Positions 1-64,000 of a stretch of 64,000 bases of DNA are shown here, piece by piece. How positions within the stretch are numbered: the first letter of the stretch is position 1; each line of letters begins with the position of its first letter. This DNA comes from Candidatus Omnitrophota bacterium. GTDB lineage: Bacteria; Omnitrophota; Omnitrophia; Omnitrophales; Aquincolibacteriaceae. The translations under genes and the position numbers were made by a program. The notes below the pieces were generated by a model. The model was given only the letters and a program-made list of their open reading frames with translations, was not told the origin of the DNA and searched no databases. The stretch lies in assembly GCA_903856085.1 (NCBI GenBank), contig CAIOAT010000004.1, forward strand, positions 20,722 to 84,721. Direction: 5' to 3'.

Positions 1-265
1 ATCAGTTGCCCCGGAAATTTGTCATGCGATAGGGCTGCCATTTTTGAAGTGCGGCATTTTTCTCGATAATGACAATTCAGTCAAGGCCGTGAAGGCCCAG
101 CTCGTGGAGTTGCGAAGGATTGCCCGGGATCAAGGCACCGCAGTCGCTATCGGACATTACAGGAAGAACACGCTGGATGTCCTGGCCGAAGAGATCCCTC
201 AGCTTGAAAAAGAAGGGTTTGAGATCATTTCCCTCAGAAACGTGTTGAAAATCCAGACCGACTAG
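1..265 (+). CDS. divergent polysaccharide deacetylase (YibQ-like) family protein, C-terminal fragment; 5' end outside window
   Basis: Frame of ORF 44..265 stays open upstream to the window edge (..SVAPEICHAIGLPFLKCGIFLDNDNS..). The C-terminal motifs (FLDN, AVAIGH) resemble the YibQ/divergent polysaccharide deacetylase family. Confidence 0.4.
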   Translation, partial: SVAPEICHAIGLPFLKCGIFLDNDNSVKAVKAQLVELRRIARDQGTAVAIGHYRKNTLDVLAEEIPQLEKEGFEIISLRNVLKIQTD

Positions 266-426
266 GGCGACTTGTCGTGAAATGTGCCGCGCGGCAATCC
301 ATGGGTTTGCAGAGTCCGTTCCTGTAAGATGGAGTTGGCGGCGCGCCCGGAGCATTGCCGGAGCTTTCCTGCATGCGGGGGAGTTTTTATTAATAGAGAG
401 GCGTAACTTAGAAATGAGGATGAAAA

Positions 427-1002
427 ATGAAAGAACTTAAAGAGCTGGTAAAATTTCTTCTGGGGTTCATGCCGTGGCTTTTGTTTCTTTTTTTGTCCGG
501 CTCTACGTTAGCCAGCCTGGAAAGATCTATTATTGTCTCTCTTTTAGCCAGCGTGATCTTTAATTTTGGAGAATTGCGGAAAGGTTTTATCCTGCAATGG
601 GGAACCCTGCTTTTCTTTAGCGTGTGCGCAATCGCTGTTAATTTCAGCCACTCGATGTTCGTTGCAAAGAATATGGGAATCATTTCCAACGGATTTCTCG
701 CAGGTGTCATCTGGGGGACGATTTTTATCGGGAAGCCTTTTACCCTGCAATACGCGATGGCTGATCTACCGAAGGAACGGTGGTGTGACCCAGCGCTTAT
801 ACAGAGCTGTCGGTTTATTGCAATTATTTGGGCAGTGCTGTTGACTCTTTCCGCGCTCATAGCGTATTTCAGAGTTTTAAACCCAACGCTATGCCCCGAC
901 TGGGTTTATTTTGTTATCAGCATGGGGGTGATGTTAGGAGGGACAATCTTCACATCTTTATATAAAAAATATAAGCGAAGCCAATACCGTCCTACCGAGT
1001 AA
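427..1002 (+). CDS. hypothetical polytopic membrane protein (about 6 TM)
   Basis: 191-aa ORF with repeated hydrophobic helices. No family recognised by eye. Confidence 0.45.
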   Translation: MKELKELVKFLLGFMPWLLFLFLSGSTLASLERSIIVSLLASVIFNFGELRKGFILQWGTLLFFSVCAIAVNFSHSMFVAKNMGIISNGFLAGVIWGTIFIGKPFTLQYAMADLPKERWCDPALIQSCRFIAIIWAVLLTLSALIAYFRVLNPTLCPDWVYFVISMGVMLGGTIFTSLYKKYKRSQYRPTE

Positions 1003-1298
1003 TGAAGCAGCTTGCGAAATCATAGCTAGTTCCTCGCAAGGCTTCTCCGCTTTCTCACTCACCAGTCGGCGGTGAAAGGACGTCTGCTATAACTCAATAC
1101 AGGATCTACAGTTACAGCGAGCGAAAGCCCGAAGGCATTGTGCCCCCTTTTTATTTTTGCAATAGGGACCTTTTCATATTCTGGAATTGTCTAAGTTATT
1201 ACAAGGTGAACCGTTTTGGGATACAATGAAAAATGCTTTTCTGATAATAATTGTCTCAAATGCAATTAACAACTAAGAGATGAGAAGGAGACGCAAAG

Positions 1299-1943
1299 AT
1301 GTTTAAAAAAATTCTGGCTGTGATTTTAACCATTGCTTGTTTTTTACAACCCTCTTTGGCATTTGCCCAAGGCGAACATGGCGGCCCCGGCGGGCCTGGT
1401 GGACGTGGAGGACATGGAGGGTATGAAAGACATGGGGGTGGATCTTCCGCATTAGGAATTGTTGCTCTTTCGGTTGCGGGAGCATCGTTGCTTTATAGCG
1501 CAGGCATGTTTTACAGATCTACGCCTGCCGGCTATGTGATCGTTCCAGCGCCGATGGGAGCCGTTGTCCCAGCTTTGCCGCCTGGTTACACGGTCGTCTA
1601 TATGAGCGGTATGCCGTATTATTATTACGGAAATGCCTATTATGCAGCGGCCCCGAACGGCTATGTGGTGACAGCTCCTCCAGCCATTGCTGCACCGATT
1701 GCCGTTGCTCCGAGTGTTGCGCAGGTCCAGGCGCCCGCAGCTGCGCCTATTGCCCAACAACCTGCTGCACCCGTGGCCAATGAACCCAGTGATGCCGTTG
1801 AAACTTATATTCCAAACGGCAATGGGAGTTTTACAGTTGTGACGCTTCGGAAAACCGAAAAAGGATTTTTAGGCCCTCAGGGAGAATTTTATCCCGATCA
1901 TCCTACCGAAGCACAATTGAAGTCTCGGTATTGCAAGAAGTGA
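1299..1943 (+). CDS. hypothetical secreted/membrane-anchored protein, Gly/His-rich N-terminus and Pro/Ala/Tyr-rich region
   Basis: Signal peptide (MFKKILAVILTIACFLQPSLAFA), a GGPGGPGGRGGHGG low-complexity stretch, one hydrophobic helix and a YYYYGNAYY stretch. An RBS (aggag) precedes the ATG. Confidence 0.5.
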   Translation: MFKKILAVILTIACFLQPSLAFAQGEHGGPGGPGGRGGHGGYERHGGGSSALGIVALSVAGASLLYSAGMFYRSTPAGYVIVPAPMGAVVPALPPGYTVVYMSGMPYYYYGNAYYAAAPNGYVVTAPPAIAAPIAVAPSVAQVQAPAAAPIAQQPAAPVANEPSDAVETYIPNGNGSFTVVTLRKTEKGFLGPQGEFYPDHPTEAQLKSRYCKK

Positions 1944-2066
1944 CAGGGCTTTTTCGATTTAGGTAATGTCGTTCGGCAGCCGGGTCCGAAGGATTGCTTC
2001 GGCAGAAGTGGGATGCTTCTTTTCGAGGCGTAAAAGTCCTTCGTGAGGGTGAATTTTACTAAAAAA

Positions 2067-2102
2067 GCGTTGTGGGTGTATAATCCCGCGACGCTTTTTT
2101 TA
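2067..2102 (+). terminator. rho-independent terminator hairpin (GCGTTGTGGG..CCCGCGACGC + T-run); copy 1 of a duplicated about 40-nt terminator element
   Basis: GC-rich inverted repeat followed by TTTTTTTATT, downstream of the 1299..1943 gene. About 80 percent identical to the element at 15577..15612. Confidence 0.5.
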
Positions 2103-2136
2103 TTGGTGCGAACTTTTACGAAAGAGAAAACATTCA

Positions 2137-2880
2137 TTGAAGAATAAAGTCCCGCAAGTCACCCTGCTTTTTTGGATCATGAAGATAGCTGCAACTACTC
2201 TGGGCGAAACGGCCGGAGACCTCTTGTCTATGACGTTGAATGTGGGCTATGCGATCAGCTCGATGATTTTAATCGGGCTATTTCTGATCACGGTGATCAG
2301 TCAGTTGGCATCGGAAGAATATCATCCCTTGCTTTATTGGACCGTCATCCTTTCGACCAGTACTGCCGGGACGACGATGTCCGATTATATGGATCGCACC
2401 TTAGGGCTCGGTTATGCTAAAGGTACGCTCATCTTGATTATAATTTTGGCTTCTATTTTCATGTACTGGCGCTCCAGTGCTCATTCTTTTTCCGTCCAAA
2501 ACATTAGAACGTTTAAAGTCGAATTGCTTTATTGGATCGCCATTCTATTTTCAAATACTTTGGGCACCGCTCTGGGCGATTTTCTAGCGGATAGCTCCGG
2601 CCTTGGATTTGCGGGGGGAGCGATTCTTATAGGCGGTTTAATCACACTGACAGCCTTAGCCGCGTTTTATACCCGAATTTCTAAAACCCTGTTGTTTTGG
2701 ATAGCGTTTGTCCTGACCCGTCCGTTTGGTGCGACGATGGGGGATGTGCTTACAAAATCACATGAAAAAGGAGGGCTTAACTTCGGGACAATGGGCTCCT
2801 CCATCGTTCTCGGATCGATCCTAGGAGTTTTGATTTTGTACGTGGCGTTCAATCAGAATAAGAAAAGCGTGGCTGCGTAA
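2137..2880 (+). CDS. membrane protein with four internal repeats (COG4705-like uncharacterised membrane-anchored protein)
   Basis: A motif GxTxGDxL..(L)G(Y/F) recurs four times (GETAGDLLSMTLNVGY, GTTMSDYMDRTLGLGY, GTALGDFLADSSGLGF, GATMGDVLTKSHEKGGLNFG), each followed by a TM helix. Confidence 0.5.
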   Translation: MKNKVPQVTLLFWIMKIAATTLGETAGDLLSMTLNVGYAISSMILIGLFLITVISQLASEEYHPLLYWTVILSTSTAGTTMSDYMDRTLGLGYAKGTLILIIILASIFMYWRSSAHSFSVQNIRTFKVELLYWIAILFSNTLGTALGDFLADSSGLGFAGGAILIGGLITLTALAAFYTRISKTLLFWIAFVLTRPFGATMGDVLTKSHEKGGLNFGTMGSSIVLGSILGVLILYVAFNQNKKSVAA

Positions 2881-2982
2881 TTCGGCGGTACCTTTTTTAT
2901 TTCGATTCATTTTACAGGTATTCAAGAATTCGTTGGTTTATGGCCGGCACGTCTAGAGGTTTAATGAAAGGGAGGAAGAGCG

Positions 2983-4545
2983 TTGCGTAGCAGCTTGGCA
3001 TCTCATCAGTTGAAGAGCGCGTTTGTTATCGCCCTCTTGTTTGCTGTGAGCATCGGCATTCGATTACCTTACATGAACAAACCTTTGGGAGGGGAGCAGC
3101 AGTGGTCGACGGCGCACGCTTTGCGCATCCAGCAGATCTGGTATGAGGGCGGCGGTATTCTAAAATACAAATGGTTGCCGATCGTGACCTATAACAATCC
3201 GGCTGATAAAAATATCGACAATCAAGGACGGATCAAAGACCAGGAGGGGAATTATTATTATGTGAGCTATGGGCCGCTTGCCTATGTGGTTCCCTATTTG
3301 ATCTTTAAGGCTCTCCATGTTTACCCCGATGTCACAGCCATTCAGGTTTTTGGTTTGGCGGTGCATTTTCTCTGCTGTCTGCTTGTCTACCTTATCGCCG
3401 CCGCATTGACCCGGAAAGATTGCCGGGGTCGTTTGAACATCGCGGCCTTGATGGGACTTGCCGTTTATTTATTCTCACCGGTCGCATTGTGGAACCATTG
3501 CAATGTTTACTTTGGTGAAATCTTTGTCCAGGTGTTCTTTATCGCCGGGGTTTATATCTTTTTGAGATTGATAATCGCGTCTCACAAAGGCATTTACTAT
3601 GCGCTTCTTGGGCTTTCGGTCTTTTTGATGATTTCGACCGAGTGGCTAGGCCTATTCTTCTCTTTGGTTCTTCTCATTTATTGCCTATTCAATTTCCGAA
3701 AGCGATCGATGAAGATCATCTTTTGGGTCGTCAGCCTTTCTTCTTTAGCGGCGCTTGCGGTGATCGTTTGGCATTACTCCCAAATAGACGGGGTCCAGAG
3801 TTTGCTTCAGGTGTGGTCGGTCAAATATCTTGAAAGGGCTGGTATCGCTCAAAAATCCGATTGGGGCATGCATGTCTGGGATTTTAGGACGTGGCGTGCC
3901 ATCGCGGAACATTACAGGGTGGGTTATGGGTGGTTCTTTATAAATCTAATATATATTTATTTCATCAAAAAATGTTTTTTTGAAAAGGGTCGAAACGGAA
4001 GGATCGAAGGGATTCTTCTCGCCCTGTGTTTTTGGCCTGTTCTTATTCACCATCTTGTTTTTCTGAATTTCACGGCCGCTCATGATTTCTCGGTCCTGAA
4101 AACCGGCTTTTTGATAGCGCTTCTTACAACACTGATCTATTCGAAAATCGATCGTTATCTTTTTCTAAAATGGGGATCGGGTCTTTCCCAAGCTTTAAGG
4201 ACCCAAGGGTTGATTCTATGCTTTTGTTTCATGGTCGTATTGTCCGTAGGCGGTTATTTAGAAGCCAATAAAGGTATTGTTACGGGGAACTTCGAGGCCG
4301 TCGGCAAAGAGATCGCCAGAGTTGCGGATAAAGGAGAGGTGATTTTTCTTCGGTCGCCCTACCACTTTATCTTCCCTCAATGGGTTCTTTATGCGCATAG
4401 AAATATCGTTCGCTGGCAAAACGATCAAGCTACTTTGAAGTTCTTAAAGAAGACCGGGGCTCCTCGGGGTGTCATCATGGTTTTTAATGATCAGGGGCAG
4501 CTTGTCCGGGAGAAGCATCTCAACGTCGGTGAAGGAGAGGCGTAG
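2983..4545 (+). CDS. large polytopic membrane protein, possible GT-C-fold glycosyltransferase (ArnT/PMT-like)
   Basis: 520 aa with more than 10 predicted TM helices and large loops. Only 6 nt separate its stop from the UGM-like gene. Family assignment is by general architecture only. Confidence 0.35.
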   Translation: MRSSLASHQLKSAFVIALLFAVSIGIRLPYMNKPLGGEQQWSTAHALRIQQIWYEGGGILKYKWLPIVTYNNPADKNIDNQGRIKDQEGNYYYVSYGPLAYVVPYLIFKALHVYPDVTAIQVFGLAVHFLCCLLVYLIAAALTRKDCRGRLNIAALMGLAVYLFSPVALWNHCNVYFGEIFVQVFFIAGVYIFLRLIIASHKGIYYALLGLSVFLMISTEWLGLFFSLVLLIYCLFNFRKRSMKIIFWVVSLSSLAALAVIVWHYSQIDGVQSLLQVWSVKYLERAGIAQKSDWGMHVWDFRTWRAIAEHYRVGYGWFFINLIYIYFIKKCFFEKGRNGRIEGILLALCFWPVLIHHLVFLNFTAAHDFSVLKTGFLIALLTTLIYSKIDRYLFLKWGSGLSQALRTQGLILCFCFMVVLSVGGYLEANKGIVTGNFEAVGKEIARVADKGEVIFLRSPYHFIFPQWVLYAHRNIVRWQNDQATLKFLKKTGAPRGVIMVFNDQGQLVREKHLNVGEGEA

Positions 4546-4551
4546 GACACT

Positions 4552-6177
4552 ATGCGCACAAAGACGGCTGTTATTATCGGCGCTGGCCCGGCGGGATTGG
4601 CCGCGGCCTATGAACTTCTGGAAAAGACAAAAATTAAACCGGTGGTCTTTGAAATGTCGGAATGCGTTGGGGGGCTGTCCCGAACGGTGTCTCATCATGG
4701 AAATTACAGCGATATCGGTCCCCACCGTTTTTTTTCCAAGTCGGAGCACGTTCTTAATTGGTGGCTCAATTTCTTGCCTTTGGAAAGCAAGGCGAAAGCA
4801 GATGCCGACTCTCAGAACGCGGAGAGTTTTGCGAAGGATGCTCGCGGCAGGTCCTCGGTTCAAGAGACAGACAAAAAGATGACTCTGAGAAGAAGGGTCT
4901 CAAGGATCTTTGCTTTCGGTAAGTTCTTTGATTATCCGATCCGCTTGAACTGGCAGACGTTTTCTAACTTGGGGTTTGTTCGGGTTTCTGGGATCTTGTG
5001 GAGCTATATCCAGGCGCGTTTATCGCCCGCGAGGGAGGAAAAGACACTAGAAGACTTTTTTATCAATCGTTTCGGCAGGAAATTGTATGAAACGTTCTTT
5101 AAGAGCTATACCGAGAAGGTCTGGGGTGTGCCCTGCTGCCAGGCTAGCGCCTCCTGGGGGGCGCAACGCGTTCAGGGGCTTTCGATCGGCAAGGTTTTGG
5201 GGGATGCGATCAAAAATGCCGCGCGGGTCTGGCGTTCATCAGAGCAGCCTCAAAAGACAGAGAAAAGTTTGATCAAGTGGTTTATGTATCCCCGTTTGGG
5301 TGCGGGGCAGTTATGGGAAGAAGTGGCGGATAGGATCTGCAGCCGCGGAGGGGAAATACATAGGAGTTGTGAAGTGGTCGGTCTGCGCCAAGATGATGGC
5401 GCTATTGTAGAGGCCAGGATTCAGGAGCATTCAACCGGGCGGGAATTTACTGTTTCCGGAGATTACTTCATCTCCACGATGCCGCTTAATGATATGGTTG
5501 CGGCTCTGGATGGTCCCGTGCCGTTATCGGTTCGCTCGGTCGCCAGCGGGCTTTTATACCGGGATTTGATCCTTGTGGGATTGCTTGTTACAAAAATGAA
5601 GATCAAAAATACAACAAAAATAAAAACAGCGAATGATTTGATCCCCGATCATTGGATCTACATTCAGGAGGATGGTTTTAGACTGGGACGTTTGGTGGTC
5701 GCGAACAATTGGAGTCCCCGCTTCGTCAAGGACGGGACGAAAGCTTGGCTGGTCCTGGAATATTTCTGTCAGAAAGATGATGATCTCTGGCAGCAGCCAG
5801 ATGACAAGATGGCGCGCTTTGCTATTGAGGAACTTGTTCAATTGGGTTTCATTTATCATAGCGAAGACGTGGAAGATAGCACGGTGATCCGAGAGGCCAA
5901 GGCGTATCCGGCGTATTTAGGGAGTTACGATCAAATGGGGATCCTCAGGGAGTATGTCGACACGATCGAGAATCTGTTTCTCATCGGGCGAAATGGCACG
6001 CACCGGTATAACAATATGGACCACTCTGTGATGTCGGCCATGGAGGCCGTCGAAAATATTGCGAACGGAATCCGTTCCAAAGATAATATTTGGTCGGTGA
6101 ATGCGGAACAAGACTATCATGAAAAAGGGGTTCTTCGTGATGGCTCTAACCCCTCACGAAATAGCTCCGCTTATTGA
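4552..6177 (+). CDS. UDP-galactopyranose mutase-like FAD-dependent oxidoreductase
   Basis: N-terminal Rossmann motif [31 protein letters not shown] matches the Glf motif ELYEAFFKGYTxKQWG. C-terminal [15 protein letters not shown] matches Glf GRLGTYRYLDMD. Confidence 0.55.
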
Positions 6178-6227
6178 TCAAGAGTCTTTCGGCGAATCTG
6201 TCGAGCGACTTTCCTCTTAACTTTAGA

Positions 6228-7598
6228 TCAGACGCTGCTTTCCTGAGGATCCATCAATTCCGGAGGCGGCGGAGTATCCCGCGGGGTCTTTTTTAAGAGA
6301 TGCTTTGCGAACCCGTACTGCAAGACGACCCGGATCCCGTGATAAACAATGTAGGCATACCCCGCACCGTTCAATCCCCAGGCGTTGAGCATCCAAAAAA
6401 GGATTGGGAAATAAATGAGCGTGGGGAGGAACTGGATCCAGAAGCTCAAATGGGCCTGCCCCATGGCCAGGAGCATGGGTGCCAAGGGTAGTGACGTGAC
6501 GGCAATCGCGTTGGCGAGCATGTACCAGACCGTGACGGAATAAGCCGAGATGAATTCCCGTCCGGTCGTGATGAAAATGATCTCACGTCCCCAGATCACA
6601 AAGACAACCCAGGTGATCACCGAAAGTCCGCCCATGATGTAGGTCATGCGTTTGACTACGAAACGGAAATCCTTGAAATCTTTTTTCGCCCACAGTTTCG
6701 TGAGCTCCGGATAAAGGGACTGGAAGAGGGGATTGGTAAGCCGGTCGAGGGCGGCGCAAAGTTTTTTCGCCAGTTTGTATAAGCTGACATCCGCAAATCC
6801 GAGAAGTTTGCCAACCACCAGAATGTCGAATTCCCTAAAACCGACTTTGACGGATCCCGTCAGGTTCGTAGAGATCAGGAAATTCCAGATCCCGGGAAAA
6901 CGCTTCGTGATCCCTGAGAGGGGTTCGGCCCAGATGTTCCGGAAACCCTGACGGTGAAGTTCGATCCAGGCCATGGCTGTGAGCGATACATAATCGACGA
7001 TCTCAGTCAGCATCCAGACCCACAGGAACCCGCTCAGGCCGCAATGGAGCGTCCAGGCGATCAAGACGCCTGCGAATTTGATCCCAGAGGTGACAGACTT
7101 TTGGACCGAGAACGATTTGAATTTGTCGAAGATCCTCAAGATCCCCGTTGGGACGCCGGCAATATCAAAAATGACGATCATGCTGTAAATCACAGCGAGG
7201 CGGATCATTTCGGGAGACCAGTTCTGCCAACGCGCGATAAGGCCAGCCAGTGCGACGGAAACGACGCAACCGATCACAGCCGTCAAAGAATCCACCATCG
7301 TTCCAAATTTTACGAGTGCTTTGAATCCGGAATGATCTTTTGCGGAGAGGGCATCGGAGCCGTATTTGATCATAAATTGCCAGGACTGAAAGTTGACCAG
7401 CCGGTCCACGATCCGGACGTAGGCATCGATCAGGACCAGCATGCCGAGCTTTTCGGCGCCAAGCGCTCGCGCCGTGACCGCAAAGGTCAGGACACCCAGG
7501 ACTGCGGAGACGGTGTCCCCGCTGATCAAAAGGCCGGTGTTCTTGAACAGTCTTTTGAATGTTTCGCTCGCGAAAGTATTTTTGAAAAAAGTGATCAT
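6228..7598 (-). CDS. polysaccharide biosynthesis protein / oligosaccharide flippase (Wzx, MOP superfamily)
   Basis: 456 aa, about 12-14 TM. The N-terminal pattern (GDTVSAVLGVLTFAVTARALGAEKLGMLVLIDAYV) is typical of Pfam polysacc_synt flippases. Confidence 0.7.
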   Translation of the reverse strand: MITFFKNTFASETFKRLFKNTGLLISGDTVSAVLGVLTFAVTARALGAEKLGMLVLIDAYVRIVDRLVNFQSWQFMIKYGSDALSAKDHSGFKALVKFGTMVDSLTAVIGCVVSVALAGLIARWQNWSPEMIRLAVIYSMIVIFDIAGVPTGILRIFDKFKSFSVQKSVTSGIKFAGVLIAWTLHCGLSGFLWVWMLTEIVDYVSLTAMAWIELHRQGFRNIWAEPLSGITKRFPGIWNFLISTNLTGSVKVGFREFDILVVGKLLGFADVSLYKLAKKLCAALDRLTNPLFQSLYPELTKLWAKKDFKDFRFVVKRMTYIMGGLSVITWVVFVIWGREIIFITTGREFISAYSVTVWYMLANAIAVTSLPLAPMLLAMGQAHLSFWIQFLPTLIYFPILFWMLNAWGLNGAGYAYIVYHGIRVVLQYGFAKHLLKKTPRDTPPPPELMDPQESSV

Positions 7599-7840
7599 AG
7601 GAGTGGATTATAGCATCCATGGCAACATTCTTTGGAGTCCCGAGTTTTGATTTCTTGAGATTCCAGAATTCCTCAGGGAGCCTTGTCTCATCGTAAGGCG
7701 CGCCAGCTCTTTCTCAATGAAAATGGTTACAATTATGGATTTAAAAGTTTACAATTAGCCTCCGCGTTAAGGGATCCGTGCTTCATCCGCTCGTTTTAAC
7801 TTCAGGCTAAGCGGGCAAGATTTTTTAGGAGAGCCGTCCG

Positions 7841-8494
7841 ATGAAACAAGAACCGAGAATCTGCAAGCCAGGGCCTGTGAACTTCCTCCGTTATTCTCTT
7901 ATCCTTCTTTTTGTTTTTTTACTTCTTCCGGCGAGCCTTTTTTCAGCGAGCATCACCAACGAGGGAACGACGATCGTGAAAGTGAACGCCCGTTCATCCC
8001 AGGGGATCGTCGGCGGAGGTTCCATCAAGCCCGGGCAGAACCTTCATCTCAAGAACGATGTTTTGTGGATCGAAGAGGTCCCGGAAGGCGGGGCGTCACA
8101 GGTTCAGCTTAAGATCATTGAGAACGACGGGCGCATCGGATATATCAACACTCCCGGAGGGCGGTACACCTTTCAACCGGCAGTGAAATCTCAGCCAATA
8201 GCGTTGAAAGAAAAAAAGACCCAAGTAGCGCTCAAGGAGGGTTATTCGGAGAATCGCAGCAATTTGGCGATGCTGCTTAGTCTCATCGATAAGGGGAACA
8301 AACAAAGTTATTTACTTCTTTTGCCGGGGCAAAAAGGGGCGATCCCGAAAGATACGGTAGAGGTTATTGCGGACCGGCATGGATGGTCATCTGGGGATGT
8401 CAAAATATCACTCTTCCTGGTAATGCCGGACGGGAAAGAACACATGATCCAGACTTCGCACGCCGTTGTCCGAATAGACGAAAATACCAACTAG
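7841..8494 (+). CDS. hypothetical secreted protein
   Basis: N-terminal hydrophobic signal sequence (LILLFVFLLLPASLFSAS). No recognisable domain. Confidence 0.45.
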   Translation: MKQEPRICKPGPVNFLRYSLILLFVFLLLPASLFSASITNEGTTIVKVNARSSQGIVGGGSIKPGQNLHLKNDVLWIEEVPEGGASQVQLKIIENDGRIGYINTPGGRYTFQPAVKSQPIALKEKKTQVALKEGYSENRSNLAMLLSLIDKGNKQSYLLLLPGQKGAIPKDTVEVIADRHGWSSGDVKISLFLVMPDGKEHMIQTSHAVVRIDENTN

Positions 8495-8573
8495 GATTAC
8501 ACTATTATGAATTTCATGGTTCACGGTGCGTCTAAAGTTTTCAGGCGGTTTTGAATATTAAACGAGGATTTTT

Positions 8574-11500
8574 GTGAACGATCAAAAAACAACATCTCTC
8601 CCTAGAGCTAGTAACCCGTACGTGGCGGTAGCGTTGCTTCTGGCCATTCTTATCTTTGGGACATTTTTTACCTGGTGGACGGTTTTGCAGGCTGACCGCG
8701 TGGATCGCGAGGACCTGCTTCAACAGGCGCAGTTAGTGGCCCACGCGATTAGCATCGACCGCATCCAGAATCTTTCAGGCGCAGAGGCAGATCTCAGCAA
8801 TCCCAACTATTTGAAGCTCAAGGAACAGCTTGCGGCCGTCCGTTTGGCCAACCCCATGTGCCGATTCCTTTATTTTTTAGGACGTAAGCCGGACGGGCAG
8901 TTATTTTTTTTCGTGGACAGTGAACCCTCCAGTTCGAAAGACTATTCCCCTCCCGGGCAAATCTTTGGTGAGGCTCCGGTCGAGTATCACCGCATGTTCG
9001 ATACCAAAGTCACGGTTGTCGATGGTCCGATTCCTGACCGTTGGGGCGTGTGGGTCTCAGCGCTGGTTCCGGTGATCGATCCGAAAACCAGAGCCGTGGC
9101 CGCCGTGTTTGGGATGGATGTTGATGCCAGAACCTGGAAATGGGATGTGGCCTCAAAGGCCGCCCTTCCCGCGGGATTGATGATCGTATTACTCATAGGT
9201 GTGGGGGCCGCGTTTTTTTCGTCTCGTAGCGTTTCCGTATCGCCCAAACCGGTCTTGCGGCGTCTGATGATGCCCCTTACGATTATGGTGTTCCTGCTGA
9301 TGGTTGGTGTGGGGACGATCTTGTGGTATCAGCACCAGCGGCAATTGGCTGCGGGTATAGCAAACATTGCTTCCGAGGTTGCCGGTGATCTGCACTTGGC
9401 GCTGGACCAGCAGACGGCGGGCCTGGCTGCGGCCTTGCAGCCTATTGTCATCGATTCAGGCTTGCAGAAGGCTCTGCGTGAAGGCGATGCTGACCGCTTG
9501 TTTGCCACTTGGCGGCCTGTCTTCGACGCGATGCATCGAGAAAACCACCTTACGCATTTCAACTTCATCACAGTCGATCGCATTGTCCTGCTGCGCGTCC
9601 AGGATCCGAAAAAACGGGGCGACCTCGTCAATCGCTTCACGATCCTTGAGGCCGAGCGCACTGGCAAGATCGCCTCAGGCATCGAATCGGGATTGGTCGG
9701 TGTTTTTACACTGCGCGTAGTGCAACCGGTTTTTGCCGAAGGTAAGCTTATCGGATATGTAGAGCTTGGCAAAGAGATGGAGGAGGTGCTGAAATCGTTG
9801 CCCTATCGGCCCGGCATTCAACTTGCCGTGGTCATTCGCAAAGAGAATCTGAACCGACAGAAATGTGAAGAAGGTATGCGCCTGCTTGGGCGGGATGTCG
9901 AGTGGGATCGCCTGCCCCGAAGCGTGGTAATTTTTGCTTCCCAGGGACGTTTGCCGGGAGCCTTCGCGTTTTGGGCGGACAGCCTTTCGGGTGACCACAC
10001 CCACGTCGGAATGGAAAGAGAGATTACCTTCCAAGGGAAGGATTGGCGGCTATCCGCGACGCCCTTGTCGGACGCTTCGGGCAAAGAGGTCGGCAATCTG
10101 TTGGTGATGAGTGATGTCTCCGTTCAAAAGGCGGTCTTCGCGCACCTGCTGGCCCTGGGCGGAACTGGCAGTGTGGTGCTGCTCATGCTGTTGCTCGCCT
10201 TTCTCTACGTTCTGCTTCGGCGCACTGACGCAGGAATTCTTGCTCAGCAGACCAGATTGCAAAAGAGTGAGGCCCATTTTCGAAGTTATTTTGAGCTTCC
10301 CCTTATTGGCATTGCTGTTATTTCGCCTAGTAAAGGCTGGGTTCAGGTCAATGATCGGATCTGTTCCTTGCTCGGTTATACCCGGGAAGAGCTTGTCCAA
10401 ATGACCTGGTCAGAAATGACCCACCCGGAAGACCTTGTCTTAGATATCGAGCAATTTGATCGTTTGTTATCTGGTCAAATTGAGCAATATACCCTTGAGA
10501 AACGGTTTATCCGTAAAGACGGGCAAGCTGTCTGGACAGGTCTTTCCGCGGGGTGCGTGCGGGATTCCAAGGGGGATTCGGAATATATGGTTGCTTTCAT
10601 TAACGACATCAGCGAGCGTAAGAAGGCGGAAGATGAGGCAACACAAGAGCAGGCCCTCAACAAGACCATCATTGAAAGCATCCCCGGGACTTTCTACATG
10701 GTTGATGCGAATGGCCGGTATCTTCGATGGAGCGCCTATCAACGCGATGAAATTGTTGGAAAACCGGAAAGCCAAGTTGCCTCGAGCTATGCCAAGGACA
10801 CCATCCATCCGGACGATCGTGAGCGCGTCCTTGCGAAAATCACGAACGTTTTAAAGTATGGTATGGATGAGGTCGTAGAGGGCCGAGTTCTGTTGCGCGG
10901 CGGGCCTGCCTTCCGGTGGATGCTGATGACGGGGCGGCGACTTATCATCCAAGGCAATCCCGTCCTGATTGGTATCGGCATTGACATCACCGAACGCAAG
11001 AAGACGGAGGAGGCTCTGAGCGTCAGCAAGGCAGAGCTTGATCTCGCGATGAGGTCAGCCAAAATGGGCGTCTGGCAATTTAATATAGTCGAGAACAAAC
11101 GTTTTTTTGATGATCAGACATGCTCTCTTCTGGGGCTCGATCCGGCGACCTTTGGCGGAACGGCCGAGGAATTATATGCGGTAATACATTCCGAGGACCG
11201 TGAAAAGATCAAAGCAGCTTTCGCCCGCACGGTTGAAAAGGGTGTGCCTTACCAACCTGAATATCGCGTGGTTTGGCCTGATGGGAGTATTCATTACATC
11301 ACCAGTCGGGGTGAATTGGTCCGTGATGAGAAAGGTGGCCCTGAAAGGGTCCACGGCATTCTCTGGGATATTTCCGAACAAAAACAGGCGGAAGAATTGA
11401 TAAAGGATTCCGAAGAGAGATTGCAGGTATTGTTTGAATTCGCTCCGGATGGATATTATTTGCTCAATAGTAAAGGGGATTTTATTGGCGGCAACAGGAT

Positions 11501-13706
11501 GGCCGAAGTTTTAACCGGATATCAGAAAGAAGAACTTATCGGTAAGAGTTTTTTGAAGTTAACCCTGCTGTCTCTTGTGCAGATGCCCAAGGCAGTGGCT
11601 CTTCTTGCTAAGAATCTTATCGGGAAGGCAGGCGGTCCTGATGAGTTCACTCTTTTAAAGAAAGACGGCACTCATGTGGCTGTCGAGATCAGGACCTATC
11701 CGGTTAAGATCAAAGGCGAGATGGTGGTTTTGGGGAACGCGCGTGACATCACCGAGCGAAAGAAGGCGGAAGCAGCGTTGCGAGAGAGCGAGAAGGAAAA
11801 GAGATTGCTCTTCGAGCAGTCCCTTGCGGCCATTGCGATCCACGAGATCGTGTTGGATGAAAATGGCCGGCCGGTGGACTATGTCTTCCTCAATGCCAAT
11901 CCAGCCTTCGAGATCCACACCGGACTACGGCTGGCCAATATTCTGGGTCGTCGGGCCACCGAAGTCCTGCCGGGCATCGAGAGGGCGTCTTTCATCGAGA
12001 TCTATGGCAAAGTCGCGTTGACCGGGGAGCCGATCACTTTTGAGCAGTATGCGGAAGTGCTGGGGAAGCATTTCTTCATCAACGTTTTTCAGATGGGCAA
12101 GGGGCGTTTCGGGACGGTATTTACCGATATTACCGAACGCAAAAAGGCGGAAGAGAAAATAACGAGAGCGGCGGCCGAATGGCGAAGGACCTTTGACAGT
12201 ATCTCGGACATGGTATTCATTCTGGATAAAGAGCATACACTGGTTCGGGCGAATCGAGCGGTTTTTGATGCTTTTAAGGTGCGACCGGAAGAAATCCTTG
12301 GGAAAAAATGCTATGACTGGGTCCATCGCACGGGACATCCCGATCAGGGCTGTCCTTTCGAGGTGTTACTAAATGATAAAAAAACGCACTCCGCAGAAGT
12401 CCAGGGTCCGAATGGAGAGATCCTTTGGGTGACGGTTTCTCCTATCTTCGACGAACATGGGGAGCTTCAGGGCGCGGTTCATATTGCCTCGGACGTGACG
12501 GAGCGGAAAAAAATAGAATTAGAGGTCAAGGAAGGCCGCGACTATTTGAAGCGTATCATGGATGCTGTTGCGGATCCTATCTTTGTCAAGAACAGCGAAT
12601 ACAATTGGGTTCTTTTTAACGATGCGTTTTGTAAATTCATGGGGCGTTCCGCAGACGAGATCTTTGGCAAGACGGATTATGCTTTTTTCCCTAAAAACGA
12701 GGCGGATATTTTCCGGAAAAAAGACAAAGAGGTTTTTGAAAACGGCGCGGAAAGTATCAACGAAGAATCGTTCACGGATGCCGGGGGTGTTACCCATGTG
12801 ATCGTGACAAAGAAGTCGCTTTACACAGACCTGAAAGGGGAAAAATTACTCGTTGGTATCATCCGGGATGTTACGGAATTAAAGCGGATCGAAGAAGAAC
12901 TCAGAAAACACAGCGGGCATCTCGAGGAATTGGTCCAGGACCGGACGGTGGAGCTTGAGCTGAGCAACCAAAAACTGAAAATGACGGCTGAAGATCTGAA
13001 GCGGGCCAGTAAGGCGAAAAGTGAATTTCTGGCTAATATGTCCCATGAGCTCCGGACGCCGCTTTCCTCGGTCATTGGGTTCTCGGAAGTTCTTTTTGAT
13101 GAGAAGTTTGGTGCGATGAATGAGCGGCAGAAAAAATACGCTCAAAATATCATGAGCAGCGGCCGGCATCTGCTCTCTCTTATCAATGATGTTTTGGATC
13201 TTTCGAAAGTGGAGGCCGGCAAAATGGTGCTGCAGGCGTCCCTTTTTTCGGTCAAAGGCTGCTTGGAAGAAGTGTTGCGGGTGACGGATGGTCTGGCTTT
13301 CTCAAAAAAGATCAACCCCGTTGTGGAAATTCCGGACGATCTTGGCACGATCCATGCCGATCAGCGTAAGATCAAACAGATCGTTTTCAATTTGATGTCC
13401 AACGCGATCAAATTTACTCCCGCCGGCGGAAAGGTCGGACTCCGGGTCCGGAGGGACGATGCCGGGATCGAAGTTGTTGTGTGGGATACGGGGATCGGGA
13501 TCGCTCAGGAAAATCTCGGAAGGGTTTTTGAAGCTTTTACCCGTCTCGAAGACGCTTATACGCAGGAGACGGAGGGCACGGGGTTGGGGTTGACGATCAC
13601 CCAAAAAATAGTGGAGCTTCATGGCGGGACGATCTCTGTCAAGTCCGAAGGGATCGGGAAAGGGACGTCCGTGCAGTTCACGATCCCGGCCGCAAGGGGA
13701 GTCTGA
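8574..13706 (+). CDS. multi-sensor signal transduction histidine kinase (two extracytoplasmic sensor domains, 7 PAS/PAC domains, HisKA, HATPase_c)
   Basis: GTG start with an RBS. TM helices flank two periplasmic regions. PAC-linker motifs (D[IV]TERKKAE) recur seven times. H-box ANMSHELRTPLSSVIGFSEVL. N, G1 (VWDTGIGI) and G2 (GTGLGLTI) boxes. Confidence 0.85.
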   Translation: MNDQKTTSLPRASNPYVAVALLLAILIFGTFFTWWTVLQADRVDREDLLQQAQLVAHAISIDRIQNLSGAEADLSNPNYLKLKEQLAAVRLANPMCRFLYFLGRKPDGQLFFFVDSEPSSSKDYSPPGQIFGEAPVEYHRMFDTKVTVVDGPIPDRWGVWVSALVPVIDPKTRAVAAVFGMDVDARTWKWDVASKAALPAGLMIVLLIGVGAAFFSSRSVSVSPKPVLRRLMMPLTIMVFLLMVGVGTILWYQHQRQLAAGIANIASEVAGDLHLALDQQTAGLAAALQPIVIDSGLQKALREGDADRLFATWRPVFDAMHRENHLTHFNFITVDRIVLLRVQDPKKRGDLVNRFTILEAERTGKIASGIESGLVGVFTLRVVQPVFAEGKLIGYVELGKEMEEVLKSLPYRPGIQLAVVIRKENLNRQKCEEGMRLLGRDVEWDRLPRSVVIFASQGRLPGAFAFWADSLSGDHTHVGMEREITFQGKDWRLSATPLSDASGKEVGNLLVMSDVSVQKAVFAHLLALGGTGSVVLLMLLLAFLYVLLRRTDAGILAQQTRLQKSEAHFRSYFELPLIGIAVISPSKGWVQVNDRICSLLGYTREELVQMTWSEMTHPEDLVLDIEQFDRLLSGQIEQYTLEKRFIRKDGQAVWTGLSAGCVRDSKGDSEYMVAFINDISERKKAEDEATQEQALNKTIIESIPGTFYMVDANGRYLRWSAYQRDEIVGKPESQVASSYAKDTIHPDDRERVLAKITNVLKYGMDEVVEGRVLLRGGPAFRWMLMTGRRLIIQGNPVLIGIGIDITERKKTEEALSVSKAELDLAMRSAKMGVWQFNIVENKRFFDDQTCSLLGLDPATFGGTAEELYAVIHSEDREKIKAAFARTVEKGVPYQPEYRVVWPDGSIHYITSRGELVRDEKGGPERVHGILWDISEQKQAEELIKDSEERLQVLFEFAPDGYYLLNSKGDFIGGNRMAEVLTGYQKEELIGKSFLKLTLLSLVQMPKAVALLAKNLIGKAGGPDEFTLLKKDGTHVAVEIRTYPVKIKGEMVVLGNARDITERKKAEAALRESEKEKRLLFEQSLAAIAIHEIVLDENGRPVDYVFLNANPAFEIHTGLRLANILGRRATEVLPGIERASFIEIYGKVALTGEPITFEQYAEVLGKHFFINVFQMGKGRFGTVFTDITERKKAEEKITRAAAEWRRTFDSISDMVFILDKEHTLVRANRAVFDAFKVRPEEILGKKCYDWVHRTGHPDQGCPFEVLLNDKKTHSAEVQGPNGEILWVTVSPIFDEHGELQGAVHIASDVTERKKIELEVKEGRDYLKRIMDAVADPIFVKNSEYNWVLFNDAFCKFMGRSADEIFGKTDYAFFPKNEADIFRKKDKEVFENGAESINEESFTDAGGVTHVIVTKKSLYTDLKGEKLLVGIIRDVTELKRIEEELRKHSGHLEELVQDRTVELELSNQKLKMTAEDLKRASKAKSEFLANMSHELRTPLSSVIGFSEVLFDEKFGAMNERQKKYAQNIMSSGRHLLSLINDVLDLSKVEAGKMVLQASLFSVKGCLEEVLRVTDGLAFSKKINPVVEIPDDLGTIHADQRKIKQIVFNLMSNAIKFTPAGGKVGLRVRRDDAGIEVVVWDTGIGIAQENLGRVFEAFTRLEDAYTQETEGTGLGLTITQKIVELHGGTISVKSEGIGKGTSVQFTIPAARGV

Positions 13707-13707
13707 A

Positions 13708-14088
13708 GTGAAAAAAAGAATCCTGATCATCGAGGATAACGAAAAAAACAGGATGCTTGAAAAGGACCTTTTTGAAACGGCGGGGTTTGAGGTTCTGGAG
13801 GCTCCGGACGGTGCGAGCGGGATCGCTCTGGCCCAAAAAGAAAAGCCGGATGCGATCGTGCTGGACATACGGCTTCCGGGGATGCCTGGGCCTCACGTCG
13901 CCAAAATCTTGCGGCAAGAACCCGGGACTCGCGATATTCCGATCATTTTTGTAACGGCTTCGTTGGTCGGAGGGTGGATGGGAGAGCTCAGAGCCATTCC
14001 CAACACCATGCTTCTGTCCAAGCCGTTCGACACACGGACTTTTGTGGAGGAAGTAAGCCGGTTTATCCAGGGAGGATCTCATGAGTAA
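13708..14088 (+). CDS. single-domain response regulator (CheY-like receiver)
   Basis: GTG at 13708, 1 nt after the kinase stop, with RBS aagggga. Receiver motifs IIEDNEKN, D in VLDIRLPGM, SKPF. The ORF-track start at 13621 lies inside the kinase gene and is rejected. Confidence 0.75.
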   Translation: MKKRILIIEDNEKNRMLEKDLFETAGFEVLEAPDGASGIALAQKEKPDAIVLDIRLPGMPGPHVAKILRQEPGTRDIPIIFVTASLVGGWMGELRAIPNTMLLSKPFDTRTFVEEVSRFIQGGSHE

Positions 14089-15493
14089 TATAAAAACGCA
14101 GACGGTTTTGTGCGTCGATGATGATGAGCAAAACCTCCAGCTTCTTGAGGCGCTTCTTTTGCCTTACGGGTTTACGCTTAAATTTTCCGGATCCGGGGAA
14201 AACGCTCTAGCGCAAATCAAAGAAGAGGCCCCGGATCTTATCTTGCTCGACGTGATGATGCCGGGCATGTCAGGCCTGGGAGTGTTGGAGAAATTGCGCT
14301 CCGAGGAAAAAACGCGATTGATCCCTGTGGTTCTTGTAACCGCTCTGAATGCCGAGGAGGATAGGATCCGAGGGATCGAGATGGGATGCGATGATTTCAT
14401 CTCCAAACCGTTTGACAAGAACGAGCTGGTTGCGCGGGTCCGGTCGCTTTTGAAGATCAGTTATTACCGGAGGTCTTTGGATGAGAAGGAAAAGTTCGAG
14501 GCGGTCATTCAGGGATTGAGGGAGGGTGTTATTGTCTGTAGGCCTGATTGGACGGTGACGCGCGCTAATTCCTCGGCCCAACGTTACCTGGATCTTTCGG
14601 AAGGCGACCCTTTCCTTGACCATATTTTTTCTCACTATGTCGTTTCTATTCGTCGGGAGTTTTTAGTCGATCTTTTGCCGGGGCATGAAACATTCGATAT
14701 CAAGCGTGAAGCTACGGCGGCATTCAAGCCGCTTTATTTGGAAGTGCATCGGGATATTTTGAGAGGTCCCGGAGGGGAGCCCTCGTGCTTGGTTCTGACA
14801 TTACGCGATGTCACGCGCCAGAGGCATGAGAGCTTTGTGACCCAGGATTTTTTAACGCTTCTTTCCCATAAATTCAATACGCCCATTGCCGTGATCAGTG
14901 AAACGCTGGATTTCATCAAGGCGGAAGTGAAAAAGGCGGAAAGCCTCGGATTTATCGAGGCAGCGGAAAAGAAACTCAAAGAGATCCATGCCTTGTCCCA
15001 GAGGATCATCTATGTTCTGGAGATGCAAAACAAGGGACTGGATGATGTTTTTCAGGAGGATTTTTTGAACCATGCGATTCATACGGTCAAAGAAAAATTT
15101 GATCTAAAGTACAAAATCGCCGGCATTCTGGAAAAAGATGTTCTTGTCCACAAAGTAGCGTTATGGAAGGTGATAGTTCTCGAAGAGTTAATGGAGAATG
15201 CCTATAAGTTTCGCGGCGAAGATGGACTACGCATGAAATTAACGCTCACGGAAGAGGCGATGACGTTTTCGGACAATGGCGCGGGGATTCCTCCGGAAGA
15301 ACGAGAGAAGATCTTCGAGCCGTTTTATCAGATCTATAAAACTTTTCATGGAAATATTCCGGGCCTCGGGTTGGGACTTACGTTTGTGAAAAAACTCGTG
15401 GAACTCAACCATGGAAAGATCGAGGTTGTCGACGGCTTGCACCAAGGAGCCAGTATCAAGATCGACTTTTTTCCTCAGGTGCAGATGGGGTAA
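14081..15493 (+). CDS. hybrid response regulator-histidine kinase (N-terminal REC, HisKA-like region, HATPase_c)
   Basis: Overlaps the upstream gene by 8 nt (ATGAGTAA). REC motifs (VDDDEQN, LLDVMMPGMSG, SKPF). H-box-like SHKFNTPIAV. ATPase G-boxes (DNGAGIP, GLGLGLTFVKKLVELNHG). Confidence 0.75.
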   Translation: MSNIKTQTVLCVDDDEQNLQLLEALLLPYGFTLKFSGSGENALAQIKEEAPDLILLDVMMPGMSGLGVLEKLRSEEKTRLIPVVLVTALNAEEDRIRGIEMGCDDFISKPFDKNELVARVRSLLKISYYRRSLDEKEKFEAVIQGLREGVIVCRPDWTVTRANSSAQRYLDLSEGDPFLDHIFSHYVVSIRREFLVDLLPGHETFDIKREATAAFKPLYLEVHRDILRGPGGEPSCLVLTLRDVTRQRHESFVTQDFLTLLSHKFNTPIAVISETLDFIKAEVKKAESLGFIEAAEKKLKEIHALSQRIIYVLEMQNKGLDDVFQEDFLNHAIHTVKEKFDLKYKIAGILEKDVLVHKVALWKVIVLEELMENAYKFRGEDGLRMKLTLTEEAMTFSDNGAGIPPEEREKIFEPFYQIYKTFHGNIPGLGLGLTFVKKLVELNHGKIEVVDGLHQGASIKIDFFPQVQMG

Positions 15494-15576
15494 GCGCTTC
15501 TGGAAAAGAACGAGCAGAAGTCCTGATAGTTTCTAGAATGGAACCTGCGTTCGCGAGCGAGATTTTTTAACAAAAG

Positions 15577-15612
15577 GCGTTGTGGGCGTATGATTTCACA
15601 ACGCTTTTTTAT
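15577..15612 (+). terminator. rho-independent terminator (GCGTTGTG..CACAACGC + T-run); copy 2 of the duplicated terminator element
   Basis: Perfect 8-bp stem followed by TTTTTTATTTT, 85 nt downstream of the hybrid kinase stop. Confidence 0.55.
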
Positions 15613-15653
15613 TTTAGATATGCCGTGCTCATTCCTCAAACGGGAAAACGATT

Positions 15654-16397
15654 ATGAAAGAGATGCTCTCCATCAAAGGGTTGCGAAAGGTCTACGGGGA
15701 TACTGTCGCGGTGGAGGATATTTCTTTCGAGGTTCGCACGGATGAGATTGTCGGGCTTCTTGGCCCCAACGGGGCAGGGAAGACGACCACTCTCAATATG
15801 GTGCTCGGTGTTCTCGAACCGGATGCCGGGACGATCCAGATTGAAGGTCTCGATATTGCCAAAAGCCGTTCCCAAGCCATCGCACGTACGAATTTTGCCG
15901 CAGCCTATACGCCCTTGCCTGGAAATTTAACCGTTTCTGAAAATCTGCGCGTCTTTGGCCTTCTCTATGAAGTGAAAAACCTCTCGATGCGTATCGATGA
16001 ACTTCTCAAGCAGTTTGACCTGGAGGTGTTCCGGAATAAAAAATGCGGAGTGCTTTCCTCCGGGGAACAGACGCGTGTCAGTCTTGCCAAGGCGATGCTC
16101 AATGATCCGCATCTCTTGCTGCTCGATGAGCCAACGGCGTCGCTTGATCCGGCCATTGCGCGTGAGATCCGGACCGGGATCCGTCAGTTCGCCAAAAAGG
16201 GAACAAGTGGAGTGCTCTGGACTTCACACAATATGTACGAGGTCGAGGCTATTTGCGACCGGGTGCTCTTTCTTTCGCATGGCAAGATCCTTCTTGAAGG
16301 GGATCCGAAGCGATTACCTGCGGAGCATGGCAAGAAAACGCTCGAGGAGCTTTTTATCGCCGTTGCCCGTGAGCCCCTCACCCTAGGGATGGGTTAA
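15654..16397 (+). CDS. ABC transporter ATP-binding protein (ABC-2 exporter type)
   Basis: Walker A GPNGAGKTT, signature LSSGEQTRVSLA, Walker B LLLLDEPTASLD, H-loop. Confidence 0.85.
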   Translation: MKEMLSIKGLRKVYGDTVAVEDISFEVRTDEIVGLLGPNGAGKTTTLNMVLGVLEPDAGTIQIEGLDIAKSRSQAIARTNFAAAYTPLPGNLTVSENLRVFGLLYEVKNLSMRIDELLKQFDLEVFRNKKCGVLSSGEQTRVSLAKAMLNDPHLLLLDEPTASLDPAIAREIRTGIRQFAKKGTSGVLWTSHNMYEVEAICDRVLFLSHGKILLEGDPKRLPAEHGKKTLEELFIAVAREPLTLGMG

Positions 16398-16401
16398 GGC
16401 G

Positions 16402-17205
16402 ATGTCTTTTCAACGTACTTTCGCGATCGTGCTTCGCCAGTTCTATCTGATCCGAGGGAGTCTTTCCCGTGTTTTCCCGATCTTCGCGTGGATCGCGGTC
16501 GACATGATCCTCTGGGGATTTCTGACCCGTTATCTTAATACGATCGCTTCTCCGGGATTCAATTTTGTTCCGGCGCTTCTCGGGGCGGTGCTTTTATGGG
16601 ATTTCTTTATTCGCATCATGCAAGGGATCACGATGGCGTTCTTGGAGGATGTCTGGTCGCGTAATTTCCTCAATATCTTTGCCGCGCCGCTTTTACTTTC
16701 GGAATATGTGGGAGGCCTTATTCTTTCCAGTATCGCGACGAGCTTGGTTGGCCTGGGGGTCATGATCGTGATCGCGACCACATGCTTCAAATTATCGTTT
16801 TTTGTTTATGGCCTGGCGGTCCTGCCGTTTCTTTTCGTGTTGTTTTTATTCGGAATCGCGCTGGGTATCTTTGGAAGCGCGCTGGTGCTCCGTTTCGGCC
16901 CGGCCTCGGAATGGTTCATCTGGCCGCTCCCTGCGCTCATCTCGCCGTTTGCCGGTGTTCTCTATCCTGTGTCGACACTTCCGCACTGGATGCAATTTGT
17001 TTCGCGTTTCTTGCCCCCATCCTACGTCTTTGAGGGATTGAGAGCGATCGTTTCCGGCGGGACGGCTTCGGGGATGGGGCTTGCGGGAGGCGGATGCCTT
17101 GCCGCGGGGTATATTCTTTTGGCCTATGTTTTTTTTACGAAAGTCTACAAGAACGCTCTTCGCACCGGTCTTATCGCCCGCTATAGTGCCGAAAATTTAG
17201 GCTAG
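16402..17205 (+). CDS. ABC-2 family transporter permease
   Basis: 267 aa with 6 TM, immediately downstream of the ATPase (4-nt gap). Confidence 0.7.
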   Translation: MSFQRTFAIVLRQFYLIRGSLSRVFPIFAWIAVDMILWGFLTRYLNTIASPGFNFVPALLGAVLLWDFFIRIMQGITMAFLEDVWSRNFLNIFAAPLLLSEYVGGLILSSIATSLVGLGVMIVIATTCFKLSFFVYGLAVLPFLFVLFLFGIALGIFGSALVLRFGPASEWFIWPLPALISPFAGVLYPVSTLPHWMQFVSRFLPPSYVFEGLRAIVSGGTASGMGLAGGGCLAAGYILLAYVFFTKVYKNALRTGLIARYSAENLG

Positions 17206-17259
17206 CACCGCGTTTTTCGATCTTGATTTTACGGGCTAACGGTGCTGCAGGCGCACTTC

Positions 17260-18555
17260 CTAGGAAAGCTTAAGTCTCCGCACGGTCGCGTAGGTGACGG
17301 TGAAGATCCCAGCCTCGATCACGATGGTCGCGATTGCCGCTCCCATGTAGGAAAAAGCGTCGATCAGAAGGAATATCACCGGCAGGCCGATCATGGCCAT
17401 CACCACGTGGATCCTGGAATAAAGATGCGTCTTACCGGCGATGAGCAGGAACTGAACGCGGAAAGCGTTGGAGCTGATAAAAAGCACCGAGACGAGGAGC
17501 AGCCTGAAGGAGAGCACGGTTTCCGGATAATCCCCGCCAAAGATCGCCTTGATGATCGGGTGCGCGAAGACAAAGATCAACGGCAGGCAAATGAGGGAAA
17601 TATTGATCGTGATGAGCTGGATCCTTTGCATGAATTCGTAAGCCCGTGTTTTGCTTTTCTGGAAGATCTTGCTCAGACGGGGGAAAAGCGCCTGGGAAAA
17701 GGAAGCCAGAGGGAAGGTCTGGCAGAGGCCCGCCAGTTTCTCGGCGATGGAATAAAATCCTGTGGTTGCGTTATTGGTAAGAAGCCCCACGGCAAAAATG
17801 CGCGTGGTGGTGTAAGCATTGATGGCGACGATCGAAATGAAAATATCCCAGCCCGCCGTCACCTGCCTCCTCAAATTTGTGTATCCCGGAAAACGGAATG
17901 AGACCCCGAGTTTCTTGAAAGCGATGTATTGTCCCCAAATCCCGGTGATCAAGCCTACGCAAGAGGTAATGAGCGGGACCATGAGGTAATCCTCGGGTCC
18001 GTGGACGGAAAAGAGAATGCACAGGACGGTCAGGATTCCGCCGGCGATATTGAGGTCGGCGATATACTTCATTTTTTCCGTCCCCTGGAAGAACCAGACC
18101 GGGAAAAGAGTGTTTCCCAGTACCGCGCCGAAACTTAGCATGTAGACCATCCAGTCGTTACGGAACTTCGGGATGAAATAGACGGCGCAACTCAGGAGCA
18201 CGAGGCTCACGATCGCCAGGACGATCTTCATCGTCATGACCGAAGAAAAAACCTTGTTAACCTCTGCGCGATCGTGCTGGCAAAGAGAAATTTCTTTCGT
18301 GGCGGAGATGCTGAACCCATAGTCGGTGAGGATCATGAAATATTGGGCGAAGGCCTGTGCGAAGGCGATCAGGCCGAATTTCTCCGGACCGATTACCCTA
18401 AAAAGATAGGGGAGGATCAGGACCGGCAGGACATAGGTGATCGCTTGCAGGACCGAAAGCGAGGCGAAATTATGGAGTACGGTCTTCCGTTCGTGCGGCT
18501 TGGCCATGCCGTAAGTTTTTTTGATCTGACGGATCAGCGAGTGCATGGCGCCCAA
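17260..18555 (-). CDS. oligosaccharide flippase family protein (Wzx-like, MOP superfamily)
   Basis: 431 aa, 12 TM. The N-terminal pattern LHNFASLSVLQAITYVLPVLILPYLFRVIGPEKFGLIAFAQA is typical of Wzx/polysacc_synt. Confidence 0.75.
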   Translation of the reverse strand: MGAMHSLIRQIKKTYGMAKPHERKTVLHNFASLSVLQAITYVLPVLILPYLFRVIGPEKFGLIAFAQAFAQYFMILTDYGFSISATKEISLCQHDRAEVNKVFSSVMTMKIVLAIVSLVLLSCAVYFIPKFRNDWMVYMLSFGAVLGNTLFPVWFFQGTEKMKYIADLNIAGGILTVLCILFSVHGPEDYLMVPLITSCVGLITGIWGQYIAFKKLGVSFRFPGYTNLRRQVTAGWDIFISIVAINAYTTTRIFAVGLLTNNATTGFYSIAEKLAGLCQTFPLASFSQALFPRLSKIFQKSKTRAYEFMQRIQLITINISLICLPLIFVFAHPIIKAIFGGDYPETVLSFRLLLVSVLFISSNAFRVQFLLIAGKTHLYSRIHVVMAMIGLPVIFLLIDAFSYMGAAIATIVIEAGIFTVTYATVRRLKLS

Positions 18556-18735
18556 TTCTCTGTCTTCTTTTTATCAAGGGTGAATTGGACTGTCATGATC
18601 GCTCTTATTTTAAAATGATTGAGAATCATGGCGCCCAATCTACAGTGTTCTGCCCCGTAAAACAAGAGCGCAAGAGTTCATAGCTTAAAGCCACGGGCCA
18701 TGGGTTAAAGTCTCCGGTCTCTAGTCTGTAGTCTC

Positions 18736-19983
18736 ATGTCTTACTGTGATATAATTTCCGGGATGATGAAATTTCCTCGAGATTTTTTATGGGGCGCGGC
18801 GACTGCGGCTTATCAAGTCGAAGGCGGCAACGATCGCTCCGATTGGTGGCGTTGGGAAAAAGAGGCTGGAAAAGAAAATTCCGGGTTCGCGTGCCGTCAC
18901 TATGACCTTTACGAACTCGATTTTGAACTTGCCAGAGGGCTCGGACATAACGCCCATCGCCTTTCCGTGGAATGGAGCCGGATCGAACCGGAGGAGGGGA
19001 AGTTTTCAGACGTTGCTCTCAAACATTACGTCGATGTTATCCTGGCCCTAAGGGCGCGGAATATTGAACCTGTTGTAACACTGCATCACTTCACGAATCC
19101 GGTCTGGCTTGCGGACTGCGGCGGCTGGGAAAATAAAAAATCGGTAGCCGCTTTTCTCCGTTATTCAGAATTCGTGGTGCGCGCTTTGGCGAAGCATGTT
19201 CGTTATTGGATCACCATCAATGAACCGACGATCTATGCGACCCATGCTTATCTTTTTGGGGTATGGCCTCCACAAATGAAGGTCTTCTCGAGGGCGAAAC
19301 GGGTCGAGAGGCATATGATCTCGGCGCATATCAAGGCTTATCGCCTGATCCATAAGATCTATAAGGAATACGCTCTTTTCAAGCCCGCAGTCAGCATTTC
19401 CCAGCACATGATGGCGCTCGTTCCCTGCGACCAGAAACTCAAGAACCGGTTTGCCGCATGGCTGCGTCACAAGCTCTACAACGAAAACTATCTTGATATT
19501 TTTATGCGGCATAAAGCCCTGGATTTTATCGGGCTTAACTATTATTCCAGGCAGCTGGTGGAGCTCAAACGGTGGGGGTTCAAGAATCTCTTTGAGGATA
19601 TTTGTGAAAAAGAGCATCATCCGGTTAAAAAAAATTCTTTGGGTTGGGACATTTATCCGGAGGGGCTGTATCAGCTGCTTTTAAAATTAAAAAAATACAA
19701 ATTGCCCATCATGATCACCGAAAATGGGATCTGCACCTCGGAGGATGCCCAGCGATGGGATTATATTGCCAGCCATTTGCGCAATATTCACAGGGCTATC
19801 GAGCAAGGCGTCCCTGTGACAGGGTATCTCTACTGGTCGCTTCTTGATAATTTCGAATGGGATAAGGGTTTTGGCCCGAGGTTTGGCCTGATCGATATTG
19901 ATTATAAGACACAACAAAGGACCGTCCGGGAAAGCGCCGTCAAATTCAGCCAAGTCTGCAAAATGGGGATTTTATCGTCATGA
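18736..19983 (+). CDS. glycoside hydrolase family 1 (beta-glucosidase/beta-galactosidase)
   Basis: N-terminal GH1 signature FLWGAATAAYQVEGG. NEP acid/base motif (TINEP). ITENG nucleophile motif. Confidence 0.85.
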   Translation: MSYCDIISGMMKFPRDFLWGAATAAYQVEGGNDRSDWWRWEKEAGKENSGFACRHYDLYELDFELARGLGHNAHRLSVEWSRIEPEEGKFSDVALKHYVDVILALRARNIEPVVTLHHFTNPVWLADCGGWENKKSVAAFLRYSEFVVRALAKHVRYWITINEPTIYATHAYLFGVWPPQMKVFSRAKRVERHMISAHIKAYRLIHKIYKEYALFKPAVSISQHMMALVPCDQKLKNRFAAWLRHKLYNENYLDIFMRHKALDFIGLNYYSRQLVELKRWGFKNLFEDICEKEHHPVKKNSLGWDIYPEGLYQLLLKLKKYKLPIMITENGICTSEDAQRWDYIASHLRNIHRAIEQGVPVTGYLYWSLLDNFEWDKGFGPRFGLIDIDYKTQQRTVRESAVKFSQVCKMGILSS

Positions 19984-20177
19984 ATACCGCCAACATTTTA
20001 GCGTCGATTATCTTCGGGAGCATCGGTTTCGCGGCTTTTGTTTACGGGAAAAAGCAGTCGAGTCTCAAACCGTTGGTGATCGGTGTGATTCTAATGGTCT
20101 ATCCTTATTTTGTGGAGAATCCCATCGCGCTCTATGCGGCCGGTGTGGTTCTCACCGTCCTGCTCTTTATCTTTTGA
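19980..20177 (+). CDS. small two-TM membrane protein (hypothetical)
   Basis: 65 aa with two hydrophobic helices. Its start overlaps the GH1 stop (ATGA). Confidence 0.4.
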   Translation: MNTANILASIIFGSIGFAAFVYGKKQSSLKPLVIGVILMVYPYFVENPIALYAAGVVLTVLLFIF

Positions 20178-20196
20178 TTCTTGATTAAGGAGAATC

Positions 20197-20922
20197 ATGA
20201 CGTCTCAGATCAAAAAAAACACTTGGTTTCTGTTCGGGATTTTCTCTCTCTCAGGGCTCCTTCTCGCGGGTACGGCCTATTTTGAATGGGGCCGGTATTT
20301 TCTTAGCGTTTTGTGGAGCCGGCCGTTCCTGACGCTTCTCAAGGTGCTCTTGATCGGGGCGTTCGCTTTGTGGGTCCTGAAGCGGATCACGCTTAAATTT
20401 CTGCCACAACGGTGGCTCAAATGGGTCTATGGGATCTTTTTTCTTCCGGTCCTGCTTTTACCCCTCTTCCGATGTTATTTCAAAGTGCCCTATGTTTTCT
20501 GCCGCGCTTGTCCGAACAAATGTCCTTGGGGGATCGTGCGAAGCGTTGTGTTTCCCGCGTTTCTCCTTCTGAACCTTTCGAATCGCTTCTGGTGCGCTGC
20601 CCTTTGTCCTTTCGGGACATTCCAGGAATGCCAGGCTCAAATTTCTCCCAAGCGCTTCAAGCTTCCTTCAGGGATTGAACTTTTTGCTTACGTCGTCTTA
20701 CTCCTGGTGACCGGTATGTATCTTTTGACCCTGTTCGGAACTCCCTGGGTGAAATTTTTTGAAATGGGGCGCTACACCTGGGTCGAAGTGTCGGTGTGGG
20801 TGGCAGTCGTGATCCTGGCAGCGGCTTTTTTCATTCCGAAGTTCTGGTGCCGGTATTTCTGTCCCGTGGGGACGATCGACGAGGTGATCTCGAGTTTCCG
20901 GCGTTCTAAGTCAGCATCATAA
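20197..20922 (+). CDS. 4Fe-4S binding domain membrane protein (polyferredoxin-like)
   Basis: Multiple TM helices plus Cys clusters CRACPNKCPWG, CAALCPFGTFQEC, CRYFCPVGT. Confidence 0.55.
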   Translation: MTSQIKKNTWFLFGIFSLSGLLLAGTAYFEWGRYFLSVLWSRPFLTLLKVLLIGAFALWVLKRITLKFLPQRWLKWVYGIFFLPVLLLPLFRCYFKVPYVFCRACPNKCPWGIVRSVVFPAFLLLNLSNRFWCAALCPFGTFQECQAQISPKRFKLPSGIELFAYVVLLLVTGMYLLTLFGTPWVKFFEMGRYTWVEVSVWVAVVILAAAFFIPKFWCRYFCPVGTIDEVISSFRRSKSAS

Positions 20923-20950
20923 AGAATCTGTTTAATCGCTCGTGTTTTAG

Positions 20951-22231
20951 GTGGATTTGCTCTATACTGCATCCACTATGCCTCTAACAACGCCCTCATT
21001 AGCGCAGCCGACCCCCGCAAGTTTCTACGGATTGGGCATCGCTCCGCATATTTTAGAAACTCTTACGAAAATGAAATTCCATACGCCCACGCCTATTCAG
21101 CAGAAGGCTATTCCGCTTGCTGTTGCGGGGCAGGATGTGATCGGTGTTGCGCAGACTGGGACCGGGAAGACCCTGGCGTTCGGGATTCCCATGATCCAAC
21201 GCCTTGCGCAGAGCAAAGGCCGAGGGTTGATCCTTATTCCGACCCGAGAACTGGCCTATCAGGTCCATCAGAGCATTCATAAACTCGATCCCAAGCTCAA
21301 ATTCGCCATCCTGATTGGCGGTGCTTCCATGCATAACCAGATCCAGGAGCTTCGCCAGCATCCGCGCATCCTGATCGCCACACCGGGTCGTCTGATCGAT
21401 CACATGGAACAGCGCTATGTTTTCCTGAATGAGATCAGCATTCTCGTGCTCGACGAGGCGGATCGCATGCTCGATATGGGATTCGCGCCGCAGATCCAGA
21501 AGATCCTGCGCGTTATTCCCAAGGAGCGCCAGACCATGCTTTTTTCGGCAACCATGCCGGAAGCCATCATGAAGATCGCGACCTCCCAGATGAAATTACC
21601 TGTCCATATCGAGATCGCAAGGTCAGGGACCGTCGCAGAGAAGATCACGCAGGAAGTCTTTGTCGTGAAAAAGGAAGCCAAGAGAGATCTTCTTAAGAAA
21701 GTCCTGGTGCAGTATCACGGGACCATTCTTATCTTTTCAAGGACCAAGATCGGCGCTTACAAGATCACTCGCGCGATCCGTGAGATGGGGCAAAATGCCG
21801 CTGAGATCCATGCCGACCGTTCCCTCGCGCAGAGGCGCGAGGCCCTGGAAGGTTTTAAGTCCGGGAAATACCGCATCCTCGTGGCGACCGATATCGCGGC
21901 GCGCGGCATTGATGTGAAGGGGATCGAATTGGTGCTGAATTATGATCTTCCGGATGACTCCGAGAATTACATCCATCGCATCGGCCGTACGGGCCGTATC
22001 GGTGACACAGGGCACGCGATTTCCTTCGCGACGCCGGATCAAGGGAAGGATCTCAAAGACATTGAAAAGCTTATGCGTATGGCGATCCCAGTTTCGGAAC
22101 ACCCCGAAATGCCCCTCGAAAACCTCATCGAACACAAGCCCATGAAGGTCGCTTCTTTCGGCGGCCGTCGTTTCGGCCGGGGCGGCCGCTCCCGCGGCTA
22201 CATCGCTCCCGCTTTCCGCAAGTCGCGTTAA
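20951..22231 (+). CDS. DEAD-box ATP-dependent RNA helicase
   Basis: Q-motif, motif I AQTGTGKT, motif II DEAD, motif III SAT, motif VI HRIGRTGR, and a basic C-terminal tail. The true start may be a downstream ATG (about 20978). Confidence 0.85.
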   Translation: MDLLYTASTMPLTTPSLAQPTPASFYGLGIAPHILETLTKMKFHTPTPIQQKAIPLAVAGQDVIGVAQTGTGKTLAFGIPMIQRLAQSKGRGLILIPTRELAYQVHQSIHKLDPKLKFAILIGGASMHNQIQELRQHPRILIATPGRLIDHMEQRYVFLNEISILVLDEADRMLDMGFAPQIQKILRVIPKERQTMLFSATMPEAIMKIATSQMKLPVHIEIARSGTVAEKITQEVFVVKKEAKRDLLKKVLVQYHGTILIFSRTKIGAYKITRAIREMGQNAAEIHADRSLAQRREALEGFKSGKYRILVATDIAARGIDVKGIELVLNYDLPDDSENYIHRIGRTGRIGDTGHAISFATPDQGKDLKDIEKLMRMAIPVSEHPEMPLENLIEHKPMKVASFGGRRFGRGGRSRGYIAPAFRKSR

Positions 22232-22294
22232 TTTCCTCCATCAGCTGTTTCTTCACCGTTTCTCTTCCTCAAAGTTCAGGCTTTTTTGTTTGAT

Positions 22295-22340
22295 TCCAGC
22301 ACGGGGAAGGAGTAATCTTTTCGTGGGCCTGAGGGATTTG
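22295..22340. repeat. GC-rich intergenic repeat family, copy E (ACGGGGAAGGAG..TCTTTTCGTGGG)
   Basis: Shares the 12-mer ACGGGGAAGGAG with copy A and TCTTTTCGT with copy B. Confidence 0.35.
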
Positions 22341-22431
22341 ACATGGCGCTACCGTTTTCAAGAGGCACCTTTAAATTGAAAACGAGGACAGCCATGATGA
22401 AACGGTTGTTTTTTAATTAAGGAGAATTAGG

Positions 22432-22758
22432 GTGGAGTCATCCATGAAAGAAGAGGTCGAGACAAATATTTCGGTGGATGTCTTTTCGGTATCCGCGGCG
22501 ATGGTCGGTGTTTGCCTGACCGTGATTCAGCTGATCCAGATGAACGGAACTCAGAGGGCCAACACGATTGTCGATGATATCCTAGCTCTTGATTCCATAG
22601 TGTTTATGATAGCCTGCGTATCTTCCTTTCTTGCCCTTAAAAGCAAAAGGCATTCCAAGAGGAAGAAAATATTGGAAAATATCGGCGACGGCTCTTTTCT
22701 GCTCGCTATTTCTACAATGGTTGTGGCGATCACGCTTGTGGTGTATACGCTCTTTTGA
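22432..22758 (+). CDS. hypothetical small membrane protein
   Basis: 108 aa with three hydrophobic segments. No motif recognised. Confidence 0.35.
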   Translation: MESSMKEEVETNISVDVFSVSAAMVGVCLTVIQLIQMNGTQRANTIVDDILALDSIVFMIACVSSFLALKSKRHSKRKKILENIGDGSFLLAISTMVVAITLVVYTLF

Positions 22759-22873
22759 CCGCGTTTTCGCCCAGGTCATCCTTTATGGAAAAAGTTTGGA
22801 CTGGCATGATTGCTTTTATATTTTTAGGTAGATGGATTATGAAGGGATCCTTTGATGAAACCGGAGAAATGCG

Positions 22874-23239
22874 ATGAAAAAAAACATTTTCGTGATCGAT
22901 GACGATCCTCTCGCTCTCAAAATGATCATGGCGGTTCTAAAAGCAGAAGGCCATGAGGTCCAGGCGTTTTCGGAATTTGAAAGCCTGCTTCAGGCGCTCC
23001 AACGGTCGCTTCCGGATCTTGTTATGACCGACGTCGTGATGCCGAAGGTTTCCGGGTTTGACGTTTGCCGCAGAATCAAAGAAATTCAGCCCCATTCGCC
23101 GCAGGTGATCGTCATGACCGGGAAACTCGACGCGGTTGACCCCATTTTGGCCCGCAAGATGGGGGCCGATGATTTCGTAGTGAAGACCTCGGATATGACC
23201 GTTCTGGTCCAAGCGGTGCGAAAGATCTTCTCAGAGTAA
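22874..23239 (+). CDS. single-domain response regulator (receiver)
   Basis: VIDDDPLAL, phospho-acceptor D in MTDVVMPKVSGFD, K in VVKTSD. Confidence 0.7.
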   Translation: MKKNIFVIDDDPLALKMIMAVLKAEGHEVQAFSEFESLLQALQRSLPDLVMTDVVMPKVSGFDVCRRIKEIQPHSPQVIVMTGKLDAVDPILARKMGADDFVVKTSDMTVLVQAVRKIFSE

Positions 23240-23392
23240 GATTCCTCGTGAGAGGCAGATCTCTTGCTTTCGCCTGTTTCTGAAGCCAATGGACCCAAGT
23301 TTCTTGTAGACGAAAAGGTCCTGACTCGGGAACAGCTGGGCCAGGCCCTTTAGAAGCGGGATGAATAGAAATCTTGCATTATTGCAGGGCAT

Positions 23393-23432
23393 AAAAAAAG
23401 CCGGCTCCCCGCGAAGGGAACCGGCTTTTTTT
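23393..23432. terminator. bidirectional rho-independent terminator (A-run, GCCGGCTCCC..GGGAACCGGC, T-run)
   Basis: Hairpin flanked by an A-run and a T-run, between the convergent receiver (+) and groEL (-) genes. Confidence 0.55.
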
Positions 23433-23449
23433 GCTAGAGCGTTCTTTAA

Positions 23450-25078
23450 TTACTCGATGCTGCCCGAGTAGTTCGAGGATTTTTTCTTATCCTCTTCTTT
23501 TTTCTCTTTGGGTTTATCCGCGATCACGCACTCGGTGGTGAGAATGAGGCCCGCGATACTGCAGGCGTTCTCCACCGCGATACGGACGACCTTGGCCGGG
23601 TCAATGACCTTGGCCTTAACAAGGTCCTCAAATTCGCAGGTCAGCGCGTTGAATCCGAAGTCCCCTTTGTTTTCAAGGATCTTCTTCACGACGACTGATC
23701 CGTCGGCCCCGGCATTGTGGGCGATCTTACGGGCCGGTTCCTGTAGCGCCCGGCGAACGATCTGAACGCCTGTGGCTTCATCGCCCGACGCTTTAACGTC
23801 ATCAAGCGATGCGATGGAGCGCAGAAGTGCCACGCCGCCGCCTGGGACGATGCCTTCGTCGATGGCCGCGCGGGTTGCATGAAGCGCGTCCTCGATGCGG
23901 GCTTTCATTTCTTTCATTTCCACTTCCGTTGCTGCGCCGACCTTCACAACGGCCACGCCGCCGGAAAGTTTCGCAAGTCGTTCCTGGAGCTTTTCTTTAT
24001 CGTAATCCGAGTCCGACCGTTCGATCTCGGCTTTGATCTGATCACAACGGGACTTGATATCTTTCTGGGTTCCCGCGCTTCCCACGATCGTGGTGTTATC
24101 CTTATCGATCACCACGCGCTGGGCTGTGCCGAGCATTTCGAGGTCGACATTTTCGAGTTTTACGCCGAGATCTTCTGAAATGAACTTGCCCTTGGTGATG
24201 ATCGCAATATCTTCCATCAAGGCTTTGCGCCGGTCCCCGAATCCGGGAGCCTTTACGGCTGCGATCTGGAGCACGCCGCGGATCTTGTTGACCACGAGTG
24301 TCGCAAGAGCTTCGCCTTCAATGTCTTCCGAGATGATGAGCAGGGGCTTGCCGAGGCGCGCCACTTTCTCAAGCACTGGGACGAGGTCCTTTACGGCACT
24401 GACTTTTTTCTCGTAAAGAAGGATGTAAGGTTCTTTCAAGACCACTTCCATCCGCTCAGCGTCGGTCACAAAATAAGGCGACAAGTAGCCGCGGTCGAAT
24501 TGCATCCCCTCAACCACGTCCAGTTCGGTCTTGAGACCTTTCGCTTCTTCGACCGTGATCACGCCTTCTTTGCCGACCTTTTCTAGAGCATCCGCCAGAA
24601 GCTGACCGATCGATTGGTCGTTATTGGCGCTGATGGCGCCGACGGCCGTGATGTCCTCTTTGCCTTTGACGGCCTTGGACATTTTCTTGATCGTGTCGAC
24701 GATCTTCGCGGAGGCTCTATCAATACCGCGCTTCAAGGCCATAGGATTGGCACCGGCGGTGACGTTCTTTAAACCCTCGGAAACGATAGCCTGAGCCAGG
24801 ACCGTCGCGGTCGTGGTTCCGTCTCCAGCGTTATCCGAAGTCTTTTCCGCGACTTCCCGGACCATTTGGGCGCCCATATTCTCATACGGGTCCTTCAGGT
24901 CGATCTCTTTGGCGACCGTGACACCGTCTTTGGTCACAAGGGGTGCGCCGAATTTCTTATCGATCACAACATTGCGGCCGCGGGGACCGAGCGTGACGCT
25001 GACAGCCCTTGCGAGGATGTCGACGCCGCGTTTGATCCGCTGGCGCGCTTCTTCCGAGTAGGAAATCAATTTTGCCAT
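23450..25078 (-). CDS. groEL: chaperonin GroEL paralogue (distal copy; lacks the GGM tail and ends in a Lys/Glu-rich tail)
   Basis: Full-length Cpn60: [17 protein letters not shown], etc. C-terminus is [21 protein letters not shown] instead of GGM repeats. Confidence 0.9.
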
Positions 25079-25082
25079 GGGG

Positions 25083-25376
25083 TTACTCCTTCTCGTAAAC
25101 GGCGAGAATTTCGCTCTCTTTGACGATCTTGTGCTTGACGCCGTCGATCATGAGATCGTCGCCGGAATATTTTCCAAACAGCACGCGATCGCCTTTTTTA
25201 ACTTCAATGGCCTGGATCTTGCCGGATTCGAGCACTTTGCCCGCGCCGACTGCGATGACCTTGCCCTCAGTCTTTTCTTCTTTTGCGGTGTCCGGGAGGA
25301 TGATGCCGCCCTTGGTTTTTGCTTCCGCTTCAAGAACTTCTACCAGCACTCGGTCTGCTAACGGTCTGACTTTCAT
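25083..25376 (-). CDS. groES: co-chaperonin GroES
   Basis: 97-aa Cpn10 ([12 protein letters not shown], mobile loop, GDRVLFGKY). 4-nt gap to the downstream groEL. Confidence 0.9.
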
Positions 25377-25424
25377 TTTATTTCTCCTTCGTTAATTTTT
25401 GACGTTTAGTTTAATTTCGAATCT

Positions 25425-27113
<1,689 letters not shown>

Positions 27114-27144
27114 TTAGGTGTTTCGAATGAAATGCGTTGCGGTT

Positions 27145-27171
27145 CTGGCACTCAGCAATTTTGAGTGCCAG
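27145..27171. promoter_or_regulatory. CIRCE-like HrcA operator (CTGGCACTC-N9-GAGTGCCAG)
   Basis: 9-bp inverted repeat with a 9-nt spacer. The GCACTC/GAGTGC cores match the CIRCE consensus TTAGCACTC-N9-GAGTGCTAA. Located in the leader of the first groEL. Confidence 0.6.
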
Positions 27172-27276
27172 GTGAGGCGCTATTGTATTCGGCGGGCTCA
27201 AAAAATCAAGAGGAATTTCTTAAAACAATTTTGAAGCAAGGAATAAGGTATACGGCAGGAGCGTAATTCCTTCGTG

Positions 27277-28029
27277 CTACTTTCTACTGCGCCAGAGAGC
27301 GAGGAGAGCTTTGATAGAATGTTTTGGGTCGATGGCATCAATGTTCTTTGTATAGGGGTGGATAACCTCGGCGAAACCGCCGGTTGCCAGGACGCGAAGG
27401 TTTTTCCCGTACCTCTTGCGGAACCTCATGATCAGCTCATCGGTCATGGCGCCATAGCCTTCCAGGATACCTGACTCCATACATTCACGGGCGTTCCTCC
27501 CGAGGAAGGATTTTGATTTCCTCGGCATGGAAAGTCCCTTGGGAAGCAGGGCCGCCCGCTGACTCAATGCTCTATAGGCTGTTTCAGGCCCCGGGATGAT
27601 CATTCCTCCCTGGAAGACTCCTTTGGAGTCTATAAGGTCAAAAGTGATAGCTGTGCCGTAGTCGATAACGAGCATAGGGAGGCGATACATGAGGACAGCT
27701 CCATAAATATTCACCTTTCGATCACATCCTAAACTGCTTAAATAATTATACTTATGACGTATTTTTATGGGTAAATTGTCTCCGACTATCCACATTTTAA
27801 TGTTCTTGGTTCTTTGAAATTTATGCTTCAAGAAACTAGTCATTTTAGGGAATACAGAGCTTAAAACGACGTCTAAATGAGAATCCCTACCATTTTTAGA
27901 TAGTTTAAGTATATATTTAGGGATATCGTCATAATACATAGATCCAAAATCAATCAGACGACCCCCCTCGTAAAACCCAGTCGTGGCTGCCGTGTTCCCG
28001 ATATCTACGGCTAATATCCGCTTGACCAT
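27277..28029 (-). CDS. coaX: type III pantothenate kinase
   Basis: N-terminal ILAVDIGNT actin-fold phosphate-1 motif. GG..PG motif FQGGMIIPG. 250 aa. Confidence 0.8.
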   Translation of the reverse strand: MVKRILAVDIGNTAATTGFYEGGRLIDFGSMYYDDIPKYILKLSKNGRDSHLDVVLSSVFPKMTSFLKHKFQRTKNIKMWIVGDNLPIKIRHKYNYLSSLGCDRKVNIYGAVLMYRLPMLVIDYGTAITFDLIDSKGVFQGGMIIPGPETAYRALSQRAALLPKGLSMPRKSKSFLGRNARECMESGILEGYGAMTDELIMRFRKRYGKNLRVLATGGFAEVIHPYTKNIDAIDPKHSIKALLALWRSRK

Positions 28030-28135
28030 GTTTCTCCGTTTCTTTGAACTCGCATATGAGATATAACATTAAAACGAATCGATTTACCACTTAGAAGATT
28101 AAAAACAGATAATTTTGGGATGATGATAGATATAT

Positions 28136-28681
28136 TCAACTGTTTTTGTATAATTCACTACATTTATGACCTAATTCATTCAAAATATGACCAAGGATCT
28201 CATCGATCCTATATTCCATCATCTTCAGGAGCATCATAGAGATTCCCTCAGGGGGAAGCTCCGAGGTTCCTGCGTTCACATTCAAGCCGATTCCGATGAC
28301 TACGGCCTCCAACTCGGATGAGGAGGAATAAGCTTCGACCAAGGTGCCGCAGATCTTCTGTGAACCAACCATGACGTCGTTTGGCCGCTTGAACTCTGAG
28401 GCGATATCATACTGCTCTTTCAAGACCTTGGCAACCGCACGGCAAGCGATCTGAGTGAGCATGGGGGCTTTGGCCGGGCTAAGGGGTGGTCTCAGGAGGA
28501 TCGAACAGAGCAGGTTCTTTCCGACAGGAGAAAGCCACTGGCGTCCGGGCTTTCCGCGTCCTGCGGTTTGATGGTCCGAGGTGATCACAAGCCCTTCCGG
28601 GGCGCCTTGCCTTGCCGCTTCCAGGGCAACGGTATTGGTCGACGCAACCTCGGGGATATGGCGAATTTTAAATTGGATCAT
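28136..28681 (-). CDS. birA: biotin--[acetyl-CoA-carboxylase] ligase (group I, catalytic domain only)
   Basis: GRGRxGRxW motif as TAGRGKPGRQWLSP. 181 aa. Sits in the classic birA-coaX arrangement. Confidence 0.65.
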   Translation of the reverse strand: MIQFKIRHIPEVASTNTVALEAARQGAPEGLVITSDHQTAGRGKPGRQWLSPVGKNLLCSILLRPPLSPAKAPMLTQIACRAVAKVLKEQYDIASEFKRPNDVMVGSQKICGTLVEAYSSSSELEAVVIGIGLNVNAGTSELPPEGISMMLLKMMEYRIDEILGHILNELGHKCSELYKNS

Positions 28682-28719
28682 GGTTTTAAGCTTGCATCAC
28701 ACTGCGCCAGCGTGAATGG

Positions 28720-29853
28720 TTATTGGATAACAATTCTTGGTAGATGGGAATTCAGACGCGTGACGATCTCATAAGGGATGGTCCCAGCCCACCCGGCGAT
28801 ATCTTCAGCCGTGATGCGCTCCATTTGATCTTCGCCAAGGAGCGTGACTGTATCGCCTTCTTTGGCTTCGGTATTTCCGAGGTTCACCGCGATATAATCC
28901 ATGGAAACCTTACCTGCGAGGGAATAGCGCTTGCCTTTAAAAAGAACGGAAGCGTTTTTCCACGCCGCGTAAGGATAACCATGACTGTACCCGAAAGGCA
29001 ACACAGCGATCGTGGTGTCATGTTCGGAGATGAATTCGCGGCCGTATCCGACCGATTCTCCGGCGCGGACTTTTTTGACAAGAACGATACGGCTTTTGAG
29101 TGAAAGTACCGGCTCGAACTGAGCCGTCTCTTTCAATCCAGGGTCCGGATAGATGCCATAAAGCGTGAGGCCTGGCCGGATCATGTTGAAGAGAGGATCC
29201 TTCAAGGTCAGCGTTGCGGCGCTGTTTTTTGCATGGCGGAACCGGAACGCGATCTTCTTTTGTTCAAGCGTCTTTATCAAAGATCCGAACGCCAGAACCT
29301 GTGTTCTCCGGAAAGCATCATCCTTTTCCGCGGTCGGAAAATGCATGTAAATACCATCGAGCATAAGGCCTTTGAGCTTTGTCATTTCCTCTACAGAAAA
29401 AGCAGCCTCGCGGATCGGGATTCCCATGCGGCCCATGCCCGTGTCGATTTTCACATGCACTGAAGTTTTACGCCCCAGGTTTTCCGAGAGGTCCGAGATC
29501 TCCCGGGCTTTTTCGAGACTGGAAACGCTCAAAGTAATACCGCCCAAAAGTGCTGCCGGGAGTTCATGTGAGAACAAATGTCCGAAAAGAAAGACCGGGG
29601 TCTGAGGGTGATGTTCCTTGAGTTCCAGCGCTTCCCGTAAAGTAGCGACTCCGAAATAAGTAACTTTGCCAGCGAGGGCATTGGCGATCTCTTCGAGCCC
29701 GTGGCCGTAGGCATTCGCTTTGATGACCGCTAGGACATCCGTTTGTCCGGATCGTTTCCGAAGGGTCTGGAGATTTTTAAGAAGACGGTCCGTGCGGAGC
29801 TCGATCCACGAGCTGTGCTGGATCACGGATCTGTTTTGAGTGAGCTCAGCCAT
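28720..29853 (-). CDS. alr: alanine racemase
   Basis: PLP-Lys motif VIKANAYGHGL. Catalytic Tyr region near the C-terminus. 377 aa. Confidence 0.85.
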   Translation of the reverse strand: MAELTQNRSVIQHSSWIELRTDRLLKNLQTLRKRSGQTDVLAVIKANAYGHGLEEIANALAGKVTYFGVATLREALELKEHHPQTPVFLFGHLFSHELPAALLGGITLSVSSLEKAREISDLSENLGRKTSVHVKIDTGMGRMGIPIREAAFSVEEMTKLKGLMLDGIYMHFPTAEKDDAFRRTQVLAFGSLIKTLEQKKIAFRFRHAKNSAATLTLKDPLFNMIRPGLTLYGIYPDPGLKETAQFEPVLSLKSRIVLVKKVRAGESVGYGREFISEHDTTIAVLPFGYSHGYPYAAWKNASVLFKGKRYSLAGKVSMDYIAVNLGNTEAKEGDTVTLLGEDQMERITAEDIAGWAGTIPYEIVTRLNSHLPRIVIQ

Positions 29854-29921
29854 GATTCTCCTTAATTAAAAAAATAAAATAGAAATCATGACAGTCCTTG
29901 CCGACCATTCTGGAAATGAAA

Positions 29922-30614
29922 TTACAGGCAAGGGCCGGCATGTTTTTTATCCTTCAGCTTTTCTTCTGCTTCGGAACTTCTCAAGTAGAACGGTAAAAAT
30001 TCTTTGGGCCGTCGCAACTTTTTTAGAAGCGGGTTCTTTGTTTCAAATAATGCGATCAAAGTGGCAGCCCGTGGAATCCAGTTCTTTTCAGGTACGATGG
30101 AAAGATTTTTGGTAGCGAGTTTAGGGATCCCGTCACCGGCGATCCAACTCTCTCCGGGAAGTCCGGAGATCAAGTTGTCGATCGGTATGACGCGGGAGGG
30201 TCCTCTTGAGCGCCACCTTTTTTCATGATAAAGATACGAACGCGCATAAAGTTTACCACGCCTTGCGTCCAAACATACCGTGAGATTCGTATATCCCTGG
30301 GGTCTAATCCCGGCCGCGATCACGTCGAGGGAAAAAGCGCCATAGCAAGATTTGGAGCGGACTGCGAGGAAACCCTTGAGCGTGGCGAAACCGATGCGCA
30401 GTCCCGTGAAAGACCCAGGCCCTCGGCTGATCAGGAAGGCGTCAATATCCCCGATCTTCAGCCTTTCTTTTCTGAGGAGCCGGTCGATTGCCGGGAGAAG
30501 GTTCTCAGCGTGTTTCATGTAGCCTTTGATGGTCGCGTGGCGGAGCTTGGCCCCGCTCTTCTTGATCGCAACGCTCAGGACGGGACTGGAGGTCTCAATC
30601 GCTAGGAGATTCAT
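29922..30614 (-). CDS. tsaB: tRNA threonylcarbamoyladenosine biosynthesis protein TsaB (YeaZ)
   Basis: MNLLAIETSS..LSVAI start typical of TsaB. GPGSFTGLRIG motif. The ORF track extends to 30659, but the conserved start is the internal ATG at 30614. Confidence 0.7.
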   Translation of the reverse strand: MNLLAIETSSPVLSVAIKKSGAKLRHATIKGYMKHAENLLPAIDRLLRKERLKIGDIDAFLISRGPGSFTGLRIGFATLKGFLAVRSKSCYGAFSLDVIAAGIRPQGYTNLTVCLDARRGKLYARSYLYHEKRWRSRGPSRVIPIDNLISGLPGESWIAGDGIPKLATKNLSIVPEKNWIPRAATLIALFETKNPLLKKLRRPKEFLPFYLRSSEAEEKLKDKKHAGPCL

Positions 30615-30666
30615 AATGGGCGATATTGTATTCAAAAACCGGGAAAAGGGGAACCCCAAAGGGGCC

Positions 30667-30735
30667 TAGGCAAAATGCGGCGGGAAACGGGGAAGGAGAA
30701 TGGTGAACTAAAATTTTTTCGTTATCCGTTAGCAG
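30667..30735. repeat. GC-rich intergenic repeat family, copy A (CGGGAAACGGGGAAGGAG..TTCGTTATCCGTTAGC)
   Basis: Its 16-mer TTCGTTATCCGTTAGC differs at one position from copy B (TTCGTTACCCGTTAGC). Confidence 0.4.
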
Positions 30736-30755
30736 TTTTCCAGAAAAGCATTGAC

Positions 30756-30772
30756 ATACCCCCATGGGGTAT
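30756..30772. promoter_or_regulatory. CsoR-type operator: perfect inverted repeat ATACCCC-CAT-GGGGTAT overlapping a TTGACA -35 box
   Basis: 7-3-7 GC-rich palindrome immediately downstream of TTGACA (30751-30756), about 15 nt upstream of csoR. Resembles the B. subtilis CsoR copZA operator (TACCC..GGGTA). Confidence 0.55.
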
Positions 30773-30786
30773 GATAGGATTGGCGT

Positions 30787-31083
30787 ATGAAGAAAAAGAC
30801 GGGTATGAGCAAGGGAATGGACCATCAGGATAAGCTGGTATCGCTTCGGAGGATCGAAGGTCAGATCCGTGGCATCCACAAGATGATCGAGGACCGGCGT
30901 TACTGTGTGGACATCCTCTACGCCACCGGTGCAGCCATCGGGGCGCTCAGGAACGTGGAATCGAAGATCCTCAAGGACCATTTGAACGCCTGCGTGAAGA
31001 CCGCTTTTACCGGGAAGTCTCTAGCGGAAAAAAACCGGAAGATCCAGGAGATTTACGAGTTGCTCGAGCGTATTAAGAAATGA
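30787..31083 (+). CDS. csoR: CsoR/RcnR/FrmR family metal-sensing transcriptional repressor
   Basis: DUF156 core LRRIEGQIRGIHKMIEDRRYCVDILYATGAAIGAL with the conserved Cys and His positions. The start may be an internal ATG. Confidence 0.7.
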   Translation: MKKKTGMSKGMDHQDKLVSLRRIEGQIRGIHKMIEDRRYCVDILYATGAAIGALRNVESKILKDHLNACVKTAFTGKSLAEKNRKIQEIYELLERIKK

Positions 31084-31137
31084 ATTTTTAATAGATGCCG
31101 GGCGGGGTAGAATGAAATCTCAAAGGAGGGCCACGCG

Positions 31138-32436
31138 ATGAAAAGGATGTTCATAGCGATTTTGATTCTGGCAACTCCACTCTTTTTAATCGGTTCCGCT
31201 CGGGCGGAAGAGAAGCCTCAAATCCCCCCAATCTTGCGCTTACAAGACCTGATCCAGCAAGCCCTGGGAAAAAATCCCGAGATCGTGGCCGCGAAGGCCG
31301 AATGGCTTGCCTCCAAGAAAGCCATCATGGCGTCGTGGGCCCTTCCGGATCCCGTGGGCGGTTATGACATCATGGGCCCCATGGTTGAAACGATGACGGG
31401 CCCTCAAAAGAACCGTTTTGGGATCTCCCAAGAAGTTCCTTTTCCAGCTAAGCTTTGGGAAAAACGAAAGGCCGCTCAAGCGGAATCCGAAGCCACACGT
31501 GCACGCTTTGCTGCCATGGAAAGAGATATCACCAACAAACTCACCCAGCTTTACTATCAGCTTTACTATATTGATGCCTCCCTGGATACCCTTGCGGAAA
31601 TTAAAGAACTCCTGAAAAAAATCGAAGGGGTCGCGCAAGCGCGTTATTCCAATCTGTCGGGAAGCCAACGCGATGTTGCCAAAGCTGAGGCGGAATTTTC
31701 CATGAATCTGGAAAAATTTTATACGCTCGAACAGCAGCGTGAAAGCGTGGCCGCGCAGATGAATGCCCTCCTGGATCAGGATCCCATGACCGTGATTGGA
31801 AAGGCGACACTCCCGGGCAAGCCTGCCGTGAGCCGTTCGCTCGTTGAGCTGATCAATCTGGCGGTCCAGAACCGGGAAGAGATCAAGGCGGCGGAGGCCG
31901 TAGCCTCCCAAACACATTACGCAAAAAGATTAGCGCAATTGGCCTATCTCCCGGATGTGAACGTCGGGTTTGAATACACCCGAGTCGGGAAAGGTGCGAC
32001 CACGGAAGCCAATAACGGTAGGGACACTTGGATGTTCCCCTTGAGATTCAATATTCCGCTTTGGCAAAACCGCATTATTCCGGAGATCCAGGAAGCCCGG
32101 AAGCTTGAAGAAGTGCAAAATGCAAAATTGATCGCTGCGAAGAACCAGACTTTTTTTGAAGTGAAAGATGCTTACTACCGGTTCCAGTCTGCCGCCAAGA
32201 TCGCTGACCTTTATGCGGCGGCCATTATCCCGCAGGCGAAACTGGCACTTTCTGCGGACCAGGCCGGGTATGAGGGGAGCAAGGCTGGTTTTCTCGATCT
32301 TCTCGACAGTGAACGCGTGTATCTCAACGCCAAACTTTCTGGGATTCAATTTCAAGCCGAAACTCTCAAAGCCTACGCGGATCTCCTTTGGGCGACGGGT
32401 CTTGATCTCCAAGATATGGAAGGACAAAGGAAATGA
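31138..32436 (+). CDS. cusC: TolC-family outer membrane efflux protein (CusC/CzcC-like)
   Basis: Signal peptide. Two OEP repeats with characteristic heptads (LYYQLYYIDASLDTL, LLDSERVYLNAK). Confidence 0.75.
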   Translation: MKRMFIAILILATPLFLIGSARAEEKPQIPPILRLQDLIQQALGKNPEIVAAKAEWLASKKAIMASWALPDPVGGYDIMGPMVETMTGPQKNRFGISQEVPFPAKLWEKRKAAQAESEATRARFAAMERDITNKLTQLYYQLYYIDASLDTLAEIKELLKKIEGVAQARYSNLSGSQRDVAKAEAEFSMNLEKFYTLEQQRESVAAQMNALLDQDPMTVIGKATLPGKPAVSRSLVELINLAVQNREEIKAAEAVASQTHYAKRLAQLAYLPDVNVGFEYTRVGKGATTEANNGRDTWMFPLRFNIPLWQNRIIPEIQEARKLEEVQNAKLIAAKNQTFFEVKDAYYRFQSAAKIADLYAAAIIPQAKLALSADQAGYEGSKAGFLDLLDSERVYLNAKLSGIQFQAETLKAYADLLWATGLDLQDMEGQRK

Positions 32437-33734
32437 TCAAAATGAATCGCTTTGTATCTCTCGGCGTTTTTTTAATCATTGGGATCGTAGCGAGCGCCAT
32501 CGCGCTTCGATCCGCGGAGCATCTTTCGATCCATGCGGGAAAGCATGCCGAAAAAGCGGTTTATTATTGCCCGATGCATCCCAACTATACTTCCGACCGG
32601 CCCGGCAACTGTCCGATCTGTAACATGACGCTTGTGAAGCGCGAAAGAAAAGAAGAATCAGGATCTATGCCGGGAATGTCCATGCCCGAGGGATCTACTG
32701 TCGTGCCGGGATCCGCGCCCAAAGTCTTCACGGTCGCACAGCTCATGGCCATGAAACCGGGTGAGATCTGTTTGCTTCATAAATGCAAGATGGGGCAATG
32801 CATGCTCGCCATGACGCCGGAATTCGCCCGGCTCGGGAAATGCCCGCACTGCGGGGAAGACCTCGGCGTCATTGTGAAAGAAGCTCTCCCGCAGGGTTAC
32901 GCGCAGGTCCAACTCGGCGCCGAGAAACAGCAGGTGATCGGCGTCAAGACCGCGCTTGTTCAGAAAATGGGGCTCGCCAAAACGATCCGTGTTTCCGGTC
33001 GCATCGCCTACGATCCGGAACTTTATCAAGCCGAAGAAGAATACCTTCAAGCCGCGCAGGCTTTTGAGAAAGCCGGGACTGCAGATCCGGAGATCAAAGA
33101 GCAGGCCGCCAAGCTGGTGGATTCTGCGAAGATCAAGCTGCGTCTTTTGGGTCTGAGCGATTCGATCGTGCAGGAGATCGAGAAGGCGGGGAAGCCGGAC
33201 CGTTCACTTCTTTATTCCGACGCGGGAGGCAAAGTTTGGCTTTATGCGCCGATTTATGAATATGAAATGCCTTTTGTCCATGTCGGAGATACGGTCGAAG
33301 TCGAGGTTCCGGCTGTTTCTGACCAAAAATTTCACGGAATCCTTCGAGCGCTGGATTCGGTGGTGGATCCGGTGACGCGGTCCATTCGCGTTCGCGCGCA
33401 GCTTGAGAATCCGGATGGTATTTTGAAACCTGAAATGTATGTGAATGTGATGCTTCAAACAAACCTCGGGGAACAGATCGCCGTGCCGGAGGAAGCCGTT
33501 TTCGCAACAGGGGAAAAGAACATCGTCTTTGTGGTAAAGGAAAACAATGTTTTCGAACCTCGGGAAGTCGGGTTGGGCGCGAAGGCGGACCGTTTTTATC
33601 AGATCAAGAGCGGACTTCAGGAAGGCGAAAAGGTCGTCACCAGCGGAAATTTCCTGATCGATTCCGAAAGCCGTCTTAAATCCGCTCTGGAGGGAGCTGG
33701 GAGTAGCGGAGGCGGGGAGCACAGCCATGGCTAA
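32433..33734 (+). CDS. cusB: efflux RND periplasmic adaptor subunit with N-terminal heavy-metal binding domain (CusB-like)
   Basis: YYCPMHPNY..CPICNM metal-binding motif followed by HlyD-like beta-barrel/lipoyl regions. Overlaps the cusC stop by 4 nt. Confidence 0.8.
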   Translation: MIKMNRFVSLGVFLIIGIVASAIALRSAEHLSIHAGKHAEKAVYYCPMHPNYTSDRPGNCPICNMTLVKRERKEESGSMPGMSMPEGSTVVPGSAPKVFTVAQLMAMKPGEICLLHKCKMGQCMLAMTPEFARLGKCPHCGEDLGVIVKEALPQGYAQVQLGAEKQQVIGVKTALVQKMGLAKTIRVSGRIAYDPELYQAEEEYLQAAQAFEKAGTADPEIKEQAAKLVDSAKIKLRLLGLSDSIVQEIEKAGKPDRSLLYSDAGGKVWLYAPIYEYEMPFVHVGDTVEVEVPAVSDQKFHGILRALDSVVDPVTRSIRVRAQLENPDGILKPEMYVNVMLQTNLGEQIAVPEEAVFATGEKNIVFVVKENNVFEPREVGLGAKADRFYQIKSGLQEGEKVVTSGNFLIDSESRLKSALEGAGSSGGGEHSHG

Positions 33735-33808
33735 CATTCAAAAATTAATAGAAGCTAGGACAGTTCCTGCCAACCCTTCTGGAAATAAAATGAAAGGCAA
33801 GGGCCTGC

Positions 33809-36800
33809 ATGTCGGATGAGAGAGAGTCCTCTCCAAAATTAAGACAAGGCGGGTGGATCGAAAAGGTCATTGAGTTTTCGGCCCATAACAAGCTCCTGAT
33901 CTTCGTTCTGACTGCAGTTGCGATCGTTACGGCCGTCTGGTCTCTTCAGAATATTCCGCTTGATGCCATTCCCGATCTGTCCGACACACAGGTCATTATC
34001 TATTCTAAATGGGATCGCAGTCCGGACATCATTGAAGATCAAGTAACTTATCCGATTGTGACGGCGATGCTGGGCGCCCCGAACGTGAAGGCGGTCCGCG
34101 GATTTTCAGATTTCGGTTTTTCCTACGTTTACGTGATCTTTAAGGATGGGACCGATCTTTATTGGGCGAGGAGCAGGACGCTCGAATATCTGAGCAAGAT
34201 CATCCCGCGGCTCCCGCAAGGCGTCCAAACCGAACTTGGGCCGGATGCAACGGGCGTAGGCTGGGTTTTTCAATACGCGCTGGTAGACAAGACCGGTAAA
34301 CATAATCTGCAGGAGCTTCGCAGTTTCCAGGATTGGTTTTTGCGCTATCACCTGCAAAGCGTTCCCGGGGTCGCGGAAGTCGCGTCGCTTGGTGGTTTTG
34401 TTAAACAATACCAGATCACAGTCGACCCGAACCGTCTTTTGGCCTACAACATTCCGATCACCAAGGTCATGGACGCGGTCCGAAGCGGTAACCAGGAAAC
34501 CGGCGGCCGGCTCATGGAATTTTCCGGTGCGGAATACATGGTGCGCGGCCGGGGTTACGCGAAATCCGTCCAGGATTTCGAGAATATCGTGGTGAGTGTG
34601 GATCCCAAGGGAACGCCCGTTCTTGTAAAAAATCTTGGGGTCGTGGCGATCGGTCCGGAGATCCGCCGGGGTCTTGCGGACTTGAACGGAGAAGGCGATG
34701 TGGTTTCAGGAACCGTGATCATGCGCTCCGGTGAGAATGCGTTAAATGTGATCCGGCGCGTGAAAACACGGATCGAAGAACTCAAGCCGTCATTCCCTCC
34801 GGGTGTGGAACTTGAGATCACGTATGACCGATCCGAACTGATCCTGCACGCCATTGATACGCTAAGGCATCAGCTCGCGGAAGAAATGTTGATCGTGAGC
34901 TTTGTGATCCTGCTTTTTCTTTGGCATTTTCCCTCCGCCATCGTCCCGATCATTACGATCCCGATCTCGGTCCTGCTTTCTTTTATTTTTCTGCACCGCA
35001 TGAATCTTACTTCCAACATCATGTCACTTTCCGGTATCGCTATTTCCATCGGCGTACTGGTGGACGGTGCGATCGTAGAGGTGGAGAATGCCTACAAACG
35101 GTTAGAACAGTGGATCGCGGGCGGCCGCAAAGGGGACTTCCATCTCATCCGGCTTCAGGCGCTTAAGGAAGTGGGTCCCGCGGTGTTCTTTTCGCTCCTC
35201 GTGATCGCGGTTTCGTTTCTTCCGGTGTTTACGCTCCTGGACCAAGAGGGCCGACTTTTCAAGCCACTTGCTTGGGCTAAAACTCTCGCGATGGCCGCGG
35301 CGGCGATCCTGGCGATTACGCTGGACCCGGCCCTGCGCATGCTTTTTTCGAGGATGGACCCGATCAAGTTCAAATTGCCATTCTTTTCGAAGAAAGTCGA
35401 GAACGGGATCTCTAAGGTGGCGACGACACTTGCGGTCGGAACTTATTACCCGGAGGAAAAACATCCGGTCAGCAAAATCCTCTTTAAAATTTATGAACCT
35501 GCCTGCAGGTTCGTTCTCAAGCACCGCAAAGCGACGCTCATAACGGTCCTTCTCCTGGTTCTGACCACGGTCCCGGTTTATTTTAAATTAGGCTCCGAGT
35601 TCATGCCGCCGCTTTGGGAAGAGAACCTTCTTTACATGCCGACGACATTGCCGGGGATCTCGGTGACCGAAGCGCAATCGCTTTTACAAAAACAGGACAA
35701 GATTCTCAAAACCTTTCCTGAGGTCGAACGGGTGTTCGGAAAATCCGGGCGCATGGAAAGTTCCACGGATCCCGCACCTTTTTCCATGATGGAGACCGTT
35801 ATTCTTTTGAAGCCGGAAAAAGACTGGTCCAGGAAAGAGCGGTGGTATTCCAAAGGGGTCCCGGAACTTTTCCGTGGACCGTTCAGGTGGATCTGGCCCG
35901 AGCATATCTCCCGCGAAGAACTTATCGGAAAGTTGGATGAAGCGCTCAAGATCCCCGGAACCACGAACGCCTGGACCCTGCCGATCAAGAACCGGATCGA
36001 TATGCTTTCCACCGGCGTCCGAACGCCGATAGGTATCAAGGTGCTGGGTGCGGATGTCAAAGAGATCGAAAAGATCGGGATGCAGTTGGAGAGGGTCCTG
36101 AAGGATGTCCAAGGAACCCGGAGCATTTACGCGGAACGGGCCGCAGGCGGTTATTTCCTGGATTTTGATATCAAGCGCGAGGCCCTGGCGCGCTACGGTC
36201 TTTCCATCGCGGAAGTTCAAGCGGTCATCAATTCGGCCATCGGTGGCGAGGACATTACGACAACCATTGAAGGTCGCGAACGTTATCCTGTGAATGTCCG
36301 CTATTCCCGTGAATTCCGCGACGACATTGAAAAGTTGAAAAGAGTTCTGGTGGCGACTGCGACCGGCCAGCAAATTCCGATCGCGGAACTTGCGGAGATT
36401 CGAAAGGTTTCGGGACCTGCCATGATCCGGAACGAGAACGGTCTTTTGGCGGGGTATGTGTATGTGGATATGGCGGGACGCGATATCGGAAGTTATGTTC
36501 AGGAAGCCAAAAAGATCGCGGCACGCGAACTCAAATTATCGCAGGGGTACACGCTCGTCTGGAGCGGACAGTATGAGAACATGATCCGCGTCAAAGAGCG
36601 GCTCAAGGTCATTTTGCCGCTCACACTCTTTCTGATCTGCCTTCTGCTTTATATGAACACGAAATCTGCGGTAAAAACCGGGATCGTGTTGTTGGCTGTT
36701 CCTTTTTCACTGGTCGGGGCCGTCTGGCTCTTGTGGATCCTGGGTTATCACGTTTCCATCGCGGTGTGGGTCGGGATGATCGCGCTCATGGGGCTGGATG

Positions 36801-37165
36801 CCGAGACGGGTGTGTTCATGCTTCTTTTTCTCGATCTCTCTTACCACGCAGCGGTTGAGAAAAAACAGATGCGCTCGGAAAAAGACCTCGAAGAATCCAT
36901 CATCCACGGTGCCGTCAAACGTGTGCGGCCCAAAATGATGACCGTGATGGCGGCGTTCATGGGCCTTCTGCCGATCATGTGGGCCGCGGGTGCGGGTTCG
37001 GATGCCATGAAACGTATCGCGGCGCCGATGATCGGCGGGCTTACGACCTCTTTTATTCTGGAGTTATTGGTATACCCCGTCATTTATTTTATATGGAAAT
37101 GGAGGTTTGAAATGAAACAAGGAAAAGCTGTTTGGATCGAATCAACTAAAGGAGAATCAATATGA
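33809..37165 (+). CDS. cusA: CusA/CzcA family heavy-metal efflux RND transporter
   Basis: 1118 aa, 12 TM, two large periplasmic loops. Conserved RND motifs (GIAISIGVLVDGAIV, methionine-rich periplasmic cleft). Confidence 0.85.
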   Translation: MSDERESSPKLRQGGWIEKVIEFSAHNKLLIFVLTAVAIVTAVWSLQNIPLDAIPDLSDTQVIIYSKWDRSPDIIEDQVTYPIVTAMLGAPNVKAVRGFSDFGFSYVYVIFKDGTDLYWARSRTLEYLSKIIPRLPQGVQTELGPDATGVGWVFQYALVDKTGKHNLQELRSFQDWFLRYHLQSVPGVAEVASLGGFVKQYQITVDPNRLLAYNIPITKVMDAVRSGNQETGGRLMEFSGAEYMVRGRGYAKSVQDFENIVVSVDPKGTPVLVKNLGVVAIGPEIRRGLADLNGEGDVVSGTVIMRSGENALNVIRRVKTRIEELKPSFPPGVELEITYDRSELILHAIDTLRHQLAEEMLIVSFVILLFLWHFPSAIVPIITIPISVLLSFIFLHRMNLTSNIMSLSGIAISIGVLVDGAIVEVENAYKRLEQWIAGGRKGDFHLIRLQALKEVGPAVFFSLLVIAVSFLPVFTLLDQEGRLFKPLAWAKTLAMAAAAILAITLDPALRMLFSRMDPIKFKLPFFSKKVENGISKVATTLAVGTYYPEEKHPVSKILFKIYEPACRFVLKHRKATLITVLLLVLTTVPVYFKLGSEFMPPLWEENLLYMPTTLPGISVTEAQSLLQKQDKILKTFPEVERVFGKSGRMESSTDPAPFSMMETVILLKPEKDWSRKERWYSKGVPELFRGPFRWIWPEHISREELIGKLDEALKIPGTTNAWTLPIKNRIDMLSTGVRTPIGIKVLGADVKEIEKIGMQLERVLKDVQGTRSIYAERAAGGYFLDFDIKREALARYGLSIAEVQAVINSAIGGEDITTTIEGRERYPVNVRYSREFRDDIEKLKRVLVATATGQQIPIAELAEIRKVSGPAMIRNENGLLAGYVYVDMAGRDIGSYVQEAKKIAARELKLSQGYTLVWSGQYENMIRVKERLKVILPLTLFLICLLLYMNTKSAVKTGIVLLAVPFSLVGAVWLLWILGYHVSIAVWVGMIALMGLDAETGVFMLLFLDLSYHAAVEKKQMRSEKDLEESIIHGAVKRVRPKMMTVMAAFMGLLPIMWAAGAGSDAMKRIAAPMIGGLTTSFILELLVYPVIYFIWKWRFEMKQGKAVWIESTKGESI

Positions 37166-37494
37166 AAAAGCTGTTAGCTGTCGTGTTGTTGGTGATGTTT
37201 CTCATTCCGCTTGCGGTCTTGCCGGTATTTGCGAATGAAAAGGTTGTGAATGTTGGGAACAAAATTTGTCCGGTTTCCGGCGATCCTGTGTCTGGGACAA
37301 GTTTTGTCGAGTATCAAGGCAAGCGGTACGGTCTTTGCTGCCCGATGTGCAAAGCGCCATTCCTGAAAGATCCGGTCAAATATATCGCCCAGATGGAAGC
37401 AAAGGAAAAAGCATCCGCTTCTGCGACGGCGGTAGTTCCGGTCAATTCCAAGTCTGAGAAAATGGAAAAAGGTATGGAGCAGGGGAGTCTTTAA
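37162..37494 (+). CDS. YHS-domain (TRASH-like) metal-binding protein, secreted
   Basis: Signal peptide, then CPVSG..YQGKRYGLCCPMCK matching the YHS pattern C.v.G...y.G.tY.FC...C. Start overlaps the cusA stop (ATGA). Confidence 0.5.
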   Translation: MKKLLAVVLLVMFLIPLAVLPVFANEKVVNVGNKICPVSGDPVSGTSFVEYQGKRYGLCCPMCKAPFLKDPVKYIAQMEAKEKASASATAVVPVNSKSEKMEKGMEQGSL

Positions 37495-38594
37495 TGAGCG
37501 GAGGGACGAACTGCTGCGAAGACGGGAACGTCGAGTCCCCGCAAGCGTGCCGGGGGCATAAGCCTCCGGCTTGTTGTGCCGGCGGGAAGATGCGAAAAAG
37601 GCCATGGTATCGGAACGGTCTTTTGTGGGTTTCTCTTTCCTCGGCGATCTTGTTAGGCGCGTCCTTTCTTTTTCCGGCGCTTCGGCCGTTTTACGACGCA
37701 TTCATGCATTACACGCGCATGGTGTTTTGGCCGATCGCGATCGGTTTTTTCCTCGGGGGATTGATTGATCATTTTGTGTCGAAGGAATATATTTCCAAGC
37801 ATCTGGCGATCCCAAAAAAGCGTACGATCTTTTATTCTGTGGGTTTGGGATTTTTGATGAGTGCCTGCTGCCACGGAATCCTTGCGATTTCCATGGAGGT
37901 TTATAAGAAGGGCGCTTCCGGTCCCGCGGTGGTGAGCTTTCTCCTGGCGAGTCCGTGGGCGAACCTTCCAATCACAATCCTCCTTTTTGGATTTTTTGGA
38001 TGGAAGGCGCTCTTGATCGTCCTTGGGGCGCTTTTGATCGCCCTGAATACCGGACTGATCCTGCAAGGTCTTGAGCATTTTGGAAAGATCGAAAAAAATC
38101 CGAACTCACTTGAGGTCGGAAAAGATTTTTCCATCCTGAAGGATATGGCCGGAAAGTTCCGGAATTATCACTGGACCCGAGAGTCGTTGGTTGCTGATGT
38201 CCGCGGGGTCTGGGCCGGGGTTCTCAATCTAAGTGATATGGTTCTCCTATGGATCCTGATCGGGATGGTTCTGGCCGGTCTGATTTCAGCGTTCGTGCCT
38301 TCGTCTATTTTTCACCAATATCTCGGCCCGACGCTCCTAGGACTCTTCGCGACGCTCGGGATGGCGGCAGTGATCGAAGTTTGTTCACAGGGAACCGCGC
38401 CGCTCGCCTTCGAAATTTATCGGCAGACCGGGGCGTTTGGCAACGCGTTTGCATTCCTGATGGCGGGCGTGGTGACGAATTTCACGCAGATTGCGCTGAT
38501 CTGGAAAAATGTTGGACCCCGTACGGCGCTCTGGATGCTCGCGATCAGCCTTCCGCAGGTGGTTTTGCTGGGGTGGATGCTCAATAAAATCTAA
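37494..38594 (+). CDS. DUF318/ArsP-family permease with Cys-rich N-terminal metal-binding tail
   Basis: N-terminus CCEDGN..ACRGHKPPACCAGG, then about 8 TM with an SACCHG motif at the position of the ArsP TPFCSCS motif. Translationally coupled to the YHS gene. Confidence 0.55.
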   Translation: MSGGTNCCEDGNVESPQACRGHKPPACCAGGKMRKRPWYRNGLLWVSLSSAILLGASFLFPALRPFYDAFMHYTRMVFWPIAIGFFLGGLIDHFVSKEYISKHLAIPKKRTIFYSVGLGFLMSACCHGILAISMEVYKKGASGPAVVSFLLASPWANLPITILLFGFFGWKALLIVLGALLIALNTGLILQGLEHFGKIEKNPNSLEVGKDFSILKDMAGKFRNYHWTRESLVADVRGVWAGVLNLSDMVLLWILIGMVLAGLISAFVPSSIFHQYLGPTLLGLFATLGMAAVIEVCSQGTAPLAFEIYRQTGAFGNAFAFLMAGVVTNFTQIALIWKNVGPRTALWMLAISLPQVVLLGWMLNKI

Positions 38595-38597
38595 AAG

Positions 38598-38653
38598 AGG
38601 GGAACGGGGAACGCGGAAGTTCTTTCGTTACCCGTTAGCCGTTTCCCGTTCCA
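38598..38653. repeat. GC-rich intergenic repeat family, copy B (GGGGAACGGGGAACGCGGAAGTTCTTTCGTTACCCGTTAGCCGTTTCCCGTTCC), forms a long imperfect hairpin
   Basis: Arms GGAACGGGGAACG and CGTTTCCCGTTCC are near-complementary. Lies after the cus-operon stop and overlaps the 3' end of the GT2 gene. Confidence 0.4.
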
Positions 38654-39485
38654 CGAGCTTTTGTACCTCGTCAGCTTCTTTTTCTTTCCCCCGTTTTAAC
38701 GCGCCTTCGATATAGATCCTTGCTTTCTCATCAAGCGTTTTCCGTGCGGCCGTGGTCTGCTCTGGAGTGAGGATGTTCTGTGAAAGAATTTTGGCAAGCG
38801 ACTGGATGCGGAAGCGATCCATGGCAGGGAATTCGCGGGAGCGCTGGTCGGCATGCCCGCCATATTTAAAAATGTAAGGTGTTTCGATCAGGCCGATGGG
38901 GTAGCGCGAAGCGATCCGGAGCCAGAGGTCATAATCCTCGCAGGCCGGAAGCGATTCATCGAAAAGGCCGACCGCGTCGAAAAGTTTCCGGTGCATCATG
39001 ACTGCGGACGGGCTTACGACGCAAAGAGGCAGGCATTTCTCAAAGATCCATCCGCCGAATTTTTTGTGTTTTTTCATCGGATTTACACGCTGGCCGTTCC
39101 GGATCCAGATCTCTTCTGTTTGGCAGATCAGGTAATCCGGATTCTTCTCAAAAAATTTCAACTGAGCCGTAAGTTTTCCCGGTTTCCATTCGTCATCCGA
39201 ATCGAGGAACGCGATCCATTCGCCCTTGGCGTGTTTGATCCCGAGGTTGCGCGCGGCGGAGGGGCCGCGGTTTTCCTGATGGAAAATCCGGGCCATGGGC
39301 CATGGGCCACGGGAATCGTGGTGCGTGGTACTTGGGACGAGGATTTTTTGCATGTCATCTGTGGACCCATCATCCACGATGATAAGTTCAAATTCTGTGC
39401 CTTTTTGCGCAAGGACGGAATTAATCGCTCGCGGAAGGACCGCGGAGCGATTGTAAGTCGGGATGATGACGCTGATAAGAGACAT
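38628..39485 (-). CDS. glycosyltransferase family 2
   Basis: ISVIIPTYNR, DDGSTDD, FLDSDDEW (DxD) motifs. Confidence 0.8.
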   Translation of the reverse strand: MSLISVIIPTYNRSAVLPRAINSVLAQKGTEFELIIVDDGSTDDMQKILVPSTTHHDSRGPWPMARIFHQENRGPSAARNLGIKHAKGEWIAFLDSDDEWKPGKLTAQLKFFEKNPDYLICQTEEIWIRNGQRVNPMKKHKKFGGWIFEKCLPLCVVSPSAVMMHRKLFDAVGLFDESLPACEDYDLWLRIASRYPIGLIETPYIFKYGGHADQRSREFPAMDRFRIQSLAKILSQNILTPEQTTAARKTLDEKARIYIEGALKRGKEKEADEVQKLVERETANG

Positions 39486-39578
39486 GTCCCATTATAACAA
39501 GGGAACTTCAAAGCCGAAAGTAGTGAGGTAAGAGGCGTATCCGTTGACAGCGGAGGAACGAGTCTTATACTATAAGCT

Positions 39579-40637
39579 GTGAGCAGATCCCTGTTTCCCC
39601 AGCAGCTGTCTTTGAAACAACCGTTCGTCCGGAGATTTCTTTTCGGCCTTTTCATTCTCCTGTTCACCCTCCTTGTTTTTTATTTGGATATTTTTTCCAA
39701 AGAGACAATCCCTTTTCACGCTTTTTATTTTCCGTCCATTCTTTTGATGACCTGGTATCTGGGAGAAAGAATAGGAGTTCTGACGACCGGTCTGGTCTCC
39801 CTTCTGTGGTTTGCGGCCGAGCGCGATGTGGGCCATTTTCAAACCACCCAGGCGTTCCTGTCGAACGGGGTAGTTTATTTGGTGACTTTTGTGGCGGTTT
39901 TCTTGTTGGCACGTTTAGTCCGTCACAAAAGCCTTCTGCTCGAGAAGACTTCCGCAGAGCTCGCGCGGTCGAACAGTGAATTGGAACATTTTGCTTATAA
40001 AGCGGCTCATGACCTGCGGTCCCCCCTGACGACCATTTTTGGTTTTACGGAATTTCTTGTCGAGAAATTTAAAAATGCCAACGATGTCGAGGCAAAAGAA
40101 TGCACGGACGGTATTCTCCGGGGCGTCCGGAGCATGAACGCTATGATCAAAGCGCTTCTGGAATACGCGACGGTCATGAAAGAAGAAAAAGACGCTCCGC
40201 TTGCGGATCTTGAGAAAGTGATCGCGGAAACTCTGGAGAATCTTCGCGTCGAGAGCCTCGAGAAAAAGGCCTCCATAACACACGATCCCCTGCCGGTTCT
40301 TGCGATCAGTCCCGGTCTTGCCGGGGTGCTTTTTCAAAACTTGATCGGTAATGCGATGAAGTATTGCGAAAAGGAACCGCGCGTCCATCTCTCCGCTGTT
40401 CGTAAGGGAAAAGAATGGCTTTTTTCGATTCAAGACAACGGGATCGGGATTCCGGAAGAATCCCGGGAACGTGTTTTCGTCATGTTCGAAAAATTGTTAA
40501 CACGGCAGAAATATCCGGGTTCGGGGATCGGTCTTGCCACTTGCCAGAAGATCGTGGAGCGTTACGGCGGGCGCATCTGGGTCGAATCTAATCCTGGGGG
40601 AGGCTCGACTTTCTTTTTTACCCTGCCTGCCCATTGA
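39579..40637 (+). CDS. membrane sensor histidine kinase
   Basis: GTG start. Four to five N-terminal TM helices. H-box YKAAHDLRSPLTTIFGFTEFL. N-box NLIGNAMKY. G-boxes DNGIGIP and GSGIGLATCQ. Confidence 0.75.
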   Translation: MSRSLFPQQLSLKQPFVRRFLFGLFILLFTLLVFYLDIFSKETIPFHAFYFPSILLMTWYLGERIGVLTTGLVSLLWFAAERDVGHFQTTQAFLSNGVVYLVTFVAVFLLARLVRHKSLLLEKTSAELARSNSELEHFAYKAAHDLRSPLTTIFGFTEFLVEKFKNANDVEAKECTDGILRGVRSMNAMIKALLEYATVMKEEKDAPLADLEKVIAETLENLRVESLEKKASITHDPLPVLAISPGLAGVLFQNLIGNAMKYCEKEPRVHLSAVRKGKEWLFSIQDNGIGIPEESRERVFVMFEKLLTRQKYPGSGIGLATCQKIVERYGGRIWVESNPGGGSTFFFTLPAH

Positions 40638-40731
40638 AACGGAGAGCATTCTTTCCGTGTGTTCGAAGTGGTTTATTTTCTCTTCTTAGGTATAATTCCC
40701 TTCTCAGTATGCCAACGGAAAGTTTTAAAGA

Positions 40732-42222
40732 ATGAAAAAAAAGAACGGGAAAAAATTCAAGATCTTGTTTGCGGCTTCAGAGGCGGTTCCGTTCATCAAA
40801 ACCGGTGGTCTCGGAGACGTCTGTGGCGCACTGCCCAAGATCCTCAAGAAACTCGGTCATGATGTCCGGCTTGTCTTGCCGCGTTATTGGTCCATCAGTA
40901 GGGAGAAATACGGCCTGAAACCTGTTCTGGGGCCGATGGGCGTTTCGACCGGCAACGGCGTCATGTGGTGTCAGGTTTTCGAGGGAAAATCGGACGGATT
41001 CCCGGTCTATTTTATCGAACATGAAAGCTATTTCGGTCGCGCCGGACTTTATGACGACGGCGACCGGGAATTTGCGGACAATCCCGAGCGTTTCGGCTTT
41101 TTTTCGCGCGCCTGCCTCCAGCTTTGCCAAGATCTGAAGTTCCAGCCCGACATCATCCATTGCCACGACTGGCAGACCGCGCTTGTCGCGCCGTACCTGA
41201 AGATCTGGGAGCAGCACAATCCGTTCTTCGCCGGAACCGCGAGCGTTTTCTCGATCCACAATATCGCCTATCAGGGAACCTTCAAGGCCGATGCCTATGG
41301 TTTTCTTGGGCTTGGACGCGACAACTTTACGGATGCCAAGTTCGAGAATTTTGGCGGCATCAATTTCATGAAAGGCGCGATCTTTTATGCCGACGCCGTT
41401 ACGACCGTCAGCCCCACCTACGCCCGGGAGATCCTCGGGGAGCCCGGCGCGAACGGACTTTCAACCTACATCCAGCGCCGCAAGGAGGATCTCTTCGGGA
41501 TCTTGAATGGCGCGGATTACGATCACTGGAATCCGGAAACCGATGAGCTCATTCCGGCAAATTATTCCACTCGCGATCTGTCCGGAAAAAAACTTTGTAA
41601 AAAAGCGTTGCAGGAGGAATTTTTGCTGGATTCCAAAGTGAACGTTCCGGTCGTGGGCATCGTCTCGCGGTTTGCGGAGCAGAAAGGTTTTCAGCACTTG
41701 ATGCTTGTGATGCACCGCATCCTTCGCGATATGGCGGTGCAGTTCGCCATTATCGGAAGCGGGGACAAGGCGCAGGAGGATTTCTTTGGGGGGCTTCCGG
41801 CGCTTTATCCAGGCAGGGTGGGCGCCTGGATCGGTTACAACGAACGCAAGGCGCATCTGATCGAAGCGGGAGCGGATTTTTTTCTGATGCCGTCCCTTTA
41901 TGAACCGTGCGGTCTCAATCAGATCTATAGTTTGAAATATGGAACGCTTCCGATCGCGCGCGCGACCGGCGGGTTGAAGGACTCGATCATTCCTTATGAG
42001 GAAAAAAGTGGTTTTGGGACCGGGTTTCTTTATTCTCAGGGAACACCGGCTGCGATCTATGATACGGTCGGCTGGGCGGTGAGTACGTATTATGACCGGC
42101 CCGAGCACATGGAACTGATGCGCAAACGCGCCATGCTCCAGCATTTCTCCTGGCTCGATGCCGCCAAACAGTACGAAAACGTCTACCAAAAAGCCCTTCT
42201 TCGCCGCGAAACCTGGCAATAA
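40732..42222 (+). CDS. glgA: glycogen synthase (ADP-glucose type, GT5)
   Basis: KTGGLGDV motif at the N-terminus. Rossmann GT-B domains. 496 aa. Confidence 0.85.
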   Translation: MKKKNGKKFKILFAASEAVPFIKTGGLGDVCGALPKILKKLGHDVRLVLPRYWSISREKYGLKPVLGPMGVSTGNGVMWCQVFEGKSDGFPVYFIEHESYFGRAGLYDDGDREFADNPERFGFFSRACLQLCQDLKFQPDIIHCHDWQTALVAPYLKIWEQHNPFFAGTASVFSIHNIAYQGTFKADAYGFLGLGRDNFTDAKFENFGGINFMKGAIFYADAVTTVSPTYAREILGEPGANGLSTYIQRRKEDLFGILNGADYDHWNPETDELIPANYSTRDLSGKKLCKKALQEEFLLDSKVNVPVVGIVSRFAEQKGFQHLMLVMHRILRDMAVQFAIIGSGDKAQEDFFGGLPALYPGRVGAWIGYNERKAHLIEAGADFFLMPSLYEPCGLNQIYSLKYGTLPIARATGGLKDSIIPYEEKSGFGTGFLYSQGTPAAIYDTVGWAVSTYYDRPEHMELMRKRAMLQHFSWLDAAKQYENVYQKALLRRETWQ

Positions 42223-42439
42223 TCTCGCGAAAATTTTTACGAAGCCCACTCAAAAACTCCGTCGGGAAGTGCGTCTTTCCAGCAGCGGCCTCGATGAGAA
42301 ATCCTGGCTTTCGGCCTCCTTAGCGTGGCTCAACACACTTCCCGTTTTCGCAGTCCAGGGAAATGTTAGCAGGCTCGAACTCAGAATAAGGTGCGCCGGG
42401 AAGAAACTCCGCTGGAGGAAAAGGGGCAAATTGAGTAGA

Positions 42440-43282
42440 ATGCCCAGCATGGATCCGAAGAAAACCCCGTTTGATGCGCTGCCGACCGCGTCCAAAACAA
42501 AAATCGAGCAGGCGTTCAATCTGGAACGTGAAGCGCATCGCCTCCGGGGAGACAGCAAAATTGACCAAGCCTTTCAGGCTTTTGACCAGGCGGCCAAGCT
42601 TTTTCAGGAGGTGAACGAGCCTCTCAAAGCCGCGGTCTGTTTTTCTTCTGCCGCGACATGCTGGAATATTCACACCGGTTGGCAACCCCTCCGTAATGCC
42701 GCCACGCGCAATGAATCTGCCGCGCTTCAGGCCCTTAAGGCCCAAGACTACGCCTATTCGGAAACGCTTTTCAGCGAAGCCGCGCTCCTTTATGAAAAAG
42801 AAGGAGATTTCACGAAATATTCTTATTGTTACCGGCGTGCCAAGGACGTCCGGCTCACTCGTTTGTGGAAGATCTTCACGCAGATGCAGGGACAGGGTTC
42901 CCCCGCGGTTGGGCTCCGATCGGTTTCGTGGAAGGAACGAGTGTCCATCGGCACGAGTTGGGTCTTGGGTTCGATGAATCGGTTGATCTGGGGTTACGGA
43001 GAAATGCCTTTCCGCACATTCGGCATCGCCTGCGTTGTTATTACGGTAGGCGCTTTCTGTTACTATGTCTCCGGCCTGATTCTGACCGGTGGCTTCGTGC
43101 AGAAGATCGATCTTTTCGAATCATTCTATATGAGTATGACCACTTACACGACCTTGGGTTATGGGGACTATCTTCCGATGGGCTGGGTCCGCGGCGTCGC
43201 GGCGCTGGAAGCTCTTTCGGGCATTTTGCTCACACCCCTTTTTCTGATCGCTCTGACCCGTCGCTATCTCAGGACCCGATAA
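42440..43282 (+). CDS. two-TM potassium channel family protein with N-terminal cytoplasmic domain
   Basis: Selectivity filter TTLGYGDY between two TM helices at the C-terminus. The start is chosen at the ATG after RBS aagggg. The ORF-track start at 42158 overlaps glgA and is rejected. Confidence 0.6.
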   Translation: MPSMDPKKTPFDALPTASKTKIEQAFNLEREAHRLRGDSKIDQAFQAFDQAAKLFQEVNEPLKAAVCFSSAATCWNIHTGWQPLRNAATRNESAALQALKAQDYAYSETLFSEAALLYEKEGDFTKYSYCYRRAKDVRLTRLWKIFTQMQGQGSPAVGLRSVSWKERVSIGTSWVLGSMNRLIWGYGEMPFRTFGIACVVITVGAFCYYVSGLILTGGFVQKIDLFESFYMSMTTYTTLGYGDYLPMGWVRGVAALEALSGILLTPLFLIALTRRYLRTR

Positions 43283-43309
43283 AACACACAACGCCCAAAG
43301 GAGAAATCA

Positions 43310-43849
43310 ATGAGCCGCATTCAACCGTTGGACCCGGAAAAAGCGCAAGGCAAGACCCAAGAACTTTTGACGGCGATCAAGGCCAAGTCGGGGCGTGTTC
43401 CCAATATCCTCAAGACCATGGCCCATTCGTCCGTGGCGCTTCAAGCCTATATGGGACTCTCCGGAGCTTTTGCCGACGCGAAGCTGCCTCTCAAATTGCG
43501 CGAACAGATCGCGCTTGCCGTAGGGGAGGACAATCAATGTCATTATTGCGTCGCGGCACACTCCGCGATCGGGAAACTTTCAGGGCTTACGCCTGAGGAG
43601 ATCGAAGCGGGCCGCAGGGCCAACTCCCGGGATCCCAAAACGGACGCGATCCTCAAATTTGCCAAAAGGCTTTCGTCTCATCGTGGAAATATCACCGATC
43701 CGGAATGGGCGGAAATTCGAAAAGCAGGTTGTTCGGACGAGGAAATCCTTGAGATCATCACGGCCGTTTCGCTCAACCTTTTCACCAATTATGTGAACCA
43801 TGTGGCGGAAACAGCGATCGATTTTCCGCAGGTTCTGCCGCTCTCATAA
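43310..43849 (+). CDS. carboxymuconolactone decarboxylase / AhpD-like peroxidase family protein
   Basis: CxxC..H motif as NQCHYCVAAHS, typical of the AhpD core. Confidence 0.7.
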   Translation: MSRIQPLDPEKAQGKTQELLTAIKAKSGRVPNILKTMAHSSVALQAYMGLSGAFADAKLPLKLREQIALAVGEDNQCHYCVAAHSAIGKLSGLTPEEIEAGRRANSRDPKTDAILKFAKRLSSHRGNITDPEWAEIRKAGCSDEEILEIITAVSLNLFTNYVNHVAETAIDFPQVLPLS

Positions 43850-43855
43850 ACTCTT

Positions 43856-44434
43856 ATGAAACTATTAAAGTCTCTGGATTCACTTATCCTGCGCGAGAAA
43901 AAAAAATACTCCGGCATTCCGGAAAACTGGAAGTTAAAGCCCGTTTGCTGTCTTTCGGATGCCTCCGAAGAGGAGGTCTATTACGCGGCCTCGGAGGGCG
44001 GGACGGTTTCGGAGCTGGCTGCTTTTCGCAAATCGTATGCGTTCACGCTTTATCTCCTCAACCGGAAAGGGGAGGAGAATCTTTATTTTAAGAAAAACGC
44101 CGGACTTTTTGCAAATAAGATAGAGATCTTTGACGCGGCTGAGAATCTGCTCGGCTCTGTTCAGAAACAAGGGTCTTCGAAAACGCACTTTCAGGTCCTG
44201 GATGCGGGTGGAAATGTTCTTTACACCATTGAAGGTCCTCCCGTGAATCCCGAGACCTTTCATATACGGAAGGGCAACGCCACATTAGGCAAGATCAGCA
44301 AGCGGCCGACCCCCACCGTGGAAGAGGGCGTGTCCCGCAACGATCATTTCGGGATTGTGTTTCCGTTTGCCGCCGACACGGCGGAAAAAAGCATTCTCCT
44401 GGGCGCTCTTTTTTTGATCGACCTCACGTTTTAA
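43856..44434 (+). CDS. hypothetical protein (possibly tubby-like LOR/scramblase fold)
   Basis: 192 aa. Weak resemblance to LURP-one-related/scramblase proteins. Not firmly recognised. Confidence 0.3.
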   Translation: MKLLKSLDSLILREKKKYSGIPENWKLKPVCCLSDASEEEVYYAASEGGTVSELAAFRKSYAFTLYLLNRKGEENLYFKKNAGLFANKIEIFDAAENLLGSVQKQGSSKTHFQVLDAGGNVLYTIEGPPVNPETFHIRKGNATLGKISKRPTPTVEEGVSRNDHFGIVFPFAADTAEKSILLGALFLIDLTF

Positions 44435-44638
44435 AGCGAAAGCGCCAGATTTCCCTGCCTCAATAAAAATCAAAATAACCATTCTAGTGCCATTTTGGAT
44501 CATTTAAAGCTATTAATTGCTATGTATTGCTGTTATTATGGCTATTAACTTATATAAACAGTGTTATTTATTAACAAGTTTATAAGAAGCTATTGACTAC
44601 AGCCGATCTGTAGAGTACTTTTCTATTGGAGAGACATA

Positions 44639-45589
44639 ATGAAAAAAGGAAATGTTTTAGACCAACAATTGGGATGTGTGAAAGCCTGGGATTGGAGTCC
44701 GGAGATGCGAGATCCGAGCTTTGCTTTCGAGACTTTTGACGCTGAAGCATTGATGGGCCGGCAAGTCACAAGTCACATGTCTCGAGTTCTCGCGTCGAAA
44801 TCGGATTGGAAAAAATTAGTCGCTCTCAGCACAGCTTTCATATTCCTCTGGTCCATGTGCATCACCCCCGTGATGGCCGAGACGATCAAGCTGGAAGGCG
44901 GATCGGTGGAGGTGAATGTCCAGGACAACACAACGAATTGGAAAGTGCAGGGCAACCCGGTGTGGAATGTTCCGGAGTTCAATGTCGCTCAGGGAAGTAT
45001 TTACAATATCGCGGGTCTTGGCACCGGCTCAAGCCTTGCGCTTTTGGTGAATGGCGGTAGCGCGTCCAACATCTTTGGCACCATGAATTTATTCAACCTC
45101 GATTTTATCCTTCAGAATATCGCCGGCATCAATATCGGCAGAAGTGCCATGATCAATCTCAATAGCGCTTCTCTTATAGCTTCAACCCTGCCGCTTAACT
45201 TGAGCGCGACGGATTTTCTGGCGCGCAACTATCAGTTCAGTGGGCAGGGTGCGTTCTTATCCAATGCCGGCCACATCATCGGTACGAATGCGAATCTCGT
45301 GGCCCTTGTATCCAATACCATCGAGAACACAGGAACGATCGAAGTTCCGATGGGCACCGTGGCCCTGGCTGCGGGGAACACCGTGCAGTCGGTATTTCAG
45401 CAGACGGTCTCGTGTCGATCGGCGTCGATGAGGCTACGGCGAATAAGCTCGGCCTTGCGGACCAGATCAAGAATAGCGGTACGATCTCGGCCCAGGGCGG
45501 CAAGGTTGTTCTTAACGCCAAAGCCGTCGACGGACTTTTTGAAAAGGCGATCAACATCGCCCCAGGAGCCAATGCCACGGCTGTGGTGA
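44639..45589 (+). CDS. N-terminal segment of the giant exoprotein: extended signal peptide plus TPS (filamentous haemagglutinin N-terminal) domain. The frame is lost near 45395 and the remainder of this ORF is out-of-frame read-through.
   Basis: About 55-aa N-terminal extension, then classical signal peptide LVALSTAFIFLWSMCITPVMA. EFNVAQGSIYNI..LLVNGGSASNIFG..NIAGINIG..NLNSASLIAST parallels the TPS-domain pattern (FNV..G.vfNN, NPNGI, LtT). The last 60 aa are Arg-rich low complexity. Confidence 0.6.
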   Translation: MKKGNVLDQQLGCVKAWDWSPEMRDPSFAFETFDAEALMGRQVTSHMSRVLASKSDWKKLVALSTAFIFLWSMCITPVMAETIKLEGGSVEVNVQDNTTNWKVQGNPVWNVPEFNVAQGSIYNIAGLGTGSSLALLVNGGSASNIFGTMNLFNLDFILQNIAGINIGRSAMINLNSASLIASTLPLNLSATDFLARNYQFSGQGAFLSNAGHIIGTNANLVALVSNTIENTGTIEVPMGTVALAAGNTVQSVFQQTVSCRSASMRLRRISSALRTRSRIAVRSRPRAARLFLTPKPSTDFLKRRSTSPQEPMPRLW

Positions 45590-48500
45590 AGTCCGATGAT
45601 GGCGTGATCGAATTTGTTGCACAGGGGAACATCCTGAATCAGGGAACTGTGCAGGCCAAACGCGGCGAGATCAAAATGGAAGCTACGGGCGACATTGAGA
45701 CGCGTGGAAGTCTTGTGGCTTCCCGTTTTTCTGAGAAGGCCGCTGCCTTCAAGATCAGCGGGCTCTATATGGTCGGCATTTCGTCCCACAACAATCTGGA
45801 TAATGCCATCACCTATACCGGCAACACCACGGTTTCCGGCACGATCGAGGACGTGGACGATATTATCATCAATGCCGGCGTGACCATCACTTTGGCCGGT
45901 GATACGAGCTTCGTCGCCGATTCCGATCAGAATTACAGCCTCACCGGGCACAACACCGGAGCTTTCACCATGGGCGCGGGTTCGTCGATCGACGGTACGG
46001 CCGGGCATCACTATAACCTGTCGATTAGCGCCTCCAAAGTATCGCACCTCTATAACATTGCGAATGTCGGCTCTCTGACCCTCGGTGCATCTAGGACTGG
46101 CTCCAATCCTTCTTACGTCATGCATAACGCTATTTCCACCGCCAGTGATTTTACGTTGAACAAAGGAACCGCGACGCTCGCGGGCGGCGATCTGACGGTC
46201 GGAGGTATTTTTACGGTTGGAGAAGGCGCGATTTTCAACGAAACGACCGATATGGCAGGCGCTAATGCGTATGTCGCCCATTTCGGTTCAGACGATATTG
46301 TCGGAACTTATCGGAATGTTAGTAACGGAACTGCTGCGATGCGCGTGGCCTCGGTTTCAGATCTGCAGGCCGTGCGTGATGTCCTTGACCAGAACTATGT
46401 TCAGACAGGCGACATCTCGGGCGTTGGGGATTTCACGAACTATATCATCGGTGATGGCGATACTCCTTTCACCGGCACGTTTAACGGCAACGGGTATACG
46501 ATCGACAGTCTTACCCTCAACACGGGTGCCGATAACGTCGGTCTCTTCGGCTACACGAGCGGCGCCACGATCCAGAATGTCGGACTTATCCATGTTAATG
46601 TCACGGGCGTTAGTAACGTCGGCGGTCTTGTGGGACATAACAGTGCTTCTTCTACGATTGATAATTCGTATGTGGAAGGAGATGTCGTCGCGAATGGGGG
46701 GGATTACGGAGGGGGACTTGTTGGTGACAATGAAGGAACTATCACCAATTCCTACACGAGTGGGAGCGTGTCAGGCGGTTATTACAACATTGGAGGGCTT
46801 GCCGGAGGCAACTATGGCGGCGCAATCGATAGCTCTCATTCGAGTAGCAGCGTATCCGGTCAACATAGCACAGGCGGTCTTGTCGGGAGTAATGAAGGTG
46901 GGTCGATCACCCATTCTTACGCCACGGGGGATGTTTACGGCGAAAATTATGCAACAGGGGGACTTGTCGGACAAAATGGATATCTGGTTTCGGGCAGTAT
47001 AGACAATTCCTACGCCACCGGAGATGTTACTTCGTCAGGCAGCCAGGTGGGCGGTCTTGTCGGATACTCCTGGGGAACGACTCGCGGTTCGATCTCCAAC
47101 TCTTACGCCACGGGGGATGTGAGTGCTGACGGAGCCGTCGGCGGTTTAGTCGGCGTTCTCAATAATGAAGACCTTTTAAATTCCTATGCCACGGGAAATG
47201 TGACTGGGGGTTCGGACGTAGGTGGCCTCGTGGGGCTTAGCCTCCTTTCTTTTGTCGAAAATAGCTACGCTAAAGGGACTGTCATCGGCACTGATCGGGT
47301 CGGTGGTCTTGTAGGACAGAACGAAGGGACCATCTCTAAATCCTACGCCACAGCGAATGTTAACGAAACCGGTGGTGGCTCCACCGAAGGTGCTGGTGGC
47401 CTTGTGGGATTTAATGAGGGAATTATTTCCGAATCCTATGCCACAGGTTCGGTTCTCGGCAATTACATTGCTGGCGGGTTGGTAGGCTGGAACAGCAGTA
47501 CAATTTCTAACTCTTACGCTACCGGCACCGTGGGAGGGAGTCAATATGCGGGTGGTCTTGTTGGGGTTAATGATAATTTATCCCAAATCGATAATTCCTA
47601 TGCCACGGGCCTTGTCAATAATGGCGTCGGAGGGGCTAACATCGGCGGTTTCATCGGGTTGAGTTTGAGTGATGCATACGCCGGTAACTTTTGGAATCAA
47701 GAGACGACCCAGCAGGGTTATGGGACGGGTGCTGGCGATGTCGATGGTATTACGGGAAAGACCACTCTTCCGATGGAAGATGTCACCACTTTTACGAACG
47801 CAGGATGGGATTTCAATGGGCTTTGGAAGATCAATGCGGGGGAAGCTCCGCACCTGATCTGGCAGGACATGACCTACAGTACCGACTTTATTGGTGGAAC
47901 TTCGGCGATGCCGATGCAGATCCACAATGTCAACGAGTTGCAGTTTATGAAGTACGAGCTCAGCAGTTCTTTTAAACTCGTTCAGGACATCGATGCTTCG
48001 AGCACGGTGGGATGGAATGGCGGCTTGGGATTTGCTACGGTTGGCGATATTAACAATTATTTTACAGGAACATTTGACGGGCAGGGTCACACGATCACAG
48101 GTCTCACGATCAATCGCTCGACGGGTTATCCGAACAACTTTTCTATCCCGGAATACTCGGATATCGGTCTTTTTGGCAGAACGGAAGGGGCGAAGATAAG
48201 CAATGTAGGTCTCCTCGACGTGAACATCACGGGAGACCTGTTTGTTGGCGGGCTTGTCGGTTGGAACGGCACCGGATCTTCCGTTACCAATTCTTATGTC
48301 ACAGGAAGCGTCGAGGGCTACTATGACCAGATCGGCGGTTTGGTAGGGCGAAATTTTCAGGGGGCCATTAGTAATTCTTATTCGAAAGCCACGGTTCGAG
48401 GACACTGGTGGTGGGTGGGAGGATTGGCAGGTATTTCCGACGGCGGCAGTATCACTAACTCCTATGCTGCTGGGGACGTCTACGACGATGTTGGGGGCGG

Positions 48501-51500
48501 CACTGGTGGTTTGTTAGGTCATAGCGGGGGCTCTTCGATCAGCAATTCGTATGCTGTCGGAAGCGTAAACGGCGTTTGGTATGTGGGTGGTTTAATCGGA
48601 TATGACGGGGGAGGGAACGCCTTTGCCAACAACTGGTGGTGGAAAAGCGCCGGACACAACGCCGGACTGAATGATACCGGGACTTCCGGTGATCTTCCTA
48701 ATACCCAGATTGCCACAGAAGAAACACTGTCTAATTTTTATTCTCCCGCTCACGCGGTGTACGCAATCGGTGCGGCAGGGCAATGGGATATTTTCACTCC
48801 CATTTGGGATATGTATGCGAATGAATTTCCAAGGTTGCATTTTGAAGGTCACAACGGCAACATCTATTCTGTGTGGAGCGGCGCTTCATCCGTCTGGTCT
48901 GCCGCCTCGAATTGGGTGGGGAATGCCTTGCCGGGTGACAATATTTTTATCAGTCATCGTACCTTTGATCCCATTGTGGATGCCGATGTTGCTTCTTCAA
49001 TCGTCATTATCAACTCTGGAGCAACGCTTGATCTTGGAAGTTTCAGTCTTTCCGGCGTTGTTACGAATTTGGGTACCGTAAAACTTGTCGGGGACAATAT
49101 CTCGGTATCGGCGATCACGGAAGGTACGGTCAATTATTACGGTACAGGCACCTATGCCGGCCTTAAAGCAGGTTATGACTATATGAACCTCATTTTTTCC
49201 GGCGTGGGCGGGACCTATACGATCAACAACTCCCTTACCACTTCAGGAGATATGACGATTGAGGCAGGCACCATCAATCAGAATGCCGGACTTTCCATCG
49301 GCGGCAATTTTTCCCAATCGGGTGGCACGCTTAATCAAAACGCCGGGCTTTCTGTCTTCGGAGGTTTCTTCAAATCCGGCGGCATATTCAATAATAATGC
49401 AGCGATTACTTTGGCCATGGATTTTCTCTCGCTGGTAGGAGGGACGTTCAACCAGAACGTGGCCATGATTCTTGCGAACTACAACCAAAGCGGCGGCGCC
49501 TTCAATCAAAATAATAATCTTTTCATCGGCGGTGATTATATCCAGACAGGTGGGACATTCATGGATGCTGCGCCGCTGGCGCATGCTTTCACCGTTGAAG
49601 GTAGTTTCTCACTGCCGTACGGGACGAACGCGTTCCGCCGTTACACGGGAGCGGGCACGACGAACGATCCTTTCGTGATCCGGAATCTTTACGATCTTCA
49701 GGGCCTGAAGGGGAATCTTACCTCGAATTTCAAATTAAACACGAGTCTGGATGCATCATCGATTTCCGGATGGAATGCCGACGCCGGTTTTGATCCGATC
49801 GGGGACGCGACACACGCATTCACGGGAACCTTGAGTGGTTTTGGGAAAGTGATCTCGAACCTCACGATGCATTGGGAGGGGAACGATTACGTGGGTCTTT
49901 TCGGGAATATCGGTGTCGGTGGTTTGGTGAGCGAACTTGCGCTCGAAAAAGTGAGCTCGTATGGCCGTCATTATGTCGGAGGTCTGGCGGGTCTTAATGA
50001 AGGCACGCTTTCGAATGTTTACACGACGGGATCTTTTACGGTCAGCGGTGTGAATTTTGTTGGAGGTCTTGTGGGAGGGAACACGGGCTCGATCGCGAAC
50101 GCTTATTCCAGTGCTCGCGTGGTTGGGACAGATACCGTGGGCGGTTTGGCAGGTTTCAATACCGGAACGATCCAAAAGACTTACGCAATGGGTCAAGTGA
50201 CGGGTTCTTCCAATACCGGCGGCCTTGTCGGTACCGGCACCGGAACTGTGGCGAATTCTTTTTGGAGTCAGAAAATGACCGGGCAAGCGACAAGCGCCGG
50301 AGGGACCGCGGGTAAAGTGATCGGTATCACGACCAATGACGAGGGCTATGCGGTTCCGGATCCCGAAGATGTCGCGGATCCGGCTTCCGATATGATGAGC
50401 TCCGGCACGTTCTCGGGATGGGATTTCGGGAGCACCTGGGTGATGGACGAAGGCGGGTCTTTCCCCCACTTCCAGTTCCGTTTTCCTGAGGGTGTGCGCG
50501 GGGTTTGGGGAGTTGTCTATAACACGGAGGGTGCTACCACGGAGGCCGGCAGGACTGTTGATCTTTACGTAAACACAAATTCTTTGGACACGACCGGTCT
50601 TGGGACCCAGGTGGATACCACGAGGAGCACCGCGGACGGGATGTATTATTTTGTGATGGGAGCGAATGATGTTCAGGCCCAAGATTGGGTGATCGGCAAG
50701 CTGAACGGTGGGGACAATTTTACGGGGAACACCCGGATGCCCGCCGAAACGGGGAGCATCAAAGAACTGGATATTTGGGGGACCCTGGCGCGGATGATTC
50801 CCCATCCGAAAGAGCCGCCGCCGATTCGCATTCCCGCGAATGAGTCCTTGCAAGAGGCCCAGGGGGAGGTTAACCGGAGCCTTCAAAGTCTGATGAACAA
50901 CACCGGCCAAATAGCCTCGCTTGAAGGAGTCTGGGGCAAGGCGTCGGATGTTCAGATCCAGGATCAAACGCTATCCGTTTCTGGGATAGAGATGACTATT
51001 TCTGAAAACGCTTGGATTTCTTTTTATGACGAATCCGCGCCGGGGATTGAACCGGTTCCGACGTTCACTTTGACCCATGTTGGGACGGAAACCGCGGGGC
51101 TCCAGTCCGGGAGTACGAAATCGGTGATGCTTGAGATCGCTGAAAATCTCGTGCAATCTCCGAAAGGACGTGAGGCCTCCGGGAGCGCGGAGTCCTCCTC
51201 TGTTTCGTCAGCAGGTGGACAGGCAACCGATGCGACCGATTCTGCCAATGCCGCGGCTCAAGCAAGTGATGAGTCAACGGGCAGCGATGCGGCGGCTTCG
51301 CCTGCGACTGAAGCCGCGGATGAAAATGCCGATGCGGCTGGCCAGAAAGCTTTGGCGGCGGACGAACAGACGGACGAAAACGCAGAAGCTGTCGACCAGG
51401 CAGTTTCTGCAAACGATGAGCAAGCGACAGAGAGTCAAACTTCTCCGGAAAAAAACGCGGCAAGCTCCGCGGATCGTGGCGCAAAGAGCAGCTCCAACTT

Positions 51501-52341
51501 TTTTGGTGAGGAAGCGAAAAAATTCCTGACGGATGTTCGAGTGATCGATGGAGTGGTGTATGTGGTGGATAGCGCCAGCGAGGTATCCCTTTTGACTCCC
51601 GGAGAATCGGTGCGTGTACTTTTCAAGGAGCAGTCGGGTCTTGTGAAAGCCAGGGGGACGGCTTCTGTCGCGGGAGTTCTAGATCCAATACCCATGCCTG
51701 TGAAGGCTGATCCGTTGCCGGTACTGGCCGTGAAAACGGATCCGCCGCCGTTGATGGCTCTAAAGGCGGACCCATCGGATGCTCGTATCAAAGCCGATTT
51801 TTCGACAGTGAGCGTGAAAACCAACCCGCCGGAAACGGTTGAGAAGGTCGATTTGCCTGTGAAGGCTGCCAATGTCCCGCCGATGTTCACGCCGCAGGAG
51901 CCCAAGGATATTGCAAAGCTCGGGCTGTTTGCGGTTCAGAGAACGACAAATAGCGGAGTGCGGTACGGAACTCTGAAGAATCCTGGGAAGAACGTATTTG
52001 TGAAATGTCCGGGCGGGGAATGGCAGGCGGCGAAGGAGGGCATGATCATTCTTCCGGGAGATGAGGTCCGGACAGCGGCTCAAAGCTCCGTGGAGGTGTT
52101 GCTGGATGATGGCAAGGTCGGGCAGCTTAAGATCCAGGAAGGGAGTTTATTCCGCATCAATAAAGCCGAGACGAACCCCGCGACCGAAGGCAAAACAACG
52201 CTCCTGGATCTCGCGATCGGGAAGATGTTGATCAAGGTCGGGAAGCTCAAAGGGGACTCGAAGTTTGAGGTCCGCACTCCGACTGCGCTCACCGGCGTCC
52301 GTGGTACCGTTTTCGAGGTGACCGTGAAGGAAAAAGTTTAA
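45412..52341 (+). CDS. giant surface/exoprotein body: filamentous beta-helix, more than 30 GLUG-motif repeats, beta-helix NQN repeats, acidic linker, VKxDP repeats and a C-terminal FecR-like domain. Continuous with 44639..45403 apart from a -1 frameshift.
   Basis: Recurring about 27-aa unit NSYATGxVxGxxxVGGLVGxNxGxI (GLUG motif). GGTxNQNAGLSIGGNF repeats. D/E/A-rich stretch near 51180-51500. VKADPLPVLAVKTDPPPLMALKADP repeats. C-terminal LPGDEVRT..VLLDDG..RTPTALTGVRGTVFEVTV matches the FecR domain pattern. Confidence 0.7.
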   Translation: MSIGVDEATANKLGLADQIKNSGTISAQGGKVVLNAKAVDGLFEKAINIAPGANATAVVKSDDGVIEFVAQGNILNQGTVQAKRGEIKMEATGDIETRGSLVASRFSEKAAAFKISGLYMVGISSHNNLDNAITYTGNTTVSGTIEDVDDIIINAGVTITLAGDTSFVADSDQNYSLTGHNTGAFTMGAGSSIDGTAGHHYNLSISASKVSHLYNIANVGSLTLGASRTGSNPSYVMHNAISTASDFTLNKGTATLAGGDLTVGGIFTVGEGAIFNETTDMAGANAYVAHFGSDDIVGTYRNVSNGTAAMRVASVSDLQAVRDVLDQNYVQTGDISGVGDFTNYIIGDGDTPFTGTFNGNGYTIDSLTLNTGADNVGLFGYTSGATIQNVGLIHVNVTGVSNVGGLVGHNSASSTIDNSYVEGDVVANGGDYGGGLVGDNEGTITNSYTSGSVSGGYYNIGGLAGGNYGGAIDSSHSSSSVSGQHSTGGLVGSNEGGSITHSYATGDVYGENYATGGLVGQNGYLVSGSIDNSYATGDVTSSGSQVGGLVGYSWGTTRGSISNSYATGDVSADGAVGGLVGVLNNEDLLNSYATGNVTGGSDVGGLVGLSLLSFVENSYAKGTVIGTDRVGGLVGQNEGTISKSYATANVNETGGGSTEGAGGLVGFNEGIISESYATGSVLGNYIAGGLVGWNSSTISNSYATGTVGGSQYAGGLVGVNDNLSQIDNSYATGLVNNGVGGANIGGFIGLSLSDAYAGNFWNQETTQQGYGTGAGDVDGITGKTTLPMEDVTTFTNAGWDFNGLWKINAGEAPHLIWQDMTYSTDFIGGTSAMPMQIHNVNELQFMKYELSSSFKLVQDIDASSTVGWNGGLGFATVGDINNYFTGTFDGQGHTITGLTINRSTGYPNNFSIPEYSDIGLFGRTEGAKISNVGLLDVNITGDLFVGGLVGWNGTGSSVTNSYVTGSVEGYYDQIGGLVGRNFQGAISNSYSKATVRGHWWWVGGLAGISDGGSITNSYAAGDVYDDVGGGTGGLLGHSGGSSISNSYAVGSVNGVWYVGGLIGYDGGGNAFANNWWWKSAGHNAGLNDTGTSGDLPNTQIATEETLSNFYSPAHAVYAIGAAGQWDIFTPIWDMYANEFPRLHFEGHNGNIYSVWSGASSVWSAASNWVGNALPGDNIFISHRTFDPIVDADVASSIVIINSGATLDLGSFSLSGVVTNLGTVKLVGDNISVSAITEGTVNYYGTGTYAGLKAGYDYMNLIFSGVGGTYTINNSLTTSGDMTIEAGTINQNAGLSIGGNFSQSGGTLNQNAGLSVFGGFFKSGGIFNNNAAITLAMDFLSLVGGTFNQNVAMILANYNQSGGAFNQNNNLFIGGDYIQTGGTFMDAAPLAHAFTVEGSFSLPYGTNAFRRYTGAGTTNDPFVIRNLYDLQGLKGNLTSNFKLNTSLDASSISGWNADAGFDPIGDATHAFTGTLSGFGKVISNLTMHWEGNDYVGLFGNIGVGGLVSELALEKVSSYGRHYVGGLAGLNEGTLSNVYTTGSFTVSGVNFVGGLVGGNTGSIANAYSSARVVGTDTVGGLAGFNTGTIQKTYAMGQVTGSSNTGGLVGTGTGTVANSFWSQKMTGQATSAGGTAGKVIGITTNDEGYAVPDPEDVADPASDMMSSGTFSGWDFGSTWVMDEGGSFPHFQFRFPEGVRGVWGVVYNTEGATTEAGRTVDLYVNTNSLDTTGLGTQVDTTRSTADGMYYFVMGANDVQAQDWVIGKLNGGDNFTGNTRMPAETGSIKELDIWGTLARMIPHPKEPPPIRIPANESLQEAQGEVNRSLQSLMNNTGQIASLEGVWGKASDVQIQDQTLSVSGIEMTISENAWISFYDESAPGIEPVPTFTLTHVGTETAGLQSGSTKSVMLEIAENLVQSPKGREASGSAESSSVSSAGGQATDATDSANAAAQASDESTGSDAAASPATEAADENADAAGQKALAADEQTDENAEAVDQAVSANDEQATESQTSPEKNAASSADRGAKSSSNFFGEEAKKFLTDVRVIDGVVYVVDSASEVSLLTPGESVRVLFKEQSGLVKARGTASVAGVLDPIPMPVKADPLPVLAVKTDPPPLMALKADPSDARIKADFSTVSVKTNPPETVEKVDLPVKAANVPPMFTPQEPKDIAKLGLFAVQRTTNSGVRYGTLKNPGKNVFVKCPGGEWQAAKEGMIILPGDEVRTAAQSSVEVLLDDGKVGQLKIQEGSLFRINKAETNPATEGKTTLLDLAIGKMLIKVGKLKGDSKFEVRTPTALTGVRGTVFEVTVKEKV

Positions 52342-52406
52342 AAACGGGTAACGGGAAACGTTACGCGTAAAGGCTTTTTACTCTCCGTTCGGTGTTTCCC
52401 GTTTCC
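52342..52406. repeat. GC-rich intergenic repeat family, copy C (AAACGGGTAACGGGAAACG..GTGTTTCCCGTTTCC)
   Basis: Contains CGTTACCCGTT and CGTTTCCCGTT modules (reverse and forward). Immediately after the giant gene stop. Hairpin-forming. Confidence 0.4.
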
Positions 52407-52469
52407 TGAGGCCCTGGCGTCCTGTCGCTTGGGCTTGCAAGCTTTACATAGATTGATTAGTATCTTCGC

Positions 52470-53594
52470 ATGAGCGCTTCCGAAAAACCGTATCAGGCGA
52501 CGCATGAGATCGGGCGCGTCTACGACGCGATCACCGACAGCAAAGTCCTCGTAAATTTTTTTCTCACCACGGCGCTCCAGTTCATTCCCGCCGCGCAAAG
52601 CTATCTTTTTCTTGCGGCCAAGAACAAAACTCTTTTACTGGAGGTCTCGGTTCCCTTGACCGTGGAGGTCCCGTCCGATCTCGCCGCGGAGGCACAAAAA
52701 ATATTTGAAGACGGAAAACTCCGCGTGGGAAAAGGCCGGATGTTCCTTCCTTTGATTGCCCGGAACAGCGTTATGGGCGTCGCATGTCTTGAAAGAACGG
52801 CCGAGGCGCCGGGTTTTACCTCCCAGGAAGCCGAAATCGGATTTGATCTGGCTTCGGAATTTTCCGGCGCTCTCAAGAATATCCTCCTTTTTGAAGAGAA
52901 CATGAAAATGGAACGCTTGGCCGCGGTCGGGCAGGCGATGGGCATGGTGGTCCACGAGATCAGGAATATCATGCAACTCGCGCGTTTCTCAGACGAGATG
53001 ACTCGTATCGGGCTCAAGGAGAAGAATGAGAAATTTCTCACCACCGGTCTTTCAAAAATGACCAAGACGTTGAAGGAAATGGATGGGTTTATCGGGGAGA
53101 TGTTGAGTTTGACGAAAGATTATCAGCTGGAGCCCGAAAATGTAGACCTGTCAGCGATCCTGGAGGAATTACAAAGTGATCTCGCGGAACAGGCGCACAG
53201 ATATCGTATCAAGCTTGATTTTAAAACGGATCCTGGTTTTCCAGTGGTCGAAGGGGACGGGCGGTCTCTTTATCGCGCGCTTCTTAATCTCGTGAAAAAT
53301 GCTCTTGAAGCTTTCCAAGACAACAAAGATGCATGCATCAAGATCCGCGCCCGGATCAAGGATGATGAACATTACGAACTGATCGTTGAGGATAATGCCT
53401 CCGGGATGAGCGAAGAAGTGAGGGCTAAACTTTTCGAAGCGTTCTTTTCAACCAAAGGCAAGCGAGGGACGGGACTCGGATTGATGGTCGTGGCGCGCAC
53501 GGCCAAGATGCATCAAGGCAGCGTGAAGGTCGAAAGCCAGCTTGGGGTGGGTACAAAATTCATTCTGACTTTGCCGTGCATTTTCCGGGAGTAA
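52470..53594 (+). CDS. cytoplasmic GAF-domain sensor histidine kinase
   Basis: No TM. GAF-like N-terminal half. H-box VVHEIRN. HATPase G-boxes (EDNASGM, GTGLGLMV). Confidence 0.7.
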   Translation: MSASEKPYQATHEIGRVYDAITDSKVLVNFFLTTALQFIPAAQSYLFLAAKNKTLLLEVSVPLTVEVPSDLAAEAQKIFEDGKLRVGKGRMFLPLIARNSVMGVACLERTAEAPGFTSQEAEIGFDLASEFSGALKNILLFEENMKMERLAAVGQAMGMVVHEIRNIMQLARFSDEMTRIGLKEKNEKFLTTGLSKMTKTLKEMDGFIGEMLSLTKDYQLEPENVDLSAILEELQSDLAEQAHRYRIKLDFKTDPGFPVVEGDGRSLYRALLNLVKNALEAFQDNKDACIKIRARIKDDEHYELIVEDNASGMSEEVRAKLFEAFFSTKGKRGTGLGLMVVARTAKMHQGSVKVESQLGVGTKFILTLPCIFRE

Positions 53595-53604
53595 GACTGG
53601 AAAT

Positions 53605-53648
53605 CCAAAAAAGAGACAGGCATTCAATGACGGCCTGTCCTTTTTTAT
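53605..53648. terminator. bidirectional rho-independent terminator (A-run, GACAGGC..GCCTGTC, T-run)
   Basis: 7-bp perfect stem flanked by AAAAAA and CTTTTTTA, between the convergent histidine kinase (+) and PP2C (-) genes. Confidence 0.55.
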
Positions 53649-53654
53649 GTCTTG

Positions 53655-54974
53655 TCAGGGGATGACTACGGTGAGGGCGGTGATGTCATCGTGCTGGTCA
53701 GCGCCGGTCGTGAAATTACGAACTTCCTCAAAGATCCTCTCCGAATAAGCCGCAGCCGAATCCGCCTCTTTCTTCACGCATTCCGCGAGCCGCTCAATCG
53801 TGTATTCCTTGCCGTGTTTGTCTCGCGCCTCCACAACACCGTCCGTGTAAAGGAAGAGGGCATCGCCTGATTCCAGGTGGATCGTGTTAAGAAAGAAAGG
53901 CGTCTCCGGCATCAGTCCGAGCGGCGGGCTCTGAGCTCCTTTCAGACTCTCCGCTGTGCCGTCCGTGATTTTTCTTAAAAGGATCGGGAGATGACCTGCC
54001 GAGGAATACTGGACAGTGTTCATATTCTTGTCGATGAGAAGGCAGATGATGGTGAGGAACATTCCAAACGGGCTGTTCACGGAAAGGCGTTGGTTGAGGG
54101 CTGTCAGAAGTTCGGCCGGATCCTTGGCCTGGGGCGCGAGAAAACGGTATTCCGACATCGCGCGGACCATATAAAGCGCGGCCGGAACGCCTTTTCCGGA
54201 CACGTCGCCCAAGATGACGCCGATCCGATTTCCTTCGAGTGCGATCACGTCATAGAGATCGCCGCCTACATCAAAGGCCGGAAGCGAAAGAGCGCTCAGA
54301 TCGATCCCGAAATGCCGGCTCGTGAGATCGGGAAGAAAATTCTGCTGGATCTCATGGGCGATCTTCAGGGCCTGTTTGGTCTTTTCCTGTTTGACGATCT
54401 CACCGTGGAGCCGTGCGTTCTCGATGGCAATGGCCGCCTGGTCTGCGAAGGTCTCGAAAAGTTCCAGATCTTCCTGGCAGAACTTATCGCGTCCCCGAGG
54501 ATTGATGGCCTGTAGAACGCCAAGGATCTTGCCTTTGGCTTTCATGGGGACGCAGAGGATCGCTCTTGTGACGAAGCCCGTGGAATCGTCAAAGCGTTTG
54601 GCGAAGCGCGGGTCTTTTTGAGGATGATTCACGATCTCGGGTTTTCCGGACGCTGCGACCGAACCGGCGATACCTTCGCCCATCTTTACACGGAATTTTT
54701 CTTCCAAGGCCGCGCCTTTACCGCCCAGCGCTACCCGGAACACCAATTCGTTGGAGGTTTCATCGATCAGGAGCAGCGACGCGACTTCGGAGTGCATGAC
54801 CTCGGAGGATGTGTTCATGATGACCGCGAGGAGTTCGTTCAGTTTGAGCGTGGAGTTGAGGATTCCTGTGAGCGCGAGAACTTTCCGGAGATTTTCAATT
54901 GTCGGATCTCCGGGGATTTTTTTGTCAGAAGCTCTCCGGGTTTTTTCACGGCGAACTTTTGTCGTTTTTCTCAT
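53655..54974 (-). CDS. GAF domain-containing PP2C-type (SpoIIE/RsbU family) serine phosphatase
   Basis: GAF region in the N-terminal half. C-terminal PP2C motifs (GDLYDV, GDVSGKG, LYTDGVVEA, DDITALTV). Start lies 9 nt downstream of the DUF3307 stop. Confidence 0.75.
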   Translation of the reverse strand: MRKTTKVRREKTRRASDKKIPGDPTIENLRKVLALTGILNSTLKLNELLAVIMNTSSEVMHSEVASLLLIDETSNELVFRVALGGKGAALEEKFRVKMGEGIAGSVAASGKPEIVNHPQKDPRFAKRFDDSTGFVTRAILCVPMKAKGKILGVLQAINPRGRDKFCQEDLELFETFADQAAIAIENARLHGEIVKQEKTKQALKIAHEIQQNFLPDLTSRHFGIDLSALSLPAFDVGGDLYDVIALEGNRIGVILGDVSGKGVPAALYMVRAMSEYRFLAPQAKDPAELLTALNQRLSVNSPFGMFLTIICLLIDKNMNTVQYSSAGHLPILLRKITDGTAESLKGAQSPPLGLMPETPFFLNTIHLESGDALFLYTDGVVEARDKHGKEYTIERLAECVKKEADSAAAYSERIFEEVRNFTTGADQHDDITALTVVIP

Positions 54975-54983
54975 CGGAAGGCC

Positions 54984-55691
54984 TCAGAGAATCTTTTGGA
55001 ACAGCAGTGTGATCAAAAGAGCGTAGTCGAAGCTAAGAAGAAAAGCCGTCCAATCCCTCAGCCGTTTAAAAGGCAAGCGAAGGACGCCCACGCAGGGGAT
55101 AAGCAAAAGCGTGAAAAAGGGGCCTCCTGAAAGCAGGATCCAGGCCATGAGCGATCTTTCGAGGATCGCGTGCGCGATTTCCGGTGAGCTGATCAGGAAA
55201 AGAGGTGAACGCCCTTTCAAGAAACTTTTGGTGAAGGCGTTGAGGACATAGCTGCCCGCAAAGGTGAGTGTGATAAAAAAGATCGCTCCGAGGGTCCAAA
55301 AATTCGTCCGGTAAAGCATGTCGAGAAGGGTGGAATCCTGGAATCCGCGGATCTCGCGGCTGATCGGTAAAAGAAAGATCGCGCTAAGCACGAGCACATG
55401 ACAAAGCTGATCGGTCATAAAATAGACAAAAGTGTTTGCGGGTGTTTTTTGGGTGAAGGAATATTTGAGAAGGTCCTGCGTTAGATGAACGAGGACAATT
55501 CCGGTTACGAAGATCCAGATCACGGGTTCATTCAGGTAGGGATAAAGGAGCGCGAGCGAGACGACGCCATGGATCAGGACATGGGCTAGCTGCCCCAAGA
55601 AGCTCCGGACCTTCAGCTGATAAAGCTCCTCAAACTGAAGGATGAAGTCCGCGATCAGGTGTGCCAGGATAAGTTTTAAAAAAAGGAACAT
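54984..55691 (-). CDS. DUF3307 family membrane protein
   Basis: N-terminal LAHLIADFILQ signature of DUF3307. Multiple TM. Confidence 0.5.
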   Translation of the reverse strand: MFLFLKLILAHLIADFILQFEELYQLKVRSFLGQLAHVLIHGVVSLALLYPYLNEPVIWIFVTGIVLVHLTQDLLKYSFTQKTPANTFVYFMTDQLCHVLVLSAIFLLPISREIRGFQDSTLLDMLYRTNFWTLGAIFFITLTFAGSYVLNAFTKSFLKGRSPLFLISSPEIAHAILERSLMAWILLSGGPFFTLLLIPCVGVLRLPFKRLRDWTAFLLSFDYALLITLLFQKIL

Positions 55692-55757
55692 CGTTTGCCC
55701 TCTGTTTTTCCGGGGATTATTATGTCATTTTTCGCGTGCTTGAGAAGGATTTCTTTT

Positions 55758-56804
55758 TTAGGCGGCGAACCACTTTCTTTTAAACCCAAGCGAGACGGCA
55801 ACAAGGCTGACCAGGACCGGGACTTCCACCAAAGGCCCGATCACAGCCGCGAATGCGACCCTGGAGTGAATGCCAAACACCGCCACGGCTACCGCGATAG
55901 CAAGTTCGAAGTTGTTGCTCGCTGCTGTAAATGATAGCGTGGCAGACTGGCTGTAAGAAGCACCTATTTTTTTGCTCATAAAAAAAGAGAGGAGGAACAT
56001 TACGACAAAATAAATAAGAAGCGGGATCGCGATCCGGACGACATCCAACGGGATCTTCACGATGTATTCGCCTTTCATGGAGAACATAGCAACGATCGTG
56101 AAAAGCAAAGCGATGAGCGTGATGGGACTGATCGCCGGGATAAAGCGTGTTTCATACCAGATTTTGTCTTTGATCTTGAGCAAGACGAATCGCGTCAGCA
56201 TCCCCGCAAGAAATGGAATGCCGAGATAAATAAAAACACTGCGTGCAATCTGGCCCATTGTAATATTCACCGCAGTGCCTTGCAGCCCGAACCAGCGCGG
56301 TAGAATTGTGATAAAGACCCAGGCATATACAGAGAAAAACAAAACCTGGAAGATCGAGTTGAACGCCACAAGTCCCGCGCAATACTCCGTGTCTCCTTCG
56401 GCCAGATCGTTCCAGACAATGACCATCGCAATACAGCGGGCGAGACCGATCATGATCAGCCCGACCATGTATTCCGGATAGCCGCGCAGGAACGTGATCG
56501 CCAGCACAAACATCAGGATGGGGCCAATCACCCAGTTCTGAACTAAGGAAAGCAACAAGACTTTGGTGTTTTTGAACACATCACCGAGTTCTTCATACTT
56601 CACTTTGGCGAGAGGCGGATACATCATGAGGATAAGGCCGATGGCGATGGGGATATTGGTCGTGCCCACCTGAAATTTGTTCCAGAATCCCACAACCGGC
56701 GGATAGAGATACCCCGTCGCGACACCAATACCCATGCCGAGAAAGATCCAAAGCGTCAAGAACCGGTCCAGAAATGATAGTTGTTTCTTATGACACTCGC
56801 TCAT
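55758..56804 (-). CDS. acr3: arsenite efflux transporter, ACR3 family
   Basis: 348 aa, 10 TM, BASS-superfamily fold. Conserved Acr3 segments ([27 protein letters not shown] with the essential Cys). Confidence 0.8.
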
Positions 56805-56818
56805 AGATCCCTCCTGAT

Positions 56819-57247
56819 TTATTCGAACCCTTTTTCAGCTGCAGATTTAAACTTTGCATGGATCATGTCCCTGACTTTCTGGAACTCTTGAATAACGCTT
56901 TCCGTGATCTCCCTGTCGTGCGGAGGATCTGGGAATTCCCAGTGTAAGCGTTTTGTATCGCCAGGAAAGAACGGACACGATTCCTTCGCGTTATCGCAAA
57001 CGGTAACGACATAGTCAAAGGTCTGTCCCTTGAACTCATCCACATGTTTCGAACGATGCCATGAAATGTCGACTCCGATCTCTTTCATAACCTGAATTGC
57101 TATCGGATTAACGGATGACGGTTTTGTTCCGGCGCTAAAAACCTCATACTGACTGCTTCCGTAATGACGGAGCACGCCTTCCGCCATCTGCGAACGGCAC
57201 GAGTTCCCGGTACAGAGAATCAGAACTTTCTTTTTTGCAGTTGTCAT
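56819..57247 (-). CDS. arsC: arsenate reductase (LMW-PTP / thioredoxin-coupled ArsC)
   Basis: P-loop [13 protein letters not shown] plus two downstream Cys. Start placed at MTTAKKK (ATG at 57247) rather than the ORF-track 57325, which overlaps arsP. Confidence 0.8.
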
Positions 57248-57254
57248 GGTTTCC

Positions 57255-58214
57255 TCACACAAGAACATGCTGCAGAAAGTTAAAAAGATACCCGGTAACA
57301 ATGATAGCAATCGTGGTAACGCCAAAAAAGATCGCGATGAGCGGAAGTTTTATCGCACGCCGGAGCATGATCGCTTCCGGTAAACTGAGCGCGGCTACCG
57401 CCATCATAAAACCAAGCGCCGTTCCAAGCGGCATGCCTTTCTGGAAAAGAACCACAGCTATCGGAACGATCCCTGCACAACTCCCGTACATCGGTACCCC
57501 GAGGATCACGGCGACGGGAACGGAAAAAAATCCCATGCTCCCGACAACGGACTGAATGGCTTCCTGCGGCACATAATTATGAATCACGGCTCCGATCCCA
57601 ACACCGGTCAGGACCCACCCCCAGATCTTCCGTGTGATAGAGCGGGATTCTTTCCACCCAAAACGGATCCGCTCGCGGAAAGATCCAAAAACCTTTCCAT
57701 CATCCAGACCTTTTCCGGTACTAATAAAATCCGATGTCAGGTAACGCTCTAAATGCATCCGGCCGAGAATGGTCCCCGAAACCGTCCCAATCAAAAGTCC
57801 GCTCACGACATAAAGTGCGGTGATCTTCCATCCGAAGAACCCGAGCATCAGCACAACCAGGTATTCATTGATAAGGGGTGAGGTGATTAAAAAAGAGAAT
57901 GAGATCCCGAGCGGAATCCCAGCCTCCAAAAACCCAAAAAAAATCGGGATCGAGGAACAAGAGCAAAAGGGCGTGACCGCTCCGAAAAGCGCGGCAAAAA
58001 AGTGCCCCACGCCTCCGCTCCGGATCATCCATTTTTTGATCTTCGCGTGCGGAAGATAGGTCCTAAGAACCCCGATCACCAGGATCATAGTGAAAAGGAG
58101 AAGCAAAATCTTCACCGAGTCATAGATGAAAAAGTGAATGACCGGGCCCAGCCCCTTTTCAGGATCAAGACGGAGGATGCCGTAGACGAGCGCGTCCGTG
58201 AACTTTAGCAGCAT
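57255..58214 (-). CDS. arsP: ArsP-like organoarsenical permease (DUF318 family)
   Basis: [10 protein letters not shown] motif characteristic of ArsP, with 8 or more TM. Sits in an ars-type operon. Confidence 0.65.
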
Positions 58215-58363
58215 GAAGACCCTTTCTTCGAATCTTTCGGAGCGCAGCAGCCCTTCTGTGCTTTCGTTTCCATTTTTTTATCGAGCTTCTCAATCAACTT
58301 CCCAAGCCATCCTTTTTTTACCGTCTTCTCTTCCTTGGCCCGGCTCTTTTCCATCAGATTCAT
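58205..58363 (-). CDS. unannotated small ORF (52 aa): Lys-rich peptide with two vicinal cysteine pairs (GCCAPK..SSCC), possible As(III)/metal chaperone
   Basis: Read from the reverse complement: [52 protein letters not shown]. Its ATG overlaps the DUF134 stop (ATGA) and its TAA overlaps the arsP ATG by 8 nt. It is below the 60-aa cut-off of the ORF track. Confidence 0.4.
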
Positions 58364-58674
58364 CTCCTTTTTTTGGATTTCCTGGACTCAACTTCACAGC
58401 ATCCGCCCTCGACCTTAATAGATTTTATGTTTACCAGAGCATCCGCTACTTTTTTACACGCAGAAGTGATGATCCGTGAAAATGTAGGGCGAGAAATTCT
58501 CAGATGTTTAGCGGCCTCCTCTTGTTTCAGCCCCTCAAGGCAAGCAAGGCGCATAGCCTCAAACTCATCAAGACTTAGAGTCACGCCTTCAAGTTCTTTG
58601 GAGGTTTTACAAAGGGGACGGAAGCATCTTTCCCCTGGCAAGCATTTAACCCAGCGTGTTTTTTTGGGTCTCAC
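58360..58674 (-). CDS. DUF134 (UPF0251) family HTH protein, Cys-rich; candidate regulator of the ars operon
   Basis: 104 aa. N-terminal CLPGERCFRPLC. Sigma-70 region-4-like HTH LTQEEAAKHLRISRPTFSRI. C-terminal GGCCEVE. First gene of the operon. Confidence 0.6.
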   Translation of the reverse strand: MRPKKTRWVKCLPGERCFRPLCKTSKELEGVTLSLDEFEAMRLACLEGLKQEEAAKHLRISRPTFSRIITSACKKVADALVNIKSIKVEGGCCEVESRKSKKRR

Positions 58675-58689
58675 AAATCACCTCACGCG

Positions 58690-58709
58690 TTATGAACATA
58701 TGTTCATAA
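58690..58709. promoter_or_regulatory. perfect 20-bp palindrome TTATGAACATATGTTCATAA, candidate operator of the ars-type operon
   Basis: Lies 16 nt upstream of the DUF134 start codon on the minus strand. Perfect dyad symmetry. Confidence 0.45.
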
Positions 58710-59039
58710 TAGCTATTTGTCCGATCTTCGTCAAGAGGCGAAGGCTTTCGGACGTTTTCATGCTCTTCCGCGCAAGGTTCTTTGAAATTCATCCGACCGG
58801 GGTCATGAAATCCTGGAATAATAGGCGTCCCAAACGCGTAGAGCGGAAGGATCGAAAGACGTCGCGCCGTGAGCGAAACGACGAAAGGGAATCTTTTAAA
58901 GGTAATTCTTACCGTAAAAACGATCGCTCATTCGGCGCACCAAGCTCATACCACCATAGCCAGGTTCTGAGTGGAGAGCGGCGGGAAGTTGTGCTAATAT
59001 AAAACACATATTTTGAACTCTTATTCAAGGGGGTCGCAC

Positions 59040-59423
59040 ATGGGACAAAAAAGATCAATACTGCTTGTGGATGATGATGTGGATTCCAGTCAGATGGTGA
59101 AGATGATCCTTGAAAACACAGGACTTTACGCGGTGAGCATTTGTAATCGCGGGTGCGAGGCCTTTAAGATCATTCAGGATACGCGACCCGAACTGGTGCT
59201 TCTCGATGTTATGATGCCGGGTGCGGATGGTCCGGACATTGCGGAGAAAATCCAGCAAGACAAATCACTTGCGCTTACGCGGGTTGCTTTCATGACGTCG
59301 CTCGTTTCCCCGGCAGAAGCCCGTGAGAATTCGGTGATCGGGGGGCACCCTTTCATCTCCAAACCGGTCAGTCACGAAGTGCTTCTCAAGAGGGTCAAAG
59401 GATTTTTCGAAATTGGGAAGTGA
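59040..59423 (+). CDS. single-domain response regulator (receiver)
   Basis: LLVDDDVDS, D in LLDVMMPGADG, K in ISKP. Start chosen at the ATG after RBS aaggggg. The ORF-track start at 59013 is possible. Confidence 0.65.
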   Translation: MGQKRSILLVDDDVDSSQMVKMILENTGLYAVSICNRGCEAFKIIQDTRPELVLLDVMMPGADGPDIAEKIQQDKSLALTRVAFMTSLVSPAEARENSVIGGHPFISKPVSHEVLLKRVKGFFEIGK

Positions 59424-60417
59424 CCTTAAAAGTCCTGAGTCCCAATTCGCGCTCGAACTGATCCAGTTCGCTTCCGAACTGGCGACTCGCATTCGCATTG
59501 AAACCTCCGTTAAATCCATTATCAAACTCGATCATTCTCCCGTTACACTCGCCGACATGGGCATTCAGGCGATTGCTGGCGCACTTCTTGAACAGTATCT
59601 TCCCGAAGCAGTCCTTGTCGCCGAAGAGGATGCGGACTATCTTCGAACTCCGGAAGGCGCCGAAGATCTCGAAGAGATCACCGGCTATGTTCATTCTTTT
59701 TTTCCGCATGCGCGGCCGGACAGGGTTTGTCAGTGGATCGAACGAGGCCAAGGGAAACCCACAGACTCTTTTTGGACACTGGATCCGATCGACGGGACCA
59801 AAGGTTTTTTGCGCGGCGGCCAGTATGTGACCGCGCTGGCGTTTATTCAAAACGGAAAAGTGGAGTTGTCTGCGATCGGATGTCCCGAACTGGAACTTCA
59901 AGGTCACAAAGCCTTGGGGAAAGGTGTCGGGATCTTTGCGACCCGCGGCCGGGGTTGTTCTGCGGCCTCGCTGGACGATCTGGAAAATCCGAAAAAATGG
60001 GTCTGGTTAGAAGTTTCTAAATGCCGGGAGATTCGCCAGGCCCGCGTTTTGGATTCTTTTGACCCTGAACATAAGAATGTGGAAAAGAACCGGTATATCC
60101 GCGAGGTGTTGGGGACTCTGTCGGATCCGGTCTCTGTGGATAGCCTCGCCAAACATGTCATCATTGCTTCCGGCGGCGCGGAGATCTTTTTCAGGACACT
60201 TCCGAGCAGGGAACCGGGTCATCGGGAAAAGATATGGGATGTCGCGGCCGGCGCTTTGGCGATCGAGGAGGCGGGCGGCCGTGTGACGGACCTCGAAGGC
60301 CGGGAGCTTGATTTTGGCGCGGGGCTCACTCTTGCGAGGAACCCCGGGCTTGTGGCCACCAACGGTTTTTTGCACGAAACAGTTCTCGAGGCCCTCCAAA
60401 AGGTGACAAAGTCATGA
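59413..60417 (+). CDS. 3'(2'),5'-bisphosphate nucleotidase / inositol monophosphatase family (HAL2/SAL1-like PAP phosphatase)
   Basis: WTLDPIDGTKGFLRG motif and a downstream metal-binding WDVAAG-type motif. Confidence 0.6.
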   Translation: MGSDLKSPESQFALELIQFASELATRIRIETSVKSIIKLDHSPVTLADMGIQAIAGALLEQYLPEAVLVAEEDADYLRTPEGAEDLEEITGYVHSFFPHARPDRVCQWIERGQGKPTDSFWTLDPIDGTKGFLRGGQYVTALAFIQNGKVELSAIGCPELELQGHKALGKGVGIFATRGRGCSAASLDDLENPKKWVWLEVSKCREIRQARVLDSFDPEHKNVEKNRYIREVLGTLSDPVSVDSLAKHVIIASGGAEIFFRTLPSREPGHREKIWDVAAGALAIEEAGGRVTDLEGRELDFGAGLTLARNPGLVATNGFLHETVLEALQKVTKS

Positions 60418-60482
60418 AGCGCAGTCTCCACACGGGTCCATCATCGCTTTGCGGTCATCGGGGCAGTCCGCAAAAAAAATGG

Positions 60483-60938
60483 ATGACACTCGCGATACAA
60501 TCCGCCAAGGCGGGGATCCGGCGGTCAGAGGGGGGGCCCTTTGGGGCGGTGATCGTGTGTGGGAATCAACGGATTGCGATCGCGCATAACACCGTTCTTA
60601 AAGATCAAGACGCCACGTGTCACGCGGAGGTGAATGCCATCCGTCTTGCGTCCCGAAAACTTAAACGTTTCGATCTTTCGGATTGTAGGATCTATTCCAC
60701 CACCGAGCCATGTCCCATGTGTTTTTCTGCGATCCATTGGGCCCGGATCGCGATGGTGATCTTCGGGACGAGTATTGCGGATGTTCAAAAAAGAGGTTTC
60801 CATGAACTGTCCATCCCGAGCAAAAAAATGAAGCGTGAAGGCAAAAGCCCCGTCTCTCTTAGAGCCGGTTTTATGAAAAAAGAATGCCTGGCGTTACTTG
60901 CGGACTGGGACAGCCTGCCCCATAAAAAAACCTATTGA
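60483..60938 (+). CDS. guaD: guanine deaminase (CDA-fold, GuaD type)
   Basis: GGPFGAVIV, TCHAEV, EPCPMC zinc-binding motifs closely parallel B. subtilis GuaD. Start taken at MTLAIQ. The ORF-track start at 60414 overlaps the upstream gene by 4 nt. Confidence 0.6.
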   Translation: MTLAIQSAKAGIRRSEGGPFGAVIVCGNQRIAIAHNTVLKDQDATCHAEVNAIRLASRKLKRFDLSDCRIYSTTEPCPMCFSAIHWARIAMVIFGTSIADVQKRGFHELSIPSKKMKREGKSPVSLRAGFMKKECLALLADWDSLPHKKTY

Positions 60939-61007
60939 GCCACGCAGTCGACTTGTATCTTGCCGGCGTGAACCCATACACAACGAGAGCTTCAACGGAG
61001 TGAGGAT

Positions 61008-61928
61008 TTGATGAAGATTGTTATTGCTGGAGCCACAGGATTCATCGGGAGGGCGCTGACCGAAAAACTTTCCGCATCAGGTCATGAAGTCTTTGTCCTG
61101 ACGCGGGGCGTGCGGCAAAGGGTTCGCGAGAAGAACGGAAAAATTTTAGTTCCCTGGGATGGGAAGACTCCGGGGGATTGGGTCGCACAGCTTGACGGTG
61201 CGGATGCAGTGATTAATTTGGCGGGAGAGAATATCGCGTCAAAACGGTGGACGGCCGTGCGGAAACAGGAGATTCTTTCAAGCCGCGCGGAGACGACCCG
61301 ACTGATCGTGAACGCGATCGCTCAAGTGAAGAAAAAGCCGGAGATTTTGGTCAATGCCTCTGCGGTTGGATATTATGGAGATGTTCCTGAGGGGGTCTTG
61401 ACGGAGACGAGTGGTGCAGGGGATGGGTTTCTTTCGAAAACTTGCGGGCAATGGGAAACGGAGGCCCGTAAGGCGGAACTTTCCGGAACGCGCGTGGTTC
61501 TGGCCAGGCTCGGGCCCGTGCTCGGCGAAAAAGGCGGCATGCTTTCCAAAATGATTCCACCCTTCCGTTTTTTCATGGGGGCGCCGCTTGGCAGTGGACG
61601 GCAGTGGATTTCTTGGGTCCATCGCGACGATGTGACCGGGGCGTTTCTTTTTATGCTGGATCACGGAGATATCTCCGGCCCCGTCAATGTTACCGCCCCT
61701 GCTCCCGCGACCATGCAAGAATTTTGTTCTGCGTTGGCAAAAATCATGCGACGTCCATGCGGATTCCCCCTCCCGGGTTTTCTTCTCAAGATTTTGATGG
61801 GGGCGATGGCGGAGATCGTTCTTGCAAGTCAAAAGGCCCTGCCTGAAAAACTTCTGCGGGCGGGTTATCAATTCCGGTATTCGAGACTTCCCGAGGCGCT
61901 CGAGGCGATCCTGAAAAGAGGGAAATGA
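61008..61928 (+). CDS. TIGR01777/YfcH family NAD-dependent epimerase-like protein (DUF1731)
   Basis: IAGATGFIGRAL Rossmann motif. About 300 aa with YfcH-like conserved blocks (INLAGENIA, LGPVLG). Confidence 0.65.
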   Translation: MMKIVIAGATGFIGRALTEKLSASGHEVFVLTRGVRQRVREKNGKILVPWDGKTPGDWVAQLDGADAVINLAGENIASKRWTAVRKQEILSSRAETTRLIVNAIAQVKKKPEILVNASAVGYYGDVPEGVLTETSGAGDGFLSKTCGQWETEARKAELSGTRVVLARLGPVLGEKGGMLSKMIPPFRFFMGAPLGSGRQWISWVHRDDVTGAFLFMLDHGDISGPVNVTAPAPATMQEFCSALAKIMRRPCGFPLPGFLLKILMGAMAEIVLASQKALPEKLLRAGYQFRYSRLPEALEAILKRGK

Positions 61929-62009
61929 ATTATCAGTCGAACCCTAGTATTTTCATAAAAGGGCATGTATAATTCCCACAACTTTTATAAAAAATAATCA
62001 GAGAAAAAA

Positions 62010-62756
62010 ATGCCATTCAAATTCAATTTTTTTAAAAAGCAGCGGGCCGAGTTCAAGGACCCCATCCATTCTGTTTATCAGCCCATCGTGGATATCGCGA
62101 CCGGGGACGTGATCGGGTATGAGGCTTTGGCACGAGGCGAGAAAAAAATGCCCGCGGAGATGTTTCGTTCGGCCTACGAAAACGGGGCAGTGATCCCGTT
62201 CGATTTCCATTGTCTTGAATCTGCCATCAAGGTTCTTCCCGATCTGCAGGAAGGCCAGTACCTTTTCCTTAATATTGAACCGCTCACGCTCGAACAAGCT
62301 TTTTCAAGAGGGAAAGAGGGCGAAGAATTTTTAAAGGGACTGAAGGCTTACTCCAGCAAGGTCGTTTTTGAACTTACCGAGGGCGTGAAGAAGTCAGATT
62401 TCGCCTTCATCCAACGTGGCGTGGAATTTATCCGGGCTTTGGGCTATCGTTTCGCGCTGGATGACGTTGATGATATCAGCGTCAAGACCGCTCAGCTGGC
62501 ATCGCTCAGGCCGGATTTTCTGAAGATCGATCTCCAATTAGTGCAGGGGATCGCGAGCAATTATCTCAATCAGCAGATCGTTCGTGAGATGGTGCATTTA
62601 GGGCGCGTCAACGGCTCCGAGATGGTCGCTGAAGGCGTGGAACAGAAGTCGGATCTTGAGTTTATCCGCCATATGGGGATCCGTTATGGTCAGGGATTCT
62701 TTTTCGCCAAGCCCGCCAAGGAATTGATTCTTTCTCTCCAATTGTCGAAGGAATGA
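62010..62756 (+). CDS. stand-alone EAL domain protein (c-di-GMP phosphodiesterase family)
   Basis: YQPIVDIATGDVIGYEALAR, ELTE, LDDVDD (variant of DDFGTG), KID, AEGVE..GQGFFF. Confidence 0.7.
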   Translation: MPFKFNFFKKQRAEFKDPIHSVYQPIVDIATGDVIGYEALARGEKKMPAEMFRSAYENGAVIPFDFHCLESAIKVLPDLQEGQYLFLNIEPLTLEQAFSRGKEGEEFLKGLKAYSSKVVFELTEGVKKSDFAFIQRGVEFIRALGYRFALDDVDDISVKTAQLASLRPDFLKIDLQLVQGIASNYLNQQIVREMVHLGRVNGSEMVAEGVEQKSDLEFIRHMGIRYGQGFFFAKPAKELILSLQLSKE

Positions 62757-62804
62757 CCGGCGCATTCAGTCCTAATCCCAATCAATCGAAGCATTGCTGA
62801 GATC

Positions 62805-62835
62805 AGGGAAGTTCTTTCCGCTATTTAGGGGAAGG
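62805..62835. repeat. GC-rich intergenic repeat family, degenerate copy D (GGGAAGTTCTTTC..GGGGAAGG)
   Basis: Shares the 12-mer GGAAGTTCTTTC with copy B. Lies between the convergent EAL and PilZ genes. Confidence 0.3.
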
Positions 62836-62849
62836 AATAAAAGGCAGGG

Positions 62850-63311
62850 TCAGGAAGCCGAACCCATCGTTTTTTCAAAATTCTCTGCGTTGCGGTCGAT
62901 CCATACTTTCGCGGCTTCTTCTTCCGAGAAGGGGTGCCCCCTGAGAAGCGACATTTTTTCGCGATATTGGCGAATTTGGATGATCTCTTCGGCGAGTTTG
63001 GCGCGGAACGAACTCACGGAGTCTTCAAAGCAGACGCCGGTTTTGAACAGGCCGGTGTCCGAGTCTTTTTGGGAGTGCGTGACGTGTGCGTTCATTTGAA
63101 AAAGCTGCTTCTCGATCGGGATGGATAGCTGAAGATGAGTTCCTTCGGCGATAGATTCCGGCCAAAAGAAAGCCAACCCTCCTTGCGAAAGGTCCTCCGC
63201 ACGAACGCTTTCCGCAGAGTTGTTTTCAACCCGCGTGAGCTGGATCGGAACTTTGATCGGATGCCTGAAGAATTTCCGTTTTTCATTTTCCATGCCGAAA
63301 GTATAGCCCAT
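62850..63311 (-). CDS. PilZ domain protein (c-di-GMP receptor)
   Basis: RKFFRHP (RxxxR) and DLSQGGLAF (DxSxGG) PilZ motifs. Confidence 0.6.
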   Translation of the reverse strand: MGYTFGMENEKRKFFRHPIKVPIQLTRVENNSAESVRAEDLSQGGLAFFWPESIAEGTHLQLSIPIEKQLFQMNAHVTHSQKDSDTGLFKTGVCFEDSVSSFRAKLAEEIIQIRQYREKMSLLRGHPFSEEEAAKVWIDRNAENFEKTMGSAS

Positions 63312-63427
63312 AAATTCATTTTTTCCATCGCTAGGCGCTTTTTTGTATAATGCAACGCGAGATCAAGTTCTTTTTAATTATCAAAAAATTATTTCAACAA
63401 TCAAAATATAGCATTAACGATCAATTA

Positions 63428-64000
63428 TGAATCTAACGAAAATCCAAAAAAAAGCGGTTCAAACAGTCGGAAAGAACATTCTTGTGTCGGCCGGGGCCGG
63501 AACCGGTAAGACACGGGTCCTCGTGGAGAGGGTCCTCCATCTGCTTCGCACGCAACAGGCCACCCTTACCGAGCTTCTCGTCCTGACCTTTACTGAGAAA
63601 GCGGCCAATGAGATCAAGACCCGACTTTCCAGCAGTTTCCGAGAAGGGGGTCTGGAGCGGCCGCGACGCGATCTTGAAAAAGCGGCGATTTCCACCTTCC
63701 ACGGTTTTGCGTCACGCCTTTTGAAAGAGCATCCGATCGAGGCGGGCGTTGATCCGGATTTCCGTGTGATCGAGACGGAGCAATCCGAACTTTTAAAAGA
63801 AGAAGCTATGCGTGAGATGATCGCGAAGCTTTACGCTGAAAAAAAAGAGTCTTTCGAACTTCTGCCGGTTTACGGGGAGGATGCAGCGCGTGACGGTATT
63901 CTCAAGGTTCTCACCGCGGCGCGGCACGAAGGTAAAAATCTCCGGGATTTCTTTCTGGAGAATGGAAAAAAAGAGCAAGAGATTTCGGCGAAAAGGGAAA
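63428..64000 (+). CDS. UvrD/Rep/AddA-family helicase, 5' partial (continues beyond window)
   Basis: MNLTKIQKKAVQTVGKNILVSAGAGTGKTRVLVERV has the Walker A of SF1 UvrD-like helicases. No stop before the window end. Confidence 0.65.

Follow-up and report, generated by a model that had tools for sequence, protein, structure and literature searches.

What are the short palindromes scattered among the genes of this Omnitrophota bacterium, and do they belong to a single family? Within the window—the whole 64,000-nt stretch of DNA analyzed here—the original prediction had grouped five sites, A to E, as dispersed extragenic palindromes sharing identical sequence blocks. A dispersed family of extragenic imperfect palindromes is real, but only three of the five sites, B, C, and D, are true members, and these represent a family of heptad palindromes that occurs across the lineage (Table 1).

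Membership and anatomy of the family

An nhmmer profile derived from 13 copies found in other Omnitrophota genomes, and from none of the window copies, has exactly three matches in the window—element C (47.7 bits, E 4e-14), element D (29.6 bits, E 2e-8), and element B (22.2 bits, E 3e-6)—whereas the top score in 100 simulated windows was 8.2 bits. Further copies, whose absence was to have counted against a family, are numerous in other genomes. All four identical blocks quoted for the grouping are present: ACGGGGAAGGAG at 22301 and 30687; GGAAGTTCTTTC at 38615 and 62807; TTCGTTAYCCGTTAGC at 30718 and 38624, a pair of matches reached in 0 of 100 shuffles; and CGTTTCCCGTT at 38640, with an opposite-strand occurrence at 52350 and another, carrying one mismatch, at 52393. 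Two sites, A (22295-22340) and E (62805-62835), were rejected as members, having no profile match even at E<=10. The single 12-mer that each of them shares is near chance, the observed counts being reached in 7/100 (A) and 2/100 (E) shuffles when one mismatch is allowed; both sites are small, unrelated hairpins downstream of genes.

Table 1. Heptad elements of the window, their parts, and the hairpin inside the GT2 gene
Feature	Position	Strand	Units, sequence, or remark
Element C	38601..38652	.	best copy
Element C, left arm	38598-38618		GGGGAAC x2.9
Element C, loop			GGAAGTTCTTT
Element C, right arm	38624-38653		CGTTACC-type x3.6
Element D	52345..52408	.	
Element D, left arm	52342-52361		AACGGGT AACGGGA AACG
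Element D, right arm	52394-52406		GTTTCCCGTTTCC; inner pairing CGTT..CCGTTCGG
Element B	30676..30734	.	degenerate copy
Element B, left arm	30682-30698		GGGAAACGGGGAAGGAG
Element B, right arm	30718-30733		TTCGTTATCCGTTAGC; loop before right arm long, A/T-rich
GT2 internal feature	39288..39328	-	heptad type CCACGNN / CCATGGN, translated in frame

A family element is an imperfect palindrome of 55-65 nt, with an A/T-rich loop between its arms. The 5' arm consists of two to four tandem 7-nt units of the form NNNAACG, most commonly GGGGAAC, GGGAAAC, or GGNTAAC (other examples are GGCTAAC and GGGTAAC), and the complementary units of the 3' arm form a CGTT array. In an alignment of 16 copies from ~10 genomes, the AACG core recurs without variation every 7 nt, while the spacers vary. 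Tandem Repeats Finder independently called period-7 arrays at 38599-38618 (2.9 copies), 38626-38650 (3.6), and 52342-52360 (2.7). The periodicity of both arms, absent from the original prediction, is the key anatomical feature of the element. The description of the elements as GC-rich did not hold, their GC content being 0.44 (B), 0.57 (C), and 0.49 (D) against 0.51 for the window. The claim that they fold into long imperfect hairpins did hold for C (-23.8 kcal/mol on the + strand and -20.3 on the - strand, with a 13-bp core stem), for D (-24.3 and -20.3; also called as inverted repeat I23), and for the + strand of B (-17.2, and only -7.6 on the - strand), but the folding z-scores against shuffles are modest, at -1.1 to -1.9. 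The + strand gives the better fold in all three, and at C and D it is the sense strand of the upstream operon. Density is low, at 3 copies per 64 kb in the window; the relative L248 carries at least 4 copies in 21 kb.

A further heptad hairpin lies within the coding sequence of the GT2 gene, in a variable loop after the DDGSTD motif, where Tandem Repeats Finder reports 3.4 copies of GGGCCAT at 39290-39313. Its heptad type differs, and it was rejected as a member of the AACG family. The loop holds heptad-armed hairpins in all close orthologues and is absent from the distant ones (P0111, P0114, P0117, and P0120).

Placement at gene ends and persistence at orthologous loci

Where do the elements lie relative to genes? 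Across 63 elements from 55 loci in several phyla (E<1e-6), 46 (73%) adjoin a stop codon located within -25 to +70 nt, compared with 13.4% when placement is random. Between stop codon and element the median distance is 4.5 nt; the typical position is 0-10 nt after the stop, and the last codons are sometimes overlapped. A pattern-selected set of 48 heptad hairpins, split by context with cruder gene calls, comprised 17 in tandem, 9 in convergent, and 1 in divergent contexts, 3 at locus edges, and 18 called genic; gene calls are crude in high-GC loci, and most of the 18 actually sit just past the stop codon of a high-GC3 open reading frame. Divergent placement thus accounts for 1 of the 27 hairpins assignable to an intergenic context.

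In the window, C and D follow this rule and B is the exception. Element C starts 7 nt past the stop codon of the ArsP_1 gene (37494-38594, +), which encodes a permease; the convergent GT2 gene (38628-39485, -) has its last ~8 codons within the element's right arm, which confirms the overlap with that gene's end noted at the outset. Element D starts 4 nt past the stop codon of a 2309-aa FecR/Glug gene (45412-52341, +) and lies 62 nt upstream of a histidine-kinase gene start (52470). Element B had been placed, with the others, in intergenic DNA or at a gene 3' end; it is intergenic, but it is flanked by the starts of two divergent genes, tsaB (29922-30614, -) and csoR (30787-31083, +), and is upstream of the promoter-like site of each.

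Are these positions old or recently acquired? A hairpin is present at the GT2/ArsP_1 junction, the site of element C, in all seven species compared. Element D has a colinear counterpart in L248 (4375-4441), and the promoter and start of the kinase gene, both conserved, are colinear as well. The site of element B is occupied in three of five species, heptad arrays being found at the corresponding place in both L247 and L248 but in neither L164 nor L166. Because C and D hold orthologous positions although the flanking GT2 protein is only 73-80% identical between the species sharing them, the elements appear to have resided in place for a long time rather than to have inserted recently. The orthologues differ by substitutions and by exact 7-nt indels, and pairing is kept. 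In the alignment of the C site, L247 and L249 differ from the other species by insertions of exactly 7 columns. The AACG/CGTT cores do not vary, and changes at the spacer positions are compensated: 85.7% of alignment cells are paired versus 79.6% in shuffles, and the observed value was reached in 4 of 500 shuffles. Where two small genes lie between GT2 and ArsP_1 (L165), each gene retains its own hairpin. One replacement was seen: in L165 the place of element D is taken by a canonical terminator, made up of a different hairpin and the sequence TGTTTTTT after it.

Candidate functions and origins

Do the elements act as ordinary intrinsic terminators? RNA of the sense strand folds better than that of the antisense strand, by a mean of 2.1 kcal/mol (27 vs. 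15; Wilcoxon p=0.003). Like canonical terminators, the elements place a stable stem-loop right after a stop codon, and at C one stem-loop could serve convergent genes in both directions. Unlike them, the family's stems are long, imperfect, and periodic, and there is no family-wide enrichment of U-tracts after the elements (3.24 T per 12 nt on the sense strand vs. 3.76 on the antisense), in keeping with the original contrast to classical hairpin-plus-T-run terminators. A canonical terminator has a GC-rich stem followed at once by a U-tract of 7-9 nt, which is lacking here: element D has 2 T and no U-tract, and element C, on the GT2 sense strand, runs into TCTTTTAGATTTTATT, a partial U-tract. 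Classical T-run terminators also occur in the window (2061-2100, 15572-15609, 23393-23432, and ~53606-53648). Purified mycobacterial RNA polymerase did not terminate at hairpins without U-tracts (PMC3993855), which makes a purely intrinsic-terminator role doubtful.

The explanation that we favor, and to which we give about an even chance, is that the heptad palindromes are transcript 3'-end or insulating stem-loops evolving in place by heptad slippage. The elements would mark the boundaries of transcription units, and the transcribed element would fold into a long stem-loop. That structure may form or protect the transcript's 3' end, as a noncanonical terminator or as a barrier to 3'-5' exonucleases, and may thereby insulate the next transcription unit. 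The elements remain at the same loci over long periods and are modified there: whole 7-nt units are gained and lost, probably by replication slippage, and substitutions in one arm are matched on the other, which could result from selection on pairing or from templated correction between the arms. Parts of this account are weakened by the lack of U-tract enrichment, by the modest folding z-scores of the window copies, and by the in-frame hairpins of the GT2 gene; moreover, element B, between divergent promoters, is expected in neither mRNA, and templated repair alone can keep pairing without selection.

Could the elements instead be mobile? In this rather improbable alternative they would be nonautonomous REP/REPIN- or MITE-like elements copied in trans, for example by a RAYT or other Y1 transposase encoded elsewhere, with gene 3' ends merely tolerating insertion. 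Palindromic copies with a common sequence are indeed dispersed over nonhomologous loci of one genome and lie in either orientation with respect to genes; a 16-mer and the left arm are common to B and C; and long stretches are identical between genomes, such as TTTCGTTCAACGTTCCCCGTT in L094 and L119. Sites also switch heptad type between species, the internal and 3' hairpins of the GT2 gene of L247 share an identical 22-nt arm, and the internal hairpin resembles an insertion absent from distant orthologues. The orthologous positions described above—C throughout, D in L248, and B in part—argue against this origin, as they are not the presence/absence pattern of a mobile element. Neither ~50 open reading frames of the window nor the genes tabulated for six related loci (12-21 kb each), together ~2% of a genome, yielded a transposase or a Y1_Tnp domain. 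No target-site duplications or flanking direct repeats were seen at the elements, copies are sparse in the window, and the 16-copy alignment shows CGGG..AACG and no GTAG-like conserved 5' tetranucleotide. The REP/BIME or miniature-mobile-element reading put forward originally is therefore not borne out, its defining features being absent from the loci examined.

Equally improbable in our estimate is that the elements have no function at all, and that tolerated hairpins simply grow by 7-nt slippage and arm-to-arm template switching, the shared unit reflecting mutational bias only. Among the long simple-sequence repeats of many prokaryotes, heptamers are the most abundant class, and they have been proposed to arise by polymerase slippage (PMC4679880, PMC4692102). 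The exact 7-nt indels between orthologues fit such a process, as does the variety of heptad types at similar sites (GTACWTR in L165, GTACGGR in L094, GGAATGC, CCAAAGG, and others). The GT2 gene tolerates in-frame heptad hairpins at a place where a terminator would be harmful, which points to a mutational process independent of function. Mutation alone, however, does not readily account for a core that stays invariant at 7-nt spacing while the spacers vary, for the sense-strand folding bias, for tight persistence at stop codons over long divergence, or for the scarcity of copies between divergent genes.

A third possibility, which we likewise regard as unlikely, is that an unrecognized sequence-specific system actively maintains heptad palindromes in several phyla. 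The unit "dialect" is largely genome-specific and common to unlinked loci, while positions are conserved between species: L247 and L248 use GCGCAAC-type units at B, C, the internal GT2 site, and other sites, whereas the window genome uses GGGGAAC/GGNTAAC-type units. Over time, sites change from one dialect to another, and elements are found even in frame within a protein loop. Slippage alone, acting on terminators independently of one another, would not give this pattern. Were the elements so maintained, such concerted evolution would require a coevolving binding factor or a mechanism that copies or homogenizes the elements; candidates would be a transposase that targets hairpins, gene conversion from one hairpin to another, or a protein reading AACG every 7 nt.

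Somewhat less probable again is that AACG/CGTT at every 7 bp is itself a binding array, in duplex or hairpin DNA or in RNA, for a sequence-specific protein, which might be, for example, a nucleoid-organizing, termination, or RNA-binding factor. Invariant cores with variable, compensating 3-nt spacers suit a recognition site, as do genome-specific dialects, the two arrays flanking the tsaB promoter in L247 and L248, and the location of B, where only a DNA-level role makes sense. There is, however, no candidate protein, the same architecture occurs with other units in many phyla, and AACGGG is not overrepresented outside the hairpins. Counts of this hexamer in the 64 kb are 22 on one strand and 16 on the other, compared with ~16 per strand expected by a rough composition-based estimate; lacking strong overrepresentation, the hexamer was also rejected as a DNA uptake sequence of the kind found as inverted pairs in terminators. 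Least probable by far is a G-quadruplex- or i-motif-forming repeat: Xanthomonas GGGAATC- and Nostoc GGGGAYT-type repeats form G-quadruplexes in vitro (PMC4692102), and regular relatives of the family in Gemmatimonadota and Xanthomonadales relatives have at least four G-tracts with 3-nt loops (e.g., L089, L050, L064, and L136), but the window copies have at most two GGG runs per strand and none fits the canonical pattern, the Omnitrophota units are irregular, and the complementary arm competes for pairing.

Relation to known repeats and implications

How does the family relate to described systems? REP, BIME, and REPIN elements of Proteobacteria are likewise short, imperfect extragenic palindromes, found mostly after gene 3' ends in either orientation. 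They are known to stabilize upstream mRNA and sometimes to aid termination. Unlike REPINs and their RAYTs, the heptad family has neither a GTAG-type 5' motif nor a RAYT nearby, its arms are internally periodic at 7 nt, and its positions are conserved between species.

The closest class is that of the heptameric repeats GGGAATC of Xanthomonas and GGGGA(C/T)T of Nostoc, the classical STRR heptamers (Rehm et al. 2015, PMC4692102), and the family is a novel variant of this heptameric inverted-repeat class. Those repeats too are dispersed tandem 7-nt units with a G-tract; ~90% are intergenic, they lie at a mean of 28 nt from the upstream open reading frame and are depleted between divergent ones, 70-75 cases in Xanthomonas are inverted pairs able to form stem-loops, and their length and sequence differ between related species while the locus is kept (PMC4692102). 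Two or more tandem units, closeness to upstream stop codons, and scarcity between divergent open reading frames are found here too. The differences are the unit, which is NNNAACG rather than GGGAATC/GGGANTN or GGGGA(C/T)T; the host, Omnitrophota; the invariable arrangement as inverted pairs; and the two to four irregular units per arm of the window copies, in which a canonical G-quadruplex is impossible. Four or more intact G-tracts do occur in regular relatives, such as L089 and L136. Among the matches listed, regular GGGGAAC/GGGAAAC versions of the same architecture come from Gemmatimonadota, Xanthomonadales relatives, Rhodanobacteraceae and related groups, Chloroflexota, and others. In the bacterial papers searched, no match was found to any of four tandem two-unit strings of GGGGAAC/GGGAAAC-type repeats.

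The present family extends the class by a new unit and to uncultured Omnitrophota, with regular forms in Gemmatimonadota and several other phyla. Since its window copies are incapable of forming G-quadruplexes, we argue that the hairpin, rather than the quadruplex, is the common denominator. Conserved positions that differ by 7-nt indels offer a natural series for following slippage and compensation. In the GT2 gene, the elements account for the variable C-terminal tails and the loop insertion. For annotation, they would mark the ends of transcription units in genomes where U-tract terminators are not the sole signal.

Heptad palindromes in the window and beyond

Do the five sites of the original prediction, A to E, form a single dispersed family? 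Read directly, the sites contain every sequence block quoted for them, and three of them—B, C, and D—resemble one another beyond isolated words, sharing the arms and loop of a heptad palindrome. In each, the 5' arm is a tandem array of 7-nt units that end in AACG (of the types GGGGAAC, GGGAAAC, GGCTAAC, and GGGTAAC), followed by an A/T-rich loop and a complementary CGTT array as the 3' arm. Without any prior, Tandem Repeats Finder reported arrays of period 7 in C (both arms) and D (left arm). The two-unit pattern ACGGGNAACGG (one mismatch allowed) was seen 13 times where 4.8 were expected, and B, C, and D account for 8 of these. A profile built from 13 copies, all taken from other genomes, matches the window at three places and no others: C scores 47.7 bits, D 29.6, and B 22.2. 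The highest score from 100 simulated windows was 8.2 bits. We consider it very probable that B, C, and D are a real family. They are not GC-rich, as had been supposed (0.44, 0.57, and 0.49, respectively, vs. 0.51 for the window), and A and E do not belong with them: neither matches the profile at any threshold, and the sole support for each was one 12-mer that recurs at near-chance frequency. A is a small unrelated stem-loop 3' of a DEAD-box helicase gene; E is another, between convergent EAL and PilZ genes and 3' of the former (−15.3 kcal/mol, z = −2.6).

Coordinates of features in the window
Feature	Positions	Strand	Description
B	30676-30734		heptad palindrome
C	38601-38652		heptad palindrome
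D	52345-52408		heptad palindrome
A	22295-22340		stem-loop outside the family
E	62805-62835		stem-loop outside the family
GT2 gene	38628-39485	-	glycosyltransferase
In-frame heptad hairpin in GT2	39288-39328	-	variable loop after DDGSTD; units CCACGNN / CCATGGN
Metal-resistance island	30740-38597		between B and C
Promoter-like site, csoR-like gene	TTGACA at 30751, TAGGAT ending 30780		upstream of gene
Perfect palindrome	30756-30772		ATACCCCCATGGGGTAT
~7.9-kb segment	44435-52341		contains the next two genes
TPS-domain gene	44639-45589
FecR/Glug gene	45412-52341		2309 aa
10-nt repeat	44509-44548		AT-rich left edge of segment
Classical bidirectional intrinsic terminators	23393-23432, 15572-15609, 2061-2100, ~53606-53648		perfect GC-rich stem, A-run 5', T-run 3'
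Heptad array	18690-18735		AGTCTCC GGTCTCT AGTCTGT AGTCTCA; abuts ATG (18736)
Cpn60/GroEL paralogue	23450-25078		region 23450-27092 (- strand)
Cpn10/GroES gene	25083-25376		flanked by both paralogues
Cpn60/GroEL paralogue	25425-27092	-	second GroEL gene
9/27-nt repeat	25433-25487		3' end of second GroEL gene

How widespread are such elements? Searching 185,579 species-representative genomes for AACGGGNAACG..GTTNCCCGTT gave at least 120 loci. Among the 120 listed, 47 carry an array of at least three heptads in at least one arm, as do 0.6% of random 39-nt windows, and many form strikingly regular palindromes of the type (GGGGAAC)n ... (GTTCCCC)n or (GGGAAAC)n. By the names given in the records, the 47 among the matches listed comprise Gemmatimonadota (24), Xanthomonadales relatives such as Frateuria, Fulvimonas, and Rhodanobacter (6), other Proteobacteria (4), Chloroflexota (3), Omnitrophota, Saprospiraceae, and Planctomycetota (2 each), Acidobacteriota (1), and 3 loci with no group given. 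Four genomes had two matches each among those listed; three are Omnitrophota or Omnitrophica, and the copies of the fourth align with theirs. Of the copies listed, those in these four look most similar to the ones in the window, with irregular units (e.g., CGTTACCCGTTAGCCGTT). A profile search of 1.74 Mb of sequence identified 63 distinct elements (E < 1e-6) at 55 loci, several of which hold two or three, so further copies with significant similarity do exist, clearly the opposite of the outcome named in advance as telling against a family. Folding 16 nonorthologous copies with RNAalifold gave a consensus limited to a core of 6 bp (AACGGG/CCCGTT), since slippage by entire units puts the arms out of register; we therefore worked with a sequence profile in place of a covariance model. 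A metagenome scan with a GT2 alignment recovered mostly distant relatives (52–67% identity) without AACG elements, and the strict AACG pattern was positive only in L165, one of the loci fetched from elsewhere, among 717 kb of related loci.

Placement at gene ends

Where do the elements sit relative to genes? A qualifying gene stop lies within −25 to +70 nt of 46 of the 63 elements, compared with 13.4% of random placements in the same loci, and stop and element are separated by a median of 4.5 nt. This test considered open reading frames ending near each element under heuristic gene calls, with high third-position GC required in high-GC loci. Under cruder calls, 48 pattern-selected heptad hairpins were divided among tandem (17), convergent (9), divergent (1), locus-edge (3), and "genic" (18) positions, most of the last lying just past the stop of an open reading frame with high third-position GC. 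Where just one side of an element has a gene end (42 elements), the sense RNA is more stably folded than the antisense, by a mean of 2.1 kcal/mol (27 vs. 15; Wilcoxon p = 0.003). T is not enriched in the 12 nt past the stem (3.24 sense vs. 3.76 antisense), which bears out the earlier distinction from classical T-run terminators. Taken together, placement, fold bias, and the lack of a T excess describe hairpins of 3' ends that are slightly asymmetric at the RNA level rather than canonical U-tract terminators. Ordinary bidirectional T-run terminators are also present in the window, so canonical terminators are used alongside the heptad hairpins, which are a separate kind of object.

The window copies illustrate this placement. 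C is flanked by convergent genes. On one side is a csoR-controlled metal-efflux operon (RND/YHS/ArsP_1), and C begins 7 nt past the stop codon of its final gene; on the other is GT2, whose last ~8 codons are supplied by the right arm of C, as the predicted overlap with the 3' end of that gene required. D begins 4 nt past the stop of the FecR/Glug gene, and the promoter of a histidine-kinase gene lies 3' of it. B is the odd copy: tsaB and csoR start on either side of it and diverge, and it is upstream of the promoter-like site of each gene, as well as of a putative CsoR operator palindrome. This palindrome, ATACCCCCATGGGGTAT, which we take to resemble a CsoR operator, overlaps the spacer and −10 element of the promoter-like site of the csoR-like gene and is conserved in the related loci L164, L166, L247, and L248.

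Other repeats occur in the window. A further heptad array abuts the start of a glycosyl hydrolase family 1 gene and is preceded by CCACGGGCCATGGG, which is similar to units within GT2. The 9/27-nt repeat of the second GroEL gene, at its 3' end, may encode a Gly/Met-rich C-terminal tail. Neither matches to Rfam at gathering thresholds nor tRNAs were found in the window.

Orthologous sites in related species

The window derives from an uncultured member of Candidatus Omnitrophota. GT2 has more than 100 homologues at 64–82% identity, whose organism, where stated, is always Omnitrophota or Omnitrophica, and through them we obtained six related loci. Near-identical contigs (99.9–100% to the window) are present in several metagenomes; four from the same species (L001–L004) showed no variation, and thus no polymorphism in heptad number can be read among them. 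Gene order is conserved around GT2, the metal operon, and tsaB-alr, with the order GT2 / ArsP_1-YHS-...-CsoR / TsaB-Alr kept in L164, L166, L247, and L248. This rules out an origin of B and C by operon insertion, and we reject the idea that they are one ancestral hairpin split by the metal-resistance island.

At site C, the hairpin is found in all seven species. One arm encodes a variable C-terminal tail of GT2 (..VERETANG*, ..VERLTLNGKR*, or ..ATVNAQR..). Aligned across species, the sites share invariant AACG and CGTT cores at 7-nt spacing, with variation at the three spacer positions; compensatory changes occur in 4 of 17 pairs. The fraction of paired cells is 85.7%, vs. 79.6% in shuffles (4 of 500 reached the observed value) and ~40% when partners are slid. 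Insertions of exactly seven columns occur in L247 and L249. In L165, two small genes now lie between GT2 and ArsP_1, each of these two keeping its own element.

D is colinear with an element in L248, as are the kinase promoter and start, and there the element directly follows the scramblase gene. The ~7.9-kb segment that precedes D in the window is absent from L165 and L248 between the scramblase gene and the hairpin and kinase gene. From this comparison, the segment is probably an inserted two-partner-secretion-like module that would have entered 5' of an existing hairpin. The D slot of L165 (~2850-2960, reverse strand) instead holds a different hairpin, of GTACWTR units followed by TGTTTTTT, a canonical terminator. 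Counterparts of B occur in L247 and L248 as two arrays flanking the tsaB promoter; none was found in L164 or L166.

The in-frame hairpin of the window GT2 (CCACGCA CCACGAT .. CGTGGCC CATGGCC CATGGCC) is translated. A heptad hairpin is present at this loop in all close orthologues, with varying unit type, and the loop is missing from distant ones. In L247 and L248 it is of the GCGCAACGGTCAACG type, like the 3'-end element of the same gene, and in L247 the two arms agree at 22 of 22 bases; GCGCAAC-type units also prevail at unlinked sites in both loci. These matches between arms within GT2 and among unlinked sites hint at homogenization between heptad copies within one genome. Further unit types were observed elsewhere: GTACGGR in a hairpin after a gene end in L094 (5396-5454), which like L165 is a related Omnitrophota genome, and GGAATGC, CCAAAGG, and others 3' of the GT2 stop in distant metagenome loci (L221, L225, L233, L244, and L245).

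Known heptameric repeats, rival readings, and proposed role

Among repeats described so far, the nearest class is that of the G-rich heptamers of Xanthomonas and Nostoc. The Xanthomonas repeat, GGGAATC, occurs at 186 and 183 loci in two strains, with 70–75 inverted pairs, and that of Nostoc is GGGGAYT; both are ~90% intergenic, near the upstream open reading frame, rare between divergent ones, and variable between species at conserved loci, with no function assigned (PMC4692102). Their abundance and an explanation by slippage have been discussed (PMC4692102, PMC4679880). The heptad-palindrome family is alike in architecture and placement but differs in its unit, its host phyla, and the lack of G-quadruplex potential in the window copies. 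The bacterial literature searched contained none of four tandem two-unit strings of GGGGAAC/GGGAAAC on either strand and nothing on such repeats in Omnitrophota or Gemmatimonadota.

The best-supported interpretation is a family of stem-loops at transcription-unit boundaries, built from a 7-nt simple repeat. Some probability stays with a mobile element of the type served by a REP-associated tyrosine transposase (RAYT), akin to the REP/BIME-like or miniature element originally proposed, since there is shared sequence at unrelated loci and sites change their unit type; however, the GTAG motif is absent, no transposase was found within the sequence examined, and positions are conserved between species. 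Two further rivals are a purely mutational by-product and an array that a protein might bind by reading AACG every 7 bp. A simple terminator is at odds with the missing U-tract, with the placement of B between promoters, and with the in-frame relative inside GT2; moreover, purified mycobacterial RNA polymerase is reported not to terminate at hairpins that lack such a tract (PMC3993855). G-quadruplex formation is excluded by the sequence of the window copies, a DNA-uptake sequence is rejected because the motif is not overrepresented outside hairpins, and a phage origin is likewise rejected, as a viral-contig scan gave 39 loci and no family (mostly one conserved phage gene, the rest ordinary perfect hairpins).

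As boundary stem-loops, the elements would stay where they are over long times and change by gaining and losing whole units, with compensation. Their placement, the sense-strand fold bias, the canonical terminator that substitutes in L165, and the separate copies kept there after C was split point to a role at the RNA level, on which our judgment is evenly balanced: the hairpins may form or protect 3' ends and insulate neighboring transcription units.

Follow-up and report, generated by a model that had tools for sequence, protein, structure and literature searches.

In an Omnitrophota genome, we found six co-directional genes that place a tripartite Cus-type pump behind the cytoplasmic repressor CsoR, together with a predicted secreted YHS-domain protein and a PF03773 permease, in the order csoR, outer-membrane factor (OMF), periplasmic adaptor (MFP), RND pump, YHS and permease. 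In the textbook division of labor, the cytoplasmic sensors CueR, CsoR and CopY control P-type ATPases, while Cus pumps fall to periplasmic two-component systems. Regulation of the operon by CsoR is well supported, and on balance we favor the reading that the six genes form one Cu(I)/Ag(I)-inducible transcription unit whose products would carry out a two-stage export, from permease to YHS protein to Cus pump. The parts belong to known families, and their combination looks like an undescribed copper route from the cytoplasm to the cell exterior. What we observed directly was the anatomy of the locus, the families to which its products belong, an operator and promoter conserved between loci, and genes that co-occur as modules.

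Operon layout and the CsoR operator-promoter

The features of the operon are collected in Table 1, with positions counted from the first nucleotide of the 64-kb stretch of DNA analyzed (the window). From csoR to the permease, consecutive genes are joined at junctions of +54, -4, +74, -4 and -1 nt, in line with the chain of 4-nt overlaps and short gaps that a preliminary description of this DNA had reported. An alternative start for the MFP, 9 nt later and called by the gene caller on an identical contig, would replace the 4-nt overlap at its start with a 5-nt gap.

Table 1. Predicted features of the operon and its promoter, with positions in the window.
Feature	Positions	Strand	Basis and details
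-35 hexamer TTGACA	30751..30756	+	Promoter scan
CsoR operator (predicted)	30756..30772	.	7-3-7 palindrome ATACCCC-CAT-GGGGTAT; type 2, TAC-N9-GTA
Extended -10 TGaTAGGAT	30772..30780	+	Promoter scan; TG present, 18-nt spacer
csoR, Cu(I)-sensing repressor (predicted), 98 aa	30787..31083	+	PF02583; ligands C40/H65/C69
Outer-membrane factor, CusC/TolC-like, 432 aa	31138..32436	+	PF02321, two repeats, 159 bits
Periplasmic adaptor, CusB-like MFP	32433..33734	+	PF19335, 57 bits; PF16576, 104 bits
CusA-like heavy-metal RND pump, 1118 aa	33809..37165	+	PF00873, 697 bits
Secreted YHS-domain protein (predicted), 110 aa	37162..37494	+	PF04945
PF03773 (ArsP_1/DUF318) permease, 366 aa	37494..38594	+	Pfam

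Just upstream of csoR, ATACCCCCATGGGGTAT forms a perfect palindrome whose first A doubles as the last base of TTGACA. Its coordinates and the promoter scan agree with the 7-3-7 palindrome abutting a -35 box that had been pointed out at this position. The promoter that holds it, composed of TTGACA, the spacer and TAGGAT with its TG extension, matches 10 of 12 consensus positions and was the best promoter-like site found by the scan between 30300 and 39000. Type-2 CsoR operators have been experimentally defined as TAC-N9-GTA with G/C tracts, and the palindrome is nearly identical to the copZA2 operator of S. lividans, ATACCCCCTAGGGGTA (PMC3902906).

Random occurrence of the palindrome had been named as a result that would speak against it, and the counts point the other way. 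At up to three mismatches, it occurs once in the window (chance expectation, 0.10), and across 1.37 Mb of related loci we counted 15 copies of TACCC-N5-GGGTA, where 0.9 would be expected. All 15 sit at the same promoter position, with none elsewhere in those loci. The palindrome is present at the promoter of every orthologous Omnitrophota locus that has csoR, and the DNA flanking the operator-promoter diverges between these loci. Of the 15 loci that bear the operator, 14 have TTGACA next to it (L016 has TTGTATA), and the TGnTAnnnT pattern is kept across the orthologous loci. We consider it well supported that the palindrome would serve as a CsoR operator of canonical type-2 form, at a position where bound repressor would keep RNA polymerase out. 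Because the csoR ATG lies 6 nt past the -10 element, the csoR mRNA is probably leaderless.

The G+C content of the operon (52.5%) and of its flanks (51.7%) gave no signal of recent horizontal transfer. We also considered and rejected control by the histidine kinase encoded downstream, which keeps its syntenic place where the pump and operon are absent (L087). A Pfam search of the six proteins identified no cusF or copA in the operon, and a motif search found no DKTGT-type P-type ATPase in the window, but 64 kb reveals little about the genome as a whole, and a CopA may be encoded elsewhere in it; in one related locus, L150, copA stands in a csoR-copA-cus operon.

The copper-type regulator and the Cus-type pump

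CsoR matched PF02583 at 81.1 bits (gathering score, 22.8), as the preliminary description had anticipated. The Cys/His/Cys triad, whose absence would have told against a copper sensor, is present as C40, H65 and C69, with the same 25- and 4-residue spacing as Cys36/His61/Cys65 of the Mtb protein. The closest solved relatives are the CsoR proteins of Geobacillus (4M1P) and S. lividans (4ADZ); their ligand residues are aligned with those found here, and the x-C-H-C fingerprint aligns with their RYCIDIL and H..HC stretches.

The adaptor carries an N-terminal heavy-metal-binding domain (YYCPMHP..CPIC), a Met-rich linker, a CusB/HlyD barrel-sandwich domain identified by Pfam and a His-rich C-terminus. 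It scored 95.1 bits against the generic RND adaptor model TIGR01730 (cut-off, 94.9) and 118.8 bits against the CusB subfamily model (cut-off, 390). The RND protein scored 1061 bits against the CusA/CzcA model TIGR00914 (cut-off, 701), and 1035 bits against E. coli CusA compared with 475 against ZneA. It keeps the three CusA methionines M573, M623 and M672, in the stretches llyMptt, apfsMmet and nridMlstg (the E. coli CusA chain is numbered with an offset of +8, from a tag). Along the transmembrane relay of CusA, M391 is kept, M403 is replaced by Leu and M410 by Glu, and the other relay methionines fall in the part where the alignment is truncated.

The secreted YHS protein and the permease

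The YHS protein has a signal-peptide-like N-terminus, consisting of MKK, a 19-residue hydrophobic stretch and VFA followed by N; since this signal peptide is present, we predict the protein to be extracytoplasmic. The PF04945 assignment suggested earlier is marginal (30.6 bits; cut-off, 30.3), and the same domain was found in nearly all of about 148 homologues, those detected being almost all from Omnitrophota. C36, C59, C60 and C63 are invariant, and the C-terminal tail MEKxMEQGSL is conserved. In the AlphaFold model, the core (residues 31-80) has pLDDT values of 93-96. A fold search with this model returned, as its top PDB matches, the YHS regions of phenol/toluene monooxygenases, which belong to the hydroxylase subunits; the matches were weak (probability, 0.84; E = 0.39). 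A sequence search gave no significant PDB relative, and a literature search for periplasmic YHS copper proteins returned nothing relevant. YHS/TRASH domains, such as the N-terminal YHS of CopA-type ATPases, belong to the same domain family, whereas the domain here stands alone, with a CC-x2-C motif and a Met/Glu tail that is conserved. A connection between YHS and copper trafficking comes from one related locus (L123), in which a CsoR-controlled CopA carries a YHS domain at its N-terminus. Zn is also bound by YHS domains, an observation that counts against a copper reading.

The permease, as expected from the preliminary description, matched PF03773 (DUF318, now ArsP_1) at 116.7 bits (cut-off, 32.3) over profile positions 5-292 of 294. 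The Cys-rich N-terminus noted before was also recovered: it is a tail of about 40 residues (41) with 5 Cys and 7 Lys/Arg, reading NCCEDGN..QACRGHK..PACCAGGK, and it is probably cytoplasmic because it is rich in Lys/Arg. Within the membrane part, the motifs SAC125-C-H127-G and EVC297SQG contain C125, H127 and C297, which are invariant within the permease subfamily.

SO_0444 of Shewanella oneidensis (NF033936) and SaoE share with this permease the PF03773 family, two repeats and one Cys motif per repeat. C125-C126-H127 aligns with the CSC of SO_0444-type proteins, and C297 with their second-repeat Cys. Identity to SO_0444 is only about 21%, however, with C-C-H here and C-S-C there, and the permease differs further in its added Cys-rich N-tail and its pairing with a secreted YHS protein. 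With 93.1 bits against the SO_0444 family model (cut-off, 300) and 99 bits against the SaoE family model (cut-off, 325), it scores far below both thresholds. Shewanella depends on SO_0444 to tolerate Cu and Zn (PMC3219624). In metagenomes, SO_0444-type permeases occur in two-gene operons with csoR: in L091, a permease that passes the SO_0444 model (300.5 bits against 300) lies directly behind csoR under the same operator-promoter, and near-identical csoR-permease pairs are found in L099, L104, L111, L126 and L137. Distant homologues of the permease (50-58% identity) neighbor genes for glutaredoxin, thioredoxin reductase, rubrerythrin, Rrf2 and ArsB-like proteins; because of these thiol-redox and ArsB-like neighborhoods, the wider family may carry other thiol-reactive substrates.

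Across related loci, the genes occur in several combinations. The complete csoR-OMF-MFP-RND-YHS-permease order was found in L004, L005, L006, L008, L011, L013, L016, L017 and L084. In L012, L019, L029 and L108, csoR is followed by YHS and permease with no pump, with or without an intervening small secreted Cys-rich protein that had no Pfam match, and in L018 the operator lies directly upstream of YHS-permease. The pair occurs alone in L007, L009, L014 and L087. RND-YHS without the permease was found in L085, L086 and L143, MFP-RND-permease without YHS in L037 and L053, and a csoR-copA-cus operon in L150. YHS and permease are thus a separable, independent CsoR-controlled module.

A proposed copper route and its alternatives

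Under the two-stage export that we favor, CsoR tetramers would, at low Cu(I), occupy the TAC-N9-GTA operator in the -35/-10 spacer and block RNA polymerase; Cu(I) bound at C40/H65/C69 would release CsoR from the DNA, and all six genes would be expressed. The cysteines of the permease N-tail would capture cytoplasmic Cu(I), which would then pass through the membrane site C125/H127/C297 to the periplasm, so that the permease would do the job of the CopA ATPase without ATP. In the periplasm, the four-Cys YHS protein would pick up Cu(I) in the manner of CusF and hand it on, to the adaptor's metal-binding domain and to the three methionines of the CusA-like pump, for transport out across the outer membrane. 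In this scheme, we infer which metal is carried, in which direction it moves and that it passes from protein to protein. The preliminary description had suggested that the YHS-permease pair could deliver or remove periplasmic Cu(I) or Ag(I). Gene context speaks for the metals, and cytoplasm-to-periplasm export is more likely than periplasmic delivery, because only an exporter could sensibly be derepressed when the cytoplasm has too much Cu(I). Export is also favored by the SO_0444-family permease behind csoR in L091, by the Lys/Arg-rich N-tail, and by the alignment of C125/H127 and C297 with the Cys motifs of the SO_0444-type permease. We put forward more tentatively, and would not yet bet on it, that the YHS protein and Cys-tailed permease are an unrecognized copper-export pair operating without ATPase or CusF. 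The permease would replace CopA, the YHS protein would represent a new family of periplasmic Cu(I) chaperones serving the permease, the Cus-type pump or both, and CsoR would thereby couple cytoplasmic sensing to export across the whole envelope.

The alternative that we take most seriously, although we think it unlikely, is that the Cus pump is CsoR-controlled while YHS and permease, on the same transcript, handle another thiophilic substrate (Zn, Cd, Hg, an organoarsenical, or a reactive sulfur or thiol compound) and hand no copper to the pump. PF03773 takes its name from ArsP, an exporter of organoarsenicals, loss of SO_0444 also causes Zn sensitivity (PMC3219624), the distant homologues sit in the neighborhoods described above, and the structural neighbors of the YHS model are monooxygenase regions and not known copper proteins. 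However, the pair stands under a CsoR operator without the pump in L012, L019, L029, L018 and L108, and its own regulator is therefore a Cys/His/Cys copper-type sensor. YHS also trails the RND pump where the permease is missing, and overlaps of 4 nt and 1 nt suggest that translation is coupled to that of the pump gene.

We regard it as improbable that permease and YHS work in the opposite direction, as an importer or a periplasm-to-cytoplasm salvage system that supplies copper, for example, or feeds the cytoplasmic sensor. Sequence cannot reveal direction, and one lead comes from the M. tuberculosis putative permease Rv2963, which may belong to PF03773. This RicR-regulated protein may import, as its mutant is slightly more copper-resistant (PMC3944814). 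Against import, a cell with plentiful cytoplasmic Cu(I) would be harmed by making an importer, the nearest characterized relatives (SO_0444 and ArsP) are exporters, and the Cys-rich tail is predicted to face the cytoplasm, an arrangement shared with exporting P1B ATPases. More remote still is the idea that the regulator is a member of the CsoR/RcnR family that responds to persulfide or another signal (like CstR, FrmR or RcnR), with an operon that answers sulfide or Ni/Co stress. That family is functionally diverse, the weak NCBIfam matches of our CsoR include FrmR and RcnR, and Omnitrophota habitats are sulfidic and anoxic. Yet the protein has the x-C-H-C fingerprint and lacks the N-terminal His of Ni/Co sensors; at an ungapped offset to the RcnR sequence, Ser at position 8 presumably stands in place of RcnR His3. 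His65 is present, whereas CstR-type sensors are not known to have an equivalent of it, the operator has the form typical of copper CsoR proteins, and the pump under its control carries the Cu/Ag methionine triad.

Compared with the CsoR-copZA systems of Bacillus, Streptomyces, Listeria, Staphylococcus and Mycobacterium, the operon has the same repressor family with its Cys/His/Cys Cu(I) site, the same type-2 operator with G/C tracts overlapping the promoter and the same autoregulation, with csoR as first gene. The cargo there is a P1B ATPase and CopZ, whereas the operon here encodes a tripartite RND pump together with a secreted YHS protein and a PF03773 permease, in a host from a diderm candidate phylum. 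With cusCFBA of E. coli, the operon shares the type of OMF-MFP-RND Cu(I)/Ag(I) pump, the three-methionine site of CusA and a small (here predicted) periplasmic metal-binding protein encoded beside the pump. In contrast to E. coli, control lies with a cytoplasmic one-component repressor and not with the periplasm-sensing two-component system CusRS, the four-Cys YHS protein takes the place of CusF, the adaptor bears a Cys-based HMBD domain, and two of the transmembrane relay methionines of CusA are missing.

In the literature searched (CsoR with cusCBA, CusA or RND), CsoR control of a Cus pump is not described: reviews assign Cus pumps to CusRS or CopRS, and copA/copZ to CsoR, and a study of CsoR in P. 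putida has cusA under CopR. The arrangement had been called uncommon beforehand; undescribed is the better word, because in nature it is not rare, and we found it in at least nine Omnitrophota genomes and in 6 of 80 metagenome contigs carrying the same operator-promoter. Kept across an uncultured diderm phylum, the operon wires cytoplasmic CsoR straight to a Cus pump, and its two added proteins could fill the roles of CopA and CusF with unrelated folds. Should the proposed route prove wrong, the locus is still a copper-resistance operon with clean annotation, whose operator is unusually well defined. If the route is right, a branch of the poorly understood PF03773/DUF318 permeases would gain a function, as would secreted YHS proteins that stand alone, and the operon would constitute a compact, ATP-independent cassette for copper and silver export.

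Gene content and module combinations

The preliminary description had proposed a CsoR-controlled cusCBA operon extended by a YHS protein and a DUF318 (now ArsP_1) permease, and this proved right in every particular, including the cysteine-rich permease tail and the signal peptide-like beginning of the YHS protein. Six co-directional genes lie between a tsaB-like gene and a family-2 glycosyltransferase gene, spaced from csoR to the permease gene by +54, -4, +74, -4 and -1 nt, and the families named for confirmation (PF02583, PF04945 and PF03773) were all matched. The identical locus was present on several metagenome contigs, and all of its relatives carry the label Candidatus Omnitrophota. No CusF-type protein or two-component regulator was found within the six-gene unit; a neighboring histidine kinase was rejected as a member, since it holds the same position in genomes without the pump. 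About 7 kb downstream is a very large ORF (>2300 residues) that matches FecR, Glug and, weakly, Peptidase_M26_N (17919-21101 in fetched locus L001).

Features of the operon and its surroundings in the window
Feature	Position	Evidence or orientation
tsaB-like gene	29922-30659	minus strand, divergent from operon
-35 TTGACA	30751-30756	
Palindrome	30756-30772	
-10 hexamer to csoR ATG	30775-30789	
csoR	30787-31083	PF02583, 81 bits
Outer-membrane factor (OMF)	31138-32436	PF02321
Adaptor (MFP)	32433-33734	HMBD PF19335, 57 bits; CusB/HlyD barrel-sandwich
RND pump	33809-37165	PF00873, 697 bits; TIGR00914 CusA/CzcA, 1061 bits
YHS protein	37162-37494	PF04945, 30.6 bits (cut-off 30.3)
Permease	37494-38594	PF03773 ArsP_1, 117 bits
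Family-2 glycosyltransferase	38628-39485	minus strand, convergent with operon
Histidine kinase	39579-40637	
Very large ORF	about 45400 onward	

A census of permease neighbors revealed several arrangements, tabulated here by fetched locus (L numbers). In several Omnitrophota genomes, the variants share one slot between tsaB and the glycosyltransferase gene, which is occupied by the full operon, by YHS-permease alone or by adaptor-pump-YHS within syntenic flanks (window, L084, L085, L087). YHS accompanies the pump, the permease or both, and is thus the shared element. The YHS-permease pair forms an independent module. Between csoR and YHS, the pump-less operons encode a secreted protein of ~141 residues (L012, 9054-9479; L019, L029; protein cluster c34) that is Cys-rich (CQCVGADCGS..CH..ECCGKCRIEK), ends ..TFSFRAPP and had no match in a Pfam search. 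Small secreted Cys-rich proteins ending ..SVFRI or ..SVYRI precede the adaptor-pump genes of L043 (cluster c153) and L037 (cluster c136).

Gene arrangements around permease relatives (census) and behind the operator-promoter (scan, among the matches listed)
Source	Arrangement	Loci
Census	full six-gene operon	L004, L005, L006, L008, L011, L013, L016, L017, L084 (L015 partial)
Census	csoR, 141-residue secreted Cys-rich protein, YHS, permease; no pump	L012, L019, L029, L108
Census	YHS-permease alone	L007, L009, L014, L018, L087
Census	pump then YHS, no permease	L085, L086, L143 (two YHS genes)
Census	adaptor-pump-permease, no YHS	L037, L053, L043
Scan	csoR-permease (PICSCG motif)	L091, L099, L104, L111, L126, L137
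Scan	csoR-OMF-MFP-RND	L092, L100, L143, L145, L151
Scan	csoR-copA-OMF-MFP-RND	L150
Scan	csoR then CopA with N-terminal YHS domain	L123, L162
Scan	classical copA/copZ	L103, L120, L140

CsoR and its operator-promoter

The Cys/His/Cys triad expected of a CsoR is present: candidate ligands Cys40, His65 and Cys69 have the spacing (25 and 4 residues) of Cys36/His61/Cys65 in M. tuberculosis CsoR, and line up with their counterparts in the solved proteins from Geobacillus (4M1P) and Streptomyces lividans (4ADZ). Upstream of csoR, the perfect palindrome ATACCCC-CAT-GGGGTAT, previously described as abutting the -35 box, shares one base with it, the last of TTGACA, and continues into an extended -10 (TGaTAGGAT), with 18 nt between hexamers. 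It is the only copy in the window even when three mismatches are allowed (chance expectation, 0.10). The palindrome fits the type-2 CsoR operator as defined by experiment (5'-TAC-N9-GTA-3', flanked by G/C tracts; PMC3902906) and differs little from the copZA2 operator of S. lividans, ATACCCCCTAGGGGTA (PMC3902906).

For comparison, we fetched 80 genomic loci encoding permease relatives. All those with a close csoR share the layout -35, TACCC-N5-GGGTA, TGnTAnnnT, and the -35 is TTGACA in each except L016, while the central operator bases and all flanking DNA vary. In these 1.37 Mb, TACCC-N5-GGGTA occurs 15 times versus 0.9 expected, every time at this promoter; 14 copies precede csoR, and one (L018) stands immediately before a YHS-permease pair that lacks a nearby csoR. 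Such uniqueness and conservation amid differing flanks show that the operator is real and specific, and its placement is such that a bound repressor would occlude RNA polymerase. Control by Cu(I) is predicted from established knowledge of the CsoR family. In the window and in L005, L008, L012, L013 and L016, exactly 6 nt separate the -10 hexamer from the csoR ATG, so the message is probably leaderless there; other orthologues (L006, L011, L017, L019) have a ~30-nt leader with a GGAGG-type ribosome-binding site.

Scanning metagenome contigs for TTGACATACCCNNNNNGGGTATG returned at least 120 stretches. Eighty loci were among the matches listed, and for about half of these, phmmer and motif searches downstream gave no match. 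The csoR-permease pairs encode, behind the same operator-promoter, a CsoR bearing the C-H-C triad and then an SO_0444-family Cu/Zn efflux permease, which in L091 attains the family cut-off (300.5 versus 300 bits); we found no description of this pairing in the literature. The pairs sit in a high-G+C lineage. The CsoR-controlled CopA-type ATPase of L123 (locus positions 607-3258, downstream of the operator) carries an N-terminal YHS domain and then two HMA domains, showing recruitment of YHS to copper trafficking on the cytoplasmic side. The cargo types behind this operator-promoter indicate that CsoR control of PF03773 exporters and Cus-type pumps is recurrent in environmental bacteria.

Permease, YHS protein and pump

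The permease belongs to PF03773 but falls far under curated subfamily cut-offs (SaoE, 99 versus 325 bits; SO_0444, 93 versus 300). Its 41-residue N-terminal tail contains the CCEDG/ACRGH/ACCAGG segments noted earlier, with five Cys and seven Lys/Arg, and is predicted to be cytoplasmic by the positive-inside rule because it is Lys/Arg-rich. Across the aligned subfamily, C28, C125, H127 and C297 are invariant and C27 nearly so; C27 and C28 form a CC pair just ahead of the first membrane helix. The signature Cys-Ser-Cys of SO_0444-type permeases aligns with C125-C126-H127 and their second-repeat cysteine with C297, from which we infer a Cys/His/Cys membrane site, with the same ligands by which CsoR binds Cu(I). 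Homologues of 50–55% identity come from MAGs that carry the labels Woesearchaeota, Thermoplasmatota, Methanosarcinales and Patescibacteria (L045, L049, L055, L058-L060, L072, L073, L075), reflecting either wide horizontal transfer or binning errors.

The YHS protein begins with a signal peptide-like segment, consistent with its description as secreted. Its family comprises ~148 cluster representatives, with all taxon-labelled ones from Omnitrophota, and C36, C59, C60 and C63 are invariant. A C-terminal Met/Glu or His/Met tail is usually conserved: most members end S..MEKxMEQGSL (alignment A2, C-terminal 15 columns), others in His/Met-rich tails such as HHDM..GM or MGHMGHM. Possible roles for this tail are a second metal site or a docking peptide. 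The structure model, confident for the core (pLDDT 93–96 over residues 31–80), has as its best solved neighbors the YHS regions of phenol and toluene monooxygenases, a weak match (probability 0.84, E = 0.39). Some loci have two secreted YHS genes (L008, 8204-8539 and 9368-9736; L143), and one protein, P0122 (176 aa), has a tandem pair of YHS domains.

Compared with E. coli CusA, the RND protein scored 1035 bits, versus 475 for ZneA, a Zn pump, and it retains the methionines aligning with M573, M623 and M672, which make up the Cu(I)/Ag(I) site of CusA. Among the relay methionines of the transmembrane region, M391 is retained, M403 is replaced by Leu and M410 by Glu. The adaptor is only loosely CusB-like (118.8 bits, cut-off 390); its heavy-metal-binding domain is Cys-based, its linker Met-rich and its C-terminus His-rich.

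Proposed copper export and its alternatives

We propose that cytoplasmic Cu(I) would free CsoR from DNA, switching on all six genes. The permease tail would capture cytoplasmic Cu(I) and pass it through the membrane Cys/His/Cys site to the periplasm, where the secreted YHS protein, on the model of E. coli CusF, would buffer it and hand it to the adaptor and pump, and the Cus-like pump would expel it across the outer membrane. Direct sequence evidence and comparative conservation make the regulatory half very probable, and we consider it very unlikely that the regulator answers a non-copper signal. The transport half draws on gene context, induction logic and distant homology, and its chances are about even.

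Among alternatives for the transport half, a different thiophilic substrate for the YHS-permease pair is unlikely. More distant permease homologues (50–58% identity) form conserved clusters with genes for glutaredoxin, thioredoxin reductase, rubrerythrin, desulfoferrodoxin and a ferritin-like protein, or sit with Rrf2 regulators and ArsB/CitMHS transporters (L038, L056, L061, L063, L068, L069, L078 and others), a context of oxidative or thiol stress that differs sharply from the copper one; linkage to copper genes is confined to the clade close to the window permease. Import rather than export by the permease is less likely still; Shewanella SO_0444, annotated as a Cu/Zn efflux protein, is needed for growth under CuCl2 or ZnSO4 stress (PMC3219624). 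Taken as a whole, the copper-export model is slightly favored.

Each of the six proteins falls within a known superfamily and would be named correctly by standard annotation. What is new is the coupling of CsoR to a Cus-type pump, for which we found no description in the searchable literature; a PF03773 subfamily set apart by its C-C-H motif and Cys-rich tail; a family of stand-alone secreted four-cysteine YHS proteins, confined to Omnitrophota as far as labelled; and the modular three-way association of YHS, permease and pump. Though not categorically new, the operon is a well-supported, tidy case with a testable hypothesis.

Follow-up and report, generated by a model that had tools for sequence, protein, structure and literature searches.

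We find that a ~7.7-kb gene on the + strand of an uncultured Omnitrophota bacterium (44639-52341 of the 64,000-nucleotide stretch analysed here, hereafter the window) encodes an exoprotein of the TpsA type (type Vb, two-partner secretion) that ends in a FecR-family domain. The TPS-FecR fusion is real and not a one-off. Most probably the FecR tail remains in the periplasm, where it would serve as an anchor, as the partner of a CHASE2 sensor or as both, a role that we infer; it is probably not located at the tip of the exported filament, where the initial annotation of this DNA had placed it.

The gene was originally described as a single reading frame. The span was correct, but the frame is split by a deletion at 45386, and the ORF list of the window contains two ORFs in different frames (44639-45589 and 45412-52341). 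The source record annotates the locus as two genes with the same split. In the protein alignment the homologues all read GNTVTVGIS where the window has 'gtg ca gtc', and in the DNA comparison with 10 paralogues L005 reads 'gtg aca gtc'; the window has therefore lost one base of a Thr codon. Inspection of the sequence at this site reveals neither a homopolymer nor a slippery heptamer. The repaired protein has 2,567 aa and comprises the TPS domain, GLUG repeats, linkers and C-terminal FecR domain (Table 1). The first coding piece, which matches protein P0001 of JGI contig Ga0114951_10000019 with full identity, runs from the N-terminal extension through the hydrophobic core of the signal peptide to two thirds of the way into the TPS domain, and the second is open for 6.9 kb with no further stop or frameshift. 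The split gene in the assembly is either a very recent pseudogene or an assembly error, and a functional product may be absent from the source organism.

Table 1. Features of the TpsA-FecR locus and its downstream neighbors (window coordinates)
Feature	Position	Strand	Basis
Conserved AT-rich promoter/operator region	44470..44638	+	Alignment of upstream regions of 21 paralogues
First coding piece (aa 1-249)	44639..45385	+	ORF list, translation, alignment with 8 homologues
TPS domain, EtpA/HMW1 type	44879..45627	+	Family profile, homologue model; spans frameshift
Frameshift site	45386..45387	+	'ca' replaces the Thr codon (ACN) of every homologue
Second coding piece (aa 251-2567 and stop codon)	45388..52341	+	ORF list, translation
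GLUG block 1 (13-14 units, period ~27-31 aa)	46435..47727	+	Pfam Glug, motif positions
GLUG block 2 (5-6 units)	48085..48657	+	Motif positions
Gly/Asn/Gln-rich 'NQN' repeats (GT[IL]NQNAGLS...), presumed beta-helix	49135..49557	+	Translation
GLUG block 3 (4-5 units)	49735..50307	+	Motif positions
Ala/Ser/Glu/Asp-rich low-complexity linker (aa 2150-2286)	51085..51495	+	Composition
C-terminal mini-module, four beta-strands	51496..51630	+	Conserved FF..EAKKFLTDVRVxEGxVYVxD...G.S.RV.FK
Proline-rich linker, five [VIL]K[AT][DN][PF] repeats (aa 2355-2397)	51631..51924	+	Sequence, structure prediction
C-terminal FecR-family beta-sandwich module	51925..52338	+	Pfam FecR
Soluble histidine kinase (HEIRN H-box and HATPase_c)	52470..53594	+	Pfam
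GAF-SpoIIE (PP2C) phosphatase	53655..54974	-	Pfam

The protein starts with an extension of 58 aa (44639-44812) ahead of the hydrophobic core, the first residues of which are conserved among the paralogues. Assignment of this extension to the ESPR family (PF13018) was ruled out because it has no Pfam match. The signal peptide that follows, read from the sequence, is of the Sec type, with KK, a 20-residue hydrophobic core and a cleavage-type site between VMA and ETI (44813-44878 from core to site). The AET of the cleavage region is invariant in an alignment of 8 homologues, and the extended signal peptide of the initial annotation is borne out. The TPS domain claimed alongside it was recovered by other means than library searches: Pfam PF05860 finds no match on the repaired N-terminus and TIGR01901 scores 22.5 bits, under its cut-off of 29.1, so a family profile and a structural model were needed to establish the domain. 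The profile (A2), run against PDB sequences, retrieves EtpA (8cpk, E=5.5e-14) and HMW1 (2odl, E=3.9e-7). The AlphaFold model of P0007, which is 80% identical in the TPS domain (pLDDT >90), has the secretion domains of EtpA, HMW1, HxuA, FHA and HpmA as its top Foldseek matches, and matches nine TPS-domain chains at E<=2.4e-5. In the profile alignment the canonical NPNGI-type motif is absent and QNIAGI is found instead: the position that reads 'lvNPNGvlfG' in EtpA is 'ILQNIAGINIG', which is invariant in the family and keeps just the Asn and Gly. TpsAs with an adjacent TpsB gene in the related cassettes described below have TPS domains 31-42% identical to that of the window, and these pass the Pfam TPS threshold. 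Profile and model together indicate a divergent but genuine TPS domain of the EtpA/HMW1 type.

The product belongs to the GLUG-repeat protein family (PF07581; ~28-aa tandem repeats with a GGLVG core), with a Pfam Glug match at E=2e-63 and 207 bits. The three blocks of GLUG motifs reported initially are present, but a motif scan counts 22 strict units, spaced 26-31 aa apart, and at most 25 loose ones, rather than the more than 30 claimed. A Peptidase_M26_N-like segment lies ahead of the first block (residues 600-681, Pfam E=4e-10). The NQN-type repeats are found by reading the translation (~aa 1500-1640) and have no Pfam match.

The folded passenger and the FecR module are separated by ~280 residues (aa 2150-2429) that are mostly low-complexity or proline-rich, with one small folded element. 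Both linkers named in the initial annotation, one acidic and rich in D/E/A and one with five VK(A/T)DP repeats, are present in this region. The low-complexity linker (A 0.23, S 0.16, E 0.11, D 0.08) has equivalents in the homologues and in unfused cassette TpsAs, and the proline-rich linker is predicted to be disordered (pLDDT <55). The mini-module between them (pLDDT ~90 in the predicted structure) is conserved in the fused homologues, is also C-terminal in the unfused cassette TpsAs of L026, L052 and L053, and is unrelated to the FecR module in an hhalign comparison. By eye, the linker shows no conserved TAAG site of the LapG type: the window reads DAAG there, and the corresponding residues of P0028 are DAAD.

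The C-terminal domain is a FecR-family domain, as annotated: Pfam FecR (PF04773) matches residues 2475-2563 with 37.1-38 bits against a cut-off of 24, covering model positions 1-82 of 97. The module amounts to an entire stand-alone periplasmic FecR protein minus its signal peptide. It is 45-55% identical to such proteins, of which there are hundreds; they are ~150 aa long, carry cleavable Sec signal peptides and no TPS domain, share the invariant motifs and end point of the fused module, and are encoded between tpsA and CHASE2/tpsB genes. Among solved structures the nearest match is a periplasmic retention plug (5ix9, MpIBP), followed by periplasmic anti-sigma domains; the Foldseek match to a retention-like fold has E=0.023, and the fold also resembles 4m0h and 6ovm. 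The 5ix9 structure is the MpIBP anchoring domain, which served as template for the LapA retention module (bioRxiv 10.1101/198937). Among NCBIfam models, retention_LapA (NF033682) matches weakly, with E=4.8e-4 and 20 bits, well under its cut-off of 50, and there are matches to the Leptospira FecR-domain lipoproteins LipL45, Lsa33 and Lsa19, whose names mark them as adhesins or surface proteins. In the homologue alignment the C-terminal module is far more conserved than the passenger. The module occupies the trailing end of export, behind the disordered linker.

The locus belongs to a scattered, Omnitrophota-specific paralogue family with 5-8 copies per genome (5 in MAG CAYZYT01, 8 in CAZSFZ01). 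Common to the paralogues are a highly conserved signal peptide and TPS domain (82% column identity in the latter) and the promoter region, while the passengers diverge. Intact ORFs with a TPS start and a FecR end occur in L005, L019, L027, L029 and L033, and further intact TPS...FecR proteins are P0157, P0162, P0165-P0167, P0169, P0172, P0177, P0179, P0186 and P0204. Intact proteins of this architecture range from 1,409 to 5,861 aa, and the full-length ones fall into at least 11 distinct 50%-identity clusters, a recurrence that shows the fusion to be no isolated case.

The AT-rich leader of the gene (44435-44638, GC 0.32) had been taken as a hint of horizontal acquisition. We reject this interpretation. 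The leader is a promoter/operator region conserved in ~20 paralogues from several genomes, and the gene itself shows no compositional sign of transfer since its GC (0.51-0.53) and GC3 (0.58-0.62) equal those of the flanking genes. The region has four phased GCTATA-like direct repeats (~44507-44550), then a -35-like TTGACT (44592-44597), 17 nt, a -10-like TACTTT in the near-palindrome AGAGTACT(C/T)T, and the ribosome-binding site GGAGAG. A generic promoter scan yielded nothing above chance. The core promoter motif occurs 9 times in the 844 kb searched, each time ~25-30 nt ahead of the ATG of a TPS gene; L057 is the contig of the window itself, which leaves 8 distinct sites. The phased repeats are almost confined to sites upstream of TPS genes in the same 844 kb.

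The initial observation that no TpsB gene lies nearby extends to the entire 64-kb window, in which all ORFs of >=400 aa either match other Pfam families or have no Pfam assignment and tblastn with an Omnitrophota-type TpsB found nothing; nor does TpsB lie directly upstream in any of the 10 paralogues checked. The window also has no CHASE2, LapD or LapG-type gene. With TpsB, CHASE2 and LapG-type genes all missing from these 64 kb, the export or signalling partner is hypothetical for the source genome. Such partners accompany relatives of the locus. Among eight cassette contexts that we read, six with a stand-alone FecR and two with a divergent fused TpsA-FecR, a CHASE2-GGDEF or CHASE2-SpoIIE gene is adjacent in six and TpsB in four (L026, L052, L053 and L056). 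The arrangement that we define here as the TpsA-FecR-CHASE2-TpsB cassette is seen in L026, L052, L053, L055 and L056. Fused TpsA-FecR genes adjoin CHASE2-GGDEF in L055 and two TpsB genes in L056, and a LapG-like Peptidase_C93 gene adjoins the cassette in L026. The window, in the 64 kb examined, is not such a cassette and has just the TpsA with its fused FecR. From these gene arrangements the fusion looks like a covalent version of what are separate genes for TpsA, FecR, CHASE2 enzyme and TpsB in other Omnitrophota. The two downstream genes were correctly identified as a histidine kinase and a GAF-PP2C phosphatase, except that a GAF domain in the kinase has no Pfam support. The kinase retains its position after the orthologous adhesin gene in L030 and L051 (82% identity there), and the PP2C domain of the phosphatase, which has no CHASE2 domain itself, is 38% identical to that of the CHASE2-SpoIIE protein of cassette L026. 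No downstream neighbor is conserved across the fused paralogues.

The locus product shares a long beta-helical passenger and a probable adhesin role with EtpA of enterotoxigenic E. coli and HMW1 of Haemophilus influenzae. However, the genes for those proteins adjoin TpsB (plus a glycosyltransferase), whereas none is present within 64 kb here, and the locus differs further in having QNIAGI for NPNGI, a GLUG-built passenger and a C-terminal FecR module that has no counterpart in EtpA or HMW1. CdrA of Pseudomonas aeruginosa, which is anchored through CdrB, provides a precedent for a retained TpsA, and the GGDEF enzymes of the related cassettes, one with the LapG-like protease gene, recall the CdrA/CdrB-LapG/LapD system. 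CdrA relies on a disulfide 'cysteine hook' and has a TAAG site for cleavage, whereas the candidate stopper here is a FecR fold that contains no more than one Cys and lacks a conserved TAAG. In LapA-like RTX adhesins (MpIBP RIN, 5ix9) the retention module is N-terminal because type 1 secretion exports the C-terminus first, while the locus is type Vb with a C-terminal module. This module is ~125 aa rather than 76 aa long and passes the Pfam FecR threshold, and it lacks the features of the LapA-like retention family (a score above the NF033682 cut-off, the N-terminal T1SS position and a TAAG site after the module). We also rejected a FecR/PupR-type anti-sigma regulator. The product has no anti-sigma domain or transmembrane helix, and carries FecR at the end of a secreted protein; Pfam reports FecR alone on the last 672 residues, so the C-terminal subdomain of those regulators is not detected, and the window ORFs scanned include no ECF sigma factor or TonB-dependent receptor/transducer. 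FecR-CHASE2 gene pairs have been described in the Burkholderia 'BiofilmReg' operon (PMC5192318) and in Campylobacterota CHASE2 adenylate cyclase clusters (PMC9239204). As in L022, L026, L052, L053, L054 and L055, these pairs place a secreted FecR-domain protein beside a CHASE2 enzyme. They are not reported with TpsA or TpsB, and their FecR protein has LysM or is termed an outer-membrane protein, unlike the minimal Omnitrophota module, which the window has in fusion with TpsA.

On balance we lean slightly towards a model in which an exported TpsA fibre is retained through its periplasmic FecR tail. Sec would carry the protein across the inner membrane, and the TPS domain would be recognized by a TpsB pore (POTRA and ShlB) encoded elsewhere in the genome. 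The passenger would be threaded outward and fold into a long fibre, presumably an adhesin, and the trailing end (low-complexity linker, small beta module, proline-rich linker and FecR fold) would not exit the cell. Kept in the periplasm, the folded FecR domain would tether the fibre through the pore, comparable to the LapA/MpIBP retention modules and the C-termini of CdrA and FhaB. A further possible contact of this domain is with the CHASE2 domain that a diguanylate cyclase or PP2C phosphatase places in the periplasm, which could link fibre export or load to signalling. Arguments against this model are the low scores of the retention-like matches, the altered TPS motif, the frameshift and the lack of TpsB, CHASE2 and LapG-type genes in the window, as well as the Leptospira names, which allow for FecR folds on the cell surface.

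It is unlikely that the whole protein is exported with FecR at the free fibre end, serving there as an adhesive or receptor-recognition module. In the FHA model the C-terminal part of the mature TpsA protein is distal, the Leptospira matches allow for a surface FecR fold, and the stronger conservation of the module than of the passenger would suit a functional head. Such a placement is nevertheless doubtful, because the module is homologous to stand-alone proteins encoded beside CHASE2/tpsB that by themselves could reach only the periplasm yet have the same invariant motifs, because its closest structural matches are to periplasmic domains, and because ~280 mostly disordered or low-complexity residues precede it, which is unusual for a rigid tip and fits the periplasm better; the CHASE2 genomic partners likewise sense the periplasmic side.

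A further reading, possible though less probable than its converse, starts from the deletion: the locus could be a dead pseudogene that is no longer functional, one decaying member of a birth-and-death family, with an architecture that mirrors ancestry only. Because of the deletion the TPS domain breaks off after 249 residues and the other 2,300 residues lack a signal peptide; the same split appears in the gene calls of the source record, and the loss of one copy would be tolerable because many paralogues exist. Set against this are the undamaged downstream 6.9 kb, the intact promoter motifs and ribosome-binding site, and the fact that a single missing base could be an assembly or consensus error in a metagenome contig carrying a repeat-rich, multi-copy family. 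We regard it as quite improbable that the C-terminal region is an FhaB-like prodomain, a transient periplasmic aid to folding or timing that is then cleaved and degraded with no part in anchoring or signalling. The Bordetella FhaB/FHA protein, compared here by layout and not by sequence, is a TpsA with a C-terminal part thought to be periplasmic during export; its prodomain stays inside the cell, and its C-terminus has a proline-rich stretch followed by a small conserved extreme C-terminal domain, much like the locus. The LapG-like gene beside cassette L026 would also suit cleavage, but the linker has no conserved TAAG, and the recurrent pairing of the FecR module with CHASE2 enzymes indicates signalling, not folding alone. 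The FhaB prodomain is ~1,200 aa, whereas the locus tail is ~420 aa and ends in a FecR domain that is found as a gene product of its own as well. Removal of the large C-terminal FhaB prodomain during secretion is described in PMC4542190.

A tail that copies a small periplasmic protein, one normally encoded next to the export pore of the fibre and a CHASE2 membrane sensor, suggests a previously undescribed connection between adhesin export and signalling. We tentatively suggest, as a possibility rather than an expectation, that Omnitrophota and perhaps other bacteria have an undescribed trans-envelope module in which a TPS fibre is coupled in the periplasm to a CHASE2 cyclase or phosphatase by a minimal FecR protein, separate or fused. 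If so, the fused genes would serve as a 'Rosetta stone' for binding between the FecR protein and the TpsA tail, and the CHASE2 sensor domain would gain its first candidate protein ligand in the FecR protein. Adhesin export, load or attachment would then be reported to the cell or, in the reverse direction, the cell would control retention of the adhesin.

We have shown here that the giant exoprotein gene at 44639-52341 (+) encodes a TpsA, the exoprotein of a two-partner secretion (TPS) system, and that its tail belongs to the FecR family and corresponds to a free, periplasmic FecR protein whose own gene keeps company with genes for TpsA, TpsB transporters and CHASE2 enzymes. In the window the adhesin gene is split between two overlapping ORFs in differing frames, 44639-45589 (316 aa, the final 67 residues being out-of-frame sequence) and 45412-52341 (2,309 aa), and two genes are likewise called in the source record (JGI 3300009502, contig Ga0114951_10000019, 223,374 bp). 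All eight aligned homologues (58-74% identical) read ...AAGNTVTVGISxDGLVSIGVDEATAN... across the junction, where the DNA is 'gtg aca gtc' in paralogue L005 and 'gtg ca gtc' in the window; a Thr codon thus lacks one base at 45386. Since no stop codon interrupts the 6.9 kb of reading frame 3' of the lesion, either this lesion arose very recently or the assembly is wrong here. The site contains neither a homopolymer nor a slippery heptamer, making programmed frameshifting or phase variation unlikely. Our analyses are based on the repaired protein of 2,567 aa.

The TPS domain was the claim of the initial annotation that library models back least well: the Pfam model does not match the repaired N-terminus even at E<=10, and TIGR01901 scores 22.5 bits, under its cut-off of 29.1. 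When compared with PDB sequences, a profile built from seven family members hits, over about 210 residues, two secretion domains of known crystal structure, those of EtpA (8cpk, E=5.5e-14) and HMW1 (2odl, E=3.9e-7). We modelled the homologue P0007, whose TPS domain is 80% identical, as a stand-in for the window protein, and the AlphaFold model, with pLDDT above 90 at residues 40-340, finds its best PDB fold matches in the secretion domains of EtpA, HMW1, HxuA, FHA and HpmA. The profile and fold matches together establish that this is a genuine but divergent TPS domain, in which QNIAGI stands in place of the NPNGI motif. The hydrophobic core of the signal peptide and its VMA|ETI site are conserved. 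The core is preceded by an extension of 50-108 residues, the first of which (MKxxNxxxQ) are conserved among paralogues; the extension has no Pfam match, ruling out an assignment to the ESPR family.

The passenger contains a Pfam-matched Peptidase_M26_N segment, of a kind that usually precedes GLUG repeats, and a very strong Glug match (E=2e-63). The GLUG units form three blocks (13-14, 5-6 and 4-5 units) at a spacing of 26-31 residues, and their GGLVG core occurs 22 times by a strict pattern and 25 times by a loose one, so the earlier figure of more than 30 was too high. The original description holds for the NQN-type repeats, for the Ala/Ser/Glu/Asp-rich linker and for the five VK(A/T)DP-like repeats. 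The FecR domain lies at the extreme C-terminus (37 bits against a cut-off of 24).

We modelled the last 280 residues with AlphaFold from a 68-sequence alignment. The FecR module is confidently predicted (pLDDT above 90), as is a four-strand mini-module, and the linker between them is disordered. A FecR-module profile has no match among PDB sequences, and a fold search was used instead; NCBIfam retention_LapA gives a weak, sub-threshold match to the residues of the module. The mini-module (T.V.v.EG.VYV...; window 51496-51630) is found in both fused and unfused TpsAs. It recurs at about 7700-7830 in locus L026 and at the TpsA C-termini in L052 and L053; these unfused proteins end in a low-complexity linker plus mini-module, and in the window protein the mini-module precedes the proline-rich linker. 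It is not half a FecR domain (hhalign probability 0.8% against the FecR module), and the FecR protein may dock on it.

The fusion is not peculiar to the window. Intact ORFs with the TPS domain first and the FecR module last are present at L005 (1,725 aa), L019 (2,692 aa), L027, L029 (3,251 aa, 38 GLUG motifs) and L033. In an exhaustive search of 1.84 billion representatives the module is the last part of proteins 1,409-5,861 aa long, 11 of which begin with a TPS domain that is 68-84% identical to that of the window in nine cases and 35-41% in P0186 and P0204. The exhaustive and word-indexed searches also retrieve hundreds of proteins of about 145-165 aa consisting of a cleavable Sec signal peptide and the FecR module alone. 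These free forms are 45-55% identical to the module and have the same end motif, GVRGTxFEV; EVRTPTxxxGVRGTxFEV and about 20 further positions are invariant or nearly so in fused and free forms. A second architecture of 740-2,250 aa (members include P0221, P0226, P0234-P0237, P0241 and P0249) combines a signal peptide with two stretches resembling FecR, the best near residues 215-345, and is neither a C-terminal fusion nor a free form of 150 aa. Six more contigs of the window's metagenome (Ga0114951_*; L029, L031, L039, L043, L048, L049) carry FecR-terminated genes with modules 66-83% identical, and several fused paralogues are probably present in the source population. In L031 a CHASE2 gene lies 9 kb downstream.

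Where does the fused tail work? The initial annotation placed the FecR domain at the tip of the filament, and exposure at the filament end retains some probability, given that FecR-domain proteins of Leptospira are claimed, by their NCBIfam names, to be surface-exposed. We infer instead that the tail works in the periplasm: besides the module its free homologues contain only a Sec signal, FecR/PupR domains act in that compartment, the nearest fold is a periplasmic plug, and the module, preceded by about 280 residues that are mostly unstructured, lies at the end that would exit last. CdrA and FhaB, the prodomain of which remains in the periplasm, are precedents for retention of a TPS substrate by its C-terminus. 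LapA is exported C-terminus first by type 1 secretion and accordingly has its plug at the N-terminus, and the C-terminal module of the window protein is the mirror arrangement. The LapA retention module, which holds LapA in the outer-membrane pore, has been modelled on 5ix9 (bioRxiv 10.1101/198937), and PMC4542190 reports the FhaB prodomain and its removal. The original observation is real, once frameshift and GLUG count are corrected, and its interpretation partly right: what the locus encodes is a TpsA fused to a FecR/retention-like, probably periplasmic module.

The gene contexts of free and divergent fused FecR modules (Table) include an adjacent CHASE2 enzyme in six of eight cases and an adjacent TpsB in four. 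The cassette TpsAs exceed the Pfam TPS threshold, their TPS domains being 31-42% identical to that of the window. As the fused gene argues, the FecR module would act directly on the trailing end of the adhesin. The pairing with CHASE2 points to an additional, or alternative, role, in which the module would contact the periplasmic sensor domain controlling c-di-GMP synthesis or a PP2C switch. At L026 a CHASE2-SpoIIE gene (12369-14213 (-)) lies beside the TpsA-FecR-CHASE2-GGDEF-TpsB operon, and the Peptidase_C93 gene (14643-15164), coding for a LapG-like transglutaminase-type cysteine protease (35 bits), hints by analogy with the Lap/CdrA systems at proteolytic control of release. Very large genes adjoin the FecR/CHASE2/TPS loci, at 1-9646 (-) in L056, 18576-20447 in L054 and 13907-16453 in L022, with products of 6,843, 12,009 and 3,033 aa respectively in the source gene calls; the 6,843-aa product also has a FecR match.

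Table. Positions and gene content of features in the window and at other genomic loci (L numbers)
Position or locus	Feature	Strand	Further occurrence and basis
23450-25078	GroEL (Cpn60) paralogue, 542 aa, first of a tandem pair	(-)	
25425-27092	GroEL (Cpn60) paralogue, 555 aa, second of the tandem pair	(-)	
44470-44638	Shared upstream region, about 150 nt before ATG		L001-L019, L027, L029; upstream alignment
L026	TpsA (1,451 aa), FecR (152 aa), CHASE2-GGDEF, TpsB		
L026, further genes	CHASE2-SpoIIE, LapG-like Peptidase_C93 gene, 369-aa FecR protein		
L052 (Omnitrophica MAG GCA_016192545.1)	TpsB divergent from TpsA (2,659 aa), FecR, CHASE2-GGDEF		
L053	Large gene, FecR, TpsB, CHASE2-SpoIIE		
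L022 and L054	FecR, CHASE2-GGDEF		
L024	FecR alone		
L055	Fused TpsA-FecR (1,956 aa), second TpsA, CHASE2-GGDEF		
L056	Fused TpsA-FecR (4,132 aa) beside two TpsB genes, free FecR, further giant genes		

The window itself contains no such cassette. Our scan of every ORF of at least 400 aa in the 64 kb found neither a POTRA/ShlB nor a CHASE2 protein, and tblastn with the TpsB of a related cassette found no match in the window, bearing out the original observation that no TpsB is nearby; any TpsB or CHASE2 gene that this genome may have would lie beyond the 64 kb. The two TpsB-sized ORFs between 23450 and 27092 both prove to be GroEL genes, and a 520-aa ORF at 2983-4545 is at best a Wzy_C-like membrane protein. 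On the 3' side of the adhesin gene lie a soluble histidine kinase (374 aa) and then, on the other strand, a GAF-SpoIIE phosphatase, both syntenic in the orthologous loci L030 and L051 (82-88% identity); both genes were correctly noted at the outset, and the GAF domain then ascribed to the kinase has no Pfam support. Elsewhere in the window, 8574-13706 (+) encodes a sensor histidine kinase of 1,710 aa that contains a dCache_3 domain plus five or more PAS domains; a receiver-HATPase hybrid follows (14081-15493).

A TPS-domain profile, run against species-representative genomes, finds 20 loci, almost all in Omnitrophota MAGs, with five copies in CAYZYT01 and eight in CAZSFZ01. The TPS domain is strongly conserved across this family (mean column identity 82%), the passengers vary (GLUG, YDG-type and other repeats), and every copy sits in its own, differing housekeeping neighbourhood. 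None of the ten paralogues checked has a TpsB directly upstream, and clustering the downstream ORFs of 19 loci gave orthologous sets only, with no common downstream partner of the fused paralogues. The L011 paralogue (2,758 aa) apparently ends after a masked N run (X, about 17900-18000), and this apparent C-terminus may not be the true one; L017, a contig of 2 kb that bears the family's TPS domain under the label Armatimonadota, may have been mis-binned.

The AT-rich leader of the window gene had been taken to suggest horizontal acquisition. The leader exists, and is a regulatory region shared by the paralogues rather than a mark of transfer; the gene itself (GC 0.51-0.53, GC3 0.58-0.62) falls inside the range of its neighbours, and with no compositional sign of foreign origin we reject horizontal transfer. 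The upstream region is conserved across paralogues and across genomes. It contains four direct repeats resembling GCTATA, spaced by about 11 bp, and a -35-like box (TTGACT/TTGTTT) followed after 17 nt by a -10-like TACTCT, which lies inside the 10-bp palindrome AGAGTACTCT; 3' of the palindrome come TCTATTGGG(A) and the ATG. Generic scans for promoters and terminators near the adhesin gene remained at chance level. In 844 kb of sequence searched the core motif occurs only before these TPS genes, which suggests that a single DNA-binding factor may co-regulate the whole adhesin family.

CHASE2 is a widespread sensor domain. The factors it recognises were stated in 2016 not to be known (PMC5192318), and genes for FecR-domain proteins are known to lie next to those of CHASE2 sensors. 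The FecR-CHASE2 neighbourhood has been recorded in Burkholderia (PMC5192318) and Campylobacterota (PMC9239204) with no link to TPS. Our literature searches found no paper linking either FecR or CHASE2 to TPS systems, none linking FecR to retention modules, and nothing relevant on TPS, FecR and GLUG together. The loci described here tie the FecR-CHASE2 pair to a two-partner secretion system and point to an undescribed TpsA-FecR-CHASE2-TpsB module, in which the TpsA tail, the CHASE2 periplasmic domain and the TpsB POTRA domains are candidate partners of FecR. They also suggest that a FecR-like fold serves as a periplasmic stopper in type 1 and type Vb adhesins alike. The Omnitrophota, an uncultured group, are suspected of attaching to hosts or prey (PMC10066038), and the literature on them that we checked does not mention this adhesin family or its domains. 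For these bacteria, our analysis defines a large, apparently co-regulated family of variable surface fibres.

Follow-up and report, generated by a model that had tools for sequence, protein, structure and literature searches.

The TpsA exoproteins of type Vb, such as FhaB/FHA, HMW1, EtpA and HxuA, combine an extended signal peptide, a TPS domain and a very long repetitive passenger. The gene described here resembles them in all three respects. It lies in a stretch of 64,000 nucleotides of a Candidatus Omnitrophota contig that was analysed as a whole and is referred to below as the window. In contrast to the described TpsA genes, the window gene has no adjoining TpsB gene, its passenger is made up of GLUG repeats with a FecR domain at the end (the FecR domain being common to three full-length homologues), and it belongs to a family that is multi-copy in Omnitrophota-like MAGs, the break in the present copy lying within the TPS domain.

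Phase variation is classically seen in genes for surface adhesins, and many textbook cases of inactivated adhesins arise in homopolymers or other repeats (contingency loci). The window gene shares with frameshift-inactivated adhesin alleles a one-base indel that truncates a large surface or secreted protein, and the occurrence of both alleles among close strains; unlike those cases, its lesion lies in unique sequence, and it is known from metagenome assemblies of an uncultivated organism only. Programmed -1 frameshifting, as in dnaX and the transposases of IS elements, offers a further likeness, namely overlapping ORFs in the 0 and -1 frames that make sense if fused, whereas the window site has neither a slippery heptamer nor a stimulator, and the arrangement is not conserved in relatives. 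Giant ORFs are common in Omnitrophota, where roles in cell-cell attachment have been proposed (Seymour et al. 2023, PMC10066038), and giant putative adhesins have been reported as common in these bacteria (PMC10066038; PMC11573180). The window gene likewise encodes a very large, poorly annotated and putatively adhesive surface protein, although the giant ORFs of that report exceed 20 kb and the window gene measures 7.7 kb. Neither two-partner secretion nor GLUG, FecR or frameshifts came up in a term search of the same report (PMC10066038).

Our analysis indicates that the locus very probably carries a genuine, recent and strain-specific loss-of-function allele of a giant TpsA-like exoprotein gene. 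Judged from their translations, the two overlapping frames, ORF1 and ORF2, are the halves of one such gene (Table 1). Insertion of one base repairs the gene, so that 44639-52341 encodes a protein of 2,567 aa, in good agreement with the fusion product of about 2560 aa that a preceding sequence-only reading of this DNA had expected from a one-base correction. The rejoined gene has the layout signal peptide, TPS domain, GLUG repeats and a FecR domain at the C-terminus, and its C-terminus coincides with that of the full-length homologues L003, L019 and L025.

Table 1. Coordinates of the features of the broken exoprotein gene, given as window positions
Feature	Position	Strand	Description or basis
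ORF1	44639-45589	+	Frame 2, 316 aa; broken 5' piece of TpsA-like gene
ORF2	45412-52341	+	Frame 1, 2309 aa; broken 3' piece of TpsA-like gene
Native 5' part, codons 1-249	44639-45385	+	Translation; Pfam TPS; alignment with 9 homologues
N-terminal extension, 57 aa	Ahead of the signal-peptide-like segment, within 44639-45385	+	
Signal-peptide-like segment, aa 58-80, KKLVALSTAFIFLWSMCITPVMA/ET	Within 44639-45385	+	Predicted, read from sequence
TPS domain of repaired protein, about aa 79-365	44873-45732	+	Profile match to solved TPS structures
TAA, upstream bound of open frame 1	45196-45198	+	
Deletion site, A of Thr250 codon ACA lost	Between G45385 and C45386	+	GTG-[A]CA-GTC
Out-of-frame ORF1 tail, 67 Arg-rich nonsense codons	45386-45589	+	Followed by stop TGA 45587-45589
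Rest of ancestral gene, codons 251-2567 plus stop	45388-52341	+	Frame 1
First frame-1 GTG after the break	45412-45414	+	Start of the 2309-aa call in ENA assemblies and JGI 3300022555
GTG GTG A	45583-45589	+	GTG 45583 is the JGI start on the source contig, 2252-aa gene
FecR domain, C-terminal	52060-52326	+	Pfam

The native 5' part of ORF1 covers the TPS secretion domain up to approximately two thirds of its length and contains a putative Sec signal peptide (aa 58-81: KK, a hydrophobic stretch and VMA/ET) that is conserved in homologues. After ...GTVALAAGNTV, ORF1 reads QSVFQQTVSCRSASMRLRR..., a nonsense tail in which Arg accounts for 21% of the 67 residues, versus 2% in the native part, and which showed no similarity to any homologue in an alignment with nine of them. 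The sequence-only reading was thus right that frame 2 lapses into Arg-rich nonsense, but it had let the good sequence run through QSVFQQ, and those residues are already out of frame. Its description of frame 1 as sensible sequence that opens after a TAA holds in full: the frame is open from that codon, reads ..VGISADGLVSIGVDEATANKLG.. and runs on for 2,318 stop-free codons to 52341. The probability of such a long open frame arising by chance is approximately 10^-46, and the remaining two forward frames contain 77 and 119 stops. Besides the remaining third of the TPS domain, the segment downstream of the break contains a beta-helix-like region, the GLUG repeats, a linker of acidic/Pro-rich composition and the FecR domain. 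Accordingly, Pfam searches of ORF2 returned Glug (205.9 bits in 10 stretches), a Peptidase_M26_N-like segment and a C-terminal FecR.

Gene-calling pipelines treat the two pieces as independent genes, with JGI calling separate genes of 316 and 2,252 aa on contig Ga0114951_10000019 (3300009502, 223 kb). A literature search on the accessions of sample and contig yielded no publication. The alternative start at GTG 45412 is artefactual and has no signal peptide behind it. Moreover, an in-frame GTG of ORF2 (45586-88) sits on the stop TGA of ORF1 (45587-89), with AGGAG at 45564-68. One may speculate that this GTGA overlap, together with the AGGAG, could in principle let a signal-less ORF2 product re-initiate; the overlap itself is probably fortuitous.

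Alignment to homologues, which the sequence-only reading had recommended for locating the indel, assigned it to one base, the A of Thr250. A single 1-nt gap falls at the Thr250 column in each MAFFT DNA alignment (A3, A4). When the loci were compared at the codon level, the Thr250 codon was ACN between GTN and GTN/ATC in 14/14 loci, and only CA in the window. The deletion allele reads GTGCAGTC, and the intact allele in the sister strain (L029/L038) reads GTGACAGTC. A single-base deletion had therefore been correctly proposed, but its suggested placement near the GGGG and TTT runs has to be given up, as the gap is in neither of them: the nearest such runs occupy 45373-76 (GGGG) and 45395-97 (TTT). 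A repair at the TTT run was considered and rejected, because the homologue alignment put the true site 10 nt upstream, in unique sequence.

The break falls within the TPS domain. Pfam TPS (PF05860) matched ORF1 with 38.3 bits (cut-off 33.5) over aa 95-251, and this match ends at profile position 181 (positions 25-181 of 252), demonstrating that the domain in ORF1 is cut short. A profile of the repaired region and its homologues, matched against the PDB with classical TpsA sequences included, recovered the TPS domains of EtpA (8cpk), HxuA (4i84) and HMW1 (2odl), with E-values from 1.5e-78 to 7.7e-47. EtpA 8cpk gave the best of these (E=1.5e-78), and the PDB profile match crosses the junction (profile positions 3-271 of 276), which places the break about two thirds of the way through the domain. 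In phmmer alignments, junction position 172 was spanned in 22/23 homologues; the exception, P0012, is a partial sequence that starts inside the domain.

Other searches for the domain remained below threshold. TIGR01901 scored 21.1 bits, below its cut-off of 29.1, and PF05860 matched neither the TPS region after repair nor the 620 aa of the repaired N-terminus. The missing PF05860 match on the repaired protein probably reflects the HMMER bias filter and is not evidence against a TPS domain. The intact close homologues (P0001-P0008) also carry no precomputed PF05860 match, and the TPS-GLUG family seems, as these searches suggest, to be systematically under-annotated as TpsA. None of 18 ORFs scanned in the 64-kb window was recognized as TpsB (an Omp85-type POTRA/ShlB transporter), and no TpsB gene was found immediately upstream of 10 homologous loci; a partner encoded elsewhere in the genome, outside these 64 kb, may exist.

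A homologue search with the repaired N-terminus returned 23 proteins, nine of which are close relatives with 34-73% identity. All nine run GTVALAAGNTV-T-VGIS(P/G)DG(L/M)VSIG uninterrupted over the junction. A profile scan of species-representative genomes yielded 23 loci, to which later look-ups added more, and every homologous locus that covers the junction (22/22) crosses it in one frame and in a single tblastn segment, within open frames of 1,062 to >4,147 aa. A gene naturally split at this point, the observation that the sequence-only reading had set against its own interpretation, was therefore seen in none of them. Since the intact state is present in all outgroups, it is ancestral. The syntenic orthologue, L012, is also unsplit, and its upstream neighbours are 60% (histidine kinase), 89% (glycogen synthase), 68% (ion channel) and 64% (scramblase) identical to their window counterparts. 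Between L012 and the window gene the TPS domain alone is conserved (70%) and the passenger is rearranged; thus, L012 is unusable as an outgroup for polarising substitutions.

Homologues whose source is named come mostly from Candidatus Omnitrophota MAGs. The TPS-GLUG(-FecR) giant genes, of 1,000 to >4,100 aa, constitute a multi-copy family in Omnitrophota-like MAGs, with 8 loci (including L007, L008, L010-L012, L016 and L020) on MAG CAZSFZ01 and 5 loci on MAG CAYZYT01. These genes are scattered and adjoin unrelated housekeeping genes (L001-L023). The DNA of the paralogues L010 and L012, which belong to one MAG, is nearly identical around the TPS motif, suggesting gene conversion. Related MAGs carry six or more paralogous genes each, and the loss of one copy is therefore plausibly tolerated.

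Searches with the gene itself revealed no near-identical copy elsewhere: a single-protein scan of genome contigs found none, a profile scan of genome contigs found relatives of at most 71% identity only, and a scan of metagenome contigs found one relative of 60% identity. ORF1 forms a singleton cluster, and the 2252-aa JGI product was absent in an exact look-up. The same locus was instead found by exact look-up of the neighbouring proteins, the scramblase (43856-44434) and a CMD-family protein (43310-43849), which led to about 20 contigs of other assemblies. Two of them, L035 (ENA ERZ27313068, a 164-kb contig) and L036 (JGI 3300022555, a 230-kb contig), match the window with 100% identity over 20,579 nt, and both have the deletion. 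At least 13 contigs (17 index blocks), each of at least 50 kb, carry the exact 2309-aa product of ORF2; as this product can be called only in the broken frame, it marks deletion contigs.

The intact allele was found as well. The sister strain (L029/L038, ENA ERZ27313313) is 98.5% identical to the window over 16.4 kb and has an intact GTG-ACA-GTC, and its frame stays open for 2,334 codons up to the contig end. Gene calls on the ERZ1426828 and ERZ1426852 contigs give a 2,567-aa gene from the ORF1 start, exactly the repaired length. The tally of gene calls is a deletion on about 16/20 contigs and an intact gene on 4/20, where the deletion status of 12-13 contigs was taken from gene calls and exact-protein look-up and not from DNA. 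The independence of the assemblies was judged by their differing pipelines, sample accessions and contig sizes, and the alleles are known from assembled contigs. A random consensus error cannot recur in so many assemblies from at least two pipelines, and therefore the deletion is a real allele. Population heterogeneity at the site, for which the sequence-only reading had advised a search, is thus borne out by the presence of both intact and broken alleles among the assemblies.

No more than three indels separate the window from the sister strain over the 16.4 kb compared: one of 7 nt at 38605, one of 10 nt at 42367 and the missing A. The 7-nt (GGGGAAA) and 10-nt (TTTTTGTTCG) stretches are absent from the window strain and fall outside confident coding sequence. 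The 10-nt stretch belongs to the contested 5' region of the ion-channel gene, for which the pipelines give lengths of 277, 337 or 374 aa. The ERZ1426827 contig (67,481 nt) has upstream gene coordinates of the window type, which imply the same 7-nt and 10-nt deletions, and its giant gene is called from the ORF1 start with 2,032 aa, that is, with an intact junction by gene call. This contig may represent the immediate ancestor haplotype of the deletion allele. Given its intact junction and window-type flanks, both alleles may coexist on nearly one background, and the combination could also hint at reversion.

Comparison of the gene between the window and the sister strain revealed no second indel or stop, which argues that the deletion event is young. 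By the Nei-Gojobori method, this comparison gave 6 synonymous and 4 non-synonymous changes upstream of the break (dN/dS 0.19), and 38 synonymous and 16 non-synonymous changes downstream of it (dN/dS 0.13). By our own arithmetic, neutral drift of the window lineage since the split of the strains should have led to ~65 non-synonymous changes downstream. The low downstream dN/dS therefore means that either the deletion is much younger than the ~2.6% synonymous divergence or constraint on ORF2 persists; the value is equally compatible with an ORF2 that is still selected and still used somehow.

The divergence between the two strains is mosaic. In the comparison of window 44639-51640 with L038 9431-16432, all differing codons (63/63) fall in codons 1-1198, and codons 1199-2334 (3.4 kb) are identical. 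A dense and mostly synonymous patch holds 11 SNPs at 45603-45669, and the upstream intergenic region holds 15 SNPs at 44457-44633. This mosaic pattern suggests recombination between strains or with paralogues.

Several other explanations for the split frame were weighed. The base might be present in the real genome and dropped from the consensus by sequencing or assembly, as a single-base indel in a metagenome contig would allow, and the flanking DNA is highly conserved among paralogues and could confuse assemblers. However, the deletion lies outside any homopolymer and recurs in two JGI assemblies and in MEGAHIT-style assemblies of ENA, whose contigs show 100% identity over 20.6 kb, and its 2309-aa product recurs as described above. 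Moreover, the intact allele was recovered by the same pipelines in other samples, and the other long window genes tested (a 1710-aa kinase, a 1118-aa ACR_tran protein and two GroEL) match their families over the full length. Because the site is no homopolymer and the deletion is reproducible across assemblies, we reject the assembly or homopolymer error that the sequence-only reading had entertained, and consider an artefact of any kind highly improbable. The same reading had raised phase variation, that is, a reversible on/off switch by gain or loss of one base. Both alleles do exist in nature, and ERZ1426827 appears, from its gene calls, to join window-type flanks with an intact junction, but high-frequency reversible slippage is not expected where there is no simple-sequence repeat or homopolymer. 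Tandem Repeats Finder detected no tandem repeats at the site, and the only homopolymer of at least 5 bases in the 45199-45589 overlap is a T5 at 45536, 150 nt from the deletion. In addition, the intact allele that was read in DNA sits on a ~1.5% diverged background and hence belongs to a different strain rather than to a switch variant. Heterogeneity in the population is consistent with that proposal, but the mechanism is unsupported since the site has no repeat, and we regard a reversible switch as extremely improbable.

It is just as hard to credit that the full-length exoprotein is still made through programmed -1 ribosomal frameshifting or another form of recoding. If the ribosome slipped by -1 after GTG (Val249), the product would read ...NTV-A-VGIS... 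and be as long as the homologues, with ...AAGNTV[A/T]VGISADGLVSIGVDEATANK... as the junction peptide of the recoded or intact form; ORF2 is perfectly intact with a dN/dS of 0.13, and the deletion allele is the form most often assembled. Nevertheless, no X_XXY_YYZ heptamer occurs at the site (C-GTG-CAG) or elsewhere in the 45199-45589 overlap, and the predicted fold of 45389-45480 (92 nt) has -27.8 kcal/mol and z = -0.01 versus shuffles, revealing no stimulatory structure. No frameshift is needed in the 22 homologous loci or in the sister strain, and a conserved signal would be common to relatives, whereas this arrangement is confined to a clone. A functional split, wherein the truncated TPS fragment, the signal-less ORF2 product or both have roles of their own, is very unlikely as well. 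In such a case, ORF2 would be started at GTG 45412 or re-initiated at GTGA 45586-89, and the frame is indeed open for 2,309 codons, the stop and start overlap with AGGAG upstream of GTG 45583, and the deletion strain persists across many samples. On the other hand, none of the homologues is split, no cytoplasmic role is known for a GLUG/FecR passenger that lacks an export signal, ORF1 ends in Arg-rich nonsense, and the recent origin of the mutation fully accounts for the intact ORF2.

Taken together, these data favour a recent knockout in one strain. In its ancestral form the gene encoded 2,567 aa, in the order N-terminal extension, signal peptide, TPS domain, passenger of the beta-helical/GLUG-repeat type and FecR domain at the C-terminus. 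With the A of the Thr250 codon lost at 45385/45386, in a non-repetitive context within the TPS domain, translation from the native start yields 249 native and 67 nonsense residues before the stop at 45587-89. The remaining 2,317 codons have neither a signal peptide nor an intact TPS domain, so that the passenger would not be exported. The secreted protein is thus predicted to be lost, and the presence of paralogues in related genomes leads us to infer that this gene copy is dispensable. Pseudogenisation of an adhesin, one of the outcomes that the sequence-only reading had listed, is the one that agrees with a deletion found in many assemblies and an intact codon in the 98.5%-identical sister strain, with the adhesin role being putative. 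The event is of a familiar kind, a frameshift-inactivated surface-protein allele segregating among close strains, and reveals no new mechanism.

The dominance of the knockout allele (about 16/20 contigs) may reflect positive selection, or the intact ORF2 (dN/dS 0.13) may be expressed unconventionally, although we consider either unlikely. If positive selection were at work in the natural population of this uncultivated, Omnitrophota-like and perhaps host-associated bacterium, a cell that has lost the exoprotein might, for example, escape recognition by a phage, a predator or a host. For annotation, the 316-aa 'TPS protein' and the 2,252- or 2,309-aa 'GLUG/FecR protein' are pieces of one broken 2,567-aa gene, and the public gene calls at this locus deserve to be annotated as a frameshifted pseudogene or allele. 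In this uncultivated lineage, the locus represents a clean natural case of a loss-of-function polymorphism affecting a giant putative adhesin, with both alleles in public assemblies, and this allele pair lends itself to asking whether single members of such multi-copy giant exoproteins are dispensable.

Signalling genes are unusually abundant in the window. A sensor histidine kinase of 1,710 aa with dCache_3 and multiple PAS domains is encoded at 8574-13706 on the plus strand, and the giant gene is flanked by several more kinases, response regulators and a GAF-SpoIIE phosphatase (53655-54974, minus strand). A tandem pair of full-length GroEL (Cpn60) paralogues is also found in the window, at 23450-25078 and 25425-27092, both on the minus strand.
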